This document shows, piece after piece, positions 1-64,000 of a stretch of 64,000 bases of DNA. Every line of letters begins with the position of its first letter. Within the stretch, counting starts at the first letter, position 1. The notes beneath the pieces were generated by a model, which had not been told where the DNA came from, ran no database searches, and was given only the letters and a program-made list of their open reading frames with translations. The stretch is from a virus (taxonomy: Duplodnaviria > Heunggongvirae > Uroviricota > Caudoviricetes). The position numbers and the translations under genes were made by a program. The stretch lies in IMG/VR virus record IMGVR_UViG_3300037455_000543, positions 347,136 to 411,135 of that record; one strand, given 5' to 3'.

Positions 1-52
1 CTTAACAGAAATTATCTTAACTGAATTCTGGATATTCTATAGACGGATATTT

Positions 53-253
53 TTAGATATTGATGGTAATGAAACCGGCTCTGGGACCGTCAGCATCTAC
101 GGGATCGATTGACTTGACATCGCGGCCTCTGAGATATGATGGACAGTCGGAAATAAAGCCGTCATAGACTATATCGTCCTTTGATAAATCGAAAATGATT
201 ATTTGTTGAGGACCGTTGAAAGCGGTTAATAGGGTATAAAGTGGGATATTCAT
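53..253 (-). CDS. hypothetical protein
   Basis: 66-aa ORF in a tightly packed minus-strand run. Confidence 0.6.
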   Translation of the reverse strand: MNIPLYTLLTAFNGPQQIIIFDLSKDDIVYDGFISDCPSYLRGRDVKSIDPVDADGPRAGFITINI

Positions 254-256
254 TAT

Positions 257-565
257 TTAGTCTCCTTGTTTTTCCCTGAGGTGTTTAAGGAATATGTAGT
301 CCAGGTGGTCTCTTACGTATTCCAGGATAGTTCTGAAAGAATCTGGATCTTCTACATGGGAATCGTCGTAATCTGATTCGGTACTGATAGCCATGGCGGT
401 TTTTTTATCTGGGAAATATCTGGCTACAAGTTTCTTGGTTCTTGCATGGAAGTATTGGAGATATGCTTGTGGCCATTCCTTTACGGCTGGGCATGGCTTA
501 AACGTGATATTACCGTATTCTTTAAATACGTCTATACAGATATCTTTAAATTCTTGTTCGGTCAT
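257..565 (-). CDS. hypothetical protein
   Basis: 102-aa ORF in the minus-strand run. Confidence 0.7.
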   Translation of the reverse strand: MTEQEFKDICIDVFKEYGNITFKPCPAVKEWPQAYLQYFHARTKKLVARYFPDKKTAMAISTESDYDDSHVEDPDSFRTILEYVRDHLDYIFLKHLREKQGD

Positions 566-689
566 TGGTATTATATGGAGGTTTGGAGGCGTCTCGTTTA
601 TTGACCAGTTGATCCAGTTCGTTCCTGGCTGTGGCTGGGAGTTCGTGGTATAGATTATCTAATTGTTTTAGTCTGTCTTTGAAGTTCAT
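546..689 (-). CDS. small hypothetical protein (MNFKDRLKQ...)
   Basis: Internal ATG at 689 directly follows the stop of the 691..1065 gene and fills the gap. Confidence 0.45.
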   Translation of the reverse strand: MNFKDRLKQLDNLYHELPATARNELDQLVNKRDASKPPYNTNDRTRI

Positions 690-690
690 A

Positions 691-1065
691 TTAGATTGTT
701 TCCCAGTTATGCATGAATTTGGAGAAAAGGTCATAACCGAACAGGCCACGTTCTATATTCATGAAGGCATTGACGGTCTGTTCAGGGGTATAGTCGTGGA
801 GTTGGAGGCCAAGTACGGGGCGTTCGTAGGTCTTATAGTTGGTATAGAGGACTACGCTACCACGTTCCTGGATATATAGAGTGCAGTCAAGTTGGAGGGG
901 ATGGTTGACGGTATCTTCGCTTGTTCCGGTATATTTGGCTACGGAAACGGAAGAACGGCCACTTAAATCGGAGATAACCTTAATGTCGTATCTGGCGATA
1001 TAAATGCAGGCTTCACCGGCGAACGTGAAATTTTCTTTCTTGACGATGGTTGTATCTTTGAGCAT
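691..1065 (-). CDS. hypothetical protein, probably leaderless
   Basis: ATG 6 nt after a minus-strand CTATATT -10 box. Confidence 0.7.
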   Translation of the reverse strand: MLKDTTIVKKENFTFAGEACIYIARYDIKVISDLSGRSSVSVAKYTGTSEDTVNHPLQLDCTLYIQERGSVVLYTNYKTYERPVLGLQLHDYTPEQTVNAFMNIERGLFGYDLFSKFMHNWETI

Positions 1066-1071
1066 GGTTAT

Positions 1072-1129
1072 AATATAGTAAAAAATACCCCTTATGTCAA
1101 TGTATGGGGGTATTAAAATAATATTCAGT
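1072..1129 (-). promoter_or_regulatory. early-type promoter (ACTG box, TTGACA in hairpin, CTATATT)
   Basis: Reverse complement shows ACTG at 1129, TTGACA at 1100-1095 and CTATATT at 1078-1072; flanking inverted repeat AATACCCC/GGGGTATT. Confidence 0.75.
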
Positions 1130-1136
1130 TATCTGT

Positions 1137-1595
1137 TTAAAGAAGTTTCAGTCGTTCTTCAATAGGGCCGTTACGGTCGAATCCGCTATTTTCAAGTAGT
1201 TTGGCTAAAGCTTTTCGTGCCTTTTCATCTTGCTCGTCTTTTCGATATGCGAGGCGCTTAAGCATTGTTTCGAAGCGGAGAAAACGCATCCACTTTTCTC
1301 TATTTTTTTCCGTGCATTCCGAATAAGATCCACCTTTAATATCAAAGATATTCTTAAAAATGGTTTCGATACGCTTTTCCACATATCGAGGCACTTCCAT
1401 TTGCAGTGCATACGAATAGCCCTTCATGAAACAGTCGATAGCCAGATCTTCGTCTTTCTTCTTTACGCCAGCTAGGCTGAGTAGGTCCTTGGCCTGGGTT
1501 TCGGCACTGTCAAAGATTTTTTCAGCTTCCTTATCGGTTTCAGCTACCGGGAATAGCCATTTAAGGTCGTTATGGGTTTTGGTAAAATGTCTCAT
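1137..1595 (-). CDS. hypothetical protein
   Basis: 152-aa ORF with an ATGA overlap with the upstream gene. Confidence 0.75.
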   Translation of the reverse strand: MRHFTKTHNDLKWLFPVAETDKEAEKIFDSAETQAKDLLSLAGVKKKDEDLAIDCFMKGYSYALQMEVPRYVEKRIETIFKNIFDIKGGSYSECTEKNREKWMRFLRFETMLKRLAYRKDEQDEKARKALAKLLENSGFDRNGPIEERLKLL

Positions 1596-1834
1596 AATTC
1601 GTAATGTCCTTTATGTAAAGATACAATATAATCAAAATCGTTCATGAAGAGTTTTTTGATAGCTCTTTTGATTTTGGATAGGTAGGATAGCTGGATCAGT
1701 TGATGAACGTAGCAATTATTATATTCGTCAAGCGGATTACCTATGACATGGGTCCAGACAACCCTGTTGAATATCAGGGGCCTATGGTCAAGGCACCATA
1801 GCTCGTATTCCTGTTCTTTTTTAAAATCCCACAT
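1592..1834 (-). CDS. hypothetical protein
   Basis: 80-aa ORF coupled to its neighbour. Confidence 0.6.
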   Translation of the reverse strand: MWDFKKEQEYELWCLDHRPLIFNRVVWTHVIGNPLDEYNNCYVHQLIQLSYLSKIKRAIKKLFMNDFDYIVSLHKGHYEL

Positions 1835-1847
1835 ATCTTAATTCTGA

Positions 1848-2120
1848 TTATTTTCCAAACATTTCCTGGTAGACGGTAGAATCGGCCTTAGAATCCTTAT
1901 GATAGAAGGCTATATTCTTCAGGTCAATAATGTTTACGCCATTATCACATTCGACGAAGAAGGCATAGGTAAGGATGAATGTCTGTACCTTTAATGTTCC
2001 TGTGCAGAGCTTACCCTGATGGCCTGCGACATAGACGTCACCATGTCCAACGGTATCTTCACTATTACAGCCAGTAAGGGTGGCAAGGGCGAAAGCCGTA
2101 GCGATAAAGAGTTTCTTCAT
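1848..2120 (-). CDS. putative lipoprotein
   Basis: Signal MKKLFIATAFALATLTG-C with lipobox; SD AAGGA. Confidence 0.75.
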   Translation of the reverse strand: MKKLFIATAFALATLTGCNSEDTVGHGDVYVAGHQGKLCTGTLKVQTFILTYAFFVECDNGVNIIDLKNIAFYHKDSKADSTVYQEMFGK

Positions 2121-2149
2121 GTTTTAATTTCCTTTTGGTTTACCCCTAA

Positions 2150-2287
2150 AATATACTAGTTTTTGACCCTTTTGTAAGTAAAAACACCCTGAAAGATTTT
2201 TATCAGTTTTCTATAGGGGGTAGGGGTTGACTGTAAGATAATATCGTCGGGGTAGATATTTAATATGTCCGTGGGAAAAGCTATATT
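2150..2287. promoter_or_regulatory. divergent promoter pair at the strand switch
   Basis: Minus strand: GTATATT at 2156 with ACTG at 2207. Plus strand: ACTG at 2230 with CTATATT at 2281. Confidence 0.7.
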
Positions 2288-2313
2288 AGGGGTATAAACG
2301 AGAGGAAATCAAT

Positions 2314-2823
2314 ATGGATTACAAGCCATTCAAACCTGGAATCAAATATGACGTTATTCTTGATACGAAGCAAGAATATAATAACGTTGAAATCGTTAAC
2401 CCTATTCCCGGGTTCGTCGGGCTTATTTCTACATGGAATAACGGAACAAAAAGTATCAATTGGGTAAATACCAGCCACATTGTCGAGATGTGTGAAAAGC
2501 GTCATCCTATGTATTACTGGGAAATCGAAGACAACAAGTATTGTTTAAGAAAGGACGTGTTCAGTCCGACGGAAGTTGATCTGAACTGGGAATTTGTTCT
2601 TTATTCGGACCGTGAAGAATGTATTAAGGCCATGATTAAGGAACTTGTCAAGCAAGATTCGACAAAGTTCGAAGTCGTCGACGAAGACAATAATCCTATT
2701 TGCCTGTGGCTCACGGACGAAAAAAGATGGTGTGGTTCGCATGGCAAGCTCATGCAGCGTTATATCAATCTTAGTAAGGGTGCTAAAAGTAAGAGCAAAG
2801 GAAAGGGTAAGAAGCAGGGGTAA
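2314..2823 (+). CDS. hypothetical protein (paralog of 3039..3578)
   Basis: SD GAGAGG; shares YDxxL, W and (L/F)YxxxxExxKA patterns with the 3039 protein. Confidence 0.75.
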   Translation: MDYKPFKPGIKYDVILDTKQEYNNVEIVNPIPGFVGLISTWNNGTKSINWVNTSHIVEMCEKRHPMYYWEIEDNKYCLRKDVFSPTEVDLNWEFVLYSDREECIKAMIKELVKQDSTKFEVVDEDNNPICLWLTDEKRWCGSHGKLMQRYINLSKGAKSKSKGKGKKQG

Positions 2824-2829
2824 GCTTAT

Positions 2830-2997
2830 ATGATTATGTGGATTTTTCTGGTAGTCGTGTTGGGGTTGGTTGCTAAAGCTTATGTAGTCCCTATGGTTAT
2901 GAAACGAGTGGCATGGTATATGTTTAAGCGCAAGATGAAACGTCACGGTCGACTGAATCGAGGAATTAGTCTTTTCGATAGTGACAATTTCTTATAA
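2830..2997 (+). CDS. small membrane protein
   Basis: 55-aa ORF below the track cutoff: MIMWIFLVVVLGLVAKAYVV... Confidence 0.5.
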   Translation: MIMWIFLVVVLGLVAKAYVVPMVMKRVAWYMFKRKMKRHGRLNRGISLFDSDNFL

Positions 2998-3009
2998 AAA
3001 TTCTATATT
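2952..3009 (+). promoter_or_regulatory. promoter with ACTG box
   Basis: ACTG at 2952, CTATATT at 3003. Confidence 0.65.
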
Positions 3010-3038
3010 GTTAAGGTAAAAGATAAGGAGCTTAAACT

Positions 3039-3578
3039 ATGTCAGAAAAGACTGAATATGATGAACTGTTGAAAATCGGGCTTTATTATGATATCAGGCT
3101 CAAGAACGATTCTGAATTTCATGACTGCCAGCTTTTGGTCAAGGACCTTGATTGTCGCATGATTAAGATACGACATTATTTGGACGTGGCTGATGGCAAG
3201 CTTAGGATTTTCAGAGAAGAAATGATTAACATGGATCAAATCTTCAAAGTTACATTCCCTAAGAAGTCACGTTTTTTCTGGACTTGTAGTGAAGAACCTG
3301 CTATTAGTTCTGCGCTTTTGGATGATATTCGATTAACAGACGAAGATGTTCGCTACAATAAAGATATCAAATTTTATGATTCTATAGATGAAGCAGTCAA
3401 AGCCATCGTTATTGAAAAGATTGCCAAGAGTGAAAATCCCAAGAATTGGACACTAAAATTTTACGGTTCTAATTGCTGTATTGCCAAGCATACTGGTCAT
3501 TCGTTAAAAGATGGCGGATGGGAAGGCACTCGCAGTCATATAGTCTATGAAACATTGAGCGAACTGAATAAGGAATAA
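3039..3578 (+). CDS. hypothetical protein (paralog of 2314..2823)
   Basis: SD AAGGAG; 179 aa. Confidence 0.75.
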   Translation: MSEKTEYDELLKIGLYYDIRLKNDSEFHDCQLLVKDLDCRMIKIRHYLDVADGKLRIFREEMINMDQIFKVTFPKKSRFFWTCSEEPAISSALLDDIRLTDEDVRYNKDIKFYDSIDEAVKAIVIEKIAKSENPKNWTLKFYGSNCCIAKHTGHSLKDGGWEGTRSHIVYETLSELNKE

Positions 3579-3620
3579 GTCATATAGGCTGTTTACTGTT
3601 TTGACAGGAATTGCTATATT
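3563..3620 (+). promoter_or_regulatory. promoter with ACTG box
   Basis: ACTG at 3563 (inside the upstream CDS), TTTACT -35, CTATATT at 3614. Confidence 0.7.
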
Positions 3621-3647
3621 ATAGGTATCAACGAGAGGAAATAATCC

Positions 3648-4841
3648 ATGGCTAAGAAGCAAGTCAAGCAATTAAGCAAGTCATTTATTGACCTTATCAA
3701 GGCCGGTTTGGCAAAAACTAAAAACCATTCTGTCCATGTTGGTAATACAAAGCAAAAAACCAAGATCAAGGATATTGGCGAGCTTGATGAAGATGAAGAT
3801 GAAGAAATTGACTTGTGTAATCTTATAGGCAAGGATCATACTTCTTTCTATATCAAAAATGTAGAATTTGATGCTGATAGAGATATTACGATTCTTGGTT
3901 ATTACGGCCATAATGTTACGTTCGAAAACTGTGTATTTAAAGATGTAATTACAGTATTTGCGGGGAGCGTCACATTTAAGAATTGTAAGTTCTATGCTAC
4001 GGCAAATACGAATTCAGTTAACGGTATTTGTTTACCTGGCAAGGTTTTTTTCGAAAAGTGTAATCATTTTTCTAATGGAGTGCGGATTAATGATGTAGAT
4101 GAAGTCTATATCAATAATTGTAAGGGAATTTCTTTTTTGACATTGCAAGCGGTTCATTATTCTGTTTATATCGATGGACTACAAGGTTGTAGCTGTTCTC
4201 TTATAGATAGTAGCCTTAAGCATGTAGACATCGATAATGCAAAATGTGATAAGCTTATATTGAATAGATGTTACATAGAACATTTGACAATTATCAGGTC
4301 AAGATTGTCAGAAGTGTCCATCTATAATTTGTTAGATGGAGAAAACTTTAACTTGTCGGATTCTACGATTGGAGAATTTTATACTAATCATGCTGCGGTA
4401 TTCGGTGGATTTCATTCGCACAATACTACTGTTGGAAACTATAATCTTAATTATACTACTGGCATTAAACCGCCTAGTAACGATATTATTCTCTATAAGA
4501 AGTGTGAAGGCCGTCCAGATAAAAATGACTCATCGGAAGACCATGATAGCGATTGTGGTATCGTAATTGTTAAGCTTTCCGTTCCGGCAAAGGCTAAGAG
4601 AGTTTATTGCGGTGATTTAAAAATTCGTGTATCTGAAGCTACAGTAGTTGATTTTTATTGCCCAGATGGTAGCAAATACGAGCTTAAAGATGGCTGGTGC
4701 GTAAGTTCTAACTGGGACAAGAAATTCAAATACCAGATTGGCGTCGCAGTAAAACCGACGGAAAAGTTCAATCCTACTTCTGGCCAGTGTGGTAGTGGCA
4801 TTCATGGTTTTATCGAATTTAATGATGCTGTAAACTACTAA
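3648..4841 (+). CDS. beta-solenoid repeat protein with DUF5758-like C-terminal domain
   Basis: Central FxNCxF/IxNC repeats; C-terminal IVKLSVPAKAKR...KIRVSEATVV...CGSGIHGF. Confidence 0.65.
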   Translation: MAKKQVKQLSKSFIDLIKAGLAKTKNHSVHVGNTKQKTKIKDIGELDEDEDEEIDLCNLIGKDHTSFYIKNVEFDADRDITILGYYGHNVTFENCVFKDVITVFAGSVTFKNCKFYATANTNSVNGICLPGKVFFEKCNHFSNGVRINDVDEVYINNCKGISFLTLQAVHYSVYIDGLQGCSCSLIDSSLKHVDIDNAKCDKLILNRCYIEHLTIIRSRLSEVSIYNLLDGENFNLSDSTIGEFYTNHAAVFGGFHSHNTTVGNYNLNYTTGIKPPSNDIILYKKCEGRPDKNDSSEDHDSDCGIVIVKLSVPAKAKRVYCGDLKIRVSEATVVDFYCPDGSKYELKDGWCVSSNWDKKFKYQIGVAVKPTEKFNPTSGQCGSGIHGFIEFNDAVNY

Positions 4842-4858
4842 CAGAACAGACGCCTTAT

Positions 4859-4896
4859 TAACATTTTGTTAACAATCTATTAACATTATGTTAACA
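4859..4896 (+). repeat. four TAACA direct repeats at 11-bp period
   Basis: TAACA at 4859, 4870, 4881 and 4892. Confidence 0.85.
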
Positions 4897-4902
4897 AGGA
4901 TG

Positions 4903-4960
4903 ACTGGAATATAATTTCTCCTCGTTGAGCGATTACGAAAGTAGTCGCTTTTTCTATATT
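4903..4960 (+). promoter_or_regulatory. promoter/terminator stem-loop with ACTG box
   Basis: ACTG at 4903; hairpin AGCGATTAC-GAAA-GTAGTCGCT plus T-tract; CTATATT at 4954. Confidence 0.75.
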
Positions 4961-4979
4961 ATAAGCATAAACGAGGTGT

Positions 4980-5696
4980 ATGATGATTCACAAGACAGCA
5001 AATCCTGAAATTAACGAACGTCATGTTATTACTGCGAAGTCTAACGGTATTCAGTTTTATATTGGACAGGAAGACCGCAAGGAACTTTGGCCACTTTGGG
5101 TCAAAATGCATCCTAATGGCGTTCTGGCTATTTTAGCAAGACATTATGGTGTTTGCAAATATAATAACAAAGTTGTTTATGATTTCAGAAAGGAAACGCT
5201 TGAGAATCTTCCAGATAAGTGGTTTGATATCACTCCGAATAATCTGTTTTATTCCGAAATTCGTAAAGTCTACGAAATTAATCAGCAACGCAAGTTGAAG
5301 CATAAGCAGAAGTCTGAAGAAATTGAATTCAAGCATGCATTGAAAGCCATCGATAATGATTTTACTAAGAAAGAATTTCTTACCATTTTGTTAGAAAAGT
5401 TTAACATAATGCTTTTCTTCTATGAAGATCAAGAAGTAGTCAAGGTTTATAAAGCTCGTCAGGATTTAGGTTATTGTATAAAGGTAAATTCAAACGGCGA
5501 ACCGTATTATGGAAAGAAATATGGTAAAGATACTCATAGTATCAGAGTAAGCTTCTTTTTCGGAAAGAAGAAAATCGCTGGTGCTTATACATGGGAAACT
5601 ATGCGTGATATCGTTAATATGAAGCGAATGAAAGATATTACTGTGGACGAACTGAAAGAAATTATTGGAACAGAAAAGGTTAAAGAAGCGGTATAA
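4980..5696 (+). CDS. hypothetical protein
   Basis: SD GAGGTG; 238 aa. Confidence 0.75.
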   Translation: MMIHKTANPEINERHVITAKSNGIQFYIGQEDRKELWPLWVKMHPNGVLAILARHYGVCKYNNKVVYDFRKETLENLPDKWFDITPNNLFYSEIRKVYEINQQRKLKHKQKSEEIEFKHALKAIDNDFTKKEFLTILLEKFNIMLFFYEDQEVVKVYKARQDLGYCIKVNSNGEPYYGKKYGKDTHSIRVSFFFGKKKIAGAYTWETMRDIVNMKRMKDITVDELKEIIGTEKVKEAV

Positions 5697-5732
5697 TTTT
5701 CTATATTATAGGTATCAACAAGAGGAAATAAT

Positions 5733-6053
5733 ATGACAGAATTTGAATTCACTCAGCGAATCAGAAACGCAGTTCCGCAGGCCAAGGATATCCAGCGTGC
5801 CATGAAGATTAAGGGAATGTCTGGCTACAACAACAAGCTTGTCGCGGCTAACAAGCAAATTAAGTTGATTACCGACCACGAAAAGTTTTTCCGCCGTGTC
5901 CATGCGTTCGTCTATAATGGTCTTGACGTTGATTTGAGCGGTAGTCCGATTTACTGGCAAATGAATACGGTCTATGCGAAGAACTTCATCGCCATGGAAC
6001 GGAGAGCTGCGAAAGAAGAGGAAGACTTCAAGAATCTTTTGGACAGTATTTAA
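5733..6053 (+). CDS. hypothetical protein
   Basis: Own promoter (CTATATT at 5701); SD GAGG. Confidence 0.75.
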   Translation: MTEFEFTQRIRNAVPQAKDIQRAMKIKGMSGYNNKLVAANKQIKLITDHEKFFRRVHAFVYNGLDVDLSGSPIYWQMNTVYAKNFIAMERRAAKEEEDFKNLLDSI

Positions 6054-6110
6054 TTTACGGGAACTCCGAAAATAACTAAATTTAACACATAACAACAAGA
6101 GGTAATAAAC

Positions 6111-6845
6111 ATGGCAATTGAACCTATCACTCTCGAACAGTCCCAAGACTTTAACGCCTGGCTTCAGGCACATGGCATGATGAAGGCCGGTGCTCGTAAG
6201 CGCATCCGCGTTTACCGTCGGACTCTCAACTCCGCTAACAAGGCACGTCATTCTCGTGACTTCGTGTATGTCGTCTCTGCAGACGATTATCGCAATAACC
6301 TGGAAGATGTTCACAGCAAGCTCATCGAATTGAGCACTAAGGTCATGGACCCGGAACAGGTCGTCAAGTCAAAGGAATATCTTGACAAGATGTATGCAGT
6401 CGAACGTGACTTGCTCATGAACCATCAGATTCAGATGAACTGGTATAACGGCAAGAGTGCTAACTTCAAGTTCATTCGCCACGTGATTACCGATCCAGAA
6501 ATTCTGGATGAACTGAACGAATGTATCAGGCATCACAAGAATTTCGACGAAAACAATCCGTATCTTGAAAGGTTCCGTTGTGGCGCACTCATTGCAGAAT
6601 TCGGTGTCTGTCCCGAATATGACTGGAAGGAATTCAATATCATCGTCGAAAAGGGCAAGGTTATTTGCGCCTATTCCTTCAAGGACCTGGTTCCGATTAG
6701 CAAGGAAACGTTCAAGGTCGGTTTCTTTGACAAGTTCGGATATAATATGAATATCTGTTCTGAAGAAACTATCAAGGACGTTATTGAAAAGGTGGCTGAA
6801 CAGAAGGAAATTGATATTCAGCTTGCCCAGGCCGAAGCAACCTAA
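6111..6845 (+). CDS. hypothetical protein, likely highly expressed
   Basis: SD GAGGT; codon usage biased to C-ending and AAG codons. Confidence 0.8.
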   Translation: MAIEPITLEQSQDFNAWLQAHGMMKAGARKRIRVYRRTLNSANKARHSRDFVYVVSADDYRNNLEDVHSKLIELSTKVMDPEQVVKSKEYLDKMYAVERDLLMNHQIQMNWYNGKSANFKFIRHVITDPEILDELNECIRHHKNFDENNPYLERFRCGALIAEFGVCPEYDWKEFNIIVEKGKVICAYSFKDLVPISKETFKVGFFDKFGYNMNICSEETIKDVIEKVAEQKEIDIQLAQAEAT

Positions 6846-6870
6846 GAGATTATTTCCATCTCGTTATGGT

Positions 6871-6912
6871 CGACTGCGTGTTTTACGTGGTCGACTGTTT
6901 TATTTTTATTTT
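6871..6912 (+). terminator. rho-independent terminator
   Basis: CGACTGCGT-loop-ACGTGGTCG hairpin followed by a T-rich tract. Confidence 0.55.
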
Positions 6913-6973
6913 TGACCCTGTTATTTAAAGCAGTCCATGATATTACTATATTATAGGTATCAAAGAGGTTATA

Positions 6974-8476
6974 ATGGTTAAACAATCCGTAACTGAAAAA
7001 TTCGCAGACGCTCAAAAGATTATTCAGTCTATCTATCCTTCGCTCATGAGCTTTTATGCCATGTGTGAAAGACGTGAGAAGCCTGGTATTACTATGCGTC
7101 TTGATACCAGGACTGGCCGTTGCCCGGTTATCGAATATAACTCGAAGTTTATCGACGCCATTAGCAAAGAAGTTCTTGGCGCACTTACGTCTGTTGAATT
7201 GATCAGACTTTTGTTGCATCATCCGACGACGAGACTTCTTTTGCCCGTAGAACTTTGCTATCAGGCTAGTAATATCATTTGTACGAGAAAGGAAATCTTG
7301 AACTGGAATATCGCACCGTATATCCAGGATTATTTCCCTACGTCCGACGATATTGAAAAAGAACCTGGTTTTAATGTTGCTGAAGACATGTATCTTGAAA
7401 AAGTGTTCAGTATCTTGTTGAACCGAATGAATCAAGAATCTAAGAAGAATCAACAGCAACAGCAACAACAGCAGAGTAAGAGTAATAAAGGTCAAGGCCA
7501 AGAACAACAGCAAAATTCTGGTAAGAGTAAGAAAGACGAACAGCAAAGCCAGCAAAGTCAAGAAGAAGATGGTAGCGGCGAAGACCAGAATTCTGAAAAG
7601 AAAAAGCAGCAGAAAAATAAAAAGCAAGGCCAAGGTAAGGGCGGTAATGATAAAGAAGACGACGCCCAGAATGATAACGAAAATGGTCAGAATGGTTCTG
7701 AAAACAAAAATTCAGACCGCAAATCTTCCAAAGATGACATGGATAACTATGACTCGATGGAAGACGCTCTCGAAAAGCATTTCAGCTCGAAGAACATGAA
7801 GCGTTGTACGGAAAGCTGGGGTGAAAACAGCATCATTGACCAGAAAGTTATCAACCAGCTTGCCAGGGAAAGATCTAACACAAGAAGCTGGGGCACAATG
7901 CCGGCTGACTTGAAGCAAATGATTGATAACGCAAACCGTATCAAGATGGACCCGAGAGCCGTTATCAAAAGATTTGCAAGATCCGTATTTTCTACTATTC
8001 CGTTGTTTACAAGAAGAAAGCCAAGCAAGAAAGATCCTAACCAAGAATGGATTGGCTACATGCAAGGTAAGACCTATCAGCAAAAAGCAAGAGTTTTGTT
8101 TGCGATTGATAGCTCTGGCTCTATGCTTGAAGAACAGCTCGTCAAGGCCGTTGCATTTGTCATGTCCGCTATCAAGCATGCAGAAGTTTACTTCTGTTGG
8201 TGGGATGCTAAATGCACGCCGTTTACTCGACTCAAAACAGTAAAGCCGTCTGTTGAATGCACTGGTGGCGGTGGAACTAATCCGCAATGTGTGCTTGATT
8301 ATTCTCATGAACAAAAGATTAAGTTCGATGGCATTGTGTTTATTACCGACTGTATTTTTAATTGGAAAAAACCGGAAACCAAAGAAAATATCTTTATCAT
8401 GAAGACCGACAATGCAGCTGAAGCACCGGATTGGTGCAAATGGGTCTTGTCGTTCAAGGACATTGAACATCGGTAA
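6974..8476 (+). CDS. DUF2201-type vWA protein with degenerate metallopeptidase-like N-terminus and Q/K/N-rich linker
   Basis: MIDAS motif AIDSSGSM, GGGGTNP, FITD; adjacent to a MoxR-like ATPase. Confidence 0.85.
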   Translation: MVKQSVTEKFADAQKIIQSIYPSLMSFYAMCERREKPGITMRLDTRTGRCPVIEYNSKFIDAISKEVLGALTSVELIRLLLHHPTTRLLLPVELCYQASNIICTRKEILNWNIAPYIQDYFPTSDDIEKEPGFNVAEDMYLEKVFSILLNRMNQESKKNQQQQQQQQSKSNKGQGQEQQQNSGKSKKDEQQSQQSQEEDGSGEDQNSEKKKQQKNKKQGQGKGGNDKEDDAQNDNENGQNGSENKNSDRKSSKDDMDNYDSMEDALEKHFSSKNMKRCTESWGENSIIDQKVINQLARERSNTRSWGTMPADLKQMIDNANRIKMDPRAVIKRFARSVFSTIPLFTRRKPSKKDPNQEWIGYMQGKTYQQKARVLFAIDSSGSMLEEQLVKAVAFVMSAIKHAEVYFCWWDAKCTPFTRLKTVKPSVECTGGGGTNPQCVLDYSHEQKIKFDGIVFITDCIFNWKKPETKENIFIMKTDNAAEAPDWCKWVLSFKDIEHR

Positions 8477-8534
8477 ACTGGAAAGAAATTCGATATAGTA
8501 AATTGTTTAAACAGGTAGTGCAATTTACTATATT
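8477..8534 (+). promoter_or_regulatory. promoter within a 13-bp inverted repeat
   Basis: ACTG at 8477; ATATAGTAAATTG...CAATTTACTATAT; CTATATT at 8528. Confidence 0.7.
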
Positions 8535-8562
8535 ATAATCATCAACGAGAGGATTTAATAAT

Positions 8563-9750
8563 ATGAATATAAAAACTTTGACACTTGCTTGCAAGTTACT
8601 TCCTAAGAAAAAGTCTATCATGCTTAAGGGCGTGCATGGTATCGGTAAGACTGAATGGGTTAAGTCCATGGCAAGGAAATGGAAACTTAAGCTCGTTATC
8701 TGGCATGCATCTCATGCAGCAGACGCTACCGACATTACCGGTATGCCCAAGATTATCAAGGAAACTATCATTTGGTATGACAAGAAGGGCGAAGAACATC
8801 AAGAAGAACATGAAGTGACGGCTACTTGTCCGCCGAAATGGATGCTTCAGAAAGAACCGGTCTTGTTGCTTCTTGACGAAATCAACAGAGGCTTGTCCAT
8901 TGCGATGAATGCTATCATGCAGCTCACCAATGACCAGACCTATGATGATATTTCTTTGCCTGCAGGTTCAAGAATTTTTGCATGTATCAACCCTGAAGAC
9001 AACGGCAAATATGACGTGTCTTCGCTTGACCCGGCACAGCTTTCAAGATTTGCCGTGTATGAGTTTGAACCGTCTTCTGATGAATGGATTGAATGGGCTA
9101 TCACTGCGGGCGTTCATCCGGTAGTTATCTCGTTCATCAAGGCACATCCTGAATATCTTGACCCGTATACTTTGCCTGAATTGGCTGAAACTTGTGTAGG
9201 CCAGGATGCAATGAAGCTCCCGGATAGAAGAGCTTGGGAATGCGTTTCCGATACTTACAAAGAAGCTGAAAAGGCGGGTGTGTTTGAAGAAGGCACTGGT
9301 ATTCTCGACATGACTGAAATTTTTGCTGGCCTTATCGGTCTTGGTGCAGCAGACAAGTTCATGGCATTCGTGTCCGACCAGAATGGCGCACTCAACCCGG
9401 CTGAAGTCATGGAAATGAATCCGATTGACCCGGAAATTCATCAGAAGCTTTTGGAAATGTGTTCCGAAGATATTCCGAGTGTCACGGGCTTCATTGGTTC
9501 TTGCCAGATGTTCTTGGAAACAAGACTTGTGGAATTGAAGAAGAATTCTGCGACTTCTAAGAAGTGGGCTAAGAACTTCTATGAATTGATTAGCCACTTG
9601 CAGCCGGATGCTAAGATGGCAGCACTTGCAACGGTCGTTGTCGATGCTATTAAACGTCATAAAGACTGGGCCCTTACTTTGTGTAAGATTGAACCGAAGT
9701 TCAAAGACTTGGCTTGGTCTGCGGTCTCTAGCAAGAAGAAAGTCTACTAA
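8563..9750 (+). CDS. MoxR-like AAA+ ATPase
   Basis: Walker A GVHGIGKT, Walker B LLLDEINR, INP, LDPAQLSRF, PDRRAWE. Confidence 0.9.
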   Translation: MNIKTLTLACKLLPKKKSIMLKGVHGIGKTEWVKSMARKWKLKLVIWHASHAADATDITGMPKIIKETIIWYDKKGEEHQEEHEVTATCPPKWMLQKEPVLLLLDEINRGLSIAMNAIMQLTNDQTYDDISLPAGSRIFACINPEDNGKYDVSSLDPAQLSRFAVYEFEPSSDEWIEWAITAGVHPVVISFIKAHPEYLDPYTLPELAETCVGQDAMKLPDRRAWECVSDTYKEAEKAGVFEEGTGILDMTEIFAGLIGLGAADKFMAFVSDQNGALNPAEVMEMNPIDPEIHQKLLEMCSEDIPSVTGFIGSCQMFLETRLVELKKNSATSKKWAKNFYELISHLQPDAKMAALATVVVDAIKRHKDWALTLCKIEPKFKDLAWSAVSSKKKVY

Positions 9751-9771
9751 TAAAAGCTTCTCGTTGATTAC

Positions 9772-9802
9772 AAACCTATCGGTTAACGCCGGTAGGTTTT
9801 TT
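9772..9802 (+). terminator. rho-independent terminator
   Basis: AAACCTATCGG-loop-CCGGTAGGTTT followed by Ts. Confidence 0.75.
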
Positions 9803-9870
9803 AGTTGACTGAGAAAATATATTATCGACCCAGAATAACAATTCAATGTAATAATTTCTATATTATAGTC

Positions 9871-10512
9871 ATGATTCGATTAACAGAGACATATATCAGA
9901 GATTACAAGCTCATCGATGAAAGTCCGCTTGCAGAAAATCGTAAGATGTTCTGGGACTGTCTGACCGCATATATTTCTAAACGGTTTTTCGGAGCCATTG
10001 AGATTGATGGCATATTTAAAGAAATCGGCGGTTATTTTGAAACAAACTATTTTGAGATGGACAAGATAGTCATTCCTGAAGATACTTGTGACGTCGACAT
10101 GGATAAGAAGACGATCAAGTTCAGGAACGATGAAAAGTTTGCGATATTCCTTCATGAAGTCTCGCATTATTACCATATCAAGAAAGATAAGGGTAAGTTC
10201 ATATCAAGAGAATTTGAGGATATGAAACCATATTCGCCAGGTGAACATGGTGAACATTTTAAACCTATGGTCAAATATCTTGAATATGAGGCTGGATGGA
10301 GGTCATTATATTACAATGACATTTATGGGCTGTTTCCAGAGGGTGACAGAACTGTTCTCGAAACTAATCTTAGGAATATACAGCATTATTGTGTTATCGA
10401 AAATATACTTGACTTTGACGGTAACAACGAACAAATTGCCCGTCGAGTTGACGAGTGGATAAAGACGACTGAGAAGTTCAGTTCGGTAGCTGGATTCCGG
10501 ATAGTAATCTGA
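9871..10512 (+). CDS. zincin-like metalloprotease (HExxH)
   Basis: IFLHEVSHYYH with downstream EYEA; likely leaderless ATG at 9871 after CTATATT at 9858. Confidence 0.65.
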   Translation: MIRLTETYIRDYKLIDESPLAENRKMFWDCLTAYISKRFFGAIEIDGIFKEIGGYFETNYFEMDKIVIPEDTCDVDMDKKTIKFRNDEKFAIFLHEVSHYYHIKKDKGKFISREFEDMKPYSPGEHGEHFKPMVKYLEYEAGWRSLYYNDIYGLFPEGDRTVLETNLRNIQHYCVIENILDFDGNNEQIARRVDEWIKTTEKFSSVAGFRIVI

Positions 10513-10587
10513 GAAAAAATCATTTAAGTATATTCACTTACGAATAGAAAATAAAAACCTATATTTAAACAAAAACAAGGAGTCAAT

Positions 10588-10992
10588 ATGACAATGCAGG
10601 AAGCAATCGAAAAACGTGAAACCCTTTTGGCTGAAGAACGCAAGCTCAATCATGCGATCAAGGTAATGCAGTCTGATACTATTCCGTCTTGTGCGGGTGT
10701 GACCATGGCAATCGGTCAGTATCGTCGTCGTCTTCGCGAAATCACTGAAGAAATTCGTGAACTTGCAGACAATATCGATGAACAGGCAACGGAAAATCAG
10801 CGTGTTAAGCCGTTCGTGATGTATGGCGAAACTGAAAAGAAAGCAGAAACGCCTAAGACTGAAATGCCGTCTTGGACTGGCGATTCTGATATTGACTTTC
10901 TTGTAAATCTTCTCAAGAAAGCAGAAGTCTCAATTTCGAAGCATGACGACGGTGATCGTTTCATTACACTTATCAAGGCAATTTTAGACTAG
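10588..10992 (+). CDS. hypothetical coiled-coil protein
   Basis: SD AAGGAG; own promoter at 10559. Confidence 0.75.
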   Translation: MTMQEAIEKRETLLAEERKLNHAIKVMQSDTIPSCAGVTMAIGQYRRRLREITEEIRELADNIDEQATENQRVKPFVMYGETEKKAETPKTEMPSWTGDSDIDFLVNLLKKAEVSISKHDDGDRFITLIKAILD

Positions 10993-11001
10993 GAGTCAAC
11001 A

Positions 11002-11154
11002 ATGACAAAAGCAGAAATTAAGTTTCATTTAGACCGTTTAAAGACAATCAAGATGCGTAAACTTGCTGGACATCCGGCATTCGGCGACAATGGCCTTCGT
11101 AAGATTACCATTGAAAAGCTCAAGAATGCTAAGGTTGATGTAACAGGTTACTAA
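11002..11154 (+). CDS. small hypothetical protein
   Basis: SD AGGAG; 50 aa, MTKAEIKFHLDRLK... Confidence 0.6.
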   Translation: MTKAEIKFHLDRLKTIKMRKLAGHPAFGDNGLRKITIEKLKNAKVDVTGY

Positions 11155-11189
11155 CAGTTTATTAACATTCAACTAACAATCTGTAAACA
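11141..11189 (+). repeat. TAACA repeats at 11-bp period
   Basis: TAACA at 11141, 11152, 11163 and 11174, plus AAACA at 11185. Confidence 0.8.
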
Positions 11190-11362
11190 TGAAGAAATCA
11201 ACTAAGCTTTATCGCCAAGTAGAAGAACTTCTGGGCTGTTTGCCTGATGTCGAAGAGGAATGGATTACCAATCAATCTAAGAGATCAAGGGAACAACTGA
11301 GTCGTGTCGCTGACCGACTGTGTATAATGCAGGAAGTTATAACAGGAATGTTGAGTAACTGA
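11189..11362 (+). CDS. small hypothetical protein
   Basis: 57-aa ORF MKKSTKLYRQVEELL... that fills the gap. Confidence 0.5.
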   Translation: MKKSTKLYRQVEELLGCLPDVEEEWITNQSKRSREQLSRVADRLCIMQEVITGMLSN

Positions 11363-11415
11363 GAGAAAATAAAACTAAAGACCAGGTTTAATAATGACCT
11401 GGTTTTTTCTATATT
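11358..11415 (+). promoter_or_regulatory. promoter/terminator stem-loop with ACTG box
   Basis: ACTG at 11358; ACCAGGT/ACCTGGT hairpin plus T-tract; CTATATT at 11409. Confidence 0.8.
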
Positions 11416-11441
11416 ATAAGTATCAACGAGAGGAAATAACA

Positions 11442-12269
11442 ATGAAACTTAGAAAGCAAATCGCAATTAAGGCAACATCCAAAGAAGCAGTTAAGGATCA
11501 GCTCATTTCTATTAAACCGTCCGACCATTCTATCAAGCCTGTTCCTTGCGATTTTGACCCGAACAAGCATGAATTCAGGTTCAACACGAAGAAGGGTAAT
11601 AACATCAAGCTCGGTAATATTGCAAGCTGGAGCACAGTCTATAGCAATAAGCCTGTCTATATTAAGTATTTGAACGGTTATGTCCAGGGAACATGTGGCA
11701 AGGAATGTAGCAAGAAGAACGGTTGCGATAAGGCTTGCTATGTAGACCGTAGCTATTACCGTCCTGGTGTTCCGTATGGTCATGCAATGAATACTATTGG
11801 CCTCAGGACCGCATCTGAAAAAGTGTTTGCCGATCTTGACAAGCAGCTTGCTCATAGCAAGACTATCCAGATGGTGCGTCTCAATCAGTCTGGTGATGTG
11901 GAATCTGAAAACGAGTTTTTGATGTGGTGTCGCCTTGCTGAAAAGCATCCGAATGTAAAGTTTTACATTTATACGAAACAGTATAAGTATGTTGAACGTC
12001 CTATTTTGAGTGGCATGGTTCCTAATAATTTCCAGGTCAATTACTCTATCTGGCATAAGCACGGAATTGAAGAATTCAATAAGGTCAAGCATGTAAAGAA
12101 CGTTTCTGCATTCGTGTATGACGACGGCGAATTGTATCTTGATATTGCTAAAAAGGACTATTGTCAGGCATATGATGACAAGGGCCATCTGAATCACAAG
12201 ATTACTTGTTCTGTCTGTAAGAAGTGCCTTAATGGAAAGACAAAGGTGATTGGCTGCAAGGCTCACTAA
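11442..12269 (+). CDS. Gp88-like Cys-rich phage protein
   Basis: TC-x3-C...CxxACY, VRLNQSGD, YIYTK, C-terminal CSVCKKC; SD GAGAGG. Confidence 0.7.
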   Translation: MKLRKQIAIKATSKEAVKDQLISIKPSDHSIKPVPCDFDPNKHEFRFNTKKGNNIKLGNIASWSTVYSNKPVYIKYLNGYVQGTCGKECSKKNGCDKACYVDRSYYRPGVPYGHAMNTIGLRTASEKVFADLDKQLAHSKTIQMVRLNQSGDVESENEFLMWCRLAEKHPNVKFYIYTKQYKYVERPILSGMVPNNFQVNYSIWHKHGIEEFNKVKHVKNVSAFVYDDGELYLDIAKKDYCQAYDDKGHLNHKITCSVCKKCLNGKTKVIGCKAH

Positions 12270-12331
12270 TTTCCAGCTTAACAGAAAATTTACTTAACAA
12301 AAATTAAAACTGAAATGATAAAGCCGACTGT

Positions 12332-12339
12332 AATAAATA
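12332..12339 (+). promoter_or_regulatory. possible T4-type late promoter variant (AATAAATA)
   Basis: One mismatch to TATAAATA, upstream of gene 12366, which lacks the early motif. Confidence 0.4.
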
Positions 12340-12365
12340 TATATAAGACACGAGGATTTACATAG

Positions 12366-13973
12366 ATGGGTAGTTTTACTAAATTTATAAACGAAGGAAA
12401 AAGAATCAGTGATTTAGATAGATCAAACGACGTAGCGAATTCTATAATACGTTTGCATAGCATGAAGTCTAATAAAGACTATAAGTTTATCGACATGCAA
12501 AAGTTTAAGAATACCTATGGAAAGTTGGAAGGCTATCTCTATATTGCTGGAACTGAAGGCTTAAGAATCAATTTTAAAAACGACAAGCTTCATTCAATAA
12601 GTTTGTGGGAAAAATATGGTTCTTATGCGCCTGATAGAACAATTCTTATTGACAAAGATACCGATAAGAAAAATCTGTTAAATTTGTATAACAACCTTAA
12701 ACCGGGACTAGATATGAAAATTCATAGCTTACATTATTTCACGCCGAAGACGCATGATGCTTTTATAAGTGTTACGCCGTTCATGGAAGCACTTAAGGAT
12801 AATGGTCCGTGGCATCCGAAGCAGCTTACTCGTTGGCTTGCAGTCTGGGATATTTCCTATCGTCAGTTCTGGGATTTTTGTGATCTTGGTGAATATAGTG
12901 ACGAAGCTGTTTTCAAGTATACTAAAGAAAATATCGATGAATTCGAACAAATCACGAAGCAAGATATTGAATGGCTTGAAGAACAAGCTAATAAAGTCAA
13001 TAATGAATATCAACGTAAACTTGATGGTGAATTCGAAGATGTCGAAGATGTTAAGACTGTAGAACCTGAAGTTATCGAAAACGTTGAAGTCGTATCGAAC
13101 GTCAAGGAAGAAGTCGAAGACAATCCGTATTCTGTTGAAAGCGATGAAGATCTTGCATCTCAGTTAATTGCGGATCCTCTTCCGGTTTTCCGTCAACTCA
13201 ATACCTATGCACTCATGGTTGCACGTGGTCTCAACAATGCACTGTTGATTACTGGACAGGGTGGTGTTGGTAAGTCCTATAATGTGAACAAAATTCTTTC
13301 CACTTATGGTAAGAAGGGCGTTGACTATGTTATCATGAAGGGTAAGAGCTCTGTTTCCGCTATGTATAAATTCCTTTACGACAATTATGACAAGATTGTT
13401 GTATTCGACGATTGCGATAGTGTGCTTCAGAATAATGACGGTCTGAATATTCTTAAGGGCGTTTTGGATAGCGGTGACGTTCGTGAAGTAAGCTGGAATA
13501 CTTCTGGTAGCTGCATGGTTGATACATTCGGTTGTGAAACTCACGAAGAAATCGAACAAAAACTCAAGGCTTGGGAAGAAACTCATAAGAATAAAGTTGG
13601 CATTCCTAACTATTTCCGTTTCATGGGTGCTTGTATCTTTATTAGCAACTTGAGTCGTTCTGACCTTGAAAAGTCTCCGTCTATGCAGGCTCTTCTTGGA
13701 AGATGCACGGCTGTTGATATTCAGTTGATGGCTTCTGATATCATTCTTAGAATTGAGTCGGTTCTTCCGCAGAAGAAAATTTACAATACTCGTGGCCAGG
13801 ATATTTCGGATCCGGCCATCAAGGAAGAAGTTTTCGAATTCATGAAATCTCCGGAATTCATGGAAGATCCGAGAATCAAGAATGCTAACATTAGCTTCAG
13901 ACTTTTCGACAAAATCTATATGTTCAGATATGCTGGCCTTCCGAACTGGAAAGAAATGGCTTACTGTGTCTAA
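12366..13973 (+). CDS. phage AAA-type P-loop ATPase with N-terminal extension
   Basis: Walker A GQGGVGKS, Walker B VVFDDCDS, IFISN, ALLGR. Confidence 0.8.
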   Translation: MGSFTKFINEGKRISDLDRSNDVANSIIRLHSMKSNKDYKFIDMQKFKNTYGKLEGYLYIAGTEGLRINFKNDKLHSISLWEKYGSYAPDRTILIDKDTDKKNLLNLYNNLKPGLDMKIHSLHYFTPKTHDAFISVTPFMEALKDNGPWHPKQLTRWLAVWDISYRQFWDFCDLGEYSDEAVFKYTKENIDEFEQITKQDIEWLEEQANKVNNEYQRKLDGEFEDVEDVKTVEPEVIENVEVVSNVKEEVEDNPYSVESDEDLASQLIADPLPVFRQLNTYALMVARGLNNALLITGQGGVGKSYNVNKILSTYGKKGVDYVIMKGKSSVSAMYKFLYDNYDKIVVFDDCDSVLQNNDGLNILKGVLDSGDVREVSWNTSGSCMVDTFGCETHEEIEQKLKAWEETHKNKVGIPNYFRFMGACIFISNLSRSDLEKSPSMQALLGRCTAVDIQLMASDIILRIESVLPQKKIYNTRGQDISDPAIKEEVFEFMKSPEFMEDPRIKNANISFRLFDKIYMFRYAGLPNWKEMAYCV

Positions 13974-13980
13974 TTAGACG

Positions 13981-14038
13981 ACTGAATAAATAAATTTAAG
14001 ACTTACGGGTTTAAACTTGTAAGTCTTTTTTCTATATT
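13981..14038 (+). promoter_or_regulatory. promoter/terminator stem-loop with ACTG box
   Basis: ACTG at 13981; AAGACTTAC/GTAAGTCTT hairpin plus T-tract; CTATATT at 14032. Confidence 0.8.
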
Positions 14039-14064
14039 ATAAAGGTAATCAAAAGGAGTTTAAC

Positions 14065-14457
14065 ATGTCTACTGCAAAGTTTATTACTTTAAAAGAATTT
14101 AAAAAATTCATTAAAGAAACATGTCCGAATCTTTATGTGAATAAGGACGGTAGTATTTTTATCAAGAATACATGTTATCTTACTTCGATTGCTGATTTAG
14201 GCTTATACGAAGAATACCATGCTGATGGTGATAATCGTATTAAGATTGGTCAATTTGATGAATGTGTAGGCACTAGTATTTTTTATTATGGTCATAAGAA
14301 AAATATTTTTGCTGTATATAATACTGATAAAGAAAAAGCTAAGATGTTTGAAAAAATTTATAATATCTTATTTTCTGAAAAAGAGAAAATTAGAAAGATA
14401 ATATTAGACGAAGCAAATCGTCTTCATGCAATAGCAAACAAAATTTGGATTGGTTAA
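14065..14457 (+). CDS. hypothetical protein
   Basis: SD AAGGAG. Confidence 0.75.
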   Translation: MSTAKFITLKEFKKFIKETCPNLYVNKDGSIFIKNTCYLTSIADLGLYEEYHADGDNRIKIGQFDECVGTSIFYYGHKKNIFAVYNTDKEKAKMFEKIYNILFSEKEKIRKIILDEANRLHAIANKIWIG

Positions 14458-14660
14458 GGAGACCATGTTTCGTGAATTTTATGAATGTTACGTGGGATAA
14501 TCGAGCGGAGCGTCAAAAAGCACTTAATGATCCGGTTAAATATAGTGGTTATTCTGTAATTGTTGATACTGTCTATAATCATGAATCTAATTACACTCCG
14601 AAAAAACCGAAGACTCAAGAGACAATGATAATTAATGGTAAAGAATATATTTTGAGGTAA
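14445..14660 (+). CDS. hypothetical protein (shorter paralog of 17237..17539)
   Basis: Shares KYSGYSxIVDTV and TMxxNGKEYIL with the 17237 protein. Confidence 0.6.
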   Translation: MDWLRRPCFVNFMNVTWDNRAERQKALNDPVKYSGYSVIVDTVYNHESNYTPKKPKTQETMIINGKEYILR

Positions 14661-14672
14661 ATCAACTAGACG

Positions 14673-14730
14673 ACTGAAAGAATATAATGGAGTAAGTAAG
14701 GTTTAAGATTGACCTTACTTTTTCTATATT
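14673..14730 (+). promoter_or_regulatory. promoter/terminator stem-loop with ACTG box
   Basis: ACTG at 14673; AGTAAGGT/ACCTTACT hairpin; CTATATT at 14724. Confidence 0.8.
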
Positions 14731-14736
14731 ATAATC

Positions 14737-15462
14737 ATGTTTGATTGTTGTGTAATGAATCCGCCTTATGAGAAAAGTCTTCACTTGAAGATTATTGCAG
14801 AACTATTACCAAAATGTGAAACAGTAGTTAATATCAGTCCATGCAGATGGCTAGAAGACCCTTTAGCCAGATATAAGAATAATTCTGATTATAAGAAGTT
14901 TGAGGATTCTGTTTCTAAAAAAATCGATGAACTTGATATTATCAAATGTGATAATGCTAATGAATTATTTGATATTGAGCACAGTGATTTGGCAATATAT
15001 AAATTTGGCAATGGCGGATATGATTATGCTAGTCTATCTAAGATGGATAGCATATCGCAAAAGATTTTTGACAAATGTAAATCTTGTAAGACAATGATGG
15101 ATATTTCTACAGAAGAAGGCTATCGTGGAAAACACGATGGAATAATCGGAGTTATTGGTTCTCATCGCCATCCTGGCCCTAAGATTATTTCTGACGATTA
15201 TAATTTGTTCATTACTTATCGAGAAACTTGTGGCAACAAATTAATTTTCTTTAAGAACGAAACTGAACGCCAAAATTGTTTTAAATATCTTACATCCAAG
15301 TTGATAAAGCATTATAGTAGTAAAGTAAGACAGAATCAACGAGTGCCATGGCAATTTATTCCCGTAATCGATTTTTCACAGGAATGTAATGACGGATATC
15401 TAAAAGAATTTTTCGGATTGACTGATAAAGAGTATAAAAATATTTTTATTGACAATTTGTAA
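14737..15462 (+). CDS. amino-methyltransferase catalytic/TRD half (motif IV NPPY onward)
   Basis: Starts MFDCCVMNPPY; ISPCRWL; no SAM-binding motif I. Confidence 0.75.
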   Translation: MFDCCVMNPPYEKSLHLKIIAELLPKCETVVNISPCRWLEDPLARYKNNSDYKKFEDSVSKKIDELDIIKCDNANELFDIEHSDLAIYKFGNGGYDYASLSKMDSISQKIFDKCKSCKTMMDISTEEGYRGKHDGIIGVIGSHRHPGPKIISDDYNLFITYRETCGNKLIFFKNETERQNCFKYLTSKLIKHYSSKVRQNQRVPWQFIPVIDFSQECNDGYLKEFFGLTDKEYKNIFIDNL

Positions 15463-15484
15463 AAAATTTTCTATATTATAAACC

Positions 15485-15946
15485 ATGCAAGATTTAACAA
15501 CGAAGAATGATGGTATTGTTAGAAGTAAAGAAAGAATTACCAAGAATGGTGAAGTCTTTACTCCTAAGGCCTTAGTCGAAAAGATGATGGATAAAATTCC
15601 AGAAGAAAAATGGAAAGATCCTAAGGCTACATTTCTTGAACCTACCTTCGGTTCGGGTAATATGTTGATTTGTATGTTGGAACGTCGTATATCTAGCGGT
15701 ATTTCGCCCATAATCGCTCTACAGACTCTTTTTGGAGTCGAACTAATGCAAGACAACGTTGACTTGTGTAAAAGCCGTATACGCGACGTATTGCGTGTTA
15801 ATAAGGTCAAGATAACGAAGAAGGTAAACGATATTATTGACCATAATTTTGTATGTTCTGATTTTTTCAAATGGGATTTTGAAAACTGGTGCCCAAAAGA
15901 ACAACCAGAATCTTCAGAATCAGAATTATCAGAATTATTTACATAG
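15485..15946 (+). CDS. amino-methyltransferase SAM-binding half (motifs X, I, II, III)
   Basis: GEVFTP, FLEPTFGSGN, FGVEL, CSDF; no NPPY. Confidence 0.8.
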   Translation: MQDLTTKNDGIVRSKERITKNGEVFTPKALVEKMMDKIPEEKWKDPKATFLEPTFGSGNMLICMLERRISSGISPIIALQTLFGVELMQDNVDLCKSRIRDVLRVNKVKITKKVNDIIDHNFVCSDFFKWDFENWCPKEQPESSESELSELFT

Positions 15947-15949
15947 TAA

Positions 15950-16007
15950 ACTGAGATAAAAAGATTATAAAGAAAAGATTGACACTGGTCAGTCTTTTTT
16001 CTATATT
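15950..16007 (+). promoter_or_regulatory. promoter/terminator stem-loop with ACTG box
   Basis: ACTG at 15950; AAGATTGAC-ACTG-GTCAGTCTT hairpin containing TTGACA; 17-nt spacer; TATATT at 16002. Confidence 0.85.
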
Positions 16008-16036
16008 ATAAAGGTAATCAACGAGGAGCATAAACA

Positions 16037-16447
16037 ATGTATCTGTTCAGAAGAATTAGCGAAGAAAAGAATTTGACCAAAGGTGGTCGTGGTCGTGTTG
16101 ATATTTATCAGTCTGTGCATGCTGATTTGAATTATCTTATTGGCTGTGCAAAGAGTAATGTGCATAGTCTTGATGATAGTTTGCCGAATTGGCATGTTCA
16201 TGTAAAGGAACCTGACCAGAAGTATCATCCTGGCTGTGTATTCTGTTCTGAAGGCTTGACTACATTCTATAGTGGCTTCGGAACTAGGGAAGACGACAAG
16301 TATGAATGTAAGACAAAAGTTTTCATTTTCAATACAGACTATATTCCGAACAATATGATTAAGGAAATTGATGAACAGGATATTTCGTTCATTCCCTATT
16401 ATGAACATGGCAAATCTCCAGATCAAATTTATGCTGAAACAAATTAA
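16037..16447 (+). CDS. hypothetical protein
   Basis: SD GAGGAG. Confidence 0.75.
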   Translation: MYLFRRISEEKNLTKGGRGRVDIYQSVHADLNYLIGCAKSNVHSLDDSLPNWHVHVKEPDQKYHPGCVFCSEGLTTFYSGFGTREDDKYECKTKVFIFNTDYIPNNMIKEIDEQDISFIPYYEHGKSPDQIYAETN

Positions 16448-16469
16448 GGATTAGTAAAGGAAATCAGGA

Positions 16470-16856
16470 ATGAGAACTTATACTGATGAAACAATAGGCA
16501 TTACAAAGATTATGCTTACAGAAGCAATATGTTCAATATTGGTAGGTATAATAGCTACAGTTATAGTAATGTATTTGCATAATGATAGTATTATCTGCAC
16601 TGAGTTCTATTGTTATGCTCATCGTCATTCTGTTTATTGTTATTTAGGCTGGAGTGGAATTAATGGTGTTGCAACATATGCTATCTGGACTATAATTTTG
16701 GGGTTTACCAGATATCCGCTATTTTATAATATATTCTGTGTATGGCTTTATAATGTATTACATTTTTCTAGTAATTATTCTGCATGGAAAAGTAATATAA
16801 AGAAAAATACAATGAAAGAATTTTTGAATTACGAAAAAAGTAGGCTTATACGATGA
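16470..16856 (+). CDS. membrane protein
   Basis: Two to three hydrophobic segments. Confidence 0.65.
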   Translation: MRTYTDETIGITKIMLTEAICSILVGIIATVIVMYLHNDSIICTEFYCYAHRHSVYCYLGWSGINGVATYAIWTIILGFTRYPLFYNIFCVWLYNVLHFSSNYSAWKSNIKKNTMKEFLNYEKSRLIR

Positions 16857-17247
16857 AAAGAGAGTTTTTTTCTTATATTTAAGAGGTAAAGAAGAGGTCA
16901 TAATGAATAGAATTATCCAGAAGATAAGTATACAATGGGTTCCATTTAAGGAAACTCTCCCGAAAGTCGGCTCATTTATAGTAGCTAAACGCTCTGACGA
17001 AACATTACGTTTTATGTTCGGAACGTTTACTGACAATGGATTTGCATGCCCCGATGGAACATTTATTACTTCGTTACTACATGAACAGTTTGTGTGGTCG
17101 TATGTATCTGATGTTTTCTCTGAACAGACAACAGTGGATTCAAAGACTGACAAAGTGGTCCAAGAAATTCTTGATTCTATTGTTCCGTGAGAATTTAAGG
17201 AGAATTTTTGAATTACGAAAAAAGTAGGCTTATACGATGAAAAGAGA
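16817..17247 (+). repeat. perfect 47-bp direct repeat (16817-16863 and 17201-17247) flanking one gene
   Basis: AGAATTTTTGAATTACGAAAAAAGTAGGCTTATACGATGAAAAGAGA occurs twice. Confidence 0.95.
16903..17190 (+). CDS. DUF551-like hypothetical protein
   Basis: WVPFKETLP...WSY pattern; SD GAGG. Confidence 0.55.
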   Translation: MNRIIQKISIQWVPFKETLPKVGSFIVAKRSDETLRFMFGTFTDNGFACPDGTFITSLLHEQFVWSYVSDVFSEQTTVDSKTDKVVQEILDSIVP

Positions 17248-17539
17248 ATATGCTTTAATTACAAGGGCTTCTGTTTTTTGGAGTTCTATTGGTATTTTGA
17301 TTGTATATATGCTAATCGGATTAGCTCCATCTATTATGTTGGTATCTGCTAATCAACGTGGCCAATATGCATTAGGTCCATGCTTTTATTGTAGGAATTG
17401 TAATTCTCCTGAAACAGCTGGAAAATATAGTGGTTATTCGACTATTGTAGATACTGTCTGGACAAATAAGGATTATAGTAATCTTGAAAATAAACCGCAA
17501 ACTATGATGGTTAACGGCAAAGAATACATCCTTAAATAA
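17237..17539 (+). CDS. membrane-anchored protein with CxxCxxC (paralog of 14445)
   Basis: N-terminal TM segment; CFYCRNC. Confidence 0.65.
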   Translation: MKREYALITRASVFWSSIGILIVYMLIGLAPSIMLVSANQRGQYALGPCFYCRNCNSPETAGKYSGYSTIVDTVWTNKDYSNLENKPQTMMVNGKEYILK

Positions 17540-17543
17540 GACA

Positions 17544-17601
17544 ACTGATTAGATATTATTATATGAACAGGGTTTAAAAATGACCCTACTTTTTCTATAT
17601 T
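17544..17601 (+). promoter_or_regulatory. promoter stem-loop with ACTG box
   Basis: ACTG at 17544; AGGGT/ACCCT hairpin; CTATATT at 17595. Confidence 0.75.
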
Positions 17602-17628
17602 ATAAAGGTAATCAAAAAGGTGATAGTC

Positions 17629-18093
17629 ATGAACGCTGGTTTTAAAAAGACAAAAACTTATAAAGAATTAAAGAAACAAAATAAAGTTAAAAAAGATAAA
17701 TTTGAAACAGAAAATGTCACAATACCTACTCTTGTAGCATTTGTTGTTGGTATTGCTTTTTGTATCAATTTTTTAGGAAAGATCTGGGATTGGATCTATA
17801 AGCCACAGGAAACTGTTGGTTGGTTTTTCCTTGCGGCTGGTGGCTCTACTATTGCAATTTTACTTTTCTTTATTATTGCATTCATTATTGGCGAAATTAT
17901 AAACCTAATTATTGGTGAAATTGTCTATCCAATAATGCTTAAAATTGAAGTAAGTAGTGAAGATAATTTTAACAGAATAAAGCGCGAATATCGAGACTGG
18001 ATGGACGAGATATATTGCGAATTCAATCATTACTATCCAGCTGACTTATCATCAAAAAGGACAATCAACAATTCATGGAGGAATAATGCCTAA
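17629..18093 (+). CDS. membrane protein
   Basis: Two hydrophobic segments; SD AAGGTGA. Confidence 0.7.
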   Translation: MNAGFKKTKTYKELKKQNKVKKDKFETENVTIPTLVAFVVGIAFCINFLGKIWDWIYKPQETVGWFFLAAGGSTIAILLFFIIAFIIGEIINLIIGEIVYPIMLKIEVSSEDNFNRIKREYRDWMDEIYCEFNHYYPADLSSKRTINNSWRNNA

Positions 18094-18769
18094 GAATGAA
18101 ACTACAGTTGAACAATATGTAGAAGCTGTTAAGCTTTATAAGAAACTCGAAGATAAGGCTAAAGTATTCTTTGACTTGATTGCAAATTTTGGTGAACGTT
18201 TGCATAATGTATATCGTTCGCATAAAAAAGCAGAGGCAATTTTTGATGAACTAACAGATGAGCTTAGTATTGAATGGCTGGTCTATGATGATGTAATTGA
18301 CGGAATATTGGAAGAAAGCTCAATAGATATTAATTATATTGAGGTGCCGGCTGGTATCAAGAAAATGACTGGGATTTATATCATAAATTGGTATAATGAC
18401 AAGCATGACCATATTTGTATTCCGCTCAAGTATCTTATGGATTTATCGGAAGTAAGAGCTATCATTAAAAAATATGATAAGATTATTGATGCAGATGAAA
18501 AGAAATTTGCCGCATATAAAAGAGACGATGTTGTTGGAAAAGTTCTTGAAGAGATGCTTGAACAGGGTTTTAATAAGTATAAGAGAAATCCGGCACTTAT
18601 CGTAAAGAATTTTGACAGTATTGGCAAGTCTATATTTGATGATTACTGGGAAGAATTCGCTATCAAGATTGAAGGCGCAGATGTTCGGCATATTAATAAT
18701 AAGTATGTTGTAAGTATCGCCTATACAGTAGACGAGGGCAATATCCAGGTATTTCTTGCAGAAATCTGA
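18086..18769 (+). CDS. hypothetical protein
   Basis: SD GGAGG; 227 aa. Confidence 0.8.
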   Translation: MPKNETTVEQYVEAVKLYKKLEDKAKVFFDLIANFGERLHNVYRSHKKAEAIFDELTDELSIEWLVYDDVIDGILEESSIDINYIEVPAGIKKMTGIYIINWYNDKHDHICIPLKYLMDLSEVRAIIKKYDKIIDADEKKFAAYKRDDVVGKVLEEMLEQGFNKYKRNPALIVKNFDSIGKSIFDDYWEEFAIKIEGADVRHINNKYVVSIAYTVDEGNIQVFLAEI

Positions 18770-18777
18770 TATAGATA

Positions 18778-18835
18778 ACTGAGAAAATATAATATGACAA
18801 GTAAGGTTTAATAACGACCTTACTTTTTCTATATT
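18778..18835 (+). promoter_or_regulatory. promoter/terminator stem-loop with ACTG box
   Basis: ACTG at 18778; AGTAAGGT/ACCTTACT hairpin; CTATATT at 18829. Confidence 0.8.
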
Positions 18836-18896
18836 ATAAAGGTAGTCGTCGATTTATGATTACGCATCCAACATTAGTCAAGTAAAGGAGAAAACT

Positions 18897-19241
18897 ATGT
18901 TTAATGAACAATGGGCGGAAAAAATGCTTAAACATTATTCAACTGTGCTAGGCATCAGTTCTGAAGATGTAATTGCATATTTTAGCGAGCAAATGCTAAA
19001 TTTCGGTCTTCGTAGACAATTTGACCATATCAGGTTTGATAGCGGTAAAGAAAAGTTTGTTCCGATTGAACCGATTAATCTGAATGATTGTGATTTTAGT
19101 CGTAACCGTGTTATCAAGATTGATTCACCGTCTAAAGATTTTCCGGTTGAAAAATTTAGCGATAAGCTAATTAAAGAATGGGAACAGCCAGATTATTATA
19201 AAGAAAGTTTGCATAAGCTTTTAAAAGAACACGGTTATTAA
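18897..19241 (+). CDS. hypothetical protein
   Basis: SD AAGGAG. Confidence 0.75.
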   Translation: MFNEQWAEKMLKHYSTVLGISSEDVIAYFSEQMLNFGLRRQFDHIRFDSGKEKFVPIEPINLNDCDFSRNRVIKIDSPSKDFPVEKFSDKLIKEWEQPDYYKESLHKLLKEHGY

Positions 19242-19262
19242 TCAACTAACGGAGCGGACTAA

Positions 19263-19880
19263 ATGAACTTGGGAAAAGATCCATTGTGCTATTCTAAAGC
19301 ATACAGGCATAAGCTAAGAGAAATCTATAAGTCTATTATTGATTATCGCAAAGCTAATCCTTGCAAAGACCAATATTTTGAAATCCATCATATTATTCCT
19401 AAGCATATATGCAAGAAACTTGGAATTGATATGAATTCAATTAATAATAAGGTTCAACTGTCTGTAAAAGAACATGCGTTTGTCCATATGATTCTTGACA
19501 GAACACGTGGCTTTAAAGTTATTGGTAGTAAAAGCCTTAAGCGTATTGCGGAAAACAAGATTAATGGCTATAAACAAACTGGATTGGAAAAGGTAGGAAA
19601 GCCTATTCTTACTAGTGAAGATCGCCATGTGATTAATCTTGGCCGTAAAGAAGTGCTTGCAAAATATAAAAAGAAAATCAATGACTATATTATTACCAAA
19701 GCATCGGCAACTGACTTTTATCATGCTATTTGTGACGTTCTCAGAAAAAAGCTTAATATTCCAAACGAAATTGAATTTAACATGTCGAAAAATATTACAG
19801 GCCATTTGAGAAATAGCATTCCTACGGCATTAACGTTAGGTTTATCGGTAAAAACATTGCTGCGAACTGAAGTAAAATAA
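19263..19880 (+). CDS. HNH (homing-type) endonuclease
   Basis: EIHHIIPK...N...LSVKEHAFVH, as in T4 Mob-like HNH proteins. Confidence 0.75.
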   Translation: MNLGKDPLCYSKAYRHKLREIYKSIIDYRKANPCKDQYFEIHHIIPKHICKKLGIDMNSINNKVQLSVKEHAFVHMILDRTRGFKVIGSKSLKRIAENKINGYKQTGLEKVGKPILTSEDRHVINLGRKEVLAKYKKKINDYIITKASATDFYHAICDVLRKKLNIPNEIEFNMSKNITGHLRNSIPTALTLGLSVKTLLRTEVK

Positions 19881-19923
19881 GATTAAAATAAAGATTGACA
19901 ATTAGTCAGTCTTTTTCTATATT
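19866..19923 (+). promoter_or_regulatory. promoter/terminator stem-loop with ACTG box
   Basis: ACTG at 19866; AAGATTGAC/GTCAGTCTT hairpin; TTGACA-17-TATATT. Confidence 0.85.
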
Positions 19924-19940
19924 ATAATTTAGAGGAAAAA

Positions 19941-20795
19941 ATGAAAAAAGAATTTATTAAGACCGAGCATATTACTCTTGATGGCCATGTATTAACAGAA
20001 GATGAAAAAGCTCGTGAAGATCGAATTGACAAGGATCAATATTGGCTTGATCGTCATGAAAAATTATGGCAAGAGGGTGTTGAAGCTAAACCTGAGCATT
20101 ATGCCTTAGGTGCTGTAGAATGCGCCCGTCGTGCTGATTATTGTGAAAGACGTCATTTGTGTGGATATAAACATGATGTCATTATCAAATGGTATTGGAA
20201 GAAGGATGATGGCACGACTGAAATCGAAGAAACTGAAAATTATTTAGCAAGCACATGGAATAAAATTAATTTGTTCAGATGCGCTGCCCAATATTGGTCA
20301 AGCATAGCTCGACAGGTTCAACGTAAAGAAGAACTTGAAAATCCGTTGCACATGCATGTTGAACATAAAGATATTATTATCACTGACCCATGCTACATTG
20401 CCAAGGAATGGGATAAATTTTATGATAAATATGTAACTCGCCCAGTTAGCCGACTTGATGTTCCAGCTGATGAAAGATGTAACGGTGAAAATATCTTGAT
20501 GAGAGATACGATTTATGGTGACTGGTCTTGTCATGTATTCAATGAAAAGAAAGAGTCTATCGGTCGTTTCTGTGCGGATGCGGGTATGGTTTGTATCGCA
20601 GTCCTGGGTGAGAATCCTGATATCGATCCGGAAAAGGTAAAAGAAATTTCAAAAAAAGACTGGTGTGCTACAATTCTTAAAGATTATACTGGCGATCTTT
20701 ATATCAAACGTGCACCTACTGAAGGTTCGTATGATGAAATTTACGTTGAAGGCGTCGGTTCAATCAATTTCACGTCAAGGCAGACTGGCCTGTAA
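19941..20795 (+). CDS. conserved phage hypothetical protein
   Basis: IIITDPCY...TIYGDW...GRFCADAGMVC motifs. Confidence 0.75.
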   Translation: MKKEFIKTEHITLDGHVLTEDEKAREDRIDKDQYWLDRHEKLWQEGVEAKPEHYALGAVECARRADYCERRHLCGYKHDVIIKWYWKKDDGTTEIEETENYLASTWNKINLFRCAAQYWSSIARQVQRKEELENPLHMHVEHKDIIITDPCYIAKEWDKFYDKYVTRPVSRLDVPADERCNGENILMRDTIYGDWSCHVFNEKKESIGRFCADAGMVCIAVLGENPDIDPEKVKEISKKDWCATILKDYTGDLYIKRAPTEGSYDEIYVEGVGSINFTSRQTGL

Positions 20796-20801
20796 TGGTT
20801 G

Positions 20802-20859
20802 ACTGAACAAATATAATATGGTAAGTAAGGTTTAATATCGGTCTTATTTTTTCTATATT
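20802..20859 (+). promoter_or_regulatory. promoter stem-loop with ACTG box
   Basis: ACTG at 20802, CTATATT at 20853. Confidence 0.75.
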
Positions 20860-20883
20860 AAGGATATAAAAGGAATATTAATT

Positions 20884-21333
20884 ATGTGTGCTACACTTGA
20901 AGAGTTTAAAAAGGCTAAAAAAATTACAGATGAAGTTGAAGATAAACTGTATTCGATGGTGTCTGACTTTAACAGATTCTATCCGCATAGCCGTTCATAT
21001 GAAAATATTGAATTCCGAGAGGGGCAGGACTATGCAATTATTCATTATGAAGAATATTGCATGGGCGAAAGTGATTCTTATGATGACTGGATTATTCCCA
21101 CGTCAATTATTGAAGATTATATTGCTGGTAACAAGGAAAAGGCAATGAATGCCATGCGAGAATACAGGGCGGAAGAAAAACGCAGAATCGAAGAAGAAAG
21201 AAAGCGTCGTGAGGAAGAAGCTAAAAAGCAAAGGGAACGAGAACTCGCTTTGGCCGCAGAAAGAAAAGAAAAAGCAGATTATGAGCTTTGGAAAAAGTTA
21301 AATGAAAAATACGGGAGTAAAACAAATGCCTAG
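20884..21333 (+). CDS. hypothetical protein with charged C-terminal helix (paralog of 62027)
   Basis: E/K/R-rich tail ending LWKKLNEKYG. Confidence 0.75.
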   Translation: MCATLEEFKKAKKITDEVEDKLYSMVSDFNRFYPHSRSYENIEFREGQDYAIIHYEEYCMGESDSYDDWIIPTSIIEDYIAGNKEKAMNAMREYRAEEKRRIEEERKRREEEAKKQRERELALAAERKEKADYELWKKLNEKYGSKTNA

Positions 21334-21520
21334 ACAATATTGCGTTCAGCTACTTAATCTAACAACTGGAAAAACAAGCCTGTATATTTGTAAGGCGAAT
21401 AACATTTATGAAGCTCTTAAAATCAGTGGTGTAATTCCAAAAGATGCTGATGTAACAGCAGACACTAAATGGGAAACGAACTACAAGTTGGAAACATTAT
21501 ATTCCGAGCCGGTTGACTAA
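21326..21520 (+). CDS. small hypothetical protein
   Basis: SD GGGAG; overlaps the upstream stop. Confidence 0.6.
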   Translation: MPRQYCVQLLNLTTGKTSLYICKANNIYEALKISGVIPKDADVTADTKWETNYKLETLYSEPVD

Positions 21521-21541
21521 AATCAAAATATTATTTAAACG

Positions 21542-21574
21542 AAGATTGACGAAAGTCAGTCTTTTTTCTATATT
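21542..21574 (+). promoter_or_regulatory. promoter/terminator stem-loop
   Basis: AAGATTGAC-GAAA-GTCAGTCTT hairpin; TTGACG-17-TATATT. Confidence 0.85.
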
Positions 21575-21600
21575 ATAAAGGTAATCAAAAGGAGTCAATA

Positions 21601-22281
21601 ATGTTCAATTTCTTCAAAAAGAAAACGTTTGATATTGAAAGCGTCAATGAATTAATGGCACGAAACGATAAGTTTTATTTTGATACCAATTATGATCTCG
21701 TTCGTATTAAAGGAACCTCAATTTTTGGATCTTTGCAGGATTTAACATTTAAGTCTGTCGAAGTTGACGGAGAAGATTTCAAAGTTCAAGAAAGTATTTC
21801 CAAGGGCGGATATAAGGTTGGCGATGAAATTTTTTGGAAAATGCCATTTACTGAAATAGAACGTGAAATGCTTGTTTATAAGATTAACGGTAAAACAAGT
21901 ATTTGCGAAGAAACTATTCAAAATGCAGTCAAAAAGTATGAATATAACAAAAAGTATGTATTCAATCCGACTTTGGCGACACAGAGGAATGGTTTGAACT
22001 GGTTCTTCCTCATTTGTCTTCGTCCGACGGATATTAATCCTTATTTTGAATTCCTTGACCAGCAAGAAGCAACAGAATATATTGTCGAATACAGAAATTA
22101 TGTATTAAAGGAATTTCAAAAACGTTCGGACGATGGAAAATATCAATTCGATATGGTCGTAACTGTTGAACCGTATTTGACTTGGCTTGATCAAAATAAG
22201 GAAAAGCTCGATGTCGAAAAACATCGCAGGGAAGAAAACGAAAAATGCAAAGACATTTTTGATATGATTAGGAGAGCTTAA
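21601..22281 (+). CDS. hypothetical protein
   Basis: SD AAGGAG. Confidence 0.8.
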   Translation: MFNFFKKKTFDIESVNELMARNDKFYFDTNYDLVRIKGTSIFGSLQDLTFKSVEVDGEDFKVQESISKGGYKVGDEIFWKMPFTEIEREMLVYKINGKTSICEETIQNAVKKYEYNKKYVFNPTLATQRNGLNWFFLICLRPTDINPYFEFLDQQEATEYIVEYRNYVLKEFQKRSDDGKYQFDMVVTVEPYLTWLDQNKEKLDVEKHRREENEKCKDIFDMIRRA

Positions 22282-22622
22282 TGAAAACGAATTTTGCAAA
22301 TTTTATGGAAGCTGAACGTTATCTTAGGAAACATCTGGATCTTCCTAAGAAAGTTCGAATCAAGACAGAATATAATTTGTTTACTGTTAAGGCAAATGAT
22401 AAGCATCCTGATATTCGTGCATTACGTCAATATCTCGATTTTGAATATCATGGCAAGAATGCGGGTGTTGGTGTTGTCGAACAGTATAAGCCTGAAGTAA
22501 AGAAAGGTGAATGGGTTATGACTGTTGATGGTAATAAGCCATGGATTTTCGTGGAAACTGAAAACTTTAAGGAAATTACTGAAGAGGAATTTATTTCTAA
22601 GATTAACGGAATTCTTGAATGA
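22281..22622 (+). CDS. hypothetical protein
   Basis: TAATG coupling. Confidence 0.7.
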   Translation: MKTNFANFMEAERYLRKHLDLPKKVRIKTEYNLFTVKANDKHPDIRALRQYLDFEYHGKNAGVGVVEQYKPEVKKGEWVMTVDGNKPWIFVETENFKEITEEEFISKINGILE

Positions 22623-23515
22623 AAACACTTTATAACTTTATAGAAGAAACATATCATATTGATTTGAGTCAAAGCAAGTTCACAATCAATGTGACTAATG
22701 TAAAGAATGGTTCACGACCCGATTACTGGACTATGAAGCTATGGGACGGAACAATCAAGGATTGGGAATTGTCTAATCTTATTGCTTGGACTGGTAAACG
22801 TGATATGGTTCTGTGGAAACCTGGAACATATATTATCCAGATCTATAAGACTGATGCTGGTAGTTATCTTCTGGGTTCTCTGTTTAAAGTTATTAGTTGC
22901 ACTAAGAATCCGAATTTTGGTAAACCTGTTGAAGAATGTGACAGAAGTCTTTATTCTGCGGAAACTGGTTGTAATGAGCCGAATACCAGATATACATATC
23001 GGTTTGAACAAATCGATCTGAATATGTATCGTGGTTGGCCCATTAAGTTGGATTTCAAAATGAATCAGGCTTATCAGCTTGATTGCAAGACATGGAAAGA
23101 TAAAATCTTAATGGAACCGATTTCGACTTATACAGCCCATAAATTTCCAGGTTATAAAAATGTCGATCACAGCTTAATAGATTTGAAAAGCTTAATAGAT
23201 TTACCAGAATGGAAAATCGCTTTAGAAAATCAAAAAGGCGTATATATGCATACTGATATGCTTAATGGAAAACATTATATTGGTAGTGCATATGGTAAAG
23301 CAAGATTGTGGAGTAGGCTAAAAGAATATACAGTAACTGGGCATGGTGGTAATTTGGGCTTAATAGAATTAGGTGCAGATTATATTTTTAAAAATTTCAA
23401 AACTTGTATTCTTGAAGAATGCCCGGATAATATGAGTGACGAAGAAATTATCCAACGTGAAAATATGTATAAGGATAAATTTATGACTCGCGAATTTGGC
23501 TATAACAAAAACTAA
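22619..23515 (+). CDS. GIY-YIG nuclease family protein
   Basis: GVYMHTD...KHYIGSAYG...R...ILEE...RE...YNKN. Confidence 0.85.
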   Translation: MKTLYNFIEETYHIDLSQSKFTINVTNVKNGSRPDYWTMKLWDGTIKDWELSNLIAWTGKRDMVLWKPGTYIIQIYKTDAGSYLLGSLFKVISCTKNPNFGKPVEECDRSLYSAETGCNEPNTRYTYRFEQIDLNMYRGWPIKLDFKMNQAYQLDCKTWKDKILMEPISTYTAHKFPGYKNVDHSLIDLKSLIDLPEWKIALENQKGVYMHTDMLNGKHYIGSAYGKARLWSRLKEYTVTGHGGNLGLIELGADYIFKNFKTCILEECPDNMSDEEIIQRENMYKDKFMTREFGYNKN

Positions 23516-23532
23516 TAAAAGGAAATCAGACA

Positions 23533-23754
23533 ATGGCAGAATTTACAAAAACCGTATATGTTCCGATTGAAATTACGACAAGTAATAAACTTACGGATGA
23601 ACAGGCGCTTAAAATCGCCGAGATTATTTTTGACGATACTTCGAATAGTGTAGAAGTAGTTAGTAAAGAGGCACAGATTAAAATTGAAGATTGGGCAGTA
23701 CATAAGCCTGTTACCGGTTGGGATATCGGTAAGAATTATTTACCTAGAGCATAA
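23533..23754 (+). CDS. hypothetical protein
   Basis: SD AAGGA. Confidence 0.65.
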   Translation: MAEFTKTVYVPIEITTSNKLTDEQALKIAEIIFDDTSNSVEVVSKEAQIKIEDWAVHKPVTGWDIGKNYLPRA

Positions 23755-23782
23755 ATTTTAGCTTAATAAAAATTTTCAAAAT

Positions 23783-23824
23783 AAAAAACTGTGTCGAGTC
23801 TCGATACAGTTTTTTTTCTATATT
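23783..23824 (+). terminator. terminator overlapping the next promoter
   Basis: ACTGTGTCGA-GTC-TCGATACAGT plus T-tract, then CTATATT. Confidence 0.75.
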
Positions 23825-23851
23825 TGGATTAAAGTTATAAGAGGTAAAAGA

Positions 23852-24601
23852 ATGAATTATAATATTGAAATGATTAATCTTCTTTCTGAACTTTATCCAA
23901 TTCAACCACAATTGGCTTTTTATAAGGTCGATGACAAGATTGTTTTAAAGGCACAAGAAGTAAGACAGAAACTTGCATATAAGCTTGAAGCACCAACTGA
24001 ATATTTTGATTTCCCAGCTGAAGCATTGAGATTCTATGACTTTAAGAAATTTATGGATTTCTTTAATACGTTCAATGTTGATTCCAAGGATGAACAGTTA
24101 AAAGATACTCCGATTCTTGACGCAACATTACTTGAATCTGGTGAAATTTCAAATATTATCATTGAGTCGTCCAAGGGTAAGCAGAAGTTCTCTTACAGGG
24201 CTGCAATTCCTGGAACAGTCGATGAACCGCAATTTAATAATCTTGCGCTTCCTACTATTGGTGCAAAGGTAACATTGTCTGAAGCACAGATTAATCATTT
24301 GAAGAAGATGGTTAATTTGATTTATGACAAGAGCACTCCGGGCGGAATTAAGATTGAATGTGCTGGCGATACTATGAAAGTTACTTTACACAATATTGTA
24401 ACTTCTAATAGTTATGACATCGAATATAAGCTTAATGGAACAGCGGAAAAGGATTTCAACTTGACTATCAATAGAGAAGGCTTATTGTTGTTACCGTCTG
24501 CATCGTTTGACATCGACGTTGGTCCTAAAGGTTTGATTTTCCACATGCTCAGAGACGACAATATTAAGTTAACAATGGCAATTTCCTATATGAAGGCATA
24601 A
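23852..24601 (+). CDS. T4-like sliding clamp (gp45-like)
   Basis: About 250 aa; FP...FYDFKKF and LLLPSASFDIDV resemble gp45; lies upstream of the clamp loader. Confidence 0.7.
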   Translation: MNYNIEMINLLSELYPIQPQLAFYKVDDKIVLKAQEVRQKLAYKLEAPTEYFDFPAEALRFYDFKKFMDFFNTFNVDSKDEQLKDTPILDATLLESGEISNIIIESSKGKQKFSYRAAIPGTVDEPQFNNLALPTIGAKVTLSEAQINHLKKMVNLIYDKSTPGGIKIECAGDTMKVTLHNIVTSNSYDIEYKLNGTAEKDFNLTINREGLLLLPSASFDIDVGPKGLIFHMLRDDNIKLTMAISYMKA

Positions 24602-24603
24602 TT

Positions 24604-24900
24604 ATGGTTAAAGCAGAAGATTTTTTACCAGAAGATAAGAAAGTAGATATTCGTTCAATGGATCCGTGGCAGGTCATTAAACAGGCTGCAGAGGCTGCAG
24701 GTATTAAGATTAAGAATCCTAAGCCAAATTGTAAGCATTGTAATGGTCGCGGCTATGTAGGTCGTTATGCAGATACTGGTGAACCTATTGCATGTAAATG
24801 TATTTTTGAAAAGGAAGTAACTGACAGAGATACAACTATTGAACAGCAGTATCTTAGACCAAGAAACAGAGCAGAACGTAGAGCATTGAGAAGAGGTTAA
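24604..24900 (+). CDS. small zinc-finger protein
   Basis: CKHCNGRG...CKC; C-terminal NRAERR. Confidence 0.7.
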   Translation: MVKAEDFLPEDKKVDIRSMDPWQVIKQAAEAAGIKIKNPKPNCKHCNGRGYVGRYADTGEPIACKCIFEKEVTDRDTTIEQQYLRPRNRAERRALRRG

Positions 24901-24903
24901 TAA

Positions 24904-25842
24904 ATGGCTGAAGATACAAAAAGTTATGTCTGGGAACATTATTTTAGACCGAAGAGTGTAAAAGATGTTATCATGCCACAAGATTATCATAACTTCTTCA
25001 GTAAGATAATCAAGGGTGGTGCATCACAGAACTTGATTCTTTCCAGTACTACTCCAGGTTCTGGAAAAAGTACGACAGCTCTTGCATTGGCACATGATCT
25101 TGATGCAGAATTCTTGTTCTTAAATGCATCTGATGATAATGGCATTGATACAATTAGAGAAATGGTTCCTAACTTTGCATCGACTGGTTCTCATAATGGT
25201 AATCCAAAAATTATCATTTTTGACGAAGCTGATGGTATGACTCCTAAGGGACAGGAAGCGTTAAGAAACTACATCGACAAGTATCAGGACAATTGTAGAT
25301 TTATTTTGACCTGTAACCATATTGCAAGAATTATCAAGCCACTTAAGGAAGAAGGTGGCAGAACGATGGTTTTTGATTATGACTTAAAGAATCCTAAGTA
25401 TATCGAAGAGCTTAGAGATAAAATCTATAAGCGAATGGAAGGTATATTGAAGTTCGAAAAAGTTCCGTTCGAAGAAAAGGCAGTCAGAGACTTAATAAAT
25501 CTAAAGTTCCCATCTATCCGTTCTATTGTCGCTACTTTACAAAAGTATGCTATGATGAAGGATAAGATTGATATGGATATTATTCCGTATGTTCAAATAG
25601 GTGACGAATTTACAAATATCGTCCTCAGCAAGAACTTAACGGATTGTAGAAAATATATCAATGAACATGGTTTATTCCCGGTCGATGTGTTCTGTTACTT
25701 AATGGATAATATCGTTCCTAAATGCACGAATAAAGGTGATGCTATTACACAGATTGCAAACTATGAATACCAGTCAAACTTGTCGTCTGACCCGTCTATT
25801 CAAATTGCAGCATGTTTGGTTAACCTGTTCCAATGTATCTAA
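24904..25842 (+). CDS. T4-like clamp loader ATPase subunit (gp44/RFC-like)
   Basis: WEHYFRPK, PGSGKST, LNASD, FDEAD, QEALR, FILTCN. Confidence 0.9.
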   Translation: MAEDTKSYVWEHYFRPKSVKDVIMPQDYHNFFSKIIKGGASQNLILSSTTPGSGKSTTALALAHDLDAEFLFLNASDDNGIDTIREMVPNFASTGSHNGNPKIIIFDEADGMTPKGQEALRNYIDKYQDNCRFILTCNHIARIIKPLKEEGGRTMVFDYDLKNPKYIEELRDKIYKRMEGILKFEKVPFEEKAVRDLINLKFPSIRSIVATLQKYAMMKDKIDMDIIPYVQIGDEFTNIVLSKNLTDCRKYINEHGLFPVDVFCYLMDNIVPKCTNKGDAITQIANYEYQSNLSSDPSIQIAACLVNLFQCI

Positions 25843-26081
25843 TGTCTGAATTATTTAGATATGATTCCGATAAATTGAATCGTAAGCAGTTAATAATTGC
25901 TTACGGTTCTGATATTGAAAATATAGAAAAAGAAATTCAGAATTTAGAAAGTGTATTAAATAATAAAAAATATAAAAAACTAATGAGTAGGGACAAATAT
26001 ACTGAAGTCTACTCTAAATTAATGGATTTGAAAGCATTAAAGGACTTATTGCTATTTGAAAAAGATCTTTCATTAATTTAG
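25842..26081 (+). CDS. small coiled-coil protein
   Basis: TAATG coupling; resembles the ValRS C-terminal arm. Confidence 0.6.
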   Translation: MSELFRYDSDKLNRKQLIIAYGSDIENIEKEIQNLESVLNNKKYKKLMSRDKYTEVYSKLMDLKALKDLLLFEKDLSLI

Positions 26082-26115
26082 GTTGACAATATAAAGTATA
26101 TTTGCTATATTAATT

Positions 26116-26553
26116 ATGAAAAAGAAAATACTTTATATATTGCGTGGTGTTCCAGGATCTGGAAAATCTACATATGCTAAGGAAATAATGACAAATCGGT
26201 GCGATAGCATTGGTGAGCATTATGAAGCGGATATGTATTTTATGGATAATGGAATGTATAATTGGAATGCTGATAAGCTTTACTATGCACATAAGTGGTG
26301 TTACTTTAGTGTGTGTAAGGCGATGGATAAGCCGTCCAACGATTATGTAATTGTTTCTAATACATTCGTATTGAACAAGGACATAAAGCCTTATATAAAG
26401 GCTGCAGAAGAAAGAGGATGGGAAGTAAGCGTTTTAAGATTGTCTAACAATTTTAATAATGTCCATTCTGTTCCGGCTGAAGTTGTTCAGGGAATGTTGG
26501 ATAAGTTCCAAGATTATCCTGGCGAAATAAAGCTTGCTAAAGTTGAAGTATGA
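26116..26553 (+). CDS. P-loop kinase (AAA_33/N4BP2-like)
   Basis: LRGVPGSGKST, EADMYF, AHKWC, VSNTF, NVHSVP; leaderless after TTGACA-17-TATATT. Confidence 0.85.
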   Translation: MKKKILYILRGVPGSGKSTYAKEIMTNRCDSIGEHYEADMYFMDNGMYNWNADKLYYAHKWCYFSVCKAMDKPSNDYVIVSNTFVLNKDIKPYIKAAEERGWEVSVLRLSNNFNNVHSVPAEVVQGMLDKFQDYPGEIKLAKVEV

Positions 26554-27098
26554 CACAAGAAGACAAGAATAAATTCGATTGGTTAAATCAAACTTCGTAT
26601 CTTTTACGATTGTTGCTTAACAAATATGGTTTTGAAATTGAAAAATTTACAATTACGAACAATGATGTTTGGCATGTCTTTTATGACAAGACAATCGTAG
26701 GAAGTATCACATTCAGAACAGACGAAGATAATTTTACCTATTGTAATTTAAGACTTTATAAATATTTTTCTTTAAAGTTTCCTAAAATAAAAGACTTTAT
26801 TATGTCTGAATATTTTGAATTCGAAGACGGAAAACGTGTTCGGTTCAAGTTCGATGACTTTGAAGAATATATTGAAAAAGTATTGACTTGTGTAAATTCA
26901 TTGATAGTAAAGCAGAAGGAAACGCCAGAAGAGCAAGATGATTTAAGCGATAGTATATCGAGGCTTAAAGAATATTGTGAAGAATATGACAGTAAGTTTT
27001 CGAATAATATAATGTTTAAGGATATTCGAAATATCCTTAACGAAAACCAAAGATTACTAAAAGAAATCGAAAAACTTAAAGCTTCTGCTGAAAGATAA
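26550..27098 (+). CDS. hypothetical protein
   Basis: ATGA coupling. Confidence 0.75.
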   Translation: MTQEDKNKFDWLNQTSYLLRLLLNKYGFEIEKFTITNNDVWHVFYDKTIVGSITFRTDEDNFTYCNLRLYKYFSLKFPKIKDFIMSEYFEFEDGKRVRFKFDDFEEYIEKVLTCVNSLIVKQKETPEEQDDLSDSISRLKEYCEEYDSKFSNNIMFKDIRNILNENQRLLKEIEKLKASAER

Positions 27099-27155
27099 CT
27101 GGTGAATATACTGGATTGAGAACGGGTTAACAAACCCGTTCTTTTTTATTATATT
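27098..27155 (+). promoter_or_regulatory. promoter/terminator stem-loop with ACTG box
   Basis: ACTG at 27098; AGAACGGGTT/AACCCGTTCT hairpin; TTATATT at 27149. Confidence 0.75.
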
Positions 27156-27176
27156 TGATATATCAAAGGATTTAAA

Positions 27177-28253
27177 ATGGCAAAGACTAAACAGAAATAT
27201 CTTGTTTTAAAGGTTGTTCGCCTTGATGAAAAGAACGAACTGTATAAAAATATCTATCGTGTAACCGATGAAACTGGAACATTGAACCTGCTCGGTTATT
27301 ATGACGAAAAGGAAACAGAACCTGTTGTAATCCTTACCAATAAGGCTGTTCTTGAATATGATTGGAATGGCATTGCTGCAAGAGTTCAGAAACTTAATAA
27401 AGATTTCTGCGAACAGTTTGTGGACAAGTCTAAGATCATCGTTATTACTGAAGAGGCTAAGACTGAAGAAGTCGGTCAGAATTTCCGTATTGTGGATAAT
27501 GTCATGTTCATTACTGAACATCGATATAATTCTCAGTTCAAGGAAGAAAATATCGTTGTCGAAAAGCCTAAGGTTGAAGTTGTTGAACCTAATCCTGGGT
27601 TCTTTACAAAGCTTAAGAGACAGCTTTTCCCAAATAAGGTTAAGCAAAAGGCTCCGGAAGAACAATACAAAACTTTTGTTGGCGATTTGACAGAAGATGA
27701 AAAAAGTGCAGTCAAGCATATTGGCTGGGGTGTAGCGTTTGTGCTTATCTTGGCTGTCGGTTTTGTTTGGCTTGATCAACATTATTCAGAAAGATATACG
27801 CCTACTGAGGTAACTGAAGAGTTCATGAAGAATATTACTCAGACTACTACTAAAACGGTGTTCGATTCTGTTCATGTTGATACTATTGCTATTCCTGATA
27901 CGATTACTTTTAACCATGATTTCCAGCTTACTCAGGAACAACAGCGTATTGCTGATTCTTTAGCAAGAGAAAAGCGTTATGCTGACAGTGTTAATCTGTA
28001 TCTTAGACTTCATAGAAAGGTAAAGGTTTCGTTGCATTCCGCCATTAACGATGGTCATACTGAAAGAACTGCTAAGACTGAAATGGTTGCTGATTCTCTT
28101 AGGGAACAGGATATTAAACAGCTTACTACTGTTATTAACCAGATGACCAAGGAAATGAACAACGAAAGACTTGAAGAGCTTAAGCAAAATCGATTCATTA
28201 CTCCTGGTAAAGAAAGTAATTTCATTATTGGTATGAGCAAGAAGGATGACTAA
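27177..28253 (+). CDS. single-pass membrane protein (C-terminal domain paralogous to 28253)
   Basis: TM IGWGVAFVLILAVGFVWL. Confidence 0.8.
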   Translation: MAKTKQKYLVLKVVRLDEKNELYKNIYRVTDETGTLNLLGYYDEKETEPVVILTNKAVLEYDWNGIAARVQKLNKDFCEQFVDKSKIIVITEEAKTEEVGQNFRIVDNVMFITEHRYNSQFKEENIVVEKPKVEVVEPNPGFFTKLKRQLFPNKVKQKAPEEQYKTFVGDLTEDEKSAVKHIGWGVAFVLILAVGFVWLDQHYSERYTPTEVTEEFMKNITQTTTKTVFDSVHVDTIAIPDTITFNHDFQLTQEQQRIADSLAREKRYADSVNLYLRLHRKVKVSLHSAINDGHTERTAKTEMVADSLREQDIKQLTTVINQMTKEMNNERLEELKQNRFITPGKESNFIIGMSKKDD

Positions 28254-29041
28254 TGAGTAATGATGAATGGAAGAAATTCTGGGAAGATAGATTAATTAAA
28301 GGAGATGGCGGTTATTATCGAGACAACAATGGTCAAATTAGAAAGCTAAAGTCTAATGAATACATTGATCAATATGGTAATTTACAAAAACGATATGGTT
28401 ATTATAATGAAGAATATCATCCGCATTGTACTTTTGTAGAACCGGCTCAATATAAAGATGACCATTATGAAGGAGATGGTGTGGAAGATTTACCTTTGGT
28501 ATTAAAACTCTTTATTTCTTGTTTTGTTCTTTTTGTTTTCTTGGGTGTACTTGTATTATTGCCCATTCATGACAATGTTCCACCTGTTGTTATTACAGAA
28601 AAGAAAACAACTGTCGTAGATTCTGTTTCTGCATTTGACATTAATCAAGAAAAAGACTTGACGACGCAGATGATAGATGAAAAGAAACAGCAGATGGCAG
28701 AAGTCAATGAAGAAATCAAGAAAATTCAAGAAAAGAAGGCTACTGCTGATACATTAAAGGCTAATAAGAAAGAACGTCTTACTATGACTGCCTTGGTTGA
28801 CGATGGTTTTATTACCCGCGAAATTAAGGCTGAGGCTGAAGTTGATAGTGTTACTGATGATGCGATCGATATGCTATCTCAGTCATTACAGACAACAGTT
28901 GATAGTATTGCTTTACAGACTAAGTTAAAGACTTACATGAGAGCTCAGTTGGAAAACGGTGATACTGCTACGGTTGCATTGTTGATGCGTGCGAGAGACT
29001 GGAGTCTGGACGAGTTGATTGAGGTATTTGGTTTAGAGTAG
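28253..29041 (+). CDS. single-pass membrane protein
   Basis: TM LFISCFVLFVFLGVLVLL; C-terminus similar to the 27177 protein. Confidence 0.8.
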   Translation: MSNDEWKKFWEDRLIKGDGGYYRDNNGQIRKLKSNEYIDQYGNLQKRYGYYNEEYHPHCTFVEPAQYKDDHYEGDGVEDLPLVLKLFISCFVLFVFLGVLVLLPIHDNVPPVVITEKKTTVVDSVSAFDINQEKDLTTQMIDEKKQQMAEVNEEIKKIQEKKATADTLKANKKERLTMTALVDDGFITREIKAEAEVDSVTDDAIDMLSQSLQTTVDSIALQTKLKTYMRAQLENGDTATVALLMRARDWSLDELIEVFGLE

Positions 29042-29099
29042 TAAGTATTGACGAATTTAATCGTTTTTACTATATTTAAATCGATTAAAGGAGTAATTA

Positions 29100-29633
29100 A
29101 TGTTCAAAAGCAAACCGATTATCCATATATTATTCATGATTCTAACAGAGTTTGTTCTCTGTTATGGATTAACTTATGCAATTTCATATATTGCAAGTCG
29201 TCCTGATGGACATGTAAGATATGTATCTACTATATCTGAAAATGGAGATCTTGAAGATGTTTTAGATATTGCAGGAATTAAGTATCGGGATGCTTTCGAA
29301 CGTCTTAATTATGATACACAGTATAGGATTAAGCATGAAGTGCTTAGGAAGATGACTATTCCATATCACTATACAGAAAAGGAATTCAAAAATACTGTAT
29401 GGTTTTGGACATGGGTAGTATTTACTATAAGTATGTTCTTGTTTTTCTTTATTGCTATGTTTGCACATGATACTGGAGATGTTGTGGCTTCACCTATATT
29501 TTGCAAAATATTGTGTTGTTTATTGACAATTCTACCAGCATCAGTGAATGAACCTATTAAAACTAGAAGACTAAGACGACACGAAAAAATTACCAGTTTA
29601 CTTAATAACTTTAACAACTACGGGGTAAAATAA
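29100..29633 (+). CDS. membrane protein
   Basis: Three hydrophobic segments; own promoter TTGACG...CTATATT. Confidence 0.75.
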   Translation: MFKSKPIIHILFMILTEFVLCYGLTYAISYIASRPDGHVRYVSTISENGDLEDVLDIAGIKYRDAFERLNYDTQYRIKHEVLRKMTIPYHYTEKEFKNTVWFWTWVVFTISMFLFFFIAMFAHDTGDVVASPIFCKILCCLLTILPASVNEPIKTRRLRRHEKITSLLNNFNNYGVK

Positions 29634-29634
29634 T

Positions 29635-29865
29635 ATGATGATTGGATATGAACGATACGAACTTCGTGATACTGATCCGGATATTACTGGTATGATTATG
29701 CTTTTAACCGCAGTCATGTTTATTTTTGGTATTATCATGTCTATCACATGTGAAAGTCTCCCGTCTAAGGAAATTGAACAAGAATTGCTTAATAAAAAAT
29801 GCGAATATGTTAAGGGTTATATTGACAGCCAGAATATGATCCCTAACTGGCAAAAGGGGTGGTAA
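29635..29865 (+). CDS. small membrane protein
   Basis: One TM segment. Confidence 0.6.
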   Translation: MMIGYERYELRDTDPDITGMIMLLTAVMFIFGIIMSITCESLPSKEIEQELLNKKCEYVKGYIDSQNMIPNWQKGW

Positions 29866-30422
29866 TGCCAGCACATAAAGTTCTTATTTATATTGCCATG
29901 CTTATTTTTGAAATTTGGGCATGGAATTTTATTGGAAATGGTATAGCGACTGCCGTTACTAGTAAAGATAAGCAATATGAAATTAGTAGTGATTGCAATT
30001 GTGAGCACGAAGTTTTACAACGTATTAAACATGCAAATATTAGCGATAGTGATAAAGCAAAGTATTTAACAAAATATACTTTGATGAATCCTTTTGAAAA
30101 AGAATTCTTTGAAAAAGAGATTAAAAATGCTCCTATTACTATTACTTATGATGAAAGAGTAATTATTCTGACAAGACGAATTTCTATACTTGGAATTACA
30201 TTTAGTTTCTTATTTACAATGATATTTGTAATAGTACTAAATCAAAGTGGCGGTAATGGGCATCTTGCGCCACCGCTTTGTTGGGTTGTTATAGGTATTA
30301 TTATGCTTGTTTATTATTTTACAGGCGGTAAGAAAGAACGAGATGCAAAAAAGAGAGAAAATCTTCATAAAAAAATTTCTGGATTGACTGAAAAATTTAA
30401 ACAGTTTAATAGGATGGCATAA
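29865..30422 (+). CDS. membrane protein (paralog of 29100)
   Basis: Three TM segments; GNGHLAPP matches GDVVASP; similar C-terminal tail. Confidence 0.75.
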   Translation: MPAHKVLIYIAMLIFEIWAWNFIGNGIATAVTSKDKQYEISSDCNCEHEVLQRIKHANISDSDKAKYLTKYTLMNPFEKEFFEKEIKNAPITITYDERVIILTRRISILGITFSFLFTMIFVIVLNQSGGNGHLAPPLCWVVIGIIMLVYYFTGGKKERDAKKRENLHKKISGLTEKFKQFNRMA

Positions 30423-30991
30423 TGTATAAATTTCTTAGTAAATTCTTAATTGACGACTATGAAGCATATGAAGCTGACGCATTTTGTGCAATACAGACTG
30501 GTGTATGTATTGTTATGCTTATTGCAGGTATTATTTTAAGTGTTATTCCTGAGATTATGATTTTTCCGAATGATATACAGCAACGTCTTGGTGAACATAA
30601 GCGTGAACTAATCTTTAATCGACTAGATCAGGAAACTACATCTGTTAAGCCTCTTATATCTTCTGCACCAGCAAAGGCTGTAAAAGAAGCTCCTATGTCA
30701 ATGGTTCCACTGGTTTTTGCAACAACACCTACGCCTATGACTAAAAAGGATAGTGTTGTAAAGGAAGAAAAAGTAGAAGCTCAGCCAAAAGTAGCAGAAC
30801 ATAAAAATGTTCCTGCGAATTTGAAAGCAATTCCTAATAAGCCTTTGTCGGCAGCTCCTGCAAATGTTGAAGTGACTAAAGGACCGACATATACTTGGAG
30901 AAGTTCTGGAAATACTGTAAAGATTACATATCCAGACGGAAGAGTTGAAATTGTAAGTAAATCTTTATTGCCATATCTATTGGGTAAGTAA
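30422..30991 (+). CDS. membrane-anchored protein with Pro/Ala-rich linker
   Basis: One TM segment and a low-complexity linker. Confidence 0.7.
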   Translation: MYKFLSKFLIDDYEAYEADAFCAIQTGVCIVMLIAGIILSVIPEIMIFPNDIQQRLGEHKRELIFNRLDQETTSVKPLISSAPAKAVKEAPMSMVPLVFATTPTPMTKKDSVVKEEKVEAQPKVAEHKNVPANLKAIPNKPLSAAPANVEVTKGPTYTWRSSGNTVKITYPDGRVEIVSKSLLPYLLGK

Positions 30992-31647
30992 TGAAAATAA
31001 TGTTAGACATGGACGGTGTATTAACCGATTATGATTCTTGGCTTGATTATCACAATGCAAGAAAAGAAAACGGTAAAACAAATTGGGGAAAAGTCGGAAA
31101 GATTGGTTCCTCATTTTGGTCTAATATGCCATGGAATTTAGAAGGTCATAAGCTTTATAATCTTATTCTTGATTATATAAAGGATAAACCTAATATTCAG
31201 TTAGGTATTCATTCAGCTATTGGAATGGAATGCGGTAAAGTTGGAAAACGTTACTGGTTAGAAAGAAATTGTCCTGAAATTTCTATGGATTTAGTAAAGC
31301 TGGATAATGACGGTCATTTTAAATATAGAACTGGTGCATTTGATGAAATTCTTGTCGATGATAGATTGCCAAATATTGAGTCTTATGTAGCTGCAGGATT
31401 TCCTGGAGTATTGTTTACCAATGCACAAGAAACGTTTGACGGTATTGTCAAGATTATCGATGATTATAAGAAACGACCTGATTATAAGGAAATTCTTAGA
31501 TTATTGAAGAAAGAACGTGAATGTGTCATTAGAGCAGAACATTGTGACAGGAATTGTGCTAAATGTGATTTAGTAGAAGACCCTGTAGCAGTTATTGCTA
31601 TGTATGACAAGGTAATCGAAGCATATTCTAAATTGGTAGAAGTATGA
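30991..31647 (+). CDS. HAD-family 5'(3')-deoxyribonucleotidase-like protein
   Basis: LDMDGVLTD, FWSNMPW, GKRYWL, ILVDDR. Confidence 0.85.
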   Translation: MKIMLDMDGVLTDYDSWLDYHNARKENGKTNWGKVGKIGSSFWSNMPWNLEGHKLYNLILDYIKDKPNIQLGIHSAIGMECGKVGKRYWLERNCPEISMDLVKLDNDGHFKYRTGAFDEILVDDRLPNIESYVAAGFPGVLFTNAQETFDGIVKIIDDYKKRPDYKEILRLLKKERECVIRAEHCDRNCAKCDLVEDPVAVIAMYDKVIEAYSKLVEV

Positions 31648-32150
31648 AATTAAAATATAAAGAACTTTATAAACATGTTTTAAAAGAATATCAGCAATTT
31701 AGTAAGTGTGCCAGATTACATGTAGCGGCATTGCTTGTCAATGACGGTAGAATTCTTTGTTGCGGTTATAATGGAACACCAGCAGGACAAATAAACTGTA
31801 ATGAATTATTTAAAGGCGAAGTAATTAATGGTGTATCACATTATTATTTGAGAGATAATCCATATGAAGAATGGCGTGAGACCGATGAACAAGATTGGCG
31901 AGCTGCGCATCATGAATTCGCTAACAAGAACGAATTGCATGCTGAACAAAACCTTCTTGGTCAATGCTTACAAAAGAATATTAATGTAACAGACTGTTCT
32001 ATTGTAATATCTCATGAACCGTGTGAAAGTTGCGCAAGGTTAATTCTTGCGGCAGGTATTAAACATGTGCTATATGTTGACAAGTATGACCGAGGTTCAC
32101 GGGGAATTGAGTTCCTCACGGCAAACGGGGTAAAAGTAGAGCAGTTCTAA
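31644..32150 (+). CDS. cd: dCMP deaminase
   Basis: SKC...GYNG, ELHAEQN, PCESC; T4 Cd-like insertion. Confidence 0.9.
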   Translation: MKLKYKELYKHVLKEYQQFSKCARLHVAALLVNDGRILCCGYNGTPAGQINCNELFKGEVINGVSHYYLRDNPYEEWRETDEQDWRAAHHEFANKNELHAEQNLLGQCLQKNINVTDCSIVISHEPCESCARLILAAGIKHVLYVDKYDRGSRGIEFLTANGVKVEQF

Positions 32151-32208
32151 GTATTGACGGTTATGACTGATTTTACTATATTAATGACATAAAATTAAGG
32201 AGTCATTA

Positions 32209-32859
32209 ATGAGTTATCACGACGACAGCAATACTGGTTGCACAATCATCTTTAGCATTGCAGCACTTGCTTTTTGCTTCTTGTTTGCAATGTGTCAAAA
32301 CTCCTTGGTAGACAAGGACTTAAACAAAGTCTCTGCTACCGCGAAGAGTGAATATCTTGAGCATAATACCGAAAGCTGGGGAAATAAGCTTGTCGGCGGT
32401 AACAGCATGAAGAAGGCTGTTTATGCTACTTATCAAGGTATTGCAAAGGAAAACAACATTTCTGTTTATGAAGCAGTAAAGCAAACAAGAGGAAAGTTTG
32501 CTGGTCAATTTAAGACTCATTTCCGCTCTCTTGGTTCTTTCTTAGCTTTGCCTAATATCAGGAATGCATATCGTTCTGATGATATGGGTAAGCAAGTAGT
32601 TGTCGTTCATTTCACCTGGCAAGAATGTAGCGGTAGTGGTGACAATCATCATTGTTGGACTGAACATGATGAAGTTATTATTCCTGAAATCGTTCAACCT
32701 AAGATGAACTATGATAAAGACAGGTATGAAAACCAATCTTATGATGAACCCGAAGAAACTGGCACTGTAGGTATTGACTATGAAGGTTTTGATATGCAGA
32801 TAAACCATCAGCCTACTGTCGGTATCGACTATGACAACTTTGATATGGTTGTCGAGTAA
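32209..32859 (+). CDS. membrane-anchored or exported protein
   Basis: N-terminal TM segment; CSGSGDNHHC; duplicated C-terminal TVGIDYxxFDM. Confidence 0.75.
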   Translation: MSYHDDSNTGCTIIFSIAALAFCFLFAMCQNSLVDKDLNKVSATAKSEYLEHNTESWGNKLVGGNSMKKAVYATYQGIAKENNISVYEAVKQTRGKFAGQFKTHFRSLGSFLALPNIRNAYRSDDMGKQVVVVHFTWQECSGSGDNHHCWTEHDEVIIPEIVQPKMNYDKDRYENQSYDEPEETGTVGIDYEGFDMQINHQPTVGIDYDNFDMVVE

Positions 32860-32940
32860 AAGGGGTTTACAACAGGACAAAAATTTACTATATTTAAATC
32901 AAACAAAACAATTAACACATTAAATTAAAAGGAATAAAAA

Positions 32941-33579
32941 ATGAAAACTAAGTTCAATATTTTCAAGATTTTCGGTAAGAAGATTTCTGATGGTCTCCAG
33001 AAGATGATCGACACGAAGGACAAGCTTGAATACATCCGTTCACATTATCAGGACGAAGTTGACAAGTATGTTGAATCCTCCGAAGGTTTGCTTGTTACTG
33101 AAAAGGCTCTCCGTGACAAGGTAAAGGAACTGGAAGACAAGACCAAGGCTCTCGAAACTACCGCTAAGAATTATGTCAAGAACGGTGAACTTGAAAAGGC
33201 TAAGACTGCTTTCGTTAGCTTCACTGGAACCAAGAATGCTCTTGACACCGCTAAGGAAAGCTACAAGGTTATTTCTGAACAGTGCCTCAAGGTTAAGGAA
33301 AATCTCAGTAAGGTCGAAATCAATAAGCTTATGCTCAATGCTAAGATTGATTCTCTCAAGGAACAGATTGAAGTTCTCAAGCTCTCTGACTTCGATGGCG
33401 TAAACTTCAGCCAGGAATGCGACGACATGCTTAAGGAAGTCGAAGACGAAATCAAGATGACCAAGTACAAGGTCGAAGTTAAGAAGGACGTTAAGCAGAT
33501 CATGAATGCTAGTGCTGAACCGGCTAAGATGACTTCTGTCGATGCTGATTTCAATGCTTTCGTCGAAGCTAACCGCTAA
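32941..33579 (+). CDS. PspA/IM30-like coiled-coil protein
   Basis: 212-aa all-helical protein; FNIFKIF N-terminus; GELEKAK; VDADF C-terminus; highly expressed codon bias. Confidence 0.55.
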   Translation: MKTKFNIFKIFGKKISDGLQKMIDTKDKLEYIRSHYQDEVDKYVESSEGLLVTEKALRDKVKELEDKTKALETTAKNYVKNGELEKAKTAFVSFTGTKNALDTAKESYKVISEQCLKVKENLSKVEINKLMLNAKIDSLKEQIEVLKLSDFDGVNFSQECDDMLKEVEDEIKMTKYKVEVKKDVKQIMNASAEPAKMTSVDADFNAFVEANR

Positions 33580-33605
33580 TCTTTGAAGAAATTCAAATAA
33601 AAATT

Positions 33606-33640
33606 AAGGATGATCCACAGGGTCATCCTTTTTCTATATT
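33606..33640 (+). terminator. terminator overlapping the next promoter
   Basis: AAGGATGAT/GTCATCCTT hairpin plus T-tract, then CTATATT. Confidence 0.7.
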
Positions 33641-33647
33641 TACTATT

Positions 33648-33785
33648 ATGAGATATATTTTACTTATAATAGGTTTATTTTTAATCGGGTGTGGAGAGAC
33701 CGTCAATCAACCTCCTATTAATGATTGTTATTCTACAAGTGATTCTACAGTTGTTTGTAGCGATGTTCAGTATCAGAGGTATTAA
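33648..33785 (+). CDS. small lipoprotein (45 aa)
   Basis: MRYILLIIGLFLIG-C lipobox; leaderless. Confidence 0.6.
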   Translation: MRYILLIIGLFLIGCGETVNQPPINDCYSTSDSTVVCSDVQYQRY

Positions 33786-33787
33786 TA

Positions 33788-34405
33788 ATGAGTGACCAGA
33801 ATGAATTTTTAACTGATTTTTCAGTCAATTTCTTTACAGATTTTTCGAAGTCATTCAGTGGGAATGATATTTCTGCATATAAGCCATATGAACCCGTTGA
33901 ATCAAAATTTATCGAACCTTCATCGTATAAAATGCCCGATGATGCTGACGAGATTATTCGAAAAGAATGGGACAAGAATCCTTCAGAACCTGAAGTTAAA
34001 GAACCTAGTTTTGAAGATGAGTATAAAAAATTTATTAAAAGTAATAAATTTAAAAAATTACATGACGATTTTCAGAACATGGAGAGAATGAATGAAGATT
34101 GGAATAAGAAATATAAAAATAAAGAAGAAGAAAAAATAATTAAGCAGCATAAGGCTAAGTATAAAGAATATATTGACGAATATGAAGAAGAACGTAAAAA
34201 TTCTACAATAGAATATATTCCGAGTGGCATTTCTAATTATCCGAGAGTCGATACAGCATTTGATTTATTATATAGAGGCATTGATAGGAATACAGAAGAA
34301 ATTGCAAAGAGTATTGGCTGTGTAATTAAAGGCCAGACATTATATCCTATAGATTGGTCTAAAGAAGAAGTAGAAGAATTGAATAGGAGATTAAAGAGAA
34401 AATGA
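33788..34405 (+). CDS. hypothetical protein
   Basis: SD GAGGT. Confidence 0.75.
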   Translation: MSDQNEFLTDFSVNFFTDFSKSFSGNDISAYKPYEPVESKFIEPSSYKMPDDADEIIRKEWDKNPSEPEVKEPSFEDEYKKFIKSNKFKKLHDDFQNMERMNEDWNKKYKNKEEEKIIKQHKAKYKEYIDEYEEERKNSTIEYIPSGISNYPRVDTAFDLLYRGIDRNTEEIAKSIGCVIKGQTLYPIDWSKEEVEELNRRLKRK

Positions 34406-35061
34406 TAGTTACTTTTATTAGATGGTTTATATTTTCCGCAATCATTATTCTGTCATGCTGTTGTATGATGGAACCAATTCCAGGACATGAAGTAGTTTCT
34501 CAAAATATTGCATTTTTTATAGTTTGCGGTATTACAGGGTGGTTATTAGCAGATTATAATACTATTCGATTGTATAAGAAAGCTAATGAAGAATTAACTT
34601 ACCATGTAGAATGGTTAATGGAAAAGAATGGAATTACTGCTACACCTGAGCCAGTTAAGATAATTAGACTAACCAAACTAAATGAACATTTAGTTAATAT
34701 GTATAATGGTTGGTTAAAACAATATAGAGAATTTCCTACTTTATGGGATGCTATTGAAACATATTACAAAGATTGTCAGATTAGCGGTGATAAGGGTTTC
34801 ATTCTTGACGTTCAAGAACAACAAAAAGAAGAAGATCCAAAACCACATTCTGTATATTATACAGTAACTACTTATGGAATGAGAGTTACTGACGATATAA
34901 AGGCTCTTCGAGAAATTGGTGTTCCTTTACAGATTAATGAATATACAAGAGAAGAAGATCCGAATAAGATTGTTAGAGTTTTATCTTGCACCATTCCTGA
35001 ATGGATGCTTGGTTTAACAAAAGACGAAATTTTAAAGGAGTATAAAAAAGCAAATGGATGA
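34402..35061 (+). CDS. membrane protein
   Basis: Two N-terminal TM segments. Confidence 0.75.
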   Translation: MIVTFIRWFIFSAIIILSCCCMMEPIPGHEVVSQNIAFFIVCGITGWLLADYNTIRLYKKANEELTYHVEWLMEKNGITATPEPVKIIRLTKLNEHLVNMYNGWLKQYREFPTLWDAIETYYKDCQISGDKGFILDVQEQQKEEDPKPHSVYYTVTTYGMRVTDDIKALREIGVPLQINEYTREEDPNKIVRVLSCTIPEWMLGLTKDEILKEYKKANG

Positions 35062-35530
35062 AGAATTAAAAGAATTCTTTGATGAAGATAAAGAATCTAA
35101 GTCGATTGACTGGAATATATGGCATAACAAAGTTAAAGATGCTAAGACTGCATTTCAGATTGATGACATGATTCTAATTTGTGAAAAATTGAATATCGCA
35201 TTTGGCGAAGATGACCCGATTTCATATGGTGGCATTAGTGAATTGCTTGATAGTGCGATGGAATGGTTAATTGTTCACTATAATAATAAGTGGGACGGCG
35301 TAATTAGAGACAGTGATAAAATACGCTGTTATGGATTTAATTATTACCGTGATGAAGGTGGATTTTTTACAATAGAGAACCATTTTAAAACCACCGGTAA
35401 TACAAATACTGATTTGGATTATATAGATCCGTATATTAGAATTTCTCTTGTTCCGACAAGTTTCGGTTTGATGGATGTTAAAGACCTTTATTTTAAAATT
35501 GAATTTATAGTAGCATCACAGATGTGGTGA
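35054..35530 (+). CDS. hypothetical protein
   Basis: SD AAGGAG. Confidence 0.75.
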   Translation: MDEELKEFFDEDKESKSIDWNIWHNKVKDAKTAFQIDDMILICEKLNIAFGEDDPISYGGISELLDSAMEWLIVHYNNKWDGVIRDSDKIRCYGFNYYRDEGGFFTIENHFKTTGNTNTDLDYIDPYIRISLVPTSFGLMDVKDLYFKIEFIVASQMW

Positions 35531-35531
35531 A

Positions 35532-36149
35532 ATGGAGTCAAAAATGAGACAAGTAATAGATTGGGAAAAAATTGAAGATATCGCTGGCGCAGATCCAGAT
35601 TATATTTTCTACTGGAAGTATGATGGAACCTACTCTAAGGGCGATATTATGACATTAAGTAAACTTTCAGACAATAAACTTGCAGAAGTTATTGGTTTTA
35701 TGAAAGATAGAGAAAAGACTGAAGAAGAAAATCGTGGAATTGCTGAAGAAGAAGCAAGACAGGCAAAAGTTCTTTTTGAAGCATATTCAAAAATTGATTT
35801 CTGCACGCTTACAACATTGATTAATGAGCATTGGACAGAGGGCTTCGATGATGAATGTATTGATGTAAAATGTTCTGACTATATCGATATTACAAAGCAT
35901 GAATATGATATGATTGACCTTCAGAAAATTGTAAAGGCATTCTGTGATGAAGCATTGAAGCGTTATATGTCAGATTATGTTTCTTGGCTTACTTCTGAAA
36001 GAGATGATGAAAAGGCAGAAGAGCCATCAGGTCAGTTCTGTCATAACGGTATTTGTATTGACATTACTAAATGGGGCGTAAGTATTACATATAGTCCGAT
36101 TTCTATCTATGCTGCTGCTGAGGATGAAGTTATAGGAGTTGTTGAATAA
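35532..36149 (+). CDS. hypothetical acidic protein
   Basis: 205 aa, in operon. Confidence 0.75.
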   Translation: MESKMRQVIDWEKIEDIAGADPDYIFYWKYDGTYSKGDIMTLSKLSDNKLAEVIGFMKDREKTEEENRGIAEEEARQAKVLFEAYSKIDFCTLTTLINEHWTEGFDDECIDVKCSDYIDITKHEYDMIDLQKIVKAFCDEALKRYMSDYVSWLTSERDDEKAEEPSGQFCHNGICIDITKWGVSITYSPISIYAAAEDEVIGVVE

Positions 36150-36151
36150 CA

Positions 36152-36685
36152 ATGAATATTATATTAAATGATGGAACAAAAATAACTGACGCTACTGTTA
36201 GTGACATTCAGGAACTTATAAGCAGAGGCATAATTCATTCTGATTCTGCTTCAGCTACTAATTCACTTATAGATGATAATTGGAAAGCATGTAAGGATCC
36301 TTTTGAATCTTTAGTCGGTGACACAAATGACTTATTCGCTGCTTGCAAGGATTTATGCAAGGATAATGATAAAATTCCGCCTGAATATCATGATGGTGAG
36401 CCAGAAATAGATGGTAACAGTCCTGGTTTTGGTGCAATTCAAAACTTAATAGCTAAGGGTCAAGTAATTGATTGTCCAGATATTGACTTCCCGCAAGTCA
36501 ACTTTAGTGATAAGCCACTTTCAGCTAATATGCCATATGATTGTAAGCCATATACTGGTTTTACGGGTTTAACTGCTACAACAGCCTGTGAATCAACTGC
36601 ATGTAATCCTGTATGTGTTAAAATCTATGCAAATGATTCAGTAGCAAATGCACTTAGTGCTGTTTCAGAATATGGTAAATGGTAA
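36152..36685 (+). CDS. hypothetical protein (N-terminus similar to 45227)
   Basis: MNIILNDGTKI..TVSDIQEL matches MKIIFENGIEV..TVEEFKEL. Confidence 0.7.
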   Translation: MNIILNDGTKITDATVSDIQELISRGIIHSDSASATNSLIDDNWKACKDPFESLVGDTNDLFAACKDLCKDNDKIPPEYHDGEPEIDGNSPGFGAIQNLIAKGQVIDCPDIDFPQVNFSDKPLSANMPYDCKPYTGFTGLTATTACESTACNPVCVKIYANDSVANALSAVSEYGKW

Positions 36686-36695
36686 TTAAAAGATA

Positions 36696-36753
36696 ACTGT
36701 TTGATTTTTAATAAGTATATTGGGTTGACAACCAATATACTTTTTTCTATTAT
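36696..36753 (+). promoter_or_regulatory. promoter/terminator stem-loop with ACTG box
   Basis: ACTG at 36696; AGTATATTGG/CCAATATACT hairpin around TTGACA; TATTAT at 36748. Confidence 0.8.
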
Positions 36754-36762
36754 TATATCTGT

Positions 36763-37188
36763 ATGAAAACTCTTTATTTCAAGAATCCTGAATTTAATCC
36801 TGCTACTATTACAGTAGCTGCTGAACTTCGTAATCTTATTCAGACTTGGAGAAAGGAAAATAAGCTTCCTATTGACTTCAGAGTTCCAACTTTGAATATC
36901 TGGTATAAGGATGAGATTATTACTGCTGCTATTCGTGAAGGACGAACTGAAGCACAGAATATGACTCATCTTTGTGAACTTTGTCAGATTGACAGACTTG
37001 TAAGATATGATGATCAGGATATCGTATTCAAGATGAACAATCTTAAATTTGATTTTGCTAAACTTCAAGATTATGATGTTATTGTCTGGTCTGATTTAGG
37101 TGGAACAATGAAATACGGTAATATTCTTGATGATTCACAAAATCTTGTTAAAACAGCAAGTGAAAAACGATATTATGAGAGGTATTAA
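36763..37188 (+). CDS. hypothetical protein resembling the IleRS C-terminal domain
   Basis: AAELRNLIQTWRKENKLPIDFR. Confidence 0.6.
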   Translation: MKTLYFKNPEFNPATITVAAELRNLIQTWRKENKLPIDFRVPTLNIWYKDEIITAAIREGRTEAQNMTHLCELCQIDRLVRYDDQDIVFKMNNLKFDFAKLQDYDVIVWSDLGGTMKYGNILDDSQNLVKTASEKRYYERY

Positions 37189-37359
37189 TAATGGATTTGA
37201 TTTTCTTATTTGCCGCTATGCTTTTACCAATTATGATAATTTGTAAAGTATTTGAAGATAGTTATGACGAACGAGTAAATTCGAAAGAATTTTGCAATCG
37301 TAAGAAGCATGATTATTATATTAACAAATTTTTAAACTATACCCCATTGGATATTAAAA

Positions 37360-37782
37360 ATGACTAAAAGTGTTGAATTTCCTGAAGAACATCTCATTAA
37401 GACTTTCGATGAATTTGACCGTATCATCGAAATTGAATATCTTTTGTCAGGTAAGAAGTGCCAGATTGAATATACTGGCGCTTGTTGGGGCTGTAATGAT
37501 ATTAGACATATTACATGGTCTGATGGCTATGAATATATGACTAATGAAGAAATCTCTGTTCTTAATTCAGATGGAACGGGCGTTAAGAAAGGTTGGAAAT
37601 TAGTTGAAAAGAAAAATCCTAATTCTGAAGCAATTCTAATAATTGATTTCGATACTAATAACAAGATTGTTCGTATTGAAAAGTCATTACATGGAAAGAC
37701 AATCTTCAAGCGTGAAATTGGCGATTGGGGATTTGATGGTAGAATTAGAGCAGACGAAATGTATATCACAATGAGGAAGTAA
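37360..37782 (+). CDS. hypothetical protein
   Basis: 140 aa. Confidence 0.7.
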   Translation: MTKSVEFPEEHLIKTFDEFDRIIEIEYLLSGKKCQIEYTGACWGCNDIRHITWSDGYEYMTNEEISVLNSDGTGVKKGWKLVEKKNPNSEAILIIDFDTNNKIVRIEKSLHGKTIFKREIGDWGFDGRIRADEMYITMRK

Positions 37783-37947
37783 TATGACGCCAGAACTGTT
37801 ATTTTTTATCTGTTTTATTGGTATATTTTTAATTTATATCCTGCTTGGTCTTCGAGCACAGAATAAGAAAATCGAACAAATAAACAAGCGTGCTCTTTTA
37901 CAAGACATTGTTTTTGCATTTAAAACTTATAAACCAAAGAAATAATT

Positions 37948-38337
37948 ATGAACAAGAATATAATTCCGATACCTGAAGAATGGAGACGTCATCGTTTACT
38001 TAGCTTCGTATATTGGTTTTTCCATTATATTTTTGTAAACTACATTGCAATCAAGCATTATCATCGCATTTTCCCGTTTCATGATATTGAAAAACCCTGG
38101 AAGCTGCTTTTCGGAATGAAATATGAAAAAATGAACGAACAACATCTTAAATGTGCACATCATATAAAGGGAAAGGCTGATAATGAAGTAAACTGGATTG
38201 AAGCTATCTGCGACTGGGAAGCAAGTGGATATTCGAAACCGAAGTCGTTATTGAATGCATATGAAACTTGCAAGAAGTATCATCCAGATAAGTTGCATAT
38301 CGTTGAACCATTATTAAAGAAAGGTCACTTACTATGA
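37948..38337 (+). CDS. HD-like (DUF5662-type) protein
   Basis: FHDIEK, HxxxxHH, EAICDWE. Confidence 0.55.
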   Translation: MNKNIIPIPEEWRRHRLLSFVYWFFHYIFVNYIAIKHYHRIFPFHDIEKPWKLLFGMKYEKMNEQHLKCAHHIKGKADNEVNWIEAICDWEASGYSKPKSLLNAYETCKKYHPDKLHIVEPLLKKGHLL

Positions 38338-38657
38338 CGCCAGAAAAAATCCAAGATGTATTTTATACATTAGAAAAAATCATTACCGATAATTGGCCAG
38401 AAAATAAAGGCGATGCACCATATAAGTTTAATGAATATGGTGAAGAAAAAGATTGGCTGATTCGTTTTGATAATGTAAACTATATTACATATAGCGAAGA
38501 TGCTGACGTGTTCACGCTTGACCTTAATGCAACGTTCGAGGAAAGTGATGATTTCTGGGGTATTACTGATTATGAAGAAAAGGAAATTCCTGAACTTTAT
38601 AAGAAAGTAGAAGAATTGGTTAAATTCATTGCAAAAAGAACAGAAGAGGTCAAATAA
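38334..38657 (+). CDS. hypothetical protein
   Basis: ATGA coupling. Confidence 0.7.
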   Translation: MTPEKIQDVFYTLEKIITDNWPENKGDAPYKFNEYGEEKDWLIRFDNVNYITYSEDADVFTLDLNATFEESDDFWGITDYEEKEIPELYKKVEELVKFIAKRTEEVK

Positions 38658-38932
38658 TGCCAGCTGTATTATATGTTGAAAGAGAAGATGAGTCATTCAG
38701 TGTTCCGTTAGATGAAGTAGCTATTCTTAATGTAGATAATAGTAAGATTTATATTAAGATTAAGAATTGCACTAATAGTGTTTCTTGGAGTGACCATGAT
38801 AAAATTAAAAAAATTTATCTTATAACAGAAACAGAAATGAAATCTGTAAAACTTAATCAATTAGTTAAAGAAGCAGCTATGCTACAAGCTCATTATGTTA
38901 ATACTAAAGTAGATAGCTCATTACCGTTTTAG
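38657..38932 (+). CDS. hypothetical protein
   Basis: TAATG coupling; SD GAGG. Confidence 0.7.
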   Translation: MPAVLYVEREDESFSVPLDEVAILNVDNSKIYIKIKNCTNSVSWSDHDKIKKIYLITETEMKSVKLNQLVKEAAMLQAHYVNTKVDSSLPF

Positions 38933-38940
38933 GTTATAAA

Positions 38941-39315
38941 ATGAATTATAACGATTTAGAACAAGAAGAAGTTTTATGCTGGTATGACGGTCCCTTGATT
39001 GAAACTGTAAGGGATAAGGAAAATAATGTCTATATCGCATATAACAATATCCCAGACGAGCTTTTATCGTTGGTCAGTGAAGAACTACTCATTAAGATGA
39101 TTGAACACCAGATAACAGTTTATGATTGTTTTATGGCAGGTTCAAAAAAGTGGAAATGGGATAGGGATAAACTGGATTATGTTGAAATTTCAGAATTTGA
39201 CCCGGATGATTTATTAGATCAGGGCGTTTATTTTAATGAAATTTGCTATTTTGAATATGATAAAAATTATCTTGAAACATTAAAGGAGAAATTAAATGGT
39301 AGACAGAAATCTTAA
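38941..39315 (+). CDS. hypothetical protein
   Basis: WYDGPL motif. Confidence 0.7.
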   Translation: MNYNDLEQEEVLCWYDGPLIETVRDKENNVYIAYNNIPDELLSLVSEELLIKMIEHQITVYDCFMAGSKKWKWDRDKLDYVEISEFDPDDLLDQGVYFNEICYFEYDKNYLETLKEKLNGRQKS

Positions 39316-39502
39316 GACTGAATATGATAAATATGGTAATCGTATTCATTACGTGACAAAAGACAATATTCATCCAGATAAATATATGGAGGTATGGTGT
39401 AAATATATTTATCCGGAAGGTTATCCAGACGTTATTGGATATATTGACTGTAAAGTATATAAGATTAAATTTGATGATGACCATGTTCAGGAATGGGAAT
39501 AA
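39296..39502 (+). CDS. hypothetical protein
   Basis: SD AAGGAG. Confidence 0.6.
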   Translation: MVDRNLKTEYDKYGNRIHYVTKDNIHPDKYMEVWCKYIYPEGYPDVIGYIDCKVYKIKFDDDHVQEWE

Positions 39503-39821
39503 TGACAGAAGTACAGAAGGAAATTGACCGGTGGCATCATTTTGCTAATGGTGCCATTGGAAACAAGTATGCTTTGATGACTTTATTTGTTGCTACAGTA
39601 GCCCCAGAACTTAAAGAAGAAGTTCAGTGTAATATTGAAGATGAATTGGAAAGAGTAAAGAAAAAATGATAACATTATTTGCAATATGTGATATGATTAA
39701 AATGTTAGGTATAGCATTTTTCACTATTATTGCATTAGCCGGTTCACTAGGTCTAGGATATTGGCTAGGTTGTAAAGTGTATGATAAATTTTTTGCTAAC
39801 AAATAGAAAAAGGAAAATTAA

Positions 39822-40124
39822 ATGCAATTATTGACTATTTTATTGATAATCTGGATCTGCCTTTGCGGTCTTAGTTTTGTCGTAACTATCTTTTCAGAGG
39901 ACGGAAAGATTTCCACGGTTGTTGAGGCCGTCTTATGGTGTACATTATGTGCATGTGGTATCGCATACGGCGGAACATTTGCTTTTGTAATTGGCATTAT
40001 TCTTGCTTCGATGCTCGGCATTAACGTCTTGTATCAGGCTACATGTGATCCAAAACCGGTAATGGTAGTCCATTTGCCATTATGTATTTTGCTTATCATT
40101 GCGGTTTGCCAGTATACTTATTAA
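39822..40124 (+). CDS. membrane protein
   Basis: About four TM segments. Confidence 0.7.
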   Translation: MQLLTILLIIWICLCGLSFVVTIFSEDGKISTVVEAVLWCTLCACGIAYGGTFAFVIGIILASMLGINVLYQATCDPKPVMVVHLPLCILLIIAVCQYTY

Positions 40125-40133
40125 GGAATAAAA

Positions 40134-40460
40134 ATGATTAAGACAGATTTAACCATGCGTTATATGCCTAAAAAACTCCAGGCATTTAAGAAATATATCG
40201 AAGAATATATTTGCACTTATTTCGTAACATCTGAAGAGAATCATACAATTATCTTCTATACAGAGCATGAAGACCATTATGTTCCTTATGTCTTGCTCGT
40301 TTGCGATATGGACTCAGATTATGTCGAGATTTACGTAAATAAGACATATGACGATATTAGCAGTGAAGACGCGCAACCTGTAATAACGAATCTCATTTCT
40401 AATGACATGGTTAAATTCCTAGAAGCAATCAATAAGTGTATAAAAGAAAAGGCTGTGTAA
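40134..40460 (+). CDS. hypothetical protein
   Basis: SD AAGGA. Confidence 0.7.
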   Translation: MIKTDLTMRYMPKKLQAFKKYIEEYICTYFVTSEENHTIIFYTEHEDHYVPYVLLVCDMDSDYVEIYVNKTYDDISSEDAQPVITNLISNDMVKFLEAINKCIKEKAV

Positions 40461-40924
40461 TGAATATCAAAATAATAGATGGTGGTATGATAAGTATCAC
40501 ATTCGAAAACTGTGAATGCATTCGTATTATGGATAGGGCTATTGAACGTATGTGTTTTGATACGGATGGAGAACGTTATGAATATGATAATGAAACCGGC
40601 AAATTGAGAATTAGAAAGATATTAAAAAATTTCTATATTAAGCTTAATTTACGTGAAGAAGATTACTTTTTCCATACCTATAATCGAACTAAGCCAACTT
40701 TTAAAGAAGAAGGTAGTTCATGTATAGATCGATTACGATATTGTGATGATATTACATGTATAGAAATTAACGGTGAAAGTTTTTACGTTCCATTTGATGC
40801 GGAAAAAGTGATTTATGATAAAGAGTTACCTATTCCGTGTTATAAGAATAAATTGCAAAAGAACGAAGAAGGCAAGAACAGTTACGGCCACAATACTCTG
40901 ACAATTTCAATTAACTCAAAGTAA
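40460..40924 (+). CDS. hypothetical protein
   Basis: TAATG coupling. Confidence 0.7.
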   Translation: MNIKIIDGGMISITFENCECIRIMDRAIERMCFDTDGERYEYDNETGKLRIRKILKNFYIKLNLREEDYFFHTYNRTKPTFKEEGSSCIDRLRYCDDITCIEINGESFYVPFDAEKVIYDKELPIPCYKNKLQKNEEGKNSYGHNTLTISINSK

Positions 40925-40946
40925 CGATTAAAAATAAAAATTTCAG

Positions 40947-40992
40947 AAAAACACGTTAAATTTTGTTAACGTGTTTTTTATTTTACTATATT
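40947..40992 (+). terminator. terminator overlapping the promoter of the following non-coding region
   Basis: AAAAACACGTTAA/TTAACGTGTTTTT hairpin, then CTATATT at 40986. Confidence 0.75.
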
Positions 40993-40998
40993 TTGAAC

Positions 40999-41322
40999 CA
41001 CATATTAAAGTCTGATTCCTCGGAACGAAGACCAACTCAATGGAATTGTCGGTAGAGGGTTAGCCATTTTATATCTGGGTTCAAGGTATACTTGAACGGT
41101 TTTAGGCCGTTAAATGAATGAACAGTGACGTATAGATTAGCAACCTATACATATAGCCGCCATGGCTTGACATGATATAGCCGAAGTACAGGATGACCGC
41201 CTCGTAAGCATGTCAGTAAGTCCCAAGAGATTGACACCATGAAGCTTTATGCCAAAAGTGACCAATCGCCTAGTTCCTGCTAGGCTTAGATCTCTCCCAA
41301 TCGCATTATCCAAAAGAATGAT
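40999..41322 (+). ncRNA. candidate structured non-coding RNA, family unassigned
   Basis: Longest ORF-free + strand gap; directly after a promoter; more GC-rich than its flanks; multiple stems. Confidence 0.55.
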
Positions 41323-41325
41323 GTT

Positions 41326-41333
41326 TATAAATA
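41326..41333 (+). promoter_or_regulatory. T4-type late promoter TATAAATA
   Basis: Exact consensus 4 nt before the ATG at 41338. Confidence 0.45.
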
Positions 41334-41337
41334 TCAT

Positions 41338-41496
41338 ATGAAATGTCAAATTGCTTATTACGATATGTTCGGAAACATCAGTGTTTCAAAAGAAGTCTAT
41401 GTCGCTGATGATTGGTCAAAAGAAAAAATAAAAAACTGGTATGAGGAACATGTAAGTTATTGTAAAGAAGTAATAAACATAATGTTTGATAAGTAA
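41338..41496 (+). CDS. small hypothetical protein (52 aa)
   Basis: MKCQIAYYDMFGNISVSKEVY... Confidence 0.5.
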   Translation: MKCQIAYYDMFGNISVSKEVYVADDWSKEKIKNWYEEHVSYCKEVINIMFDK

Positions 41497-41535
41497 GGGT
41501 TGACATAAGTCAACCTTTTTTCTATACTTTATAAT

Positions 41536-41793
41536 ATGAAGTTTAGAATAATTAAAAAGACTTATTATTGCTATGATGGTAAAGCAATAGTTGATTATTA
41601 TCCACAAGAAAAAGGATTATTTTTCTGGCATGATTTCGAAGAATGGCATGGAACTTGCCCATTATCTGTTCGATTTGATACTTTAGAGCAAGCAGAAGGT
41701 TATATTTTAGCTTATATTAAAAATCATACTGAAGAAGGAAATTCAGAAGTAGTGGTTAAAGAATTTGAAGTAGATAATAAACTTTGGAATTAA
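41536..41793 (+). CDS. hypothetical protein
   Basis: Leaderless after a TTGACA stem-loop promoter. Confidence 0.7.
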   Translation: MKFRIIKKTYYCYDGKAIVDYYPQEKGLFFWHDFEEWHGTCPLSVRFDTLEQAEGYILAYIKNHTEEGNSEVVVKEFEVDNKLWN

Positions 41794-41805
41794 AAGGAAA
41801 GATAA

Positions 41806-42348
41806 ATGTTTACTTATATTAAAACTCAGTTTCAAAAATATTGGAATAATCCGTATCTTTATTATGACGTAGTTGACGCGGATGAAATGTCGTTTTTCGG
41901 AGTAGCTACATTGACATCAATGTTCATGATGGCAGCATTGATAACAATAGGTATTATTACTCTTACTGGTGGTATACCGATGCCCAACCTTGTTGGAATT
42001 TTAATGATTGTTAGCGGAGTAATATCAGGTACTTTCGGTATAATCTATGGAGTTACATCTTCTAAAGTTCAAGAAGATTGGCCAGATGAATTTGACCAAT
42101 ATAATCCGAATAATATAATGGTCATGGTTTCTGTAATAAATGAATCATTATTTTCTGGATTTTTATTTGTCATGCTGGTTATTTGTATCGTCAGTTGGTT
42201 CTTTACTACGGTTTTTTATTCATTTCCTATGTGGATAATTAAAATGATTACTAAACCTAAAAGACCTAAAAATGCAGACAAGAAAAATATTAAAAAGATA
42301 GTAGAACTTACAAGCCAGTTTACAAGATATAAAAAGGCTAGAATATAA
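41806..42348 (+). CDS. membrane protein
   Basis: Three TM segments. Confidence 0.75.
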   Translation: MFTYIKTQFQKYWNNPYLYYDVVDADEMSFFGVATLTSMFMMAALITIGIITLTGGIPMPNLVGILMIVSGVISGTFGIIYGVTSSKVQEDWPDEFDQYNPNNIMVMVSVINESLFSGFLFVMLVICIVSWFFTTVFYSFPMWIIKMITKPKRPKNADKKNIKKIVELTSQFTRYKKARI

Positions 42349-42407
42349 AATTTAAATTATTTTTACGTGGGTTGACAATTCAACCCATTTTTATTATATT
42401 TAATATT

Positions 42408-42953
42408 ATGAATATTCAATTACAAGGAAAGTTACCTGAAGAACTTCTTCAGAGTAAGGATATTAATTTACTCAGAAGTATACGTGAATGGGCTGATACT
42501 CAAGTTCAATCGTTAAAGAAAGAAAAAGAACAAAAAGAACTTGATAAATATAAGCCTGACATTGAAGGAAAGTTTATAAAGAAAATTCATAGATCTTGGA
42601 GAGGGTCAATTACTGTTCCTAATCCTAATAATTTTGAAATCGCCTATATCAAGAAAATCGATTTTGTAGGAAATGGATTTGTTCGTTGTAAGGCTATAGT
42701 TATCAATATCGAGTATAGCGGTATCGAACAGCAGATTGATAAAGGAGGGATATCAGCTAAAATGTTCGATGGTGTCCAGATTTCTTCATGGATTGATAAC
42801 CAGTATGATATTTCTTTTGAATATATCAAGAATCCTATGATTCTTGCACAGCAGGAAGCTGAAAAGGAAATTGACGACGCTATTTCATGTGCAAATTTAC
42901 AAAAGACCGTGTTTTGGTCAAATATAAATCAGGAAAATAATAAAGATGAGTGA
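42408..42953 (+). CDS. hypothetical protein
   Basis: Leaderless ATG after a TGGGTTGA/TCAACCCA stem-loop promoter. Confidence 0.75.
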   Translation: MNIQLQGKLPEELLQSKDINLLRSIREWADTQVQSLKKEKEQKELDKYKPDIEGKFIKKIHRSWRGSITVPNPNNFEIAYIKKIDFVGNGFVRCKAIVINIEYSGIEQQIDKGGISAKMFDGVQISSWIDNQYDISFEYIKNPMILAQQEAEKEIDDAISCANLQKTVFWSNINQENNKDE

Positions 42954-43416
42954 TCAGAAGTGGAATAGTTTGACTGATAACCAGATGCCATTAGGTAAAT
43001 GGGTTCTAGCTATTGTTAAATATGATAATGTAGATGAATTAACGGTTGAATATGTAAGAAGAGTCAGTAATGACGAGTATTCAGTTAAGTTTGATGGTTA
43101 TCATGTAAGACCTATTTCACAGATTAAATTCTGGAAAGACGAAGAATTACCTAAAGCCACCGCGATTGACAATGAACCGATGGCAACAAATAGAGAACTT
43201 GCTGAATGGCTTGCTAAAGGTAATGGCCAACTATTACGTGATAATATGGTATGGATATCATGGGCATACAGTCCGGAAAAAGATAATGTACCAGTATCAC
43301 AAGACATAAAAATCCGTTGGTTTAATACAGATGGATGGATTATAGCGACAAAGAAAAACATTTATACCATTCCAACTGTTCCACCAGTCATGTCTGGTAT
43401 TATAAAAAAAGATTAA
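42946..43416 (+). CDS. DUF551-like N-terminal domain protein
   Basis: WNSL...MP...VL...FW pattern. Confidence 0.6.
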   Translation: MSDQKWNSLTDNQMPLGKWVLAIVKYDNVDELTVEYVRRVSNDEYSVKFDGYHVRPISQIKFWKDEELPKATAIDNEPMATNRELAEWLAKGNGQLLRDNMVWISWAYSPEKDNVPVSQDIKIRWFNTDGWIIATKKNIYTIPTVPPVMSGIIKKD

Positions 43417-43417
43417 T

Positions 43418-43861
43418 ATGATTTTTACATTAAAAAGTTATAACGACCTTGGTAGATGTAGCTATGCTACATTGAAGGATATTTTCGATACTGATAAGGA
43501 TGAGATTTTTCTTGATTGTAAGAAAATAGAAATTAAGACAATCGAAGACTTATTCCCGTTTCTTTGGCAAAGTCCTGGAATAGCATTTAATTCTGGAGGT
43601 AAGTCCAAATCTTATTTTAATTCTACAGGAACACATTGGCATCATGATTATGATACATCTATTATAAACTGTAAAAATGAAATAAAGAAATTACAGGAGA
43701 AAATAGAAAAGAATCCTGAAAGTAAGTCAGTTGCGAGATGGACTGAAAATATCAAGTTTGAGAATGACCATATGACAAGTCTTATCAATATTCAAAAAAG
43801 ACTTGACAAAGAAATGGAAGAACAAAAGAAAGAACTAATTAAGGAAAACACAAAGGAATAA
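43418..43861 (+). CDS. hypothetical protein
   Basis: In operon. Confidence 0.7.
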   Translation: MIFTLKSYNDLGRCSYATLKDIFDTDKDEIFLDCKKIEIKTIEDLFPFLWQSPGIAFNSGGKSKSYFNSTGTHWHHDYDTSIINCKNEIKKLQEKIEKNPESKSVARWTENIKFENDHMTSLINIQKRLDKEMEEQKKELIKENTKE

Positions 43862-43864
43862 AAA

Positions 43865-44260
43865 ATGACATTATCAACATTAAGCTGGGTTGTATTAGCT
43901 GGAAGTGCTGCACATGGAATTACTTGTGTATGTGCAACATTTTCTGCACTATTATTAGTTGCATGTATAATCTTATTCATAGGCGGATATGATAGTAGCA
44001 CATCAGATAGTTCTGCTAAACAGTTAAAAGCTGGCGGGGTTCTTTCTGTTATTTTCGGTATTATTTTCGGCCTTGTTGCTGCATTTATTCCGTCTGAAAA
44101 AGCAATTTATATGGTAGCAGGTATTGAACTTGTTAATAAGTTTAGTCAGACAGAAGCAGCTAAGGAACTTGGTGAGAGTGGCATGAGTATTGTTAAAGAT
44201 ATTACTTATATTATTCATGATTATACGCGTGATTCTGATGATAGGGACCGCAGGAGATAA
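43865..44260 (+). CDS. membrane protein
   Basis: TM segments followed by FIPSEKAIY. Confidence 0.75.
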   Translation: MTLSTLSWVVLAGSAAHGITCVCATFSALLLVACIILFIGGYDSSTSDSSAKQLKAGGVLSVIFGIIFGLVAAFIPSEKAIYMVAGIELVNKFSQTEAAKELGESGMSIVKDITYIIHDYTRDSDDRDRRR

Positions 44261-44261
44261 A

Positions 44262-44480
44262 ATGATACCTAAAGAATGTTCTTTGGAATACCAAGCAAAG
44301 GAAGCACACTTCAAGCGAGTTCTAAATGACTGCTGTGTTATGAATAACTTGATGGAACGATTGAAATGCGAAAAGGAAATCCACTTGATTGACAGCGAGC
44401 TTGAAGTCATAATGAGTTTTAGTCCGCTTTTCAATGACTTGCATATTGATGTTGAAGACGGCATATTGAGGAGAGCATAA
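44262..44480 (+). CDS. hypothetical protein
   Basis: SD AGGAG. Confidence 0.6.
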   Translation: MIPKECSLEYQAKEAHFKRVLNDCCVMNNLMERLKCEKEIHLIDSELEVIMSFSPLFNDLHIDVEDGILRRA

Positions 44481-44481
44481 T

Positions 44482-44670
44482 ATGAAGCATGAAGAATTAT
44501 TTGTTCTCTATGATCGATTACCTAACGGTATTTGGGAACCTATTGACTGTAAGTATAAGTCTCAATTGTCAGAAAGAATGCAGCAGTATTACAAGGCAAC
44601 AGAATTAGCATTTGCCAAAGAACATAACGAGCGTATTAAACCATTGCTCATTAGTAAAAATAAAGCATAG
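44482..44670 (+). CDS. hypothetical protein
   Basis: SD GAGGAG. Confidence 0.6.
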   Translation: MKHEELFVLYDRLPNGIWEPIDCKYKSQLSERMQQYYKATELAFAKEHNERIKPLLISKNKA

Positions 44671-44679
44671 GATATAATC

Positions 44680-45243
44680 ATGAGTACAAGATGTCAGTTT
44701 ATTATATGGGAATATAATCCCGAATATGATGATTATTCAAGAAAGCTTAATTTTTATCATCATCATGATGGCTATCCATCATATATGGAAGAAGATATAA
44801 AGAAAGTTATCGAATCTGTTCCCGACTTCAAGATTGAAACATTAAAGAAAGCATTTCCTGAATATGATGATGAGTATGAACTTGAACGAATAAATAGTGA
44901 ACATAGTGATATTGAATATGTTTGGCATCTATTTATAAGCGATATAAAAGCTGAACTTAGATATGTAGATTTACGTGGCGCAGATACAGAGCAAGCTTTA
45001 TATGCACCGCATAAATGCAAGAACAAGTTTAAAAAGTCATGGATTAAATATCTTACTCCTGGATCAAATATAGAAGTCGAAGTTGATAATGAGACTTATA
45101 AGAAAGCAGTAGAAGAAGCACAAAAAGTAAATATGACAGTAGACGAATATTGCACAAGAATAGTAAATGAAGCATATAAGTCTGGTGAACTGGGAAAGAT
45201 ATTAAATAAGCTTATGGAGAAGAGACATGAAAATAATCTTTGA
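44680..45243 (+). CDS. conserved phage protein (MSTR...YxHxDGYP), possibly with a C-terminal ribbon-helix-helix
   Basis: MSTRC, FYHHHDGYP, HSDIEYVW motifs. Confidence 0.7.
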   Translation: MSTRCQFIIWEYNPEYDDYSRKLNFYHHHDGYPSYMEEDIKKVIESVPDFKIETLKKAFPEYDDEYELERINSEHSDIEYVWHLFISDIKAELRYVDLRGADTEQALYAPHKCKNKFKKSWIKYLTPGSNIEVEVDNETYKKAVEEAQKVNMTVDEYCTRIVNEAYKSGELGKILNKLMEKRHENNL

Positions 45244-45577
45244 AAACGGCATTGAAGTCGAATGCACAGTAGAAGAGTTCAAGGAACTCTATAATTCTGG
45301 TTATTTTAATAATAAACAGGAATCTATTACAAATGGCGATGATATCAGTTGGGACAAATTGATAAAGCAAATGCCAAAAATTCAGCCAGGATTAGATCCA
45401 TATAAACCAGATCCGTTTAGGGATAATGTAGTTTTAATGTACGGTTGTAACATTCCAAATGATAGTATTAGATATTTAGATAATACGCCTATCGCTGGAA
45501 CTTCTTCGGATTCTTTATCACCGTCACAGTTCAAAGCGCTTAATGATATTGTAGGCAATAATACTGATGAGCAATAA
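45227..45577 (+). CDS. hypothetical protein
   Basis: SD GGAG. Confidence 0.7.
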   Translation: MKIIFENGIEVECTVEEFKELYNSGYFNNKQESITNGDDISWDKLIKQMPKIQPGLDPYKPDPFRDNVVLMYGCNIPNDSIRYLDNTPIAGTSSDSLSPSQFKALNDIVGNNTDEQ

Positions 45578-46214
45578 AGCTAAATTTCCAATTTCTGATA
45601 TAGAAATGCAGGTACTTCTTAAGAAGTACCCGTTTCTTCGCTATCGTAATGTCTGGTCTGGAAAACAGACATTTCATGGGAAGTCACAAAATTTGGAAAC
45701 TAACTATTATAAATGTTTAGATGGTTCTGGATGGGAAGAACTTTGGAAAAAGAAGTATCTTCCTAGGCTTTTTAAAGAATATGATACCTGGTCCAAAACA
45801 GAAAAGAAAAATTTTATGTTTTTGGACGTTAAGGAAAAATTTGGTGAATTAAGGATATATACAACTCATTCTACTAACCTTGAATTCATCGCAGAAACGC
45901 TTTCTGGATGGACTTGTGAGTTCTGTGGTAAAACACCTAGGGAAGACGGAAAACGAGTCATATGGACCACTTCTGGATGGATAACGAACCTCTGTGAAGA
46001 TTGTGCAAGGAAGCAGATTAAAGCGAATTTCGATACTACGAAAATCGACGTAGAAAAGATGCTTGCAGAGATGAAGAATGTTCAAGAAAAGCCATTCGGA
46101 TATACAAGATACAGTAAAGATACTCAGACTACTGTTCTTTATAAGGAAACAGATGACGGCTGGCTTGAAAAGGACCAAGAAATAGAAGAACCAAGGATTA
46201 AAAATGAAACTTGA
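45567..46214 (+). CDS. conserved phage protein with zinc ribbon
   Basis: GSGW, VKEKFGELRIY, CEFCG...LCEDC. Confidence 0.75.
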   Translation: MSNKAKFPISDIEMQVLLKKYPFLRYRNVWSGKQTFHGKSQNLETNYYKCLDGSGWEELWKKKYLPRLFKEYDTWSKTEKKNFMFLDVKEKFGELRIYTTHSTNLEFIAETLSGWTCEFCGKTPREDGKRVIWTTSGWITNLCEDCARKQIKANFDTTKIDVEKMLAEMKNVQEKPFGYTRYSKDTQTTVLYKETDDGWLEKDQEIEEPRIKNET

Positions 46215-46419
46215 ATATAAAGATTGGCTAAAGATGCAAGAAAAGTATAAAGGCTCTAAATGTTTTGTAGCGGGATGCAATAAAGAGGCACTTTATGAAG
46301 GTGGTGATGCAAGATATTGGTGCGGAATGTGTGAAGAACATGCTGATATGAAGAAAAAGTACCAATGGTATCTTGAAGACGATAATTCAAAAGAACCTGT
46401 TATTGTAGGAACTTGGTAA
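46204..46419 (+). CDS. small zinc-binding protein
   Basis: CFVAGC...CGMCEEH. Confidence 0.65.
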   Translation: MKLEYKDWLKMQEKYKGSKCFVAGCNKEALYEGGDARYWCGMCEEHADMKKKYQWYLEDDNSKEPVIVGTW

Positions 46420-46485
46420 TTTAAAGGGTTTACAAAAACCCTTTTATTTTTTATATTGTTTAAAAATAACTTAAGGAATTATACA

Positions 46486-46767
46486 ATGAGAAATTTTACA
46501 GATGTTCTCCAGAAACTTATTACTCTGTCCAAGGATAATGAACTTACCGAACAGTTCAATAAAATCTATGAAGATACGACGATGACAGCGCCAGAAGCAC
46601 GATGGGAAATCAGAGGCCGTCAAGTATCTGATGCACTTTATAACTATTCCGTGTCTAACAGTAATGCTCTTGAAGACTGGTATGTTTCTCTTGTAGCCGA
46701 ATTTACACAGAAATCTACTAATGAATGCAAAAAGTTTATTGAATCTGTAAATAGAAGCAAAAAGTAA
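46486..46767 (+). CDS. hypothetical protein
   Basis: SD AAGGA; stem-loop promoter at 46424-46457. Confidence 0.7.
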   Translation: MRNFTDVLQKLITLSKDNELTEQFNKIYEDTTMTAPEARWEIRGRQVSDALYNYSVSNSNALEDWYVSLVAEFTQKSTNECKKFIESVNRSKK

Positions 46768-46772
46768 TATTT

Positions 46773-47009
46773 ATGATGAATATAAAATATTATGTAATTC
46801 GTGAAGATAGAGCTACTAACCCATTAGCTGGTCCGAAATATTATTCATTTAATTGGAATACAGCTACTGGTTGTGATTATACTTTAACGGATTTTACTAC
46901 AGCATCCAGATTTGATGTAGAAGCAACAGTAAAGGCGTTTGCAAAATCAAAATTGAATAATTATAAGATTTTTGAAATCCAAGTCAGAGAAGTAGAAAAG
47001 GAGCAATAA
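46773..47009 (+). CDS. hypothetical protein
   Basis: In operon. Confidence 0.6.
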   Translation: MMNIKYYVIREDRATNPLAGPKYYSFNWNTATGCDYTLTDFTTASRFDVEATVKAFAKSKLNNYKIFEIQVREVEKEQ

Positions 47010-47806
47010 TGTTTCCGTTAACTAAATATGAAACATTTTTAAAGTTTTTCAATGAAGATGCAGCATATAAACATGCTGCAACTAGAATATCGAAAGTAGT
47101 TTCTTCGATGTCTATTCCTGTCAATATTAATGTAAAAATAGAACCAGGATTTTTTAAACTGCCTAATTATATTGATTGTTCAAGAACAGGTATAGATATT
47201 ACATTGAGTTATGATGTAAGAAAATTTGGTTTATTAGAACAGTTTTATAATGGTAGTGTAAAAGAAGATTATAAATTTGCTGATCCTTATGACATTCTTT
47301 TAAATTCGAAAGAAGTATATATAAATGAATGTAAAAGCTTATTTGATGTTTGTCAGAAAATCACTGAAACAGCGAATGAAATTAAAAAAGAAGTTGAACT
47401 TATTACCGATAATATATATCAGTATCTGCCATTAATTGATCATGGCTATATATTTAATAATATTATAGATAAATTTTCATCTACTACTGCTGAAGTTTAT
47501 TTATCAGTTAATACATTGGATGATTTTATTACGAAATGTGTCGAGCAGAATATTAAAGTAGACGCTGATTATCGTAATTATGTTATTGAGGAATTTAAGA
47601 AAGCTGCAAAAGGTGAAAAAGTAAATTATGATTTCGGTGCATGGGTTTGTACACCGCAAGCATTTGATACTAACAAAAGCGATATAGTTGAAACAAATGA
47701 TATTATTAATAAAGAAAATGAAAGATTTTCTGAAATTTTAAATAGAATTAATAATGATATTGTTCCATGTAAGACTTTTGAAGAAGTTATACAAAGAGAA
47801 GGATAA
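47009..47806 (+). CDS. hypothetical protein
   Basis: TAATG coupling; 265 aa. Confidence 0.8.
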   Translation: MFPLTKYETFLKFFNEDAAYKHAATRISKVVSSMSIPVNINVKIEPGFFKLPNYIDCSRTGIDITLSYDVRKFGLLEQFYNGSVKEDYKFADPYDILLNSKEVYINECKSLFDVCQKITETANEIKKEVELITDNIYQYLPLIDHGYIFNNIIDKFSSTTAEVYLSVNTLDDFITKCVEQNIKVDADYRNYVIEEFKKAAKGEKVNYDFGAWVCTPQAFDTNKSDIVETNDIINKENERFSEILNRINNDIVPCKTFEEVIQREG

Positions 47807-47808
47807 TT

Positions 47809-48096
47809 ATGACATCAGAAGAGATGCATGATTTAATTGATGATAATCTTGCTACGTGGAAGCAATTTATTGGCGCTTGTGTATATCAAAACAAAGCTGA
47901 TGAAAAAGTAATAATTAAATTACCGTGTAAGCTTACGTTACAAAGTGGTATGGAAGTTAATGCTATTACTTTTGTGAAAACCGGCGATACAATGCATACC
48001 ATATTTGCTAATTTTGAAGATGGAAAAGTTCCATCATTTTGTTGTTCAAAAAATGTAGAAGATTTAGTTATTTCACAATGTTTTAAAAAGGAATAA
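47809..48096 (+). CDS. hypothetical protein
   Basis: In operon. Confidence 0.7.
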   Translation: MTSEEMHDLIDDNLATWKQFIGACVYQNKADEKVIIKLPCKLTLQSGMEVNAITFVKTGDTMHTIFANFEDGKVPSFCCSKNVEDLVISQCFKKE

Positions 48097-48097
48097 A

Positions 48098-48631
48098 ATG
48101 ACTATTACTGAAAAGCATATTTTATTTTGGGGTGACTGGCCGAGCAATTTTGCATGGGCTCCGATACAAATTAAATGTTCAGACGATATTACACGAAAGT
48201 TTTTTGCATCTGAACAATATTACATGTTTGAAAAGGCATTACATTTTAATGATCTTGCTATTGCTGATGCAATCATTCATTTGCCGTTTGATGATGACAG
48301 TTCTTATCAAGCAAAGAAACTTGGTCGTCATGTAAAAGATTTTGACCAAGAAAAGTGGAATGAAGTTTCTTATGATATTATGCTCCGTGCATGTCTTGCA
48401 AAATATGGTCAGAATAAAGTGCTATTTGACAAGATTACTGATCCGGCTTTGGAAGGAAAGAAATTTGTTGAAGCTAGTCCTTATGATAAAATCTGGGGAA
48501 TTGGTTTAGGCGAAGCTGATCCTAAGGCTGACGATGAAACTCAATGGCTTGGTGAAAATCGTCTCGGTAAAGTTCTCGATGAGGTCAGAGCAAAGCTTCT
48601 TGCTGGATATAAAGAGGAAATTCAGTATTAA
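48098..48631 (+). CDS. NADAR family protein (YbiA-like)
   Basis: SNF, SEQYYMFEKA, AKKLGRHV, FVEASPYDKIWGIG, GENRLG. Confidence 0.95.
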   Translation: MTITEKHILFWGDWPSNFAWAPIQIKCSDDITRKFFASEQYYMFEKALHFNDLAIADAIIHLPFDDDSSYQAKKLGRHVKDFDQEKWNEVSYDIMLRACLAKYGQNKVLFDKITDPALEGKKFVEASPYDKIWGIGLGEADPKADDETQWLGENRLGKVLDEVRAKLLAGYKEEIQY

Positions 48632-49104
48632 TGGGTGAATATATCGGAAATACAATAGAATCGTTAAGAAAAGCCTGTTCAGTCAAGGACTGGGATGGTT
48701 ATGATGCTGATCCTATTTCTGAGGAAGTATTTCAGAAAGCAGAAGCAATCGAGAAATATCTTCCATTAGATGAAACTTGGGATTTGTTTCCAGGTGGTGA
48801 TGGTTCTTTACAGTATGAAAATCGATACGATGACGATATGTTCTATGTAGAGATATATCCAGATGGGTATTATGTTGAAGAACTTGACACTCATGCAGAT
48901 ATATCGTTTAATTATCCAGAAACAGTAAAAATTCTGTTTGATATGTATAAGAAACGAAAAGCGAAGCGTAAAAATAAGGACCTAATGGATGCATTATCAA
49001 ATTTTGCAACAAAATTATATGAGTCGCAAAAACCTTTAGATCCTGATGATGCAGCAATTTTAGAAGAAGCGGTTCAAACAGAATTTGATGCAAATAATAA
49101 ATAG
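48631..49104 (+). CDS. hypothetical protein
   Basis: WDGYDADPIS...FPGGDGSLQYE. Confidence 0.7.
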   Translation: MGEYIGNTIESLRKACSVKDWDGYDADPISEEVFQKAEAIEKYLPLDETWDLFPGGDGSLQYENRYDDDMFYVEIYPDGYYVEELDTHADISFNYPETVKILFDMYKKRKAKRKNKDLMDALSNFATKLYESQKPLDPDDAAILEEAVQTEFDANNK

Positions 49105-49143
49105 GTATTGACGAAATACCTATTTTTTATTATATTTGATTTT

Positions 49144-49677
49144 ATGAAAAAGTTATTTCTTGACATAGAAAATACGGTTATAGATGACTTGGTAAATTGT
49201 AACTTTCTTGAAGATAATTGCAAGAAGATTTCAAACATTATTAAAGAAATTGAACCGCGAAGTATAGATTTCTTTACTTGGGGATGGAAAACATGCGACG
49301 ATATTAATATTAATATCGTAAATTCTATTCTTATTAAACTCGGTAAAGATCCATTAAATATAGGTTGTGGTTGTCGTGTTTTTCCAAAAGCTTTTTCTGT
49401 CGAGAGTGCGATTGAAACCGGTTGGTTAGCAAAAGAAGATTTTGACAGGGCAATTGAGCCTGGAATGATGGCAGAATTTGGAATATCAAAAATTAGTTGC
49501 TTTATTGATATTGTTTTAAGGTCCACAACAGAAACCATGTTACAAAAATGCGATGCAACAATTAAGAATCCGTTAGAATTTTGGCTTATCGATGATTTGG
49601 TCGAACAGAAAGAAGAATTAGCATTTCATGGTGGAATTTTAAAAATCGTATTGCTTAATCCAAAGGATTTAAAATAA
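49144..49677 (+). CDS. HAD-like protein
   Basis: LFLDIENTVID...WLIDD; leaderless. Confidence 0.6.
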   Translation: MKKLFLDIENTVIDDLVNCNFLEDNCKKISNIIKEIEPRSIDFFTWGWKTCDDININIVNSILIKLGKDPLNIGCGCRVFPKAFSVESAIETGWLAKEDFDRAIEPGMMAEFGISKISCFIDIVLRSTTETMLQKCDATIKNPLEFWLIDDLVEQKEELAFHGGILKIVLLNPKDLK

Positions 49678-50051
49678 TGGAAAATAAAATAGATTCATAT
49701 AAAATTAAAAACGTGAATTTTTCTCTTATTGATGAGGACGATGACCGTTTTGAAGATTTTAAGAAACAGAGACTCGAACGTGGTTTTGACAGTTCCGAGC
49801 TTTGGAGCCTTGATTGTACTATTGCTAAATTTATTGCTCCTCGACTTAAAGCCTTCCGTGAAAATAGTGGTGATTCGCCAATCGGTAAGTCTAGAACTGA
49901 ATGGGAAAAGATCCTTGATGAAATGATTGAAGGATTTGAAATCTATCCAAACCATTTTAATTGGCCATCTGAAGAATCTAACCAGAATTGGTCAAAAGTC
50001 TATAAGGCATTGGAACATTTCCGTAAATATTTCTTCCAACTGTGGTATTAA
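49677..50051 (+). CDS. conserved phage hypothetical protein
   Basis: RGF..ELWSLD.TIAKFI.PRLKAF...W..ILDEMIEGF. Confidence 0.75.
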   Translation: MENKIDSYKIKNVNFSLIDEDDDRFEDFKKQRLERGFDSSELWSLDCTIAKFIAPRLKAFRENSGDSPIGKSRTEWEKILDEMIEGFEIYPNHFNWPSEESNQNWSKVYKALEHFRKYFFQLWY

Positions 50052-50052
50052 T

Positions 50053-50394
50053 ATGAATACAGTAGCAAAATTAGATAAAAATGACATGTCAATTATTCAA
50101 AGAGAAGCAAATCTTGAAAAGGTTGCTGATTTTTGTAATATTTTTAATATGATAAAAATCTATTACAAGGATATGCTTGACTGGAAAGAAGGTGATGAGA
50201 TAGATATTGCAGAAGCGGAAGAAATGAAGCAAATGTGTTATAATCTTTCTTATAAGCTTCGGGATATTCAAGAAGTTCTTGGATTTGCTGTCATTGACCA
50301 GAAGTGGACTGTTAAGGATAAACAAGAGTGGTTTGATAAGTTTATAAAAGCAAGAAATAGTGGTGAACCAGTAATGGTCATGGAAAAGGATTAA
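50053..50394 (+). CDS. hypothetical protein
   Basis: In operon. Confidence 0.7.
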   Translation: MNTVAKLDKNDMSIIQREANLEKVADFCNIFNMIKIYYKDMLDWKEGDEIDIAEAEEMKQMCYNLSYKLRDIQEVLGFAVIDQKWTVKDKQEWFDKFIKARNSGEPVMVMEKD

Positions 50395-50396
50395 GT

Positions 50397-50951
50397 ATGA
50401 TTGTTTTTGTTTCGGGTAGTTCTAAAATAAAGAAACTTACAGAAGACATGCAAAAATGTCTTGATAAGTATATTGAGCAAAAAGCTTCATTTATTGTCGG
50501 TGATTGTTATGGTGCTGATGAACTTGCACAAAAATATCTAAAATCTAAGAATTATGAAGATGTAACTGTTTATTGTTCTCAAGAAAAACCGCATCAGAAA
50601 AGATGTAAGTATGATAAATATGTTTCTTTATGGGAACAAGCACAAGGCAAAGAAGGCGAAGAGTTTTATCAAGTAAAAGATAAAGCTATGTGTGAAGCAT
50701 GTGATGTAGCAGTTGCATTTTGGAATGGTTCAAGCTACGGTGTAAAGTGTAATATTCTTCGTTGTATCGATGCAGGTAAAGAATGTGAAATCTATATTAG
50801 CGATACATTTGACACTTTAGATTTATCAGAAATTGTAGCGAAAAGTAATGAAAAGGTTCATATTAATTTGTATAAAGTTCCAAATACAGGTCTTCCAATA
50901 GATATTATTACTGGAGCACCGCATAAAATAGATTGGTTGCAGGAGAAGTAA
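50397..50951 (+). CDS. SLOG-superfamily (YspA/DprA-like) protein
   Basis: VFVSGS, IVGDCYGADELA, KDKAM..CD..VAFWNGSSYG. Confidence 0.75.
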   Translation: MIVFVSGSSKIKKLTEDMQKCLDKYIEQKASFIVGDCYGADELAQKYLKSKNYEDVTVYCSQEKPHQKRCKYDKYVSLWEQAQGKEGEEFYQVKDKAMCEACDVAVAFWNGSSYGVKCNILRCIDAGKECEIYISDTFDTLDLSEIVAKSNEKVHINLYKVPNTGLPIDIITGAPHKIDWLQEK

Positions 50952-50954
50952 ATT

Positions 50955-51809
50955 ATGGGTCTTGATGTATGGTGTTATAAAGTAAAAGATAAAGAAGCAT
51001 GGCGTAAAAGCGTTGCTGCAAAGGAAGTATTTGAAAAATATTCTAATGAGCTTTGGGATAGATATTATGAAGAAGCTAGTGCAGCATATAAAAAGTGGAA
51101 TAGATGGCATAATGACCTAACTGAAAAAGTTAGTCAAGATATTATTACCGATGAAGAATATAATGCTGAATTAGAAAAGGATCCATATAAGTATACAGTT
51201 ACTGATTTTGCAACTTCAGATGAAAAATTAAAATATCAGCTTCTTAAGAATGACTCAGATATTGCATTATATGAACCTGAAGAAATTGAAGACCTTTATA
51301 TGAGAAAACAATATTGGTTTATTCAATACTGTTATCATAAGTATGACCAATATATGATTAAGGAAGAAAGGTTTAATGGTAGAGTATTAGACAGTGAAAA
51401 TCATTATTATGATATAGTCTTAAATAAAGATGACGTAGCTGATATTATTTCCAGATTGACTAAGATTGTAGATAATTGTAATGAGCTAATGAATAATGAA
51501 GATGTAAAAAAATTTATTGCATCGTTGAATTTAAAACAAATTGACTATGACAATGTTATAGAATCTACAGATCTTAAAATATGTGGTAAATTAGCAGTTA
51601 ATCTCGAAGGCGAAGACAAACATTTAGCCGGATTGGTTAATACTGACTATGTTGACAGTATTTTCCCGGTTTATGAAGAATATGTCCATAGTTATCGTCC
51701 GCCTTGGAATTATAATTTAGAAAGTTTCAAACATTATCTTGATAAATGGAAAGATGTTTATAAAGATATGACTGAAGATGAACTTATTTGGGTTCATGAA
51801 TGGTGGTAA
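50955..51809 (+). CDS. conserved phage hypothetical protein (MGLD...RK family)
   Basis: MGLDVW...YMRKQYW...EWW. Confidence 0.75.
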   Translation: MGLDVWCYKVKDKEAWRKSVAAKEVFEKYSNELWDRYYEEASAAYKKWNRWHNDLTEKVSQDIITDEEYNAELEKDPYKYTVTDFATSDEKLKYQLLKNDSDIALYEPEEIEDLYMRKQYWFIQYCYHKYDQYMIKEERFNGRVLDSENHYYDIVLNKDDVADIISRLTKIVDNCNELMNNEDVKKFIASLNLKQIDYDNVIESTDLKICGKLAVNLEGEDKHLAGLVNTDYVDSIFPVYEEYVHSYRPPWNYNLESFKHYLDKWKDVYKDMTEDELIWVHEWW

Positions 51810-51810
51810 T

Positions 51811-52077
51811 ATGTTAAAAAAATTTCTATCTTTGTTTACACGTGAAAAGATAATGGCTATCAGTACCGATAGTAGTTGGGGAGGAGTACGAAAATATCCC
51901 CAATGGTGGTTTATCTGGTGGCATTTTTATTGGCAACAAGATGGATATGAGCATTATTCACCTATTAGTTATTCAATTACCGATGAAGAAAGATTAAGAA
52001 GTATAAATAAGACGAAATATATAATAGACCAATTTAATAAATTACGGATAGATAATGAAAATATTAAAGCCAATTAA
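51811..52077 (+). CDS. hypothetical protein
   Basis: Trp-rich; in operon. Confidence 0.6.
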   Translation: MLKKFLSLFTREKIMAISTDSSWGGVRKYPQWWFIWWHFYWQQDGYEHYSPISYSITDEERLRSINKTKYIIDQFNKLRIDNENIKAN

Positions 52078-53140
52078 AGACGGAAAGTTTACTGAAACCA
52101 ATGACCTTAGGAATTCTATATTCTTAGCTGGTCCGTGTCCGAGAGAAAAGGATGATTTTAAAAATGACTGGCGTTTTCAGGCATTTGAAATTTTGAAGGA
52201 CCTTGGTTTTGACGGAACTGTAATTACTCCGACTAATCAGGATTATCAGGATTACCGCAAGCATGACCATAATGCCTTGACAGTACAGACGAAGTGGGAA
52301 TTTGAGACCATGAAGAAATGTTCTGCATTGGTTTTCTGGATTGACCGTTCTGATAAACATCCGGCAATGACTACCAATATTGAGATCGGTGATTGGTATG
52401 ATAAGGAAGGTGTGTATGTAGGTTGGCCTAAGGATGCACCGAAGAACGACTATATCGAAATTCGTCTCAAGATGAGAAAAGAAAAGAAAATCTATAATGA
52501 TTTGAGAGAAATGTTGAAACAGGTCGTTGATGACTTTAAGAGACCTGCACAGATGTTCTTTACTAGTGATACGCATTTTGGTCAAGAAGCTACACGTAAG
52601 CATTCCAGACGTCCGTTTGTCGATGTTGATGATATGGATTTGTCCCTTATTTCTAACTGGAATAAGAGAATTACAATGAATGATACTGTTGTACATGCTG
52701 GTGACTTTGGCGATATCAAGAAGATAAAGGAAGTCATCGGAAATCTTAATTTCGGTAAACTGATCTGGGTCATGGGTAACTATGACAGAACTGAGGCATT
52801 ATTTATCAGACAGATTATTAAGGAAACTAAGAGAGATATTGAACTTCGTGACGACTATTCGTTTACACAGAAAGATAAGAATGGTAAGCCAGTAACATTT
52901 TATGTAGTTCATGAACCTAAAACATTTACTATTATTAAATCTGGACATGAACCGACTTATCCTAGCGAATTTGTCTTGTTTGGCCATATCCATGGTAGAG
53001 GTCAAGGAAAAGAAAACGGCACAGATGTCGGAACTGATTGCCATGGATATACGCCTATGTCTATGGATGATGTATGGTGGTTCCATAATGCATGTCAATA
53101 TTGGGATGATAACGTATTCTATCCAAGGGCAATAGTATGA
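52055..53140 (+). CDS. nucleoside 2-deoxyribosyltransferase-like domain fused to a calcineurin-like metallophosphoesterase
   Basis: N-terminal SIFLAGP, WR, QTKWE, FW, TTNIEIG; C-terminal SDTHFG, GDF, GNYD, HEP, GHIHG. Confidence 0.85.
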   Translation: MKILKPIKDGKFTETNDLRNSIFLAGPCPREKDDFKNDWRFQAFEILKDLGFDGTVITPTNQDYQDYRKHDHNALTVQTKWEFETMKKCSALVFWIDRSDKHPAMTTNIEIGDWYDKEGVYVGWPKDAPKNDYIEIRLKMRKEKKIYNDLREMLKQVVDDFKRPAQMFFTSDTHFGQEATRKHSRRPFVDVDDMDLSLISNWNKRITMNDTVVHAGDFGDIKKIKEVIGNLNFGKLIWVMGNYDRTEALFIRQIIKETKRDIELRDDYSFTQKDKNGKPVTFYVVHEPKTFTIIKSGHEPTYPSEFVLFGHIHGRGQGKENGTDVGTDCHGYTPMSMDDVWWFHNACQYWDDNVFYPRAIV

Positions 53141-53325
53141 GTGAATATGAAAAAACATACAATCATATTAAAGCAGTAGTAAAAAAGTTGTTAGATAACG
53201 GAACAACTTTCGTTGTTGCAACTCAGTCATTTAGATATAATAGTGACGGTATACCAGAACCACGACTTCCTATGCCATCAAATGAAAACGTCTTTTTTAT
53301 TGATTATGATAGTTCATTTAGATAG
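53137..53325 (+). CDS. hypothetical protein
   Basis: ATGA coupling. Confidence 0.55.
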   Translation: MSEYEKTYNHIKAVVKKLLDNGTTFVVATQSFRYNSDGIPEPRLPMPSNENVFFIDYDSSFR

Positions 53326-53378
53326 TTAAGTTTAATATAGGGTTTACAAAAACCCTATATTTTTTTATATTGTATATT

Positions 53379-53570
53379 ATGCGTGTATTCAAAATCGAAA
53401 CATTTGATAGTGCAAGCAGAATGGCTAAGTTTATCAACGAAATGGAAGAAGATAAAGCAAAAGACATTCAGATTGTTCAAATTGTAAGTAGAAGAATCGC
53501 AGATATATGTAATGTTTATGATTTATGTTATTGGGAAATTACTAAAAAGAGAACTAAAAGATGCAAATAA
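53379..53570 (+). CDS. hypothetical protein
   Basis: Leaderless. Confidence 0.6.
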   Translation: MRVFKIETFDSASRMAKFINEMEEDKAKDIQIVQIVSRRIADICNVYDLCYWEITKKRTKRCK

Positions 53571-53866
53571 TCAAGAAAATTTTAGCTTTTTTCTATAACA
53601 AGGAATATAAGCAATTAAAAAAGTTTATCCGTGTAATCGGACCTCATGTTGTTACATTCTATATTGTAAGAAAGACAAAGAAATATCTTGGTGGTCTTAT
53701 AGAGTTGAATGCAAATGTTTTATGGGACGATTACGATTCTAAAAAAGTGTCTGATGAAGAAAAGTATTATATGGACATGAGCGTTCATGCTGCTGCATTT
53801 ACGATTCTTGCAACGGAATGGAAAACTATGATAAATCATATTGAACCGGAGGCGGTTAATGACTAA
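53561..53866 (+). CDS. hypothetical protein
   Basis: In operon. Confidence 0.65.
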   Translation: MQIIKKILAFFYNKEYKQLKKFIRVIGPHVVTFYIVRKTKKYLGGLIELNANVLWDDYDSKKVSDEEKYYMDMSVHAAAFTILATEWKTMINHIEPEAVND

Positions 53867-54227
53867 AGAAGAACTTATTGCTGAATTACAGAAAATTGAA
53901 GGAAATCCGACCATTGGTATTGGGTTAAATAAAGCATGGGGTAAGTATTGTCTAGCTATTAGTGGCATTACTCCATTATATAATCATGATGGCCATAAGG
54001 TAGAAGGCGTATCAGTTTTAGAAATTAACGCTGAAGATGCTCATCCAATGACACAAGAACAGCTTATGGTTCGTAAGCAAATTTCTCTTAGTAAGAAATA
54101 TGGACCGTTAGTTAATTGTAGTATTGATGAACGATTCTGGGCGGTAAATGGTCCATGGCTAGATAAATGGAACAAAGAAAAAATTGAAATGCTAGAAAAC
54201 AAGATAAAGCAGTTAGAAAATAAGTAA
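53859..54227 (+). CDS. hypothetical protein
   Basis: SD GGAGG; MTKEELIAELQK. Confidence 0.7.
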   Translation: MTKEELIAELQKIEGNPTIGIGLNKAWGKYCLAISGITPLYNHDGHKVEGVSVLEINAEDAHPMTQEQLMVRKQISLSKKYGPLVNCSIDERFWAVNGPWLDKWNKEKIEMLENKIKQLENK

Positions 54228-54274
54228 TATCAATAGGGTTTACAAAAACCCTATATTTTTTTATATTATATTAT

Positions 54275-54661
54275 ATGAGTATTTCCGTATTTAATACCAA
54301 AAAATTCAAAGAAAATTTATTTTATGTTCGTTCATTGAACGCAGTTGTCGTTGCAATGATACTTTTACCAGTTCTTATATATTTTTGTGCAGAGTGCCCA
54401 ATACAAGGAGTTGGTGAACTTCTTTGCTTCTTTGGTCTAAGTTTAATGATTTTTGGAATGCCTATTATAGGTATTGTTGCTTTTATAAATGATACTACTG
54501 GTCCGACAAATAGCACAGTAAGAATTATATTATCAATTTTATTAGCGCCCACAATTATTGTTGTGGAACCAATATACAGGCTGATTTATAAATGTTTATA
54601 CGGTAGAGCTTACAAACGACAAGAACTTTATAGAATGGTAGGAGAATTTAAAGGTGTTTAG
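54275..54661 (+). CDS. membrane protein
   Basis: Three TM segments; leaderless. Confidence 0.7.
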   Translation: MSISVFNTKKFKENLFYVRSLNAVVVAMILLPVLIYFCAECPIQGVGELLCFFGLSLMIFGMPIIGIVAFINDTTGPTNSTVRIILSILLAPTIIVVEPIYRLIYKCLYGRAYKRQELYRMVGEFKGV

Positions 54662-55151
54662 TATTTTTGGTCATAAGAAAGATAAATATCCTTTACATGA
54701 TGAAGCACATATTGTCCATAATACTGGGTGGTTTAGTTCATTTAAAGGCGAAAAAGACGAATTTCATCAGAAAATTAAAAAAGCTCTTAATTTTATAAAT
54801 GTCAATAAGCTTGAACAGACTAAAAAACAATATGCTATTATTGAATTTGAAAAAGAAGATGTAGTTTTAGTTCTTGGTAATTATCGTGGAATGGCTATGG
54901 TTAAGAAATACAATAATCCTGGTCATCCATTAGAAAAAATGCTTGATTATACATGGGAAACATGTTGGTTAAGTTATGGCTTTGATTATAAAGAAAGCAC
55001 TATCTATAAATGGTATATCACTCCGTTGCCTGAAGTTATTGTAAAAGGTGTATTTGAAGATATGTATGCAGTAATGCATAATGTAAATGACATAATGGGT
55101 AATAAGCTTACTTATATGTTTGACAAATATACTATAAAAGATAATGTATAG
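54654..55151 (+). CDS. hypothetical protein
   Basis: GTG start; SD AGGAG. Confidence 0.7.
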   Translation: MFSIFGHKKDKYPLHDEAHIVHNTGWFSSFKGEKDEFHQKIKKALNFINVNKLEQTKKQYAIIEFEKEDVVLVLGNYRGMAMVKKYNNPGHPLEKMLDYTWETCWLSYGFDYKESTIYKWYITPLPEVIVKGVFEDMYAVMHNVNDIMGNKLTYMFDKYTIKDNV

Positions 55152-55218
55152 ATAACTGGAAATTTATGTAACTATTAAACCGTTTACAAAAAACGGTTTT
55201 TTTATTATATTTTAAACC

Positions 55219-55545
55219 ATGAGAGAATCTAAGAAAGATAAGCGTGAGCATGATTATGGCAAAGTTCATCGTTTTGCCCGTCATATTCATAATGACCCTA
55301 ATATTAAGTCTTATGATATAAAGTCTGATTTAATTGATGAACTTTATGAGAAACTTCATGTCGACGAAAAGCTAGATTATGTTGAATTCTGCCGTTATCT
55401 TCGTCATATTGGCGTTAATAACCATGGGCGTGCTAATATTAAACATGACCGTGCCCGTAGAACTCTTGGTATTCGTAAAATGATTCAAAAGAAACGTGAA
55501 CGTTCTATTAAAAAGACAGAATATAAAGAAAGTAAAGATGAGTAA
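55219..55545 (+). CDS. basic hypothetical protein
   Basis: Leaderless after a stem-loop promoter (ACTG at 55155). Confidence 0.7.
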   Translation: MRESKKDKREHDYGKVHRFARHIHNDPNIKSYDIKSDLIDELYEKLHVDEKLDYVEFCRYLRHIGVNNHGRANIKHDRARRTLGIRKMIQKKRERSIKKTEYKESKDE

Positions 55546-55831
55546 GCACCATTATTATATTTCAGTAAAGAATCAATTTAATGCAGATTGCACCATTTAT
55601 TGTGGAACTAATCTTCCCAAGATGGCTAAAGCCTATGCAAAGCTTGAAAAATTCCGAGATTACGGTTATGACATCAAGCTTGATGAAGATTTGAATTACG
55701 ATCCTGACTGTGGTGCATTTACCTATTATAAGGATATTTTTGGCAAAGAACCTGAAGAAGGGCTTAACGGAATAGATTTTCAAAATTGTTTACTTGAAAT
55801 TAAACGAGAATTCGGAAAAGAAGCGGACTAA
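55538..55831 (+). CDS. hypothetical protein
   Basis: In operon. Confidence 0.65.
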   Translation: MSKHHYYISVKNQFNADCTIYCGTNLPKMAKAYAKLEKFRDYGYDIKLDEDLNYDPDCGAFTYYKDIFGKEPEEGLNGIDFQNCLLEIKREFGKEAD

Positions 55832-56154
55832 TGAACGATAAAGATACTATTACTCTTGAAGCTAAGTCTATCGATGACATCAAGTTTGAAATTTCCGGTA
55901 ATGATTTTATTTCCGGGAAGTATAACAAGATTCGTTGGGAGCCGAAACATAGAACACCTGATGATGGTAGTTTGACTTTTCATGGCATCTATAAAGATGA
56001 TTTTCTTTATTTGTCTATTCGTAAGCATGGCTTTATTGAAACAATTGATGCCCATAATAGAATTCCCAAGGATATTCTTGAAGGACGTAAATTTTTGGTT
56101 TATGTAACGCCTTATTTAGGTTTTCACAATGTTGAGTATGAAGAATTAATGTAA
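55831..56154 (+). CDS. hypothetical protein
   Basis: TAATG coupling. Confidence 0.7.
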   Translation: MNDKDTITLEAKSIDDIKFEISGNDFISGKYNKIRWEPKHRTPDDGSLTFHGIYKDDFLYLSIRKHGFIETIDAHNRIPKDILEGRKFLVYVTPYLGFHNVEYEELM

Positions 56155-56237
56155 TGGAGTATTTAAGTTGAAAGAATATATTGTTGTCATTTCCATAGCA
56201 ATAATCGTTATTGCACTTGCAATTATTAAGGTTTAAT

Positions 56238-56729
56238 ATGCAGAAACTCTATTGTTTTAGTCGAAAAGGTTTTAATTCCTTTATGTTTGGCAAAGGATGG
56301 ACAGACGAAACTCTGCCCGATAATGTTGCTGTTATCTCTATTTGTTGTACAGAACCGGTTAAGAACAATCTTTTCACTAACCATTATGATGGTAGTGATG
56401 ATACACATCGTTTTTCGTCCAGAAACAACGTTCTGAACCTCGATTTCGATGACATTAATGAAGAAGTAAGACATTGTGACGAAGGTTATATTGCGACCAA
56501 TATAACGAAAGAACAAGCAGATGAAGCGGTCAAGTTTATTGAAGCTCATAAGGATTGTGATTTTTACATCCATTGCAATGCAGGAAAATCCAGAAGTCAG
56601 GCTTTCGTAAAGTATATCATGGAACAATATCCGGATATTGAATGGGAAACGAATCCGTTTAATCTGTGTCTTTATCCGAATGTCTATGTTTCTAATATGC
56701 TTAAGCGTTCTGCAAGGGAAGTATTATGA
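56238..56729 (+). CDS. Cx5R protein-tyrosine/dual-specificity-like phosphatase
   Basis: IHCNAGKSRS, LDFDD, YPN. Confidence 0.85.
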   Translation: MQKLYCFSRKGFNSFMFGKGWTDETLPDNVAVISICCTEPVKNNLFTNHYDGSDDTHRFSSRNNVLNLDFDDINEEVRHCDEGYIATNITKEQADEAVKFIEAHKDCDFYIHCNAGKSRSQAFVKYIMEQYPDIEWETNPFNLCLYPNVYVSNMLKRSAREVL

Positions 56730-57052
56730 TAGCTGATGAACTTAGAGAGATTCAAAATAAAAGATACAGCTTAAATCCTGACTATTTTAATGACTGCGTT
56801 AGATATATTAATAGAGATTTAAGAGCGTTTGCAAAAGAGCATAGAGAAACGACTCTTCAATATCCTATTCTTAAGGGCGAATTTATATTATACAGGCAAG
56901 ATTCAAACTATCTGCCTGGTGATACTGGAATTTGTAAAGTTTCTATTGATATGTTTGACGCATTATCTGAATATTATCATAAAGAAGGCATTACTGTTAC
57001 GTGGATATATGATCGATATCAGAAAAACGGTAGTATAGCATTTACATGGTAA
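56726..57052 (+). CDS. hypothetical protein
   Basis: ATGA coupling. Confidence 0.7.
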   Translation: MIADELREIQNKRYSLNPDYFNDCVRYINRDLRAFAKEHRETTLQYPILKGEFILYRQDSNYLPGDTGICKVSIDMFDALSEYYHKEGITVTWIYDRYQKNGSIAFTW

Positions 57053-57066
57053 TTTAAGGAGAAAAT

Positions 57067-57288
57067 ATGGGTTTAAAGAATTTTTTATTCGGAACATATT
57101 GGTTTGTTCATTATAAGGCATATAAGGAAAATAGTGGTCTAGGACCACGTATAGAAGGTTATATAACGGTCAATACTTCTGCGACTGGTCATAATCTAGT
57201 TAAATATATTAAATCGCAAGTAATGTTAGAATTAGAAGACGAAAGTTGTAAAAAAGTTATTATTACTAATATATCAAAGCTGGAGTAA
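57067..57288 (+). CDS. hypothetical protein
   Basis: SD AAGGAG. Confidence 0.65.
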   Translation: MGLKNFLFGTYWFVHYKAYKENSGLGPRIEGYITVNTSATGHNLVKYIKSQVMLELEDESCKKVIITNISKLE

Positions 57289-57290
57289 AA

Positions 57291-57521
57291 ATGGCTATAT
57301 ATGTTCCTGAAGGTAGAGAACCGCCATACTATGTTGATTCTCGTGGCTGGCGAGAATCTAAAAATGGACCTATATATCCAACCTTAGAAGAAGCTAATCG
57401 AGCTAGACGAATGAAAGGTAATCCATATTACAGTTCATTAACAAAAGAAGCAAATATATCTGCAATATGGATTATTATTTTTATGCTAGTTCTTATTATA
57501 TTTGCTGTAATAGTAATTTAA
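57291..57521 (+). CDS. tail-anchored membrane protein
   Basis: C-terminal TM segment. Confidence 0.65.
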   Translation: MAIYVPEGREPPYYVDSRGWRESKNGPIYPTLEEANRARRMKGNPYYSSLTKEANISAIWIIIFMLVLIIFAVIVI

Positions 57522-57536
57522 ATAAAGGAAATAAAA

Positions 57537-57800
57537 ATGGCTGAATTGTTTAAAAACCAGGATTATACAAGTCGTGGATTTCCATATAAGGAGTTTACGG
57601 ATAGGTATGGTGCAACTTGTTCTATGCAGATGAGTTCTATTGCAACTGAACCATGTCTTTGGTTAGGCGTGAATCAAGAACAGTCTGAGCAGTTTAAAGA
57701 AAGGTTTAAATCTTGTCCTTATACAAGAATGCACTTGACATATGAGCAAGTTCAAAAATTGGTTGAAGATTTACAAATGTGGTTGGATAATGTCGAATAA
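57537..57800 (+). CDS. conserved phage hypothetical protein
   Basis: RGF..EFTDRYG..CSMQMSS.A..CLWLG...RMHLT.EQV. Confidence 0.75.
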   Translation: MAELFKNQDYTSRGFPYKEFTDRYGATCSMQMSSIATEPCLWLGVNQEQSEQFKERFKSCPYTRMHLTYEQVQKLVEDLQMWLDNVE

Positions 57801-58278
57801 AACTTTAAAAGAACTATATGGCGATTTTTGGAAAGAGTTTCAGAAGTTCATTACAGAAGTGTCTTTTGGAATTTTATGCTTATTTCCAATACTTTTATTC
57901 TTTGCATATTTGTTTGTTTTAGGTGAAGAAGTACCTGCAACATTAGACTGTATATTGGCAGTTGTATTTAATCTTGTATATGTGCCATTGCCTGCATGGC
58001 TATGGGTGCATCGACATTATAGTTATACTGTTCCAGAGTATGTATTAGCAGTTTTAAAGTTTTATTTTTGCACATGTCCACTACTCATGGTGATGATATG
58101 CGTTCCATTCTTGGTGCTATTTTTACCAATCTGGGTATCTATATTGATGGTATTTTTATTAGGCTGTTCAAAGACTGTAGGCGCAATAGTTATAGTGAGC
58201 GGAATTGTGCTTAATGTGCCTTGGGGACCTTTTGGGACATGGCTAATGAATAAGATATTCGATCTTTGTCCAAATTAA
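57790..58278 (+). CDS. membrane protein
   Basis: Four or more TM segments. Confidence 0.7.
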   Translation: MSNKTLKELYGDFWKEFQKFITEVSFGILCLFPILLFFAYLFVLGEEVPATLDCILAVVFNLVYVPLPAWLWVHRHYSYTVPEYVLAVLKFYFCTCPLLMVMICVPFLVLFLPIWVSILMVFLLGCSKTVGAIVIVSGIVLNVPWGPFGTWLMNKIFDLCPN

Positions 58279-58327
58279 GTTTACAAAACAATAAAAAATT
58301 ACTATATTTAATAAAGAGGTAAATAAA

Positions 58328-58567
58328 ATGAAAGAAATGGGTGAAGTTGTAATATTTATTGCTATTTTATGTGCATTACTTATTGCTGGTTTAAAGATTG
58401 CTGGTACTTATAGTGCTAGTTATTTTACAGAACAAACTGGATTGGAAGCAAAGTGTAATGTTCTTTCTGAATGCTATGTAAAGCAAGATTCATCTTGGAT
58501 TCCATATAAGGTTTGGGCCTTGCAGCAGCAGGGAAATAAGGTTCAGCTTATTGACTCGAATAAGTAA
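58328..58567 (+). CDS. small membrane or exported protein
   Basis: N-terminal TM segment; own promoter. Confidence 0.7.
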   Translation: MKEMGEVVIFIAILCALLIAGLKIAGTYSASYFTEQTGLEAKCNVLSECYVKQDSSWIPYKVWALQQQGNKVQLIDSNK

Positions 58568-58568
58568 T

Positions 58569-58859
58569 ATGATAAATATTCTTAAAAAGATAAATGTATT
58601 TGATTGCGATTCTTTTGCAAAATATATATTCTGGTTAATCTGGGATCTAGGTTTTGCAATATTCGATTTTATAGTAACGCAGGGTATAATAGGATATAGT
58701 TGTGGTATATTGATGTGTGGATGCTTTATAATACATTTAAAACGTTTCATTGAATTTAGACGAGAACAAAAAGAAAAAGTTAGACAGTTAGTTAATGATT
58801 TTATGGATTGGTTTCCAGAACATTATAAGAAAATGAAAGAACAGGAAAATAATGTCTGA
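58569..58859 (+). CDS. membrane protein
   Basis: Two TM segments. Confidence 0.65.
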   Translation: MINILKKINVFDCDSFAKYIFWLIWDLGFAIFDFIVTQGIIGYSCGILMCGCFIIHLKRFIEFRREQKEKVRQLVNDFMDWFPEHYKKMKEQENNV

Positions 58860-59454
58860 TTTTCTATCAAAAAATGAAATGAAAAAACATAAAATTAGGG
58901 AATTGGAAAAACGATTCCTTAATTTTGATTTATCGGGTTCTGACAATGATGGGATATTAGAATCTTCTTGGTGTAATTGTAAAATTACAGAACCTAATAA
59001 TCAGAAGCTGTATATTCATATTTCTAATCTTTTTGCAAATACCGTATATCCTGAAGGATATAAAATAATGAGCATATCTCCTGATAAGGAATCAGCGGTT
59101 CATTTAGCAAATAGTTTGGTTTTACCTAAACCGATTTATGTTACAAAGGTTTTGTTGCCAAATAATAAAGAAATATGCAAAGGTGATTTGTTATTCAAGT
59201 ATAAGGAGTTACCAAAGACTATATTTTCTAAAATGTTCAATAGCCAGTCTTGTTATATATCGTATAATACATATAGAGAACTTGACTATTTTGTAAATTG
59301 GTTTAGAAACGATTTTAAGTGTGGTGATAATATTCCAATGGGTAAATTATTCGCGGCACATAGACGTTATCGAGAAGAAAGAAAAACAGTAAAATTTATG
59401 CCTTATGATTTTTTAAATGTATATGAAAAAACAGATACATATTTGTATGTATAA
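58852..59454 (+). CDS. hypothetical protein
   Basis: 200 aa, in operon. Confidence 0.7.
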   Translation: MSDFLSKNEMKKHKIRELEKRFLNFDLSGSDNDGILESSWCNCKITEPNNQKLYIHISNLFANTVYPEGYKIMSISPDKESAVHLANSLVLPKPIYVTKVLLPNNKEICKGDLLFKYKELPKTIFSKMFNSQSCYISYNTYRELDYFVNWFRNDFKCGDNIPMGKLFAAHRRYREERKTVKFMPYDFLNVYEKTDTYLYV

Positions 59455-59465
59455 ATAAATATCTT

Positions 59466-59648
59466 ATGTTATTTTGGTTTTTAATAATTTGTTGGATTGT
59501 AATGATTATCACGACTATCGTGGGTGTTTATAATATTGCAAAGTTGAAAATGGAGTTTATTGAGAAATCTGCATACATTTTACCGGTTGTAGTTTTATTC
59601 TGTGCAGGTTCTTACTGTTTTTATAGGCTTATAATAGGTAGTGTATGA
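59466..59648 (+). CDS. small membrane protein
   Basis: Two TM segments. Confidence 0.6.
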   Translation: MLFWFLIICWIVMIITTIVGVYNIAKLKMEFIEKSAYILPVVVLFCAGSYCFYRLIIGSV

Positions 59649-60043
59649 GGAAAAATCAAAAGTTTACACCGATTAGCATTGCAGCAGTAAAAAAGATTTG
59701 TGAGGAAGCAGGTCTTTTATCAGCGGTCTCTGAATTTGCTAAAGGTATTGTAGGAGATTTTGAAAGCGAATGCTCAGCAACTATTGGCTACGGTTTAGAT
59801 AAAAGAACTGCGGCCGATGCACCTGTTGTCTTGATTTATGAAGACAATACATTTGAATTGAATCAAGATCCTCATATTTGTAAAGATACATATAGAGACG
59901 GGACAACTGAAATATTCTATGAATGCGGAAGTCAGAATAATTATATAGGAAGTGTCGAAAGATTTAAAAAGTTTTTCTATATTGCATTAGAGAAACACAA
60001 AAAAGTTTACGAAGAATATAAAAGGTTGGTTAAACATGGATAA
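59645..60043 (+). CDS. hypothetical protein
   Basis: ATGA coupling. Confidence 0.7.
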   Translation: MRKNQKFTPISIAAVKKICEEAGLLSAVSEFAKGIVGDFESECSATIGYGLDKRTAADAPVVLIYEDNTFELNQDPHICKDTYRDGTTEIFYECGSQNNYIGSVERFKKFFYIALEKHKKVYEEYKRLVKHG

Positions 60044-60308
60044 TTGTAGATGCCCGACTTGTAGGCATATTAAAGGCGAGATTTCTAATGAAGAATATGC
60101 TTGGTATCTTAAAGGTTGTATCGAGACAGCAACAAGAATTTTAAAGACTTATGATAATAAGAATGAGAATCAGACAATCTCATGGAGAACTGCAGCACAA
60201 TATGAGCTAGATAACCAAGTGTTATCGTTAGACCAACTAGTTGAAGCTATGGATAATCCGGATCCAGCATTATTACATCCGGAAGATTACGTTTTAAAAA
60301 CAGAATAA
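60036..60308 (+). CDS. hypothetical protein
   Basis: CxCxxC N-terminus. Confidence 0.65.
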   Translation: MDNCRCPTCRHIKGEISNEEYAWYLKGCIETATRILKTYDNKNENQTISWRTAAQYELDNQVLSLDQLVEAMDNPDPALLHPEDYVLKTE

Positions 60309-61219
60309 TGAAATACTTTGTAATATCAGATTTACATTTTGACTTTTATGAAGCGTATGCCGTAGAACCGGCACGTTTGAAGAAAGCTGATCCTCCAGAA
60401 GATGTAACAATCGACACTCTGGAGTATATTTGGAATACTCATTTCCTTCCTGAAACAGAAGGTATTATTCTCGGCGGTGATTATTCAAACGATTATTTGC
60501 GTTTCTCTCGATTTATTCCTTGGATTGCTAAAAAATACAAGGAAGTTTATCTCGTATTGGGAAATCATGATTTAACATGTCGTGGACTCGCCACTAGTTC
60601 TAAGTCAAACTTGCAATTTACTTGTACTGAACAAAAAATTGCAAAGATGAAAGAAATTTGCGACGCTATTCCTAATATACATTTCCTTGAAGGTAATGTA
60701 GTCAATGGAATTGGCGGTTGTATGGGCATGTGTGATTTCAAGTGTGAAATTCCACATTATGGCTTAGATCCATTCACTAACTGGAAGCGGAATTGGTATG
60801 ACGGTAAATATTGGCGTTATTTCCGTCAAGAACCTGGTGCAATCTGGAACCATTATGAAAAGATGATGATGGACATTGTTCAACAGAAGCCAAAAGTAAT
60901 GGTAACTCACTTTATGCCTATTCAGTTGGGAATTCCTCATGAGTATCGCAATGACCCATGGAATTATGTTTTCTATTTCAATGCTGAAAAGTTCCTTGAT
61001 GAACTTGATGATGAAACATATTGGATATGTGGTCATACTCATGGCAAGAGGATGGCTGAATATGTAAATGCTAAAGGAAATTTAATTCATATCATGTGTA
61101 ATCCTTTTGGATATCCAAACGATTATATGCCATACTGTGATATTCTTGATTATACCGGAGAAAAATTACAACGGCTTGAAACTCGCAAGACACATGAAGA
61201 TTTTATTATAGAATTTTAA
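60308..61219 (+). CDS. calcineurin-like metallophosphoesterase
   Basis: ISDLHFD, GGD, GNHD, VTHFMP, CGHTH, NPFGYP. Confidence 0.9.
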   Translation: MKYFVISDLHFDFYEAYAVEPARLKKADPPEDVTIDTLEYIWNTHFLPETEGIILGGDYSNDYLRFSRFIPWIAKKYKEVYLVLGNHDLTCRGLATSSKSNLQFTCTEQKIAKMKEICDAIPNIHFLEGNVVNGIGGCMGMCDFKCEIPHYGLDPFTNWKRNWYDGKYWRYFRQEPGAIWNHYEKMMMDIVQQKPKVMVTHFMPIQLGIPHEYRNDPWNYVFYFNAEKFLDELDDETYWICGHTHGKRMAEYVNAKGNLIHIMCNPFGYPNDYMPYCDILDYTGEKLQRLETRKTHEDFIIEF

Positions 61220-61232
61220 TTTAAGGTGAATT

Positions 61233-61811
61233 ATGAATACAGAATGTTTAAAACTTTTAGGTAATTTTACAGGTGAGGATGAAGTTAAGTTCTTACGATA
61301 TGTTTCTGTAATGGGCGTAGAAAATAAGTTTGAACTCGGATGGGTTTGGGGTGGTTTGTCAACTTTTAAGAATGATTTTAATGAATCGAATGAAAACGAA
61401 CTCAATCAGTTCATATGGGATAATGTTAAAAAGATTGCAGTAAAATCGGTCTTTAATGAAAAAGACTATAAGGATAGTAGAATATTAAGTCCGTTTATAT
61501 TTACCCAATGTAATACATTAGCAACGACAACTAGAAGAACCTCTGGAAATACAATTGTATATAATAACCAGTTCAAACCATATCTTGAAAAATTAGCACC
61601 TGTTTATAATAGCGAGCTAGATTCTTTTAACAATGTCATAAACTGCTATAATTCGCATCTGGACGGAGAAAAACCTGAAGCTATAATTACATATGTCGGA
61701 GCCAAAAATACTGATTCTGGACTAGGTTATGTGCAACAGGGGAAAGGTTATGAATTTTTCTTCGATGTTCCAGGTGCAGACAAATATTATAGGTTAATTA
61801 CTATTGAGTAG
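61233..61811 (+). CDS. hypothetical protein
   Basis: SD AAGGTGA. Confidence 0.75.
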   Translation: MNTECLKLLGNFTGEDEVKFLRYVSVMGVENKFELGWVWGGLSTFKNDFNESNENELNQFIWDNVKKIAVKSVFNEKDYKDSRILSPFIFTQCNTLATTTRRTSGNTIVYNNQFKPYLEKLAPVYNSELDSFNNVINCYNSHLDGEKPEAIITYVGAKNTDSGLGYVQQGKGYEFFFDVPGADKYYRLITIE

Positions 61812-61820
61812 GAGGATAAA

Positions 61821-62009
61821 ATGGCTAATGAAACAAAACCAACAGTAAGAATCAATTGTTGCAGTCTACCGTTATTGATTGGTATAACGGGCGCAGTCTG
61901 TGTAAGCTGGATTTTTAATCATTCTGTCTTATGGGCAATTTTACACGGTTGTCTTAACTGGTTCTATCTTGCTTATAAGGCTATTTGGTACGTTGTGACC
62001 AATTTTTAA
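61821..62009 (+). CDS. small membrane protein
   Basis: SW..NHSVLWAILHG...WFYLAY. Confidence 0.7.
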   Translation: MANETKPTVRINCCSLPLLIGITGAVCVSWIFNHSVLWAILHGCLNWFYLAYKAIWYVVTNF

Positions 62010-62026
62010 TTGTAAAAGGTTATGAA

Positions 62027-62476
62027 ATGATAACTAAAGAAGAAGTTGAACAGACTCTGGACAGCTATAAAAAGCTTGTTACACGTGCCCAGCATGTGTA
62101 TAATCGTCTTTATACTGAGTTATACAGTAAGTATGGTAGAAATCAATATGATGCTGAGCCTGAGCTTTTCCTCGGTATCGAAAGCGGATATGATCTGCAA
62201 GTCAAGCCTTCGGATTATCCGGAAAATATTGATTTCGGTACTCCTGACCATGATCGCGACGGTGATTATATCGGTTTTTGCACCTTTAAAAAGGAATTCC
62301 TTTATAACGATGAAGCACTAACTGAATATATCAAGTCTGAAATTGAAAAGCATGAAGAAGTACAGAAGCGTCAGCGTGCAGCGGAAGCAGAGAAACGTAA
62401 GCGTGCTGCAGAAAAGAAAGAAGCTGAAGAACGAGCGCTTTATGAAAAATTAAAAGCTAAATATGAAGCTAACTAA
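62027..62476 (+). CDS. hypothetical protein (paralog of 20884)
   Basis: Charged tail ERALYEKLKAKYE. Confidence 0.75.
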   Translation: MITKEEVEQTLDSYKKLVTRAQHVYNRLYTELYSKYGRNQYDAEPELFLGIESGYDLQVKPSDYPENIDFGTPDHDRDGDYIGFCTFKKEFLYNDEALTEYIKSEIEKHEEVQKRQRAAEAEKRKRAAEKKEAEERALYEKLKAKYEAN

Positions 62477-62485
62477 GATAGTCTT

Positions 62486-62689
62486 ATGAAAAAGAACAAA
62501 TGGATTTCTGTAAAAGATAAATTGCCAGATACGAATAGAAATGTTCTTGTCGTATCTTGTGGAAAGGTATGTATTGGTGATTTTGAATCAGTAATAAATA
62601 AGCAGTGGTGGGTAAACGATAGCGAAGGTTATCATAAGACCATGGCTGTTACTTACTGGATGGAATTACCAGAACTACCAGAAGATTAA
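62486..62689 (+). CDS. DUF551 family protein
   Basis: WISVKDKLP...VLV...VTYWMELPELP. Confidence 0.85.
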   Translation: MKKNKWISVKDKLPDTNRNVLVVSCGKVCIGDFESVINKQWWVNDSEGYHKTMAVTYWMELPELPED

Positions 62690-62729
62690 CATGTATAAAA
62701 TTAAAAAACATAAAGTGAGGAAAAATAAA

Positions 62730-62921
62730 ATGGGTGTAATCGAAATTTGGTCGATTCTAGCAGTAGTATTGCATTTCTGTGGCGTTGGCGCCTTCGCGGA
62801 ATGGCCTGTAATCGCAGGTCCGTTAACTTGGAGTTGCCTCTGCCTTGAAATATGGGTATTTATTGTTTATTTCGTAATACTTGCCCTTGTATTCTTAGGC
62901 GCAGTATTCTCGAAAAAGTAA
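62730..62921 (+). CDS. small membrane protein
   Basis: Two TM segments. Confidence 0.65.
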   Translation: MGVIEIWSILAVVLHFCGVGAFAEWPVIAGPLTWSCLCLEIWVFIVYFVILALVFLGAVFSKK

Positions 62922-62986
62922 TCAAAAATTTACAAATTAAAAAATGACCGTTGACAAGACGGTTATTTTTTATTATATTTTATAAT

Positions 62987-63145
62987 ATGGGTAAAAAGAA
63001 AGAAAAAGAGCCTGTAACGCCAGATTATACAGTCTATATCGAGGTTTGGGATTCTGACAGGAAACCTCATAGATATAAAATCGATAAAGACGGCGAATTT
63101 ACAATTCGTGGCGGAAATGCTGTTGAACCTAAGCAGGGAGAATAA
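62987..63145 (+). CDS. small hypothetical protein
   Basis: Leaderless after a TTGACA stem-loop promoter. Confidence 0.55.
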   Translation: MGKKKEKEPVTPDYTVYIEVWDSDRKPHRYKIDKDGEFTIRGGNAVEPKQGE

Positions 63146-63146
63146 T

Positions 63147-63650
63147 ATGTCAAGGACAAACGGATTATATGTTGGTTCATTTGACCCGCTTACTGTTGGT
63201 CATATGGATATTATTAAAAGAGCTGCAAAACTATTTGATTTGCTTTATGTAGGTATTGCCACCAATTCTACAAAGAACTATTTATTTACCGAACCCGAAC
63301 GTTATAAGATGGTTCAAGAAGCAATAAGATATCAAGGAATAGGCAATGCTTCAATTATTAGTGTTCCTGATCAAATGACGACAGATGTAATGATTAACTA
63401 TAATATTCAGACATTGGTCAGAGGAGTTCGTAATTCTAAAGACATGGAAGATGAATATATATTGAATCAATATTATACGAATCTTAAGTATGATATGGAA
63501 GAAATTATATTGTTTAGTAGATTTCCAGCTGTTAGTTCGACATTTGTAAAAGAATGCATTAAGTATGGTAAATTTGAACGCCTTGATGAAAAATCGCTAT
63601 TTGTACCAGCTAATGTGTCAAGTATGATTTTAGATAGATTTAAGAGATAG
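63147..63650 (+). CDS. coaD: phosphopantetheine adenylyltransferase
   Basis: YVGSFDPLTVGHMDIIKRA, NSTK..LFT..ER, LVRGVR..D..E, VSSTFVKE. Confidence 0.85.
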   Translation: MSRTNGLYVGSFDPLTVGHMDIIKRAAKLFDLLYVGIATNSTKNYLFTEPERYKMVQEAIRYQGIGNASIISVPDQMTTDVMINYNIQTLVRGVRNSKDMEDEYILNQYYTNLKYDMEEIILFSRFPAVSSTFVKECIKYGKFERLDEKSLFVPANVSSMILDRFKR

Positions 63651-63654
63651 TAGT

Positions 63655-64000
63655 ATGGCAAGAAAGAAAAGCGAAAATTGTTCTGATGTTATTCAGATTC
63701 TTGGCGGTGCAAATCATGATACCGTTCGAGAAGATGAAGATTTCTATGCCACTCCTACAATGGCAGTTCAAAAACTTATCGATTCTTTCGGTCCTGTATT
63801 GAAAATCGATAATGCAACGATATTTGATCCGTGTGTAGGTAAAGGTCATATCTTAAAACCGTTCAGGGACCAGAAATACAATGTTGCTGGAACAGATTTA
63901 ATATCAAGAACTGATTTATGGGATTCACATATTGAATATCAAGGCGGTCAGGATTTTTTGAGTAGAATAGAACCTTTTCATGGTTGTAATATCGTAACAA
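63655..64000 (+). CDS. DNA adenine methyltransferase (partial, runs off the window)
   Basis: Translated by hand: DFYATP, IFDPCVGKGHI, TDL, QDFL, NIVT ending just before the expected NPP motif. Confidence 0.8.
   Translation, partial: MARKKSENCSDVIQILGGANHDTVREDEDFYATPTMAVQKLIDSFGPVLKIDNATIFDPCVGKGHILKPFRDQKYNVAGTDLISRTDLWDSHIEYQGGQDFLSRIEPFHGCNIVT

Follow-up and report, generated by a model that had tools for sequence, protein, structure and literature searches.

In a giant T4-related rumen phage, about 60 strong early promoters are preceded, at one exact distance from the core promoter, by an 11-base box, and our analysis supports the box as a real, distance-locked, single-orientation DNA element lying about 64 nt upstream of the presumed transcription start. 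It also supports a separate promoter class, which is defined by the box, has its own downstream signature and is concentrated in one genomic block. T4-type phages are the textbook case of the stepwise capture of host RNA polymerase, and it is an open question in the field how pre-replicative genes are sorted in those relatives in which MotA and AsiA are apparently missing. We consider it probable, on balance, that the box is an upstream promoter element acting at the level of DNA, and a putative docking site for a factor that communicates with the host's sigma-70-type RNA polymerase.

Sequence and position of the box

The 424-kb genome of the phage contains 193 promoters of the form TTGACA/TTTACA (at most one mismatch)-N16-18-TATATT, nearly all of them with N17, and a generic promoter scan gave the same TTGACA/TTTACA-N17-TATATT sites as its best matches. 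In this set, which was compiled blind to the box, ACTG starts at offset 52 (52 nt before the T of TATATT, or 51 nt before CTATATT) in 32 promoters, against a mean of 0.84 expected per offset (Poisson p = 7e-39), and the positional enrichment that an earlier reading of the sequence alone had led us to expect is thus far above chance. A blind positional scan of 4-mers (8,211 tests) placed ACTG at -52 second in strength among the upstream signals (p = 3.5e-38). Over the genome ACTG occurs 47, 20 and 8 times at offsets 52, 51 and 53, and 1-9 times at each other offset from 20 to 119; in the window, by which we mean the whole stretch of 64,000 nucleotides analysed here, it occurs 16 times at offset 52 from TATATT and four times at offset 51, where about 0.6 would be expected. 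Among promoters with a box score of at least 6, offsets 52, 51 and 53 are used by 41, 10 and 6, respectively, which is one peak with a tolerance of +/-1, and in the positional scans of phage promoters a further peak was seen neither at a distance of one or two helical turns nor on the opposite strand.

The ACTG box of the earlier reading is a real site at about -64, but the element is wider than these four bases, and their A is its least conserved base across the clade. ACTG forms the core of a longer motif of one orientation, which in this phage reads rG-n-T-R-A-C-T-G-A-A and clade-wide GGTT-R-N-CTGAA, is 11 bp in length, has no dyad symmetry and is followed directly on its 3' side by an A-rich tract at the position of the distal UP subsite. 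The box precedes a -35 hexamer close to consensus by 29 +/- 1 nt, with about 31 bp, or three helical turns, from centre to centre. If transcription starts at the A of a conserved CAT 7 nt after TATATT, the box is centred at about -63 and spans about -68 to -58, and the C and G within it are invariant. In five promoters AACCTC is found just 5' of the box.

Box promoters in the window

All 27 ACTG boxes and near-matches reported by the sequence-only reading bear the tetramer it gave them. Its spacing of exactly 51 nt was reproduced at 16 of 17 promoters before C/T/G-TATATT, and 36696 also has 51 nt, before the -10 variant CTATTAT; the spacings of 50 nt at 5651, 9808, 15421 and 55155 and of 52 nt at 6894 were all correct. 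The near-matches that were placed at the same position do lie at 51 nt at 10508, 32837 and 32125, and at 6025 before the variant CTAAATT, but that at 29018 lies at 52 nt.

On the minus strand, a box promoter cassette at 1065-1134 has the box AGATAACTGAAT, -35 TTGACA and -10 TATATT, with ACTG at 1129, 51 nt before CTATATT. The first promoters of the two arms are arranged back to back, that of the leftward arm at 2143-2212 (minus strand, box AGAAAACTGATA) and that of the rightward arm at 2225-2294 (plus strand, box GGTTGACTGTAA), and both carry the box despite having no gene upstream on the same strand. All further cassettes are on the plus strand. The box is GGTCGACTGAAT at 2947-3016 (-35 GTGACA) and GGTAAACTGGAA at 8472-8541; a spacing of 52 nt is found at 6889-6959, and the cassette at 10503-10572 has the variant TCTG, the form that is dominant in the relative G001. 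Within upstream coding sequence lie the boxes at 3558-3627 (ORF 3039-3578), 5646-5714 (50-nt spacing, ORF 4980-5696), 15416-15484 (50 nt, ORF 14737-15462) and 19861-19930 (ORF 19263-19880). A terminator hairpin at 4927-4950 overlies the -35 of the cassette at 4898-4967, and hairpins also accompany those at 11353-11422 (11377-11407), 13976-14045 (13998-14027), 14668-14737 (14694-14720), 15945-16014 (15971-16000) and 18773-18842 (18799-18825). Another cassette lies at 17539-17608, and the one at 20797-20866 holds GGTTGACTGAAC, which matches the clade consensus best. The block's last cassette is at 27093-27162, with the box AGATAACTGGTG.

Several sites are less regular. At 9803-9871, ACTG (9808) and CTATATT (9858) are 50 nt apart, and the poor -35, TAACAA, puts the site outside the canonical set. 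A weak variant with 52-nt spacing, GGTTGACTAAAA, is found at 21511-21581, and ACGG is a near-match at the box position at 32120-32189. Isolated box promoters occur at 36691-36760 (-10 variant TATTAT) and 55150-55218 (50 nt). An additional cassette, missing from the earlier list and uncertain, may be present at 12322-12392 (AGCCGACTGTAA, -35 TTTACA, -10 TAAATT, 52 nt).

A promoter class concentrated in one block

The box is present in 52 of the 80 promoters at genome positions 283-375.5 kb and in 5 of the 113 elsewhere (odds ratio 40, p = 9e-21), which agrees with the earlier description of it as nearly universal in the first 22 kb of the window and mostly gone past 37 kb. The box-rich block is about 90 kb long and divergently transcribed; about 10 of its 86 ORFs have any Pfam family. 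Box promoters share a downstream signature, TATATT-ATA..CAT, in which the ATA discriminator is enriched (odds ratio 8.4, p = 5e-10), and they are also marked by the CAT start motif and a stronger A tract; the leader to the start codon is typically 15-24 nt. About 130 promoters of the same -35/-10 type in this phage, as compared with about 60, have no box, and mean mismatch in the -35 is 0.88 in box promoters and 0.86 in box-less ones. Since the -35 elements of the box promoters are as good as those of the box-less promoters, and the element is wider than ACTG, these data argue against a classic activator site.

The box goes with promoters, not with terminators or upstream genes

Terminator-like sites number 20 in 20 kb, compared with 10.5 in shuffled sequence, and in 56 cases a terminator of the hairpin-plus-T-run type is fused to TATATT. 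A hairpin accompanies about 40-45% of box promoters (21 of 46 with exact ACTG, at dG <= -8, and 24 of 57 in the score-based set); seen from the other side, the box is present in 21 of 32 promoters with a terminator hairpin and in 19 of 47 without. At the equivalent distance from 106 terminators that lack a -10 the box is absent.

Since 27 of 50 boxes have an upstream stop codon that ends within -5 to +7 nt of them, a role at the 3' end of the upstream mRNA has to be considered: the box could function in RNA, where the 3' UTR begins, or could form a stop-codon context in several frames, as T-R-A and TGA lie within the motif. In three cases the TGA of ACTGA is the upstream ORF's own stop, T-R-A may in part represent stop codons, and the recurrent AACCTC would also suit this explanation. 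However, 18 of 50 boxes are read through inside an upstream ORF, as the sequence-only reading had noted for several, and 13 lie more than 15 nt past the stop; the first promoters of both arms have a box with no upstream gene; terminators without a promoter have none; the spacing is fixed to the -35 and -10 even where there is no hairpin; and the commonest form in G001, R-T-CTG, contains no T-R-A stop. We regard an origin of the box in RNA or stop-codon context as very improbable.

Selection or cassette spread

Pairwise identity among box promoters is 0.62 over the box, 0.31 at -38 to -24 and 0.27 at -80 to -58, with 0.27 for random sequence, and the DNA between box and -10 is as variable as had been thought. 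Because the DNA between the box and the -35 has been randomised, the box is kept by selection and not by recent duplication.

This bears on the possibility that the box is read by nothing and simply marks where a mobile promoter-terminator cassette has its 5' end, a legacy or an edge of recombination that is retained because such cassettes spread by recombining. Promoter-early stem-loops (PeSLs) of this kind are known from the T4-type phages RB49/phi1, PST/T4 and nt-1/KVP40 (PMC2839356, PMC4122927). The cassettes described here fit them, with an upstream stop codon, an A/T-rich stretch, a sigma-70-type -35/N17/-10, a stem-loop terminator at or over the promoter, a Shine-Dalgarno site and a start codon, and the modules are likewise clustered before ORFans in hyperplastic regions. 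The 17-bp-spaced -35/-10, the stem-loop at the promoter and the ORFan-rich clustering before small genes are all observed in this phage. The published PeSLs were described with only an A/T-rich upstream part, whereas here a G/C-containing 11-mer is added at a fixed distance, and it splits the cassettes of one phage into two classes. In related cassettes similarity starts at the box, which is only suggestive of PeSL-type recombination, and the leader sequence is also common to cassettes. These features would suit an edge, but homology-driven recombination does not need a fixed 11-mer, the box persists within coding sequence and outlasts the sequence between it and the -35, and its position is held within +/-1 nt in phages with only about 50% protein identity. 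That the box is a cassette edge and nothing else is, in our view, improbable.

Conservation in relatives

The related genome G001 (415,750 bp; one shared protein is 56% identical over its matched part) has 51 promoters matching CTG-N25-TTKAC-N18-TATATT, with none for a reversed control, and they again form a divergent block. At a locus ascertained through its proteins the box is present in 10 of 13 promoters, and in at least ten distinct related IMG/VR contigs GGTT-R-N-CTGAA is preserved at this position. The relatives hold more than 100 box promoters. The preferred base at one box position is A in this phage and T in G001, and because of this difference between related phages we lean towards a box-reading factor that is phage-encoded. 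As a general feature of bacterial promoters the box was not found: among the 185,579 species genomes scanned there were 11 single matches in scattered taxa, about the level of chance, and no genome with several box promoters.

These comparisons also bear on whether the host polymerase may read the box directly, without an extra factor, as an upstream extension of the UP element contacted by the second alpha C-terminal domain or another surface, giving 'uber' promoters like those of T4 early genes. The box adjoins an A-rich tract at the distal UP position and falls on the helical series -42/-52/-62, the -35 and -10 are already near consensus, and T4 early promoters have extra consensus regions thought to optimise polymerase contact (PMC2988021). 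Nevertheless, the alpha C-terminal domain recognises A/T-rich minor grooves and not an asymmetric 11-mer containing G and C, at least as Estrem et al. are cited in PMC1524935; the same phage has some 130 equally good promoters without a box; and neither the change of preferred base in G001 nor the result for bacterial genomes would be expected. Direct reading by the polymerase is, in our view, unlikely.

Polymerase, sigma and the search for a reader

The only sigma ORF of the phage is a gp55-like one with region 2 and without region 4, and because of this the promoter core would be read by host sigma. No helix-turn-helix family is present among the 25 Pfam families listed, out of 28, for the 86 block ORFs, two SpoVG genes represent the only nucleic-acid-binding family among those listed, and the conserved small ORFans are mostly acidic; Pfam assignments of the 86 ORFs gave no candidate for the reader. 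Profiles for MotCF (PF09158) and AsiA (PF09010) had no match in the genome, and control genomes gave none either.

Comparison with known systems

T4 early promoters of the 'UP/-35/TGn/-10' type are promoters of the host sigma-70 holoenzyme, and they resemble those described here in their near-consensus hexamers, their A-rich upstream tract and the presence of extra consensus positions whose reader is unknown (PMC2988021, PMC1524935). How early promoters are shut off is likewise an open question in T4. The T4-type promoters differ in being conserved as A-rich sequence around -40 to -44 and -52, with no box described near -64 (PMC2988021, PMC1524935). The -10 in our phage is TATATT without TGn, and T4 ModA as a single-sequence query found no Alt/ModA-like gene at E <= 0.1, in a search that distant relatives can escape. 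As the sequence-only reading held, the box is unlike an A/T-rich UP element, which would lie between about -40 and -60. It spans about -68 to -58 and contains an invariant C and G, and only the adjoining A tract fits.

The same reading had separated the box from the MotA box of T4. The MotA box takes the place of the -35 and has its centre at -30 (PMC2988021), whereas the box found here is 29 nt upstream of a -35 that is retained and near consensus, some 30 bp further upstream, and is in this respect unlike a MotA box. The two are alike in being short, asymmetric, phage-specific, at a fixed distance from a sigma-70 -10 and in defining a class of promoters in a T4-type phage.

Class I activator sites include that of CAP at -61.5 (lac) and the 'marbox', which in class I promoters is bound by monomeric MarA, SoxS or Rob. 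In position the box resembles these, as its centre, near -62 or -63, is 31 bp from that of the -35, on the polymerase face and directly upstream of an A tract of the alpha C-terminal domain type; it shares with the marbox its asymmetry and its dependence on orientation and distance. Unlike class I promoters, those of this phage have strong, not weak, -35 elements, and the box is short (11 bp), has no dyad of the CAP kind and shows no sequence likeness to the CAP site or the marbox.

Proposed role and significance

We propose that a sequence-specific protein would dock on the box, on the DNA face that the alpha C-terminal domains and sigma region 4 also occupy, from where it would touch the host sigma-70-type RNA polymerase. 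The roughly 60 cassette promoters of the ORFan-rich divergent block would thereby gain a control input that is absent from the other 130 or so, and the class may be a temporal one. The factor might either boost these promoters or shut them off, and it might come from the phage genome, the virion or the host. A more specific and more tentative form of this proposal is that an undescribed factor, phage-encoded or delivered with the virion, recognises the box while riding the host RNA polymerase, reading DNA about 30 bp to the upstream side of a -35 that is left intact; we hold this to be possible but doubtful.

As the same core promoter can be compared directly with and without the box, the element offers a clean, mutable handle, and it could be used as bait for its reader. 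The PeSL cassette model would be refined, in that cassettes would come in regulatory classes. If the proposal of an undescribed factor is true, then in this giant T4-related clade the box would set apart a promoter class in place of control of the MotA/AsiA type, and the box factor could also act as the off-switch of early transcription that is so far missing.

Position and sequence of the box

The upstream promoter element examined here, referred to as the box, has an ACTG core at a fixed distance before a TATATT -10 element and forms, with the -35 and the -10, a cassette. Positions and offsets are counted from the first T of TATATT, so that offset 52 corresponds to 51 nt before CTATATT. In the window ACTG occurs 16 times at offset 52 and four times at offset 51, where about 0.6 would be expected per offset. 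The coordinates put forward by the sequence-only reading were all borne out except for small details at three sites: the box at 36696 is present but its -10 is a variant, TATTAT, rather than TATATT; the near-match at 6025 is likewise present before a variant, TAAATT; and the near-match at 29018 exists with a spacing of 52 nt, not 51. Across the whole record (hereafter the genome), ACTG counts at offsets 51, 52 and 53 are 20, 47 and 8, and range from 1 to 9 at every other offset between 20 and 119.

A generic promoter scan scarcely exceeded shuffles (87 vs 71.8). A box-blind promoter set, which avoids circularity, was defined by TTGACA or TTTACA, with no more than one mismatch, separated from TATATT by 16-18 nt (n = 193). 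The claimed positional enrichment holds among these 193 promoters, with ACTG at offset 52 in 32 of them, the mean per offset being 0.84 (p = 7e-39). Moreover, ACTG at -52 was the second strongest signal in a blind positional 4-mer scan upstream of -26 (p = 3.5e-38), and only AGGG directly before the -35 ranked above it. This AGGG or GGG (AGGGTTTACA, position -27 from the -10 start) is the strongest upstream positional signal in both window and genome (p = 5e-49); no mutual exclusion between the box and the AGGG-extended -35 was seen, the two being independent (Fisher p = 0.71).

The spacing of the box is 52, 51 or 53 nt in 41, 10 and 6 cases, respectively, always in a single orientation, and the positional scan showed no secondary peak one helical turn away. 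Its centre lies 31 bp, or three turns, from that of the -35 hexamer, and would fall near -63 if the A of CAT, the presumed start, is used as reference. Conservation extends beyond the four bases of the core and takes in G at -56 (39/47), T at -54, R at -53, ACTG and A-A, after which comes an A-rich run (approximately -47 to -39). Scored with a weight matrix of the box, the 193 promoters fall into two groups; 57 reach at least 6 bits, compared with 2 when a control offset is scored. The distribution of TATAAATA gave no information.

The phage and its relatives

The record is 424,163 bp long with a G+C content of 35%, and an overlap of 127 bp between its ends indicates that the assembly is circular or permuted. 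The phage can be placed as a giant relative of T4 because it encodes a gp44-type clamp loader, an nrdC.10-like NTPase and a gp55-like sigma ORF, which in a genome search comprised region 2 only. It has no close cultured relative; megablast gave no match to cultured phages, and tblastn matched only distant T4-type relatives and one 642-kb uncultured phage.

Six IMG/VR loci of relatives were obtained by protein search. In G001, a complete box-bearing genome of 415,750 bp (56% identity to the query protein over the matched part), the pattern CTG-N25-TTKAC-N18-TATATT finds 51 promoters and its reversed control none, and the box promoters of G001 are also arranged as a divergent block. At locus L006, which was retrieved through its protein rather than the motif, CTG stands at the box position in 10 of 13 promoters, while in the relative L001 no box was seen. 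A motif scan of IMG/VR returned many further contigs, at least 10 distinct ones having several box promoters each, and a looser form occurs on two more giant contigs, of 291 kb and 411 kb. The clade consensus is GGTT-R-N-CTGAA. Conservation is lowest at the first base of the originally described ACTG; of 87 promoters in G001, 33 have T there, 15 have A and 8 have G.

Variant arrangements were also observed. A paralogous cassette array on the minus strand at genome 284.5-290 kb (stretch L135) reads GATGACCGG at the box position, with ACCG for ACTG, and here the box forms the 5' arm of a hairpin that precedes the -35; akin box-in-stem forms occur at genome 329413, at genome 300519 and in G001. 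AACCTC is found in five cassettes (genome 283697-318771), and its location 10-12 nt upstream of the box makes it a separate element. A G..RACTG cluster at genome 342.8-344.9 kb was considered as a decoy array and rejected, being ordinary coding sequence.

Distribution and class features of box promoters

Most box promoters lie in one divergently transcribed block at genome 283-375.5 kb, where 52 of the 80 canonical promoters have a box, compared with 5 of the 113 outside it (odds ratio 40, p = 9e-21). Of the 52, 51 are directed outwards from a divergence point near 349.35 kb (window ~2,215). The block is rich in ORFans, only about 10 of 86 scanned ORFs having any Pfam family. In the early block (window 1-28000 together with stretches L137-L138), small ORFs that are otherwise unannotated are accompanied by genes for a GroEL-type chaperonin (PF00118, E = 2e-69), an Imm51-like protein, a protein with a weak VWA-like match (DUF2201, E = 0.004) and, at window 8563-9750, a MoxR-like AAA_5 ATPase.

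Box promoters share further features. A at +6 is found in 89% of them vs 35% of box-less promoters, ATA after the -10 is enriched (odds ratio 8.4, p = 5e-10), as is C-A-T at +11 to +13 from the first -10 base, and A at -43 is stronger than in box-less promoters. The -35 hexamers of the two groups are about equal in quality, so the box is not compensating for a weak core promoter. The resulting signature, TATATT-ATA-nn-CAT-MAAC (for example at window 3620-3630 and 14038-14048), is rare in box-less promoters, and its part from +6 to +15 probably spans the discriminator and the start site and enters a shared leader. A small sub-family in the leftward arm of the block and in G001 has AGAAT (CCAGAATTTAAC) in the spacer at -10/-9, and AATTCTGA or TCCAGAAT between box and -35 at -36, all from the -10 start; these two motifs are confined to box promoters (9/57 and 4/57, respectively, vs 0/131).

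Coupling of the box to the promoter

The box is a DNA-level element coupled to the promoter, and four tests set it apart from an RNA or terminator feature. Among block promoters it is present in 21 of 32 with a terminator hairpin and in 19 of 47 without one, and the A tract that follows it does not depend on the hairpin either. At 106 intrinsic terminators with no following -10, neither ACTG nor CTGA peaks at the equivalent distance, and 56 terminators fused to TATATT have 11 occurrences at one offset. Both of the back-to-back first promoters of the divergent arms bear a box, with no same-strand gene or transcript upstream of either. In 18 of 50 cases the box falls within the upstream ORF, persisting in coding sequence as had been described. 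A role for the box at the RNA level is very improbable. A caveat is that an upstream stop codon ends between -5 and +7 nt from the box in 27 of 50 cases, so genes tend to end where the cassette starts, and stop codons may contribute to the T-R-A part of the motif. Two other candidates were rejected: a roadblock replacing the terminator, since the box is not commoner where the hairpin is absent, and an upstream tandem promoter, suggested by the resemblance of the box to TTGACT, since a -10-like signal is missing 17 bp downstream (information content ~0 at -32 to -27).

The box might instead be the passive edge of the cassette. As had been described, the DNA between box and -35 does vary, with a pairwise identity of 0.31 vs 0.27 for random sequence of the same composition. 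Mean pairwise identity among box promoters is 0.27 upstream of the box and 0.62 over it; we regard a passive edge as decidedly improbable. Outside their functional parts the cassettes have diverged as far as random sequence, which points to selection rather than recent copying. The mismatch profile of related cassette pairs mixes paralogues and is descriptive only.

Candidate readers of the box

A search of the phage genome found no sigma region 4, and a phage lacking this region must rely on the host primary sigma to read the core promoter. MotA, AsiA and T4 ModA likewise had no match in the genome, although these negatives are weak. A host promoter origin of the box was rejected: when 185,579 species genomes of bacteria and archaea were scanned for the box together with a promoter, the 11 matches were singletons spread over unrelated-looking taxa, approximately the number due to chance, and the box is therefore not a common part of host promoters. 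Four of the 11 (L123, L125, L126 and L132, on Eubacteriales/Clostridia MAG contigs) resemble genuine strong promoters; GGTTnnCTGAA occupies the box position, the upstream part is A/T-rich and the -10 is TG-extended. Their number is compatible with chance.

No helix-turn-helix family is among the 25 Pfam families listed (of 28 found) for the 86 block ORFs. Annotation is lacking for the ten block ORFs that are best conserved among box-bearing contigs; their products are mostly acidic and gave no DNA-binding family with Pfam and PHROGs. The first genes at the divergence point of the phage and of G001 show no evident likeness by eye. The only nucleic-acid-binding family seen was SpoVG, whose bacterial members bind DNA and RNA. 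One homologue (PF04026, E = 5e-19) is encoded on the minus strand at genome 343373-343624 (L133), in the block's leftward arm some 3.5 kb ahead of the window, and another (PF04026, E = 3.5e-8) on the plus strand at genome 259174-259416 (L134); no link between either and the box was found.

The box is short, asymmetric, in a single orientation, fixed within 1 bp, on the polymerase face, beside an A tract and confined to one promoter class, and on these grounds its pattern is, judged from the DNA, the signature of a site whose reader would touch RNA polymerase stereospecifically. Class I activator sites have the same geometry. The polymerase itself could read the box directly, which seems unlikely to us.

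The cassettes fit the description of the promoter-early stem-loop (PeSL) cassettes of T4-type phages (PMC2839356, PMC4122927), and the core promoter fits T4-type early promoters (PMC2988021, PMC1524935). A G/C-containing box near -64 is absent from all of these papers, and none was found in literature searches. According to a review of T4 transcription, the mechanism of T4 early shut-off is still unknown (PMC2988021). We lean towards a dedicated protein as the reader of the box in this giant phage, which would dock on the element and contact RNA polymerase stereospecifically, either stimulating the promoters of this class or shutting them off.

Follow-up and report, generated by a model that had tools for sequence, protein, structure and literature searches.

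The window analysed here is a stretch of 64,000 nt, bases 347136-411135 of a single phage contig of 424,163 bp with 35% G+C. The contig carries 50 tRNA genes, none of which is a suppressor tRNA. We examined two neighboring ORFs in the window, ORF1 and ORF2, which sit among small genes that are all on the plus strand (Table 1). A sequence-only reading had described the pair as a split DNA amino-methyltransferase, and both genes and their motifs are where that reading had placed them. Below we use TRD for the target-recognition domain, "SAM half" for ORF2 and its relatives, and "NPPY-TRD" for ORF1 and its relatives.

Table 1. The two methyltransferase genes and their flanking signals, in window coordinates.
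Feature	Coordinates	Strand	Description
Terminator-like hairpin	14694..14720	+	10 pairs, then T run; ends the upstream gene and overlaps the ORF1 -35 region
ORF1 promoter-like site	14703..14733	+	-35 TTAAGA (weak), 16-nt spacer, extended -10 TATATTATA at 14725-14733
ORF1	14737..15462	+	241 aa; ATG 14737, TAA 15460-62; motif IV strand through TRD
ORF2 promoter-like site	15449..15480	+	TTGACA-17-TATATT(ATA), 11/12 matches; within the ORF1 3' end and the 22-nt spacer
ORF2	15485..15946	+	153 aa; ATG 15485, TAG 15944-46, TAA directly after
Terminator-like hairpin	15971..16000	+	13 pairs, then T run; 3' of ORF2, closes the two-gene unit

ORF1 starts with MFDCCVMNPPY. This is one residue ahead of the motif IV strand (FDCCVMNPPY) and puts the NPPY at residues 8-11. 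The E/DPxxGxG SAM-binding loop is absent and there are no Pfam matches. Neither a single-sequence search of PDB sequences nor tblastn against 50,697 phage records gave a match, and a profile of the ORF1 family found no relative among PDB sequences, so ORF1 was placed by fold search only. The AlphaFold model, folded with 25 relatives, has a pLDDT of 91 and a pTM of 0.84. VIA-align matched this model to M.BseCI 126-576 and CamA 158-577 (both Z 9.4, about 208 residues) and to M.TaqI 98-411 (Z 8.5, 192 residues), with the aligned span beginning at the first residue of ORF1 and taking in everything from the motif IV strand through the whole recognition domain. According to the model, ORF1 comprises the Rossmann sheet from the motif IV strand onwards and a TaqI-like TRD. 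It thus has the (D/N)PP(Y/F) of motif IV on strand 4 followed by a C-terminal TRD of the TaqI type.

An exhaustive search of representative proteins gave 576 relatives of ORF1 at E<=1e-3, mostly 240-300 aa long and starting M-K-F-D-x-I-I-M-N-P-P-Y. All of the invariant residues of the family (N8, P9, P10, S34, P35, W38 and L39) are present in ORF1. The NPPY is invariant in 26 aligned relatives (alignment A1) and nearly so in the best 150 of the 576 matches, where there are a few cases of NPPF, NPPW and NAPF. This conservation favors a catalytic role. Many of the relatives (P0005, P0013, P0017, P0047 and others; alignment A6) are extended at the N terminus by 90-140 aa, which show a strand-helix pattern and no SAM motifs, and in some of these a free SAM half still adjoins the gene. 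We considered that the extension might be a degenerate SAM half and rejected the idea, as hhalign against the SAM half gave a probability of 0.2, which indicates no relation.

ORF2 has the SAM-binding motifs: X (GEVFTP, residues 22-27), I (FLEPTFGSG, 50-58), II (FGVEL, 83-87) and III (CSDF, 123-126). It ends in an acidic tail after motif III and has no NPPY or other motif IV and no TRD. It matches positions 23-94 of the Pfam model N6_Mtase (PF02384) with 24.9 bits, above the cut-off of 20.4, and phrog_21201 at 2.5e-21. The profile of the ORF2 family matches the N-terminal cofactor part of HsdM, M.BseCI (7-120), CamA (15-72) and DrdV. No longer, fused relatives of ORF2 turned up in the word-indexed library. 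We believe Lak-type recoding of its TAG stop to be unlikely because none of the 50 tRNAs is a suppressor and because reading the TAG as Gln would add only one residue before the TAA.

Upstream of each small gene in this region there is a unit that consists of a terminator-like hairpin, a -35 hexamer (TTGACA or TTTACA), a spacer of 17-18 nt, and TATATTATA. The 12-mer TCTATATTATAA occurs 19 times in the window, where about 2 are expected, and lies immediately 5' of both ATGs. Genome-wide there are 116 copies of TATATTATA, 53 of them with a -35-like hexamer at the right distance. These 53 promoter-like sites cluster at 282-330 kb on the minus strand and at 347-370 kb on the plus strand. The sequence-only reading had given each of the two genes its own TATATT promoter, an ACTG box and a leaderless ATG. 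The leaderless starts stand: the gap from TATATTATA to the ATG is 3 nt for ORF1 and 4 nt for ORF2, there is no Shine-Dalgarno sequence at either gene, and 17 of the 53 promoter-like sites share the layout (ATG 1-4 nt past TATATTATA), as against a typical leader of 20 nt with GAGG in most other genes. The promoter of ORF2 is a good one, whereas that of ORF1 has a poor -35. The ACTG box is weak, as it is found 5' of 24 of the 53 sites compared with 22% of random 70-mers, a mild enrichment. We found no terminator between ORF1 and ORF2, only the hairpins that bracket the pair. This arrangement suggests that the two genes probably also share one transcript, with the ORF2 promoter as an additional internal one.

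The hairpin and promoter cassette at 14694 recurs at 13998-14027 and 15971-16000, and such promoter cassettes were the only shuffling-type repeats that we found near the pair. Compact cassettes of hairpin, T run and TATATTATA are present at 13998-14042, 14694-14734 and 15971-16011, with about 50 more in the genome. In these, the -35 hexamer of a gene lies within the terminator hairpin of the gene before it. The ORFs at 14445-14660 and 17237-17539, which flank the pair, share a C-terminal module of about 40 residues (KYSGYS-[VT]-IVDTV ... NGKEYIL-[RK]), a paralogous domain. The protein encoded at 12366-13973, just upstream of the early-gene cassettes, has 535 aa and an ATPase core of the P-loop/STAND-like type (phrog_1250 at 1e-40, weak matches to nSTAND3 and DUF815).

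Both ORFs map onto TIGR02987, the NCBIfam model of a single-chain adenine methyltransferase, although with weak E-values (1e-4 and 3e-3): residues 20-68 of ORF2 fall on positions 2-53 and residues 2-58 of ORF1 on positions 113-170. Both also match phrog_11371, which has 383 positions, ORF1 at 4-39 and ORF2 at 283-369. This double match was the first sign of single-chain relatives in the order ORF1-ORF2. Taken together, the fold match of ORF1 and the profile matches of ORF2 mean that the two ORFs tile a TaqI-like enzyme that is cut in its strand 3-4 loop. The earlier claim that they are complementary halves of one amino-methyltransferase fold, cut between motifs III and IV, is therefore supported by the TIGR02987 mapping, the fold of ORF1 and the profile of ORF2. 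The phage encodes one protein that starts at motif IV and a separate one, in the range of about 125-185 aa, that has motifs X, I, II and III only. The phage family with this split is represented by phrog_11371, phrog_21201 and phrog_4376. The two ORFs are in different frames, and the frame of ORF2 is closed until 15482 by a TAA at 15479-81, past the stop of ORF1. We could therefore exclude a fusion of ORF1 and ORF2 by frameshift or read-through.

The relatives closest to this phage are MAG contigs from the reticulum and ileum of goats. In one of these goat contigs (L055) the ortholog of ORF2 is 87% identical and that of ORF1 64% identical. The dN/dS values from this comparison are 0.04-0.10 for ORF2 and 0.14-0.32 for ORF1, although they are rough because synonymous sites are near saturation. 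Judged from these sequences, both genes are under purifying selection. The two halves in L055 are 1.6 kb apart with three other genes between them, and the SAM-half gene has its own TTTACA-17-TATATT promoter with the ATG 6 nt past it. Another group of relatives, with a 411-kb contig among them, has the SAM half as the first gene, then three small paralogs and then the NPPY-TRD gene. The genes between the halves in L055 (4732-6301) are also three small paralogs, all ending in SPEWT-[ED]-[LV]-[KE]-L, and those in L030 (5441-6612) are three small paralogs with a GD-V-x-DWTI motif.

We found 38 IMG/VR contigs with either half. On 25 of them both halves were present as separate genes in the fetched stretch, in either order and often with overlapping or abutting stop and start codons. 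The other 13 had one half only in the fetched stretch, and some of these stretches were cut by contig ends. In Shigella phage PSD9 and the T4-like cyanophage S-SKS1, a longer NPPF/NYPY-TRD protein comes first and its gene overlaps that of the SAM half by 17 nt, and in Bellamy, another T4-like cyanophage, there is one gene between the two. Lak megaphages have the SAM half at 41-42% identity. The NPPF-TRD partner of PSD9 (L001, 503-2002) has an N-terminal LEM-3-like GIY-YIG nuclease domain (Pfam, 3.8e-9), so going by this sequence some T4-like phages may have the split methyltransferase within a nuclease-methylase enzyme.

The sequence-only reading had also proposed that the SAM half could pair with exchangeable catalytic/TRD halves, and that the genome and its relatives be searched for more of them. 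Searches of the 424-kb genome with phmmer, six-frame family profiles and a motif scan found no further stand-alone NPPY-TRD or SAM halves. The genome has one of each, a minimal 1:1 set. The only other NPPY protein of the genome is a complete small methyltransferase of about 209 aa at 63634-64000 of the window (continuing to genome position 411416). It has its motifs in the normal order (DFYATP, IFDPCVGKG, GTDL, QDFL, NIVTNPPYK) without a TRD, and resembles APU01582.1, the small enzyme of Aeromonas phage 65.2.

The idea of exchangeable halves did better among the relatives, several of which have 2-3 NPPY-TRD paralogs. With a single SAM half in the fetched stretch, there are three NPPY-TRD genes in tandem in L007 and two in each of L013, L014 and L009. 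The fetched stretches of L024 and of two short MAG contigs (L057 and L059) have three NPPY-TRD genes each, and no SAM half was seen in these stretches. The Prevotella phage Lak-A2 (L005) has one SAM half with two full NPPY-TRD genes and a fragment. Tandem paralogs have the first ~45 and the last ~45 residues in common and differ in the middle. This pattern, along with the better conservation of the SAM half in L055, would fit a shared cofactor subunit. We put forward, tentatively and as one possibility, that the enzyme is combinatorial, with one SAM subunit common to 1-3 interchangeable NPPY+TRD subunits, and that the family, with its gamma-order fusions, beta-order fusions and free halves in either gene order, is a record of how the permuted amino-methyltransferase classes arose by fission and fusion. 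If this is true, a phage could add or swap specificities by duplicating or exchanging one gene for a protein of 250 aa.

Lak-A2 also has a 108-nt inverted repeat (17-124 and 2770-2877, 95% complementary) that makes up the 5' ends of two convergent NPPY-TRD genes. These genes lie beside the single SAM half, are far more diverged outside of the repeat, and have a TRD-only fragment between them. From its sequence, the repeat could be a recombination or inversion site for TRD swapping.

There are also relatives in which the two modules are fused, which we found via PHROGs, tblastn and the search of representative proteins. A fusion in Aeromonas phage 65.2 is 386 aa long; its NPPY is at residue 13 and residues 300-386 make up the SAM half. 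A metagenomic singleton (P0019) has the same layout. In L018 there is a 1113-aa helicase fusion in gamma order, SAM half and then NPPY-TRD, with another free SAM half after it. The model of P0019, made from an alignment of free halves, has a pLDDT of 86.6, a pTM of 0.82 and a floppy linker at 253-300. Its best 10 matches among 48,161 PDB representatives are all beta-class DNA amino-methyltransferases, and residues 1 to 364-386 of P0019 align sequentially with these ten structures. The Z scores include 10.9 for M.MboIIA, 10.1 for M.PvuII, 9.9 for CcrM, 9.8 for EcoP15I Mod and 9.5 for M.RsrI. M.TaqI aligns to residues 1-218 only, and P0019 scores 23.2 bits against PF01555, below the cut-off of 26.7. 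The sequential, whole-length alignment implies that in this model both halves pack into one canonical catalytic domain, although the halves in the alignment were unpaired, so that most of the predicted packing comes from what AlphaFold has learned about the fold. With that caveat, the P0019 model suggests that two such modules can build one canonical catalytic domain.

From the sequences and models, we consider it likely that a single phage N6-adenine DNA methyltransferase, of the TaqI/CamA/Eco57I-like (gamma-type) sequence family, is built from ORF1 and ORF2 as its two subunits. ORF2 would give the cofactor half, which is the motif X helix and strands 1-3 with the glycine loop, the ribose-binding acidic residue and the adenine-contact residue. 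ORF1 would give the DNA-reading domain and the remaining strands, from 4 (which carries the catalytic NPPY) to 7. As strand 1 lies next to strand 4 in the middle of the sheet of the methyltransferase fold, the edges of the two chains would meet to make one sheet of seven strands, and the interface would hold the SAM pocket and the flipped adenine. Simple docking of strand 1 on strand 4 may not hold across the family, as some relatives have both the N-terminal extension and a separate SAM half nearby. For expression, the pair would form one unit between two terminators, with early-type sigma-70-like promoters at its start and, as an extra one, inside it. We infer adenine N6 in DNA as the substrate from the fold and the family, and the likely job would be to protect the phage DNA from host restriction by methylation. 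Across the wider family, the SAM half would be a common subunit that serves 1-3 NPPY-TRD subunits of different specificity.

We weighed three other explanations of the pair. Neither ORF alone has the full set of motifs and ORF1 has no Pfam match, as might be seen if the two were rearranged, non-functional fragments of a once-intact gene. We give very little credence to this. The dN/dS is well below 1 for both ORFs, the family-invariant residues are all kept, and both genes start cleanly and have promoters of their own. The same split is present in dozens of distant phages, where the halves are adjacent or apart and in either order, and what we see in the relatives are separate, conserved genes instead of decaying fragments of an intact gene. 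The earlier argument against simple decay is thus borne out. It is harder to dismiss that the two proteins have no joint function: ORF1 might bind specific DNA sequences without catalysis or serve as a decoy while ORF2 binds SAM or acts as a regulator by itself, or the two might each have other partners. The genes are not adjacent in the closest relatives, some contigs have a single half only, the N-extended relatives of ORF1 might be self-sufficient, and in one phage a SAM-half-like gene adjoins a full-length methyltransferase. We nevertheless think that this is unlikely, because three Rossmann strands alone are not expected to fold or to bind SAM, going by general knowledge of the fold. The constancy of the NPPY among the aligned relatives and best matches, the high co-occurrence of the halves, and the existence of fusions of exactly these modules, which are predicted to fold as one domain, also speak for a joint enzyme.

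The remaining question is what such a two-subunit enzyme would methylate. Enzymes with NPPY include HemK/PrmC, which modify protein glutamine, and the rRNA/tRNA m2G enzymes, and this phage has 50 tRNA genes that could be targets. One relative (P0047) has weak HemK/PrmB matches around the NPPY, and RNA and protein methyltransferases, KsgA and Trm11 among them, align to ORF1 with Z scores of about 5. However, these alignments cover only the 90-residue core at the start of ORF1, whereas the matches over the whole length are all DNA adenine methyltransferases with TaqI-type TRDs, at Z 8-9.4 over about 200 residues. DNA methyltransferases also rank first for the ORF2 profile, as do the padloc MTase_II/I models. 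We regard an RNA or protein substrate as quite improbable.

We next compare the putative two-subunit DNA methyltransferase with known systems. Gamma-class enzymes have the order X-I-II-III-IV-TRD in a single chain, and beta-class enzymes have the order IV...TRD...X-I-II-III. The pair resembles the gamma class (M.TaqI, CamA, M.BseCI; PF02384, and PF07669 of Eco57I) in its GxxFTP, E/DPxxGxG and FDxxxxNPPY motifs and in how strands 4-7 and the recognition domain of ORF1 fold. It differs in being two ORFs that are cut between motifs III and IV, with the IV-TRD piece encoded first, where the gamma class has one polypeptide. The beta class (M.MboIIA, M.PvuII, M.RsrI, CcrM; PF01555) has the linear order IV-VIII, TRD, X, I-III that we see here at the level of the genes, and the fused P0019 aligns to it over the whole length. 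However, neither ORF1 nor ORF2 matches PF01555, the TRD is TaqI-like, and there are two chains in the window. The term "order-swapped", which the sequence-only reading had used, is thus right relative to the gamma class and not in general, as the ORF1-ORF2 order is that of the beta class and relatives show both orders.

The whole catalytic domain of Type I systems, with the NPPY, is in HsdM, and HsdS only reads DNA. The proposed enzyme is similar in that a common cofactor subunit would serve exchangeable specificity subunits, and the ORF2 profile matches HsdM. It differs in that here the catalytic motif travels with the DNA-reading part. To our knowledge, all characterized amino-methyltransferases have cofactor binding and catalysis in one chain, and we found no literature on a natural split gamma or N6A methyltransferase. 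The only natural split cited in the literature that we found is M.AquI, a cytosine-5 methyltransferase made of two polypeptides from separate genes (cited in PMC5944983). As described there, the resemblance is that of a natural DNA methyltransferase in two polypeptides. M.AquI is a C5 enzyme split between domains, while the pair in the window is an NPPY amino-methyltransferase cut between motifs III and IV, inside the Rossmann sheet, which would part cofactor binding from catalysis.

Circularly permuted M.EcoKI-like adenine methylases have been mentioned for jumbo phages (Iyer et al. 2021, PMC7824862), and these share their broad clade and kind of host genome with our pair. That paper mentions permuted single chains only, and not split two-gene forms or multi-TRD arrays. 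The 386-aa fusion of Aeromonas phage 65.2 has the permuted M.EcoKI-like layout, and the paper gives no accession for the permuted forms. We rejected APU01582.1, its sole accession, as a member of the family because it is an ordinary small methyltransferase with the normal order. The models for the origin of circular permutations are duplication, which is documented for methyltransferases, and fission-fusion (PMC3320104).

If our reading is correct, the methyltransferase fold assembles in nature from two genes with a cut in the middle of the Rossmann sheet. The split and fused forms would then be natural intermediates for the alpha, beta and gamma permutations, whose origin has long been debated, and they would point to fission-fusion as opposed to duplication. 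It would also account for many proteins of large phages, T4-like and Lak phages included, that are missed by annotation pipelines and labeled "hypothetical". If one SAM half does serve several TRD halves, the family would be a compact scaffold from nature on which to build split or programmable adenine methylation, and the phages would have a new route to diversify their anti-restriction methylation.

Follow-up and report, generated by a model that had tools for sequence, protein, structure and literature searches.

The question raised by this locus is what occupies the single long ORF-free gap in the 64-kb window (the whole stretch of DNA analyzed, 64,000 nt). Positions 40925-41136 lie without any ORF of at least 40 aa, and no other ORF-free gap in the window is longer than 200 nt. 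On the + strand, the gap is bounded by a 162-aa ORF that ends at 40924 and a 52-aa ORF that starts at 41338, and the GC content across 41000-41300 is 0.39-0.48, compared with approximately 0.29 in the flanks. The first-pass annotation had described a long, GC-richer gap behind a terminator and a promoter, which was borne out by the ORF list, the GC values, the hairpin and the promoter box. It had also proposed a promoter-driven, multi-helix phage non-coding RNA of approximately 320 nt, and this proposal is now supported by a conserved -7 box, by covariation and by a conserved span.

When the whole window was scanned with Rfam, a match to RF02947 (cow-rumen-2) was found at 41124-41228 (+) with 108.5 bits (E = 4.4e-20), where the gathering score is 66 bits. 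This was the single above-cut-off Rfam match in the whole window, and it was complete, extending over model positions 1-106 of 106 without truncation. From 40850 to 41600, with E values up to 10, no Rfam model besides RF02947 came near its cut-off. Moreover, ARAGORN detected neither tRNA nor tmRNA genes in the window, and no known riboswitch, self-cleaving or intron family matched the RNA region in the Rfam scan; these searches agree with the first-pass annotation, which could not match the RNA to tRNA, tmRNA, RNase P or a group I intron. The non-coding RNA at 41000-41322 (+) belongs to the catalogued family RF02947 and is therefore not an undescribed class, as had been thought possible, its centre being a full-length member of that family. 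The RF02947 model spans only the middle third of the conserved RNA of approximately 320 nt. The cow-rumen-2 motif was reportedly first published in the supplement of Weinberg et al. 2017. The Rfam 15 paper names it among the models improved by R-scape (PMC11701678). In the literature searched, no function is given for cow-rumen-2, which appears there only as the Rfam 15 name; the approximately threefold greater length, the pseudoknots and the multi-copy state in jumbo phages are absent from both the Rfam model and that literature.

The RNA and the signals that surround it are arranged as follows.
40946..40979 (+): terminator-like hairpin and T-run, a 14-pair stem followed by ATTTTACT, which ends the preceding 162-aa gene
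40987..40995 (+): promoter -7 box TATATTTTG, one base off TAnnTTTG
41000..41322 (+): whole RNA, an expanded cow-rumen-2 member, the conserved span in four paralogues and 46-115 homologues
41326..41333 (+): TATAAATA box, directly 3' of the RNA
41338..41496 (+): 52-aa ORF, conserved at the orthologous locus L012
41495..41518 (+): first intrinsic terminator 3' of the RNA, overlapping the next promoter-like site

The sequence TAnnTTTG is the -7 consensus of the Bacteroidota primary sigma factor (PMC7366714). The exact consensus was found upstream in 30 of 47 homologues, in 29 of which it lies 24-29 nt before the TCGGA anchor, and most of the remaining homologues are one base off, as is this copy. 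Moreover, the loop of the hairpin at 40946-40979 places TTTG (40962-40965) at the -33 position of the RNA promoter. From the occurrence of this box at a fixed distance, we infer probable transcription by the RNA polymerase of a host that probably belongs to the Bacteroidota. The RNA likely starts at the conserved ACAU at 41000. A module of terminator hairpin, T-run and CTATAnTTT/TATAnT box was also observed to recur between small + strand ORFs (40946-40995, 41495-41528 and 42367-42400), and such hairpin-promoter modules resemble the promoter-early stem-loops of T4-type phages.

Homologues were gathered by pattern scans and a profile search. A strict first pattern of the 5' domain returned nothing in viral contigs, and looser patterns succeeded, the scans for the 5' domain yielding 56 viral and 114 metagenome stretches. 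The collection comprised 49 distinct full-length homologues from viral contigs and 115 after metagenome contigs were added (46 clusters at 90% identity). In a 46-sequence alignment, a fold of 66 pairs in 13 helices, two of which are pseudoknots, was tested against 500 shuffles and slid controls. The domains and helices of this fold are listed below.
41008..41064 (+): 5' hairpin domain, near-invariant, with internal loop GGAA/GUA and apical loop ACUCAA
41012-21 with 41055-63 (+): H1, 99.5% paired
41026-28 with 41049-51 (+): H1b, in the 5' domain
41032-34 with 41041-43 (+): H1c, in the 5' domain
41065..41123 (+): junction domain, containing H2, Pa, H3 and PK1
41065-69 with 41112-16 (+): H2, 83% paired, with this copy one column off in the alignment
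41070-75 with 41085-90 (+): hairpin Pa, double changes in 6 of 6 pairs
41095-99 with 41107-11 (+): H3, 98.5% paired
41079-82 (Pa loop) with 41120-23 (+): pseudoknot PK1, double changes in 4 of 4 pairs, 81.7% paired
41124..41228 (+): core, equal to RF02947, in which all helices covary
41130-35 with 41145-50 (+): hairpin A, 97.8% paired, 6 of 6 pairs changed on both sides
41163-74 with 41209-25 (+): hairpin B, 94-99% paired, 12 of 14 pairs changed on both sides
41182-86 with 41201-04 (+): inner helix of hairpin B
41125-27 with 41198-200 (+): pseudoknot PK2 (G-C 20, U-A 18, A-U 4, C-G 3)
41226..41322 (+): 3' domain, with a closing helix, hairpins X and Y, an invariant UAGGCU block and a tail
41226-32 with 41289-95 (+): 3' closing helix AGAGAUU/GAUCUCU, clear here and weak family-wide
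~41235-41260 (+): hairpin X, variable
41268-73 with 41280-85 (+): hairpin Y, conserved, 76.5% paired

Standard pairs filled 92.5% of the cells, compared with 73.0% in the shuffles and 32.7-41.6% in the slid controls. Covariation among the homologues, which had been named earlier as a check on the RNA, gave a score of 0.514 in the 46 sequences, compared with 0.172 in the shuffles and 0.056-0.089 in the slid controls; none of the 500 shuffles reached the observed value of either measure. Pairs changed on both sides numbered 45 of 66, compared with 39.2 in the shuffles and 17-25 in the slid controls. H1 contains three covarying pairs (U-A/C-G/A-U; A-U/U-A/G-C/C-G). Furthermore, the top 12 places of a mutual-information scan that was blind to structure were all taken by the proposed helices, and the same scan added the pair G41140-C41181 (columns 235/281; G-C in 35 sequences and A-U in 10), which links the loop of hairpin A with the second UAGCCG and has C41141-G41180 beside it. 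These comparative data show two pseudoknots and a loop-to-internal-loop contact that tie the parts of the RNA together, and the core is rich in invariant unpaired bases. The minimum free energy of the whole stretch was no better than that of shuffles (z = -0.10 on the + strand and -0.61 on the - strand), an outcome that the first-pass annotation had set beforehand as speaking against its RNA. The case for structure therefore rests on comparison and not on thermodynamics, and the comparative evidence outweighs the folding energy.

The stems originally proposed for this copy fared differently when they were placed in the alignment. Covariation supports AACGG/CCGTT (41095-41111), GTATAG/CTATAC (41130-41150) and TGACATG/CATGTCA (41168-41215), which correspond to H3, hairpin A and a part of hairpin B. 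The stem GCCTAG/CTAGGC (41268-41285) is present as hairpin Y but has weaker support, as given by its proportion of paired cells, and AGAGAT/ATCTCT (41226-41295) is clear in this copy, where 8 of 200 tail shuffles match its score, but weak family-wide, the closing helix of the 3' domain scoring no better than shuffles in most lineages. Other stems are replaced by different pairings: GTCT/AGAC with TTCC/GGAA is not conserved, and 41012-21 pairs with 41055-63 instead; GTTCAAG/CTTGAAC likewise gives way to the pseudoknot between GUUC (41079-82) and GAAC (41120-23); and instead of AGCC/GGCT, the family keeps a pairing of GGC at 41164-66 with 41220-23, in which G-C is exchanged for A-U and C-G for U-A. 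The repetition of ATATAGCCG was rightly noted: its two occurrences are at 41151-59 and 41175-83, and the family keeps each of them as UAGCCG.

Several resemblances to known elements were also considered and rejected. The RNase P P4-like AAGUC/GGCUU shows no covariation and clashes with H1 and hairpin Y; in the sarcin-ricin-loop-like AGUAC...GACCG, G41186 takes part in a covarying Watson-Crick pair with C41201; the group I intron S-element-like GAUAUAGUC is without a model match; the CsrA-site-like CAGGAUG occurs only once; and the tRNA D-loop-like GUCGGUAGAG, a resemblance to the eye, was dropped.

The same alignment bears on the proposal that there is no RNA gene here, the minus-strand ORF 41137..41349 being coding or the stems being products of chance. 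This ORF is an open frame of 70 codons, the longest stop-free stretch lies on the minus strand in most homologues, and the folding energy equals that of shuffles. When the frame is anchored on the invariant core, though, it is interrupted at different places and remains open for 24-35 codons in many homologues, so that the ORF, whose conservation and translation had been named at the outset as speaking against the RNA, is not conserved. Moreover, the indels of the RNA alignment are not in threes, compensatory changes were found in 45 pairs, and the Rfam covariance-model match has an E value of 4e-20. We attach almost no probability to this proposal.

The 3' domain contains repeated elements, which in this copy are the following.
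41247..41258 (+): UUAUGCCAAAAG, a unit that occurs twice, this first occurrence covering the loop and 3' strand of hairpin X
41306..41316 (+): UUAUCCAAAAG, second occurrence of that unit, within the 3' tail
41262-69 and 41297-304 (+): second repeated word, CCAAUCGC

The unit, of 11-12 nt and with the word UUAUnCCAAAAG, is thus present twice in the 3' domain of this copy. Throughout the family, a short word in or beside hairpin X appears again in the tail, always the same distance away, and its letters vary by lineage (CCAAAAG, CAAAAAG, CUAAAAG, CCAAAAAGA, CAAAAAAGAA, AGAAAAAAG, ACAGAU, ACGGAAUAU, CCAGAA, GGUCCAU and GACGAUA). The longest shared word had a mean length of 7.66 nt within one RNA and 5.58 nt between lineages, and the observed mean was matched in 0 of 2000 permutations. 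Units that change in step in this way fit either two sites for one partner or two strands that compete for one partner strand. A search within the RNA for a common complementary partner of the unit found none that was consistent. In several lineages the first copy of the unit lies partly in a loop and not in a stem, and a U-run comes after the tail unit in the type II copies.

The manner in which the RNA ends and the next gene begins differs among the homologues. This copy, like most lineages, lacks a terminator between the RNA and the next gene on that strand; in some lineages and in the genomic copy c4, an intrinsic terminator stands right after the RNA, ahead of any gene. The 3' end of this copy would lie before TATAAATA at 41326, or transcripts would read through to the terminator at 41495-41518. 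The TATAAATA box, which matches the T4 late-promoter consensus, is directly 3' of the RNA in 33 of 49 homologues and has 125 copies in the genome, approximately 70% of which lie no more than 40 nt upstream of the ATG of a long ORF; this distribution suggests that it acts as a late promoter. The 125 boxes were also seen to be bimodal, the next long-ORF ATG following the box by 0-9 nt or by 20-29 nt, and late transcripts from the 0-9 nt mode would have no leader or almost none. For the 52-aa ORF, no family match was found; as it has no early-type promoter of its own and the first terminator comes only after it, the ORF is probably co-transcribed with the RNA. Without a terminator here, transcripts from the RNA promoter would enter the 52-aa ORF up to 41495, which fits a leader and a free RNA equally well. 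Elsewhere in the family, the downstream genes are often late structural genes, with a baseplate hub (PF12322, phrog_150) in approximately eleven lineages and a tail tube in another. The distance from the RNA to the next ATG ranges from approximately 12 to more than 100 nt among the homologues, and the RNA is thus not tied to a single ribosome-binding site.

A cis-acting leader or switch would account for a part of these observations. The core would sense a ligand or factor, and the 3' domain would toggle early read-through into the downstream gene, its identical units competing for one complementary strand; the target would be the 52-aa ORF here and tail or baseplate genes elsewhere. The missing terminator before the next same-strand gene in this copy and most lineages suits such a device, as do the several genomic copies upstream of different genes in the manner of riboswitches, the identical segments that change in step as mutually exclusive pairings would make them do, and the U-run that follows the type II tail unit. 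However, some members are followed by a terminator with no gene nearby, and where a gene follows, a TATAAATA box at variable spacing stands between it and the RNA. The repeated unit has no consistent complementary partner, its first copy is partly in a loop in several lineages, and the downstream genes share no function beyond being mostly late structural. We regard a cis-acting switch, the main alternative, as unlikely, with a real though minor chance of being correct.

On balance, we lean towards a stand-alone, trans-acting RNA, most likely the RNA part or the decoy of an RNA-protein complex. This role is favored because some members are closed transcription units, because the gene that follows is preceded by a promoter-like box of its own, variably spaced, and because the core has many invariant unpaired bases. 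Under such a mechanism, the RNA would be transcribed from its own -33/-7 promoter by the host RNA polymerase, probably early in infection, and its compact fold with many invariant unpaired bases would act in trans. We consider a catalytic or a self-assembling RNA less likely. The 11-12-nt unit that is present twice in the 3' domain would then provide two identical sites for one partner, and the several diverged copies may give dosage or slightly different specificities. A further proposal is that of a new kind of phage RNA device in which the knotted core would read a metabolite, protein or RNA signal and the 3' domain, with its two identical units, would switch folds or bridge molecules, with the effect of gating early read-through into tail or baseplate genes or of forming a ROOL/GOLLD-like multimer; taken as a whole, we consider it doubtful.

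The genome that carries the RNA has several copies of it. The source record is 424,163 bp long, has direct terminal repeats and is estimated to be 100% complete; its major capsid protein is of the T4 type (Gp23 family, 228.6 bits), and its 50 tRNAs form seven clusters. The phage also has its own tmRNA at genome positions 123310-123660, with the tag ANTYAMAA, and for RNase P RNA the model RF00010 gave no match in the genome at E values up to 1. Matches to RF02947 above the cut-off occur four times, at 388.3 kb (this copy), 235.0, 164.8 and 337.8 kb, the copy at 337.8 kb being on the opposite strand; the three other copies score 104.1, 99.3 and 71.6 bits. An alignment of 750 nt around the four copies revealed old, diverged paralogues with compensatory changes, in which conservation reaches far past the 106-nt model, and each paralogue has same-locus orthologues in related phages. 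Three copies were found in a related complete phage of 411 kb and four in one of 415 kb, and phage fragments estimated to be 40-55% complete have one or two. The multi-copy state, with 3-4 copies in complete phages of 411-424 kb, is a trait of the family.

Four dispersed copies, one of them on the opposite strand, could also be left by a selfish or mobile RNA element, or a linked ribozyme, that spread to several genome sites. The block of conserved hairpin Y has short direct repeats on either side, and a homing-endonuclease gene (phrog_655) stands after one truncated homologue. However, these repeats lie inside the RNA and not at its ends, and the copies are old and diverged, carry compensatory changes and keep their loci in related phages. 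The RNA has no regular neighbour that encodes a transposase, reverse transcriptase or endonuclease, and no known self-cleaving or intron family was matched. A mobile origin of the copies is thus judged improbable.

The positions of the copies bear on a further proposal, in which the RNA would be an origin-associated primer transcript comparable to ColE1 RNA II or to the T4 oriF/oriG R-loop transcripts. There are approximately four copies per genome, and T4 has several origins, a similar number. Copies c3 and c4 (164538-164974 and 337529-338234) fill exactly the two major divergent gene junctions, which are local minima of the cumulative GC skew. Yet this copy and c2 lie within long same-strand gene blocks, the GC skew here tracks gene orientation, and an R-loop needs no strong selection on a tertiary fold, so that a primer function appears highly improbable, even more so than mobility.

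With regard to distribution, a blastn search of the 416-nt region against 50,697 GenBank phage records gave no match, and nearly all of the 115 distinct full-length copies came from viral or metagenome contigs. Among the matches listed in a scan of genomes from 185,579 species, two loci carry the RNA (L140 and L167); the other core-pattern matches in genome contigs were mostly GC-rich chance occurrences, and only these two were accepted as real. The L140 contig (JAFQXD010000042.1, 191 kb) is of phage type and is probably a mis-binned phage contig. It was binned in a Methanobrevibacter assembly from goat duodenum; its RNA is nearly identical to the L007 type and is followed by a gene whose opening, MKSEKLDLN, resembles that of the baseplate hub genes of related copies. 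The RNA is largely restricted to viral and metagenome contigs, and the family appears so far to come from uncultured phages only. A contig labelled as activated sludge (L250; ENA UPTA01000225, 65 kb) contains a member at least 90% identical to rumen-type copies, and either the family extends beyond ruminant guts or the sample took in such material. Incomplete members were observed as well. One (L071:6329-6949, minus strand) is truncated, covers profile positions 15-244 only and is directly followed by a homing-endonuclease-like gene (phrog_655, E = 6e-13); in a divergent variant (L032:5113-5312 and L042), only the middle of the profile (positions 72-242) is retained, and a different sequence replaces the 5' domain. 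A search for empty sites with the baseplate hub protein returned close relatives only.

Among known systems, the small stable RNAs of T4 (species 1 and 2, rnaC and rnaD) are likewise non-coding RNAs of a T4-type phage without an assigned function. They are shorter than this RNA and are encoded in a tRNA cluster, and to our knowledge they have no similarity to it. Large RNAs with many invariant unpaired bases have often proved to be ribozymes, ligand sensors or assemblies, and for that reason new RNA biochemistry in the phage infection of gut Bacteroidota may reasonably be sought in the present RNA. Riboswitch and attenuator platforms are comparable in that identical segments changing in step could compete for one strand and that a same-strand gene follows; unlike for them, neither a ligand nor a consistent partner strand nor an obligatory downstream gene was found for this RNA, and some of its copies end at a terminator. 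The ROOL and GOLLD RNAs are, like this RNA, phage- or prophage-borne, structured, pseudoknotted, stand-alone genes (PMC5737381; 10.1101/2024.12.08.627333), were first seen in rumen or lake metagenomes, and have a function that is likewise unexplained. In contrast to them, this RNA is approximately 320 nt long and not roughly 580-800 nt, its copy studied here is not beside tRNA genes, and no sequence or covariance-model similarity connects the two. The closest system is cow-rumen-2 itself (RF02947), which has the same hairpins and the same invariant loops at 41124-41228 and to which this copy adds a member. The cow-rumen-2 model is without the 5' hairpin domain, the junction domain with PK1, the 3' domain and the promoter, and also without the multi-copy state and the setting in T4-like jumbo phages. 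Like many orphan RNA motifs, cow-rumen-2 has been known solely as a short covariance model, and the pseudoknotted extent of approximately 320 nt, the 3-4 copies in T4-like rumen phages of 410-424 kb and the host-type promoter now supply its proper construct and setting.
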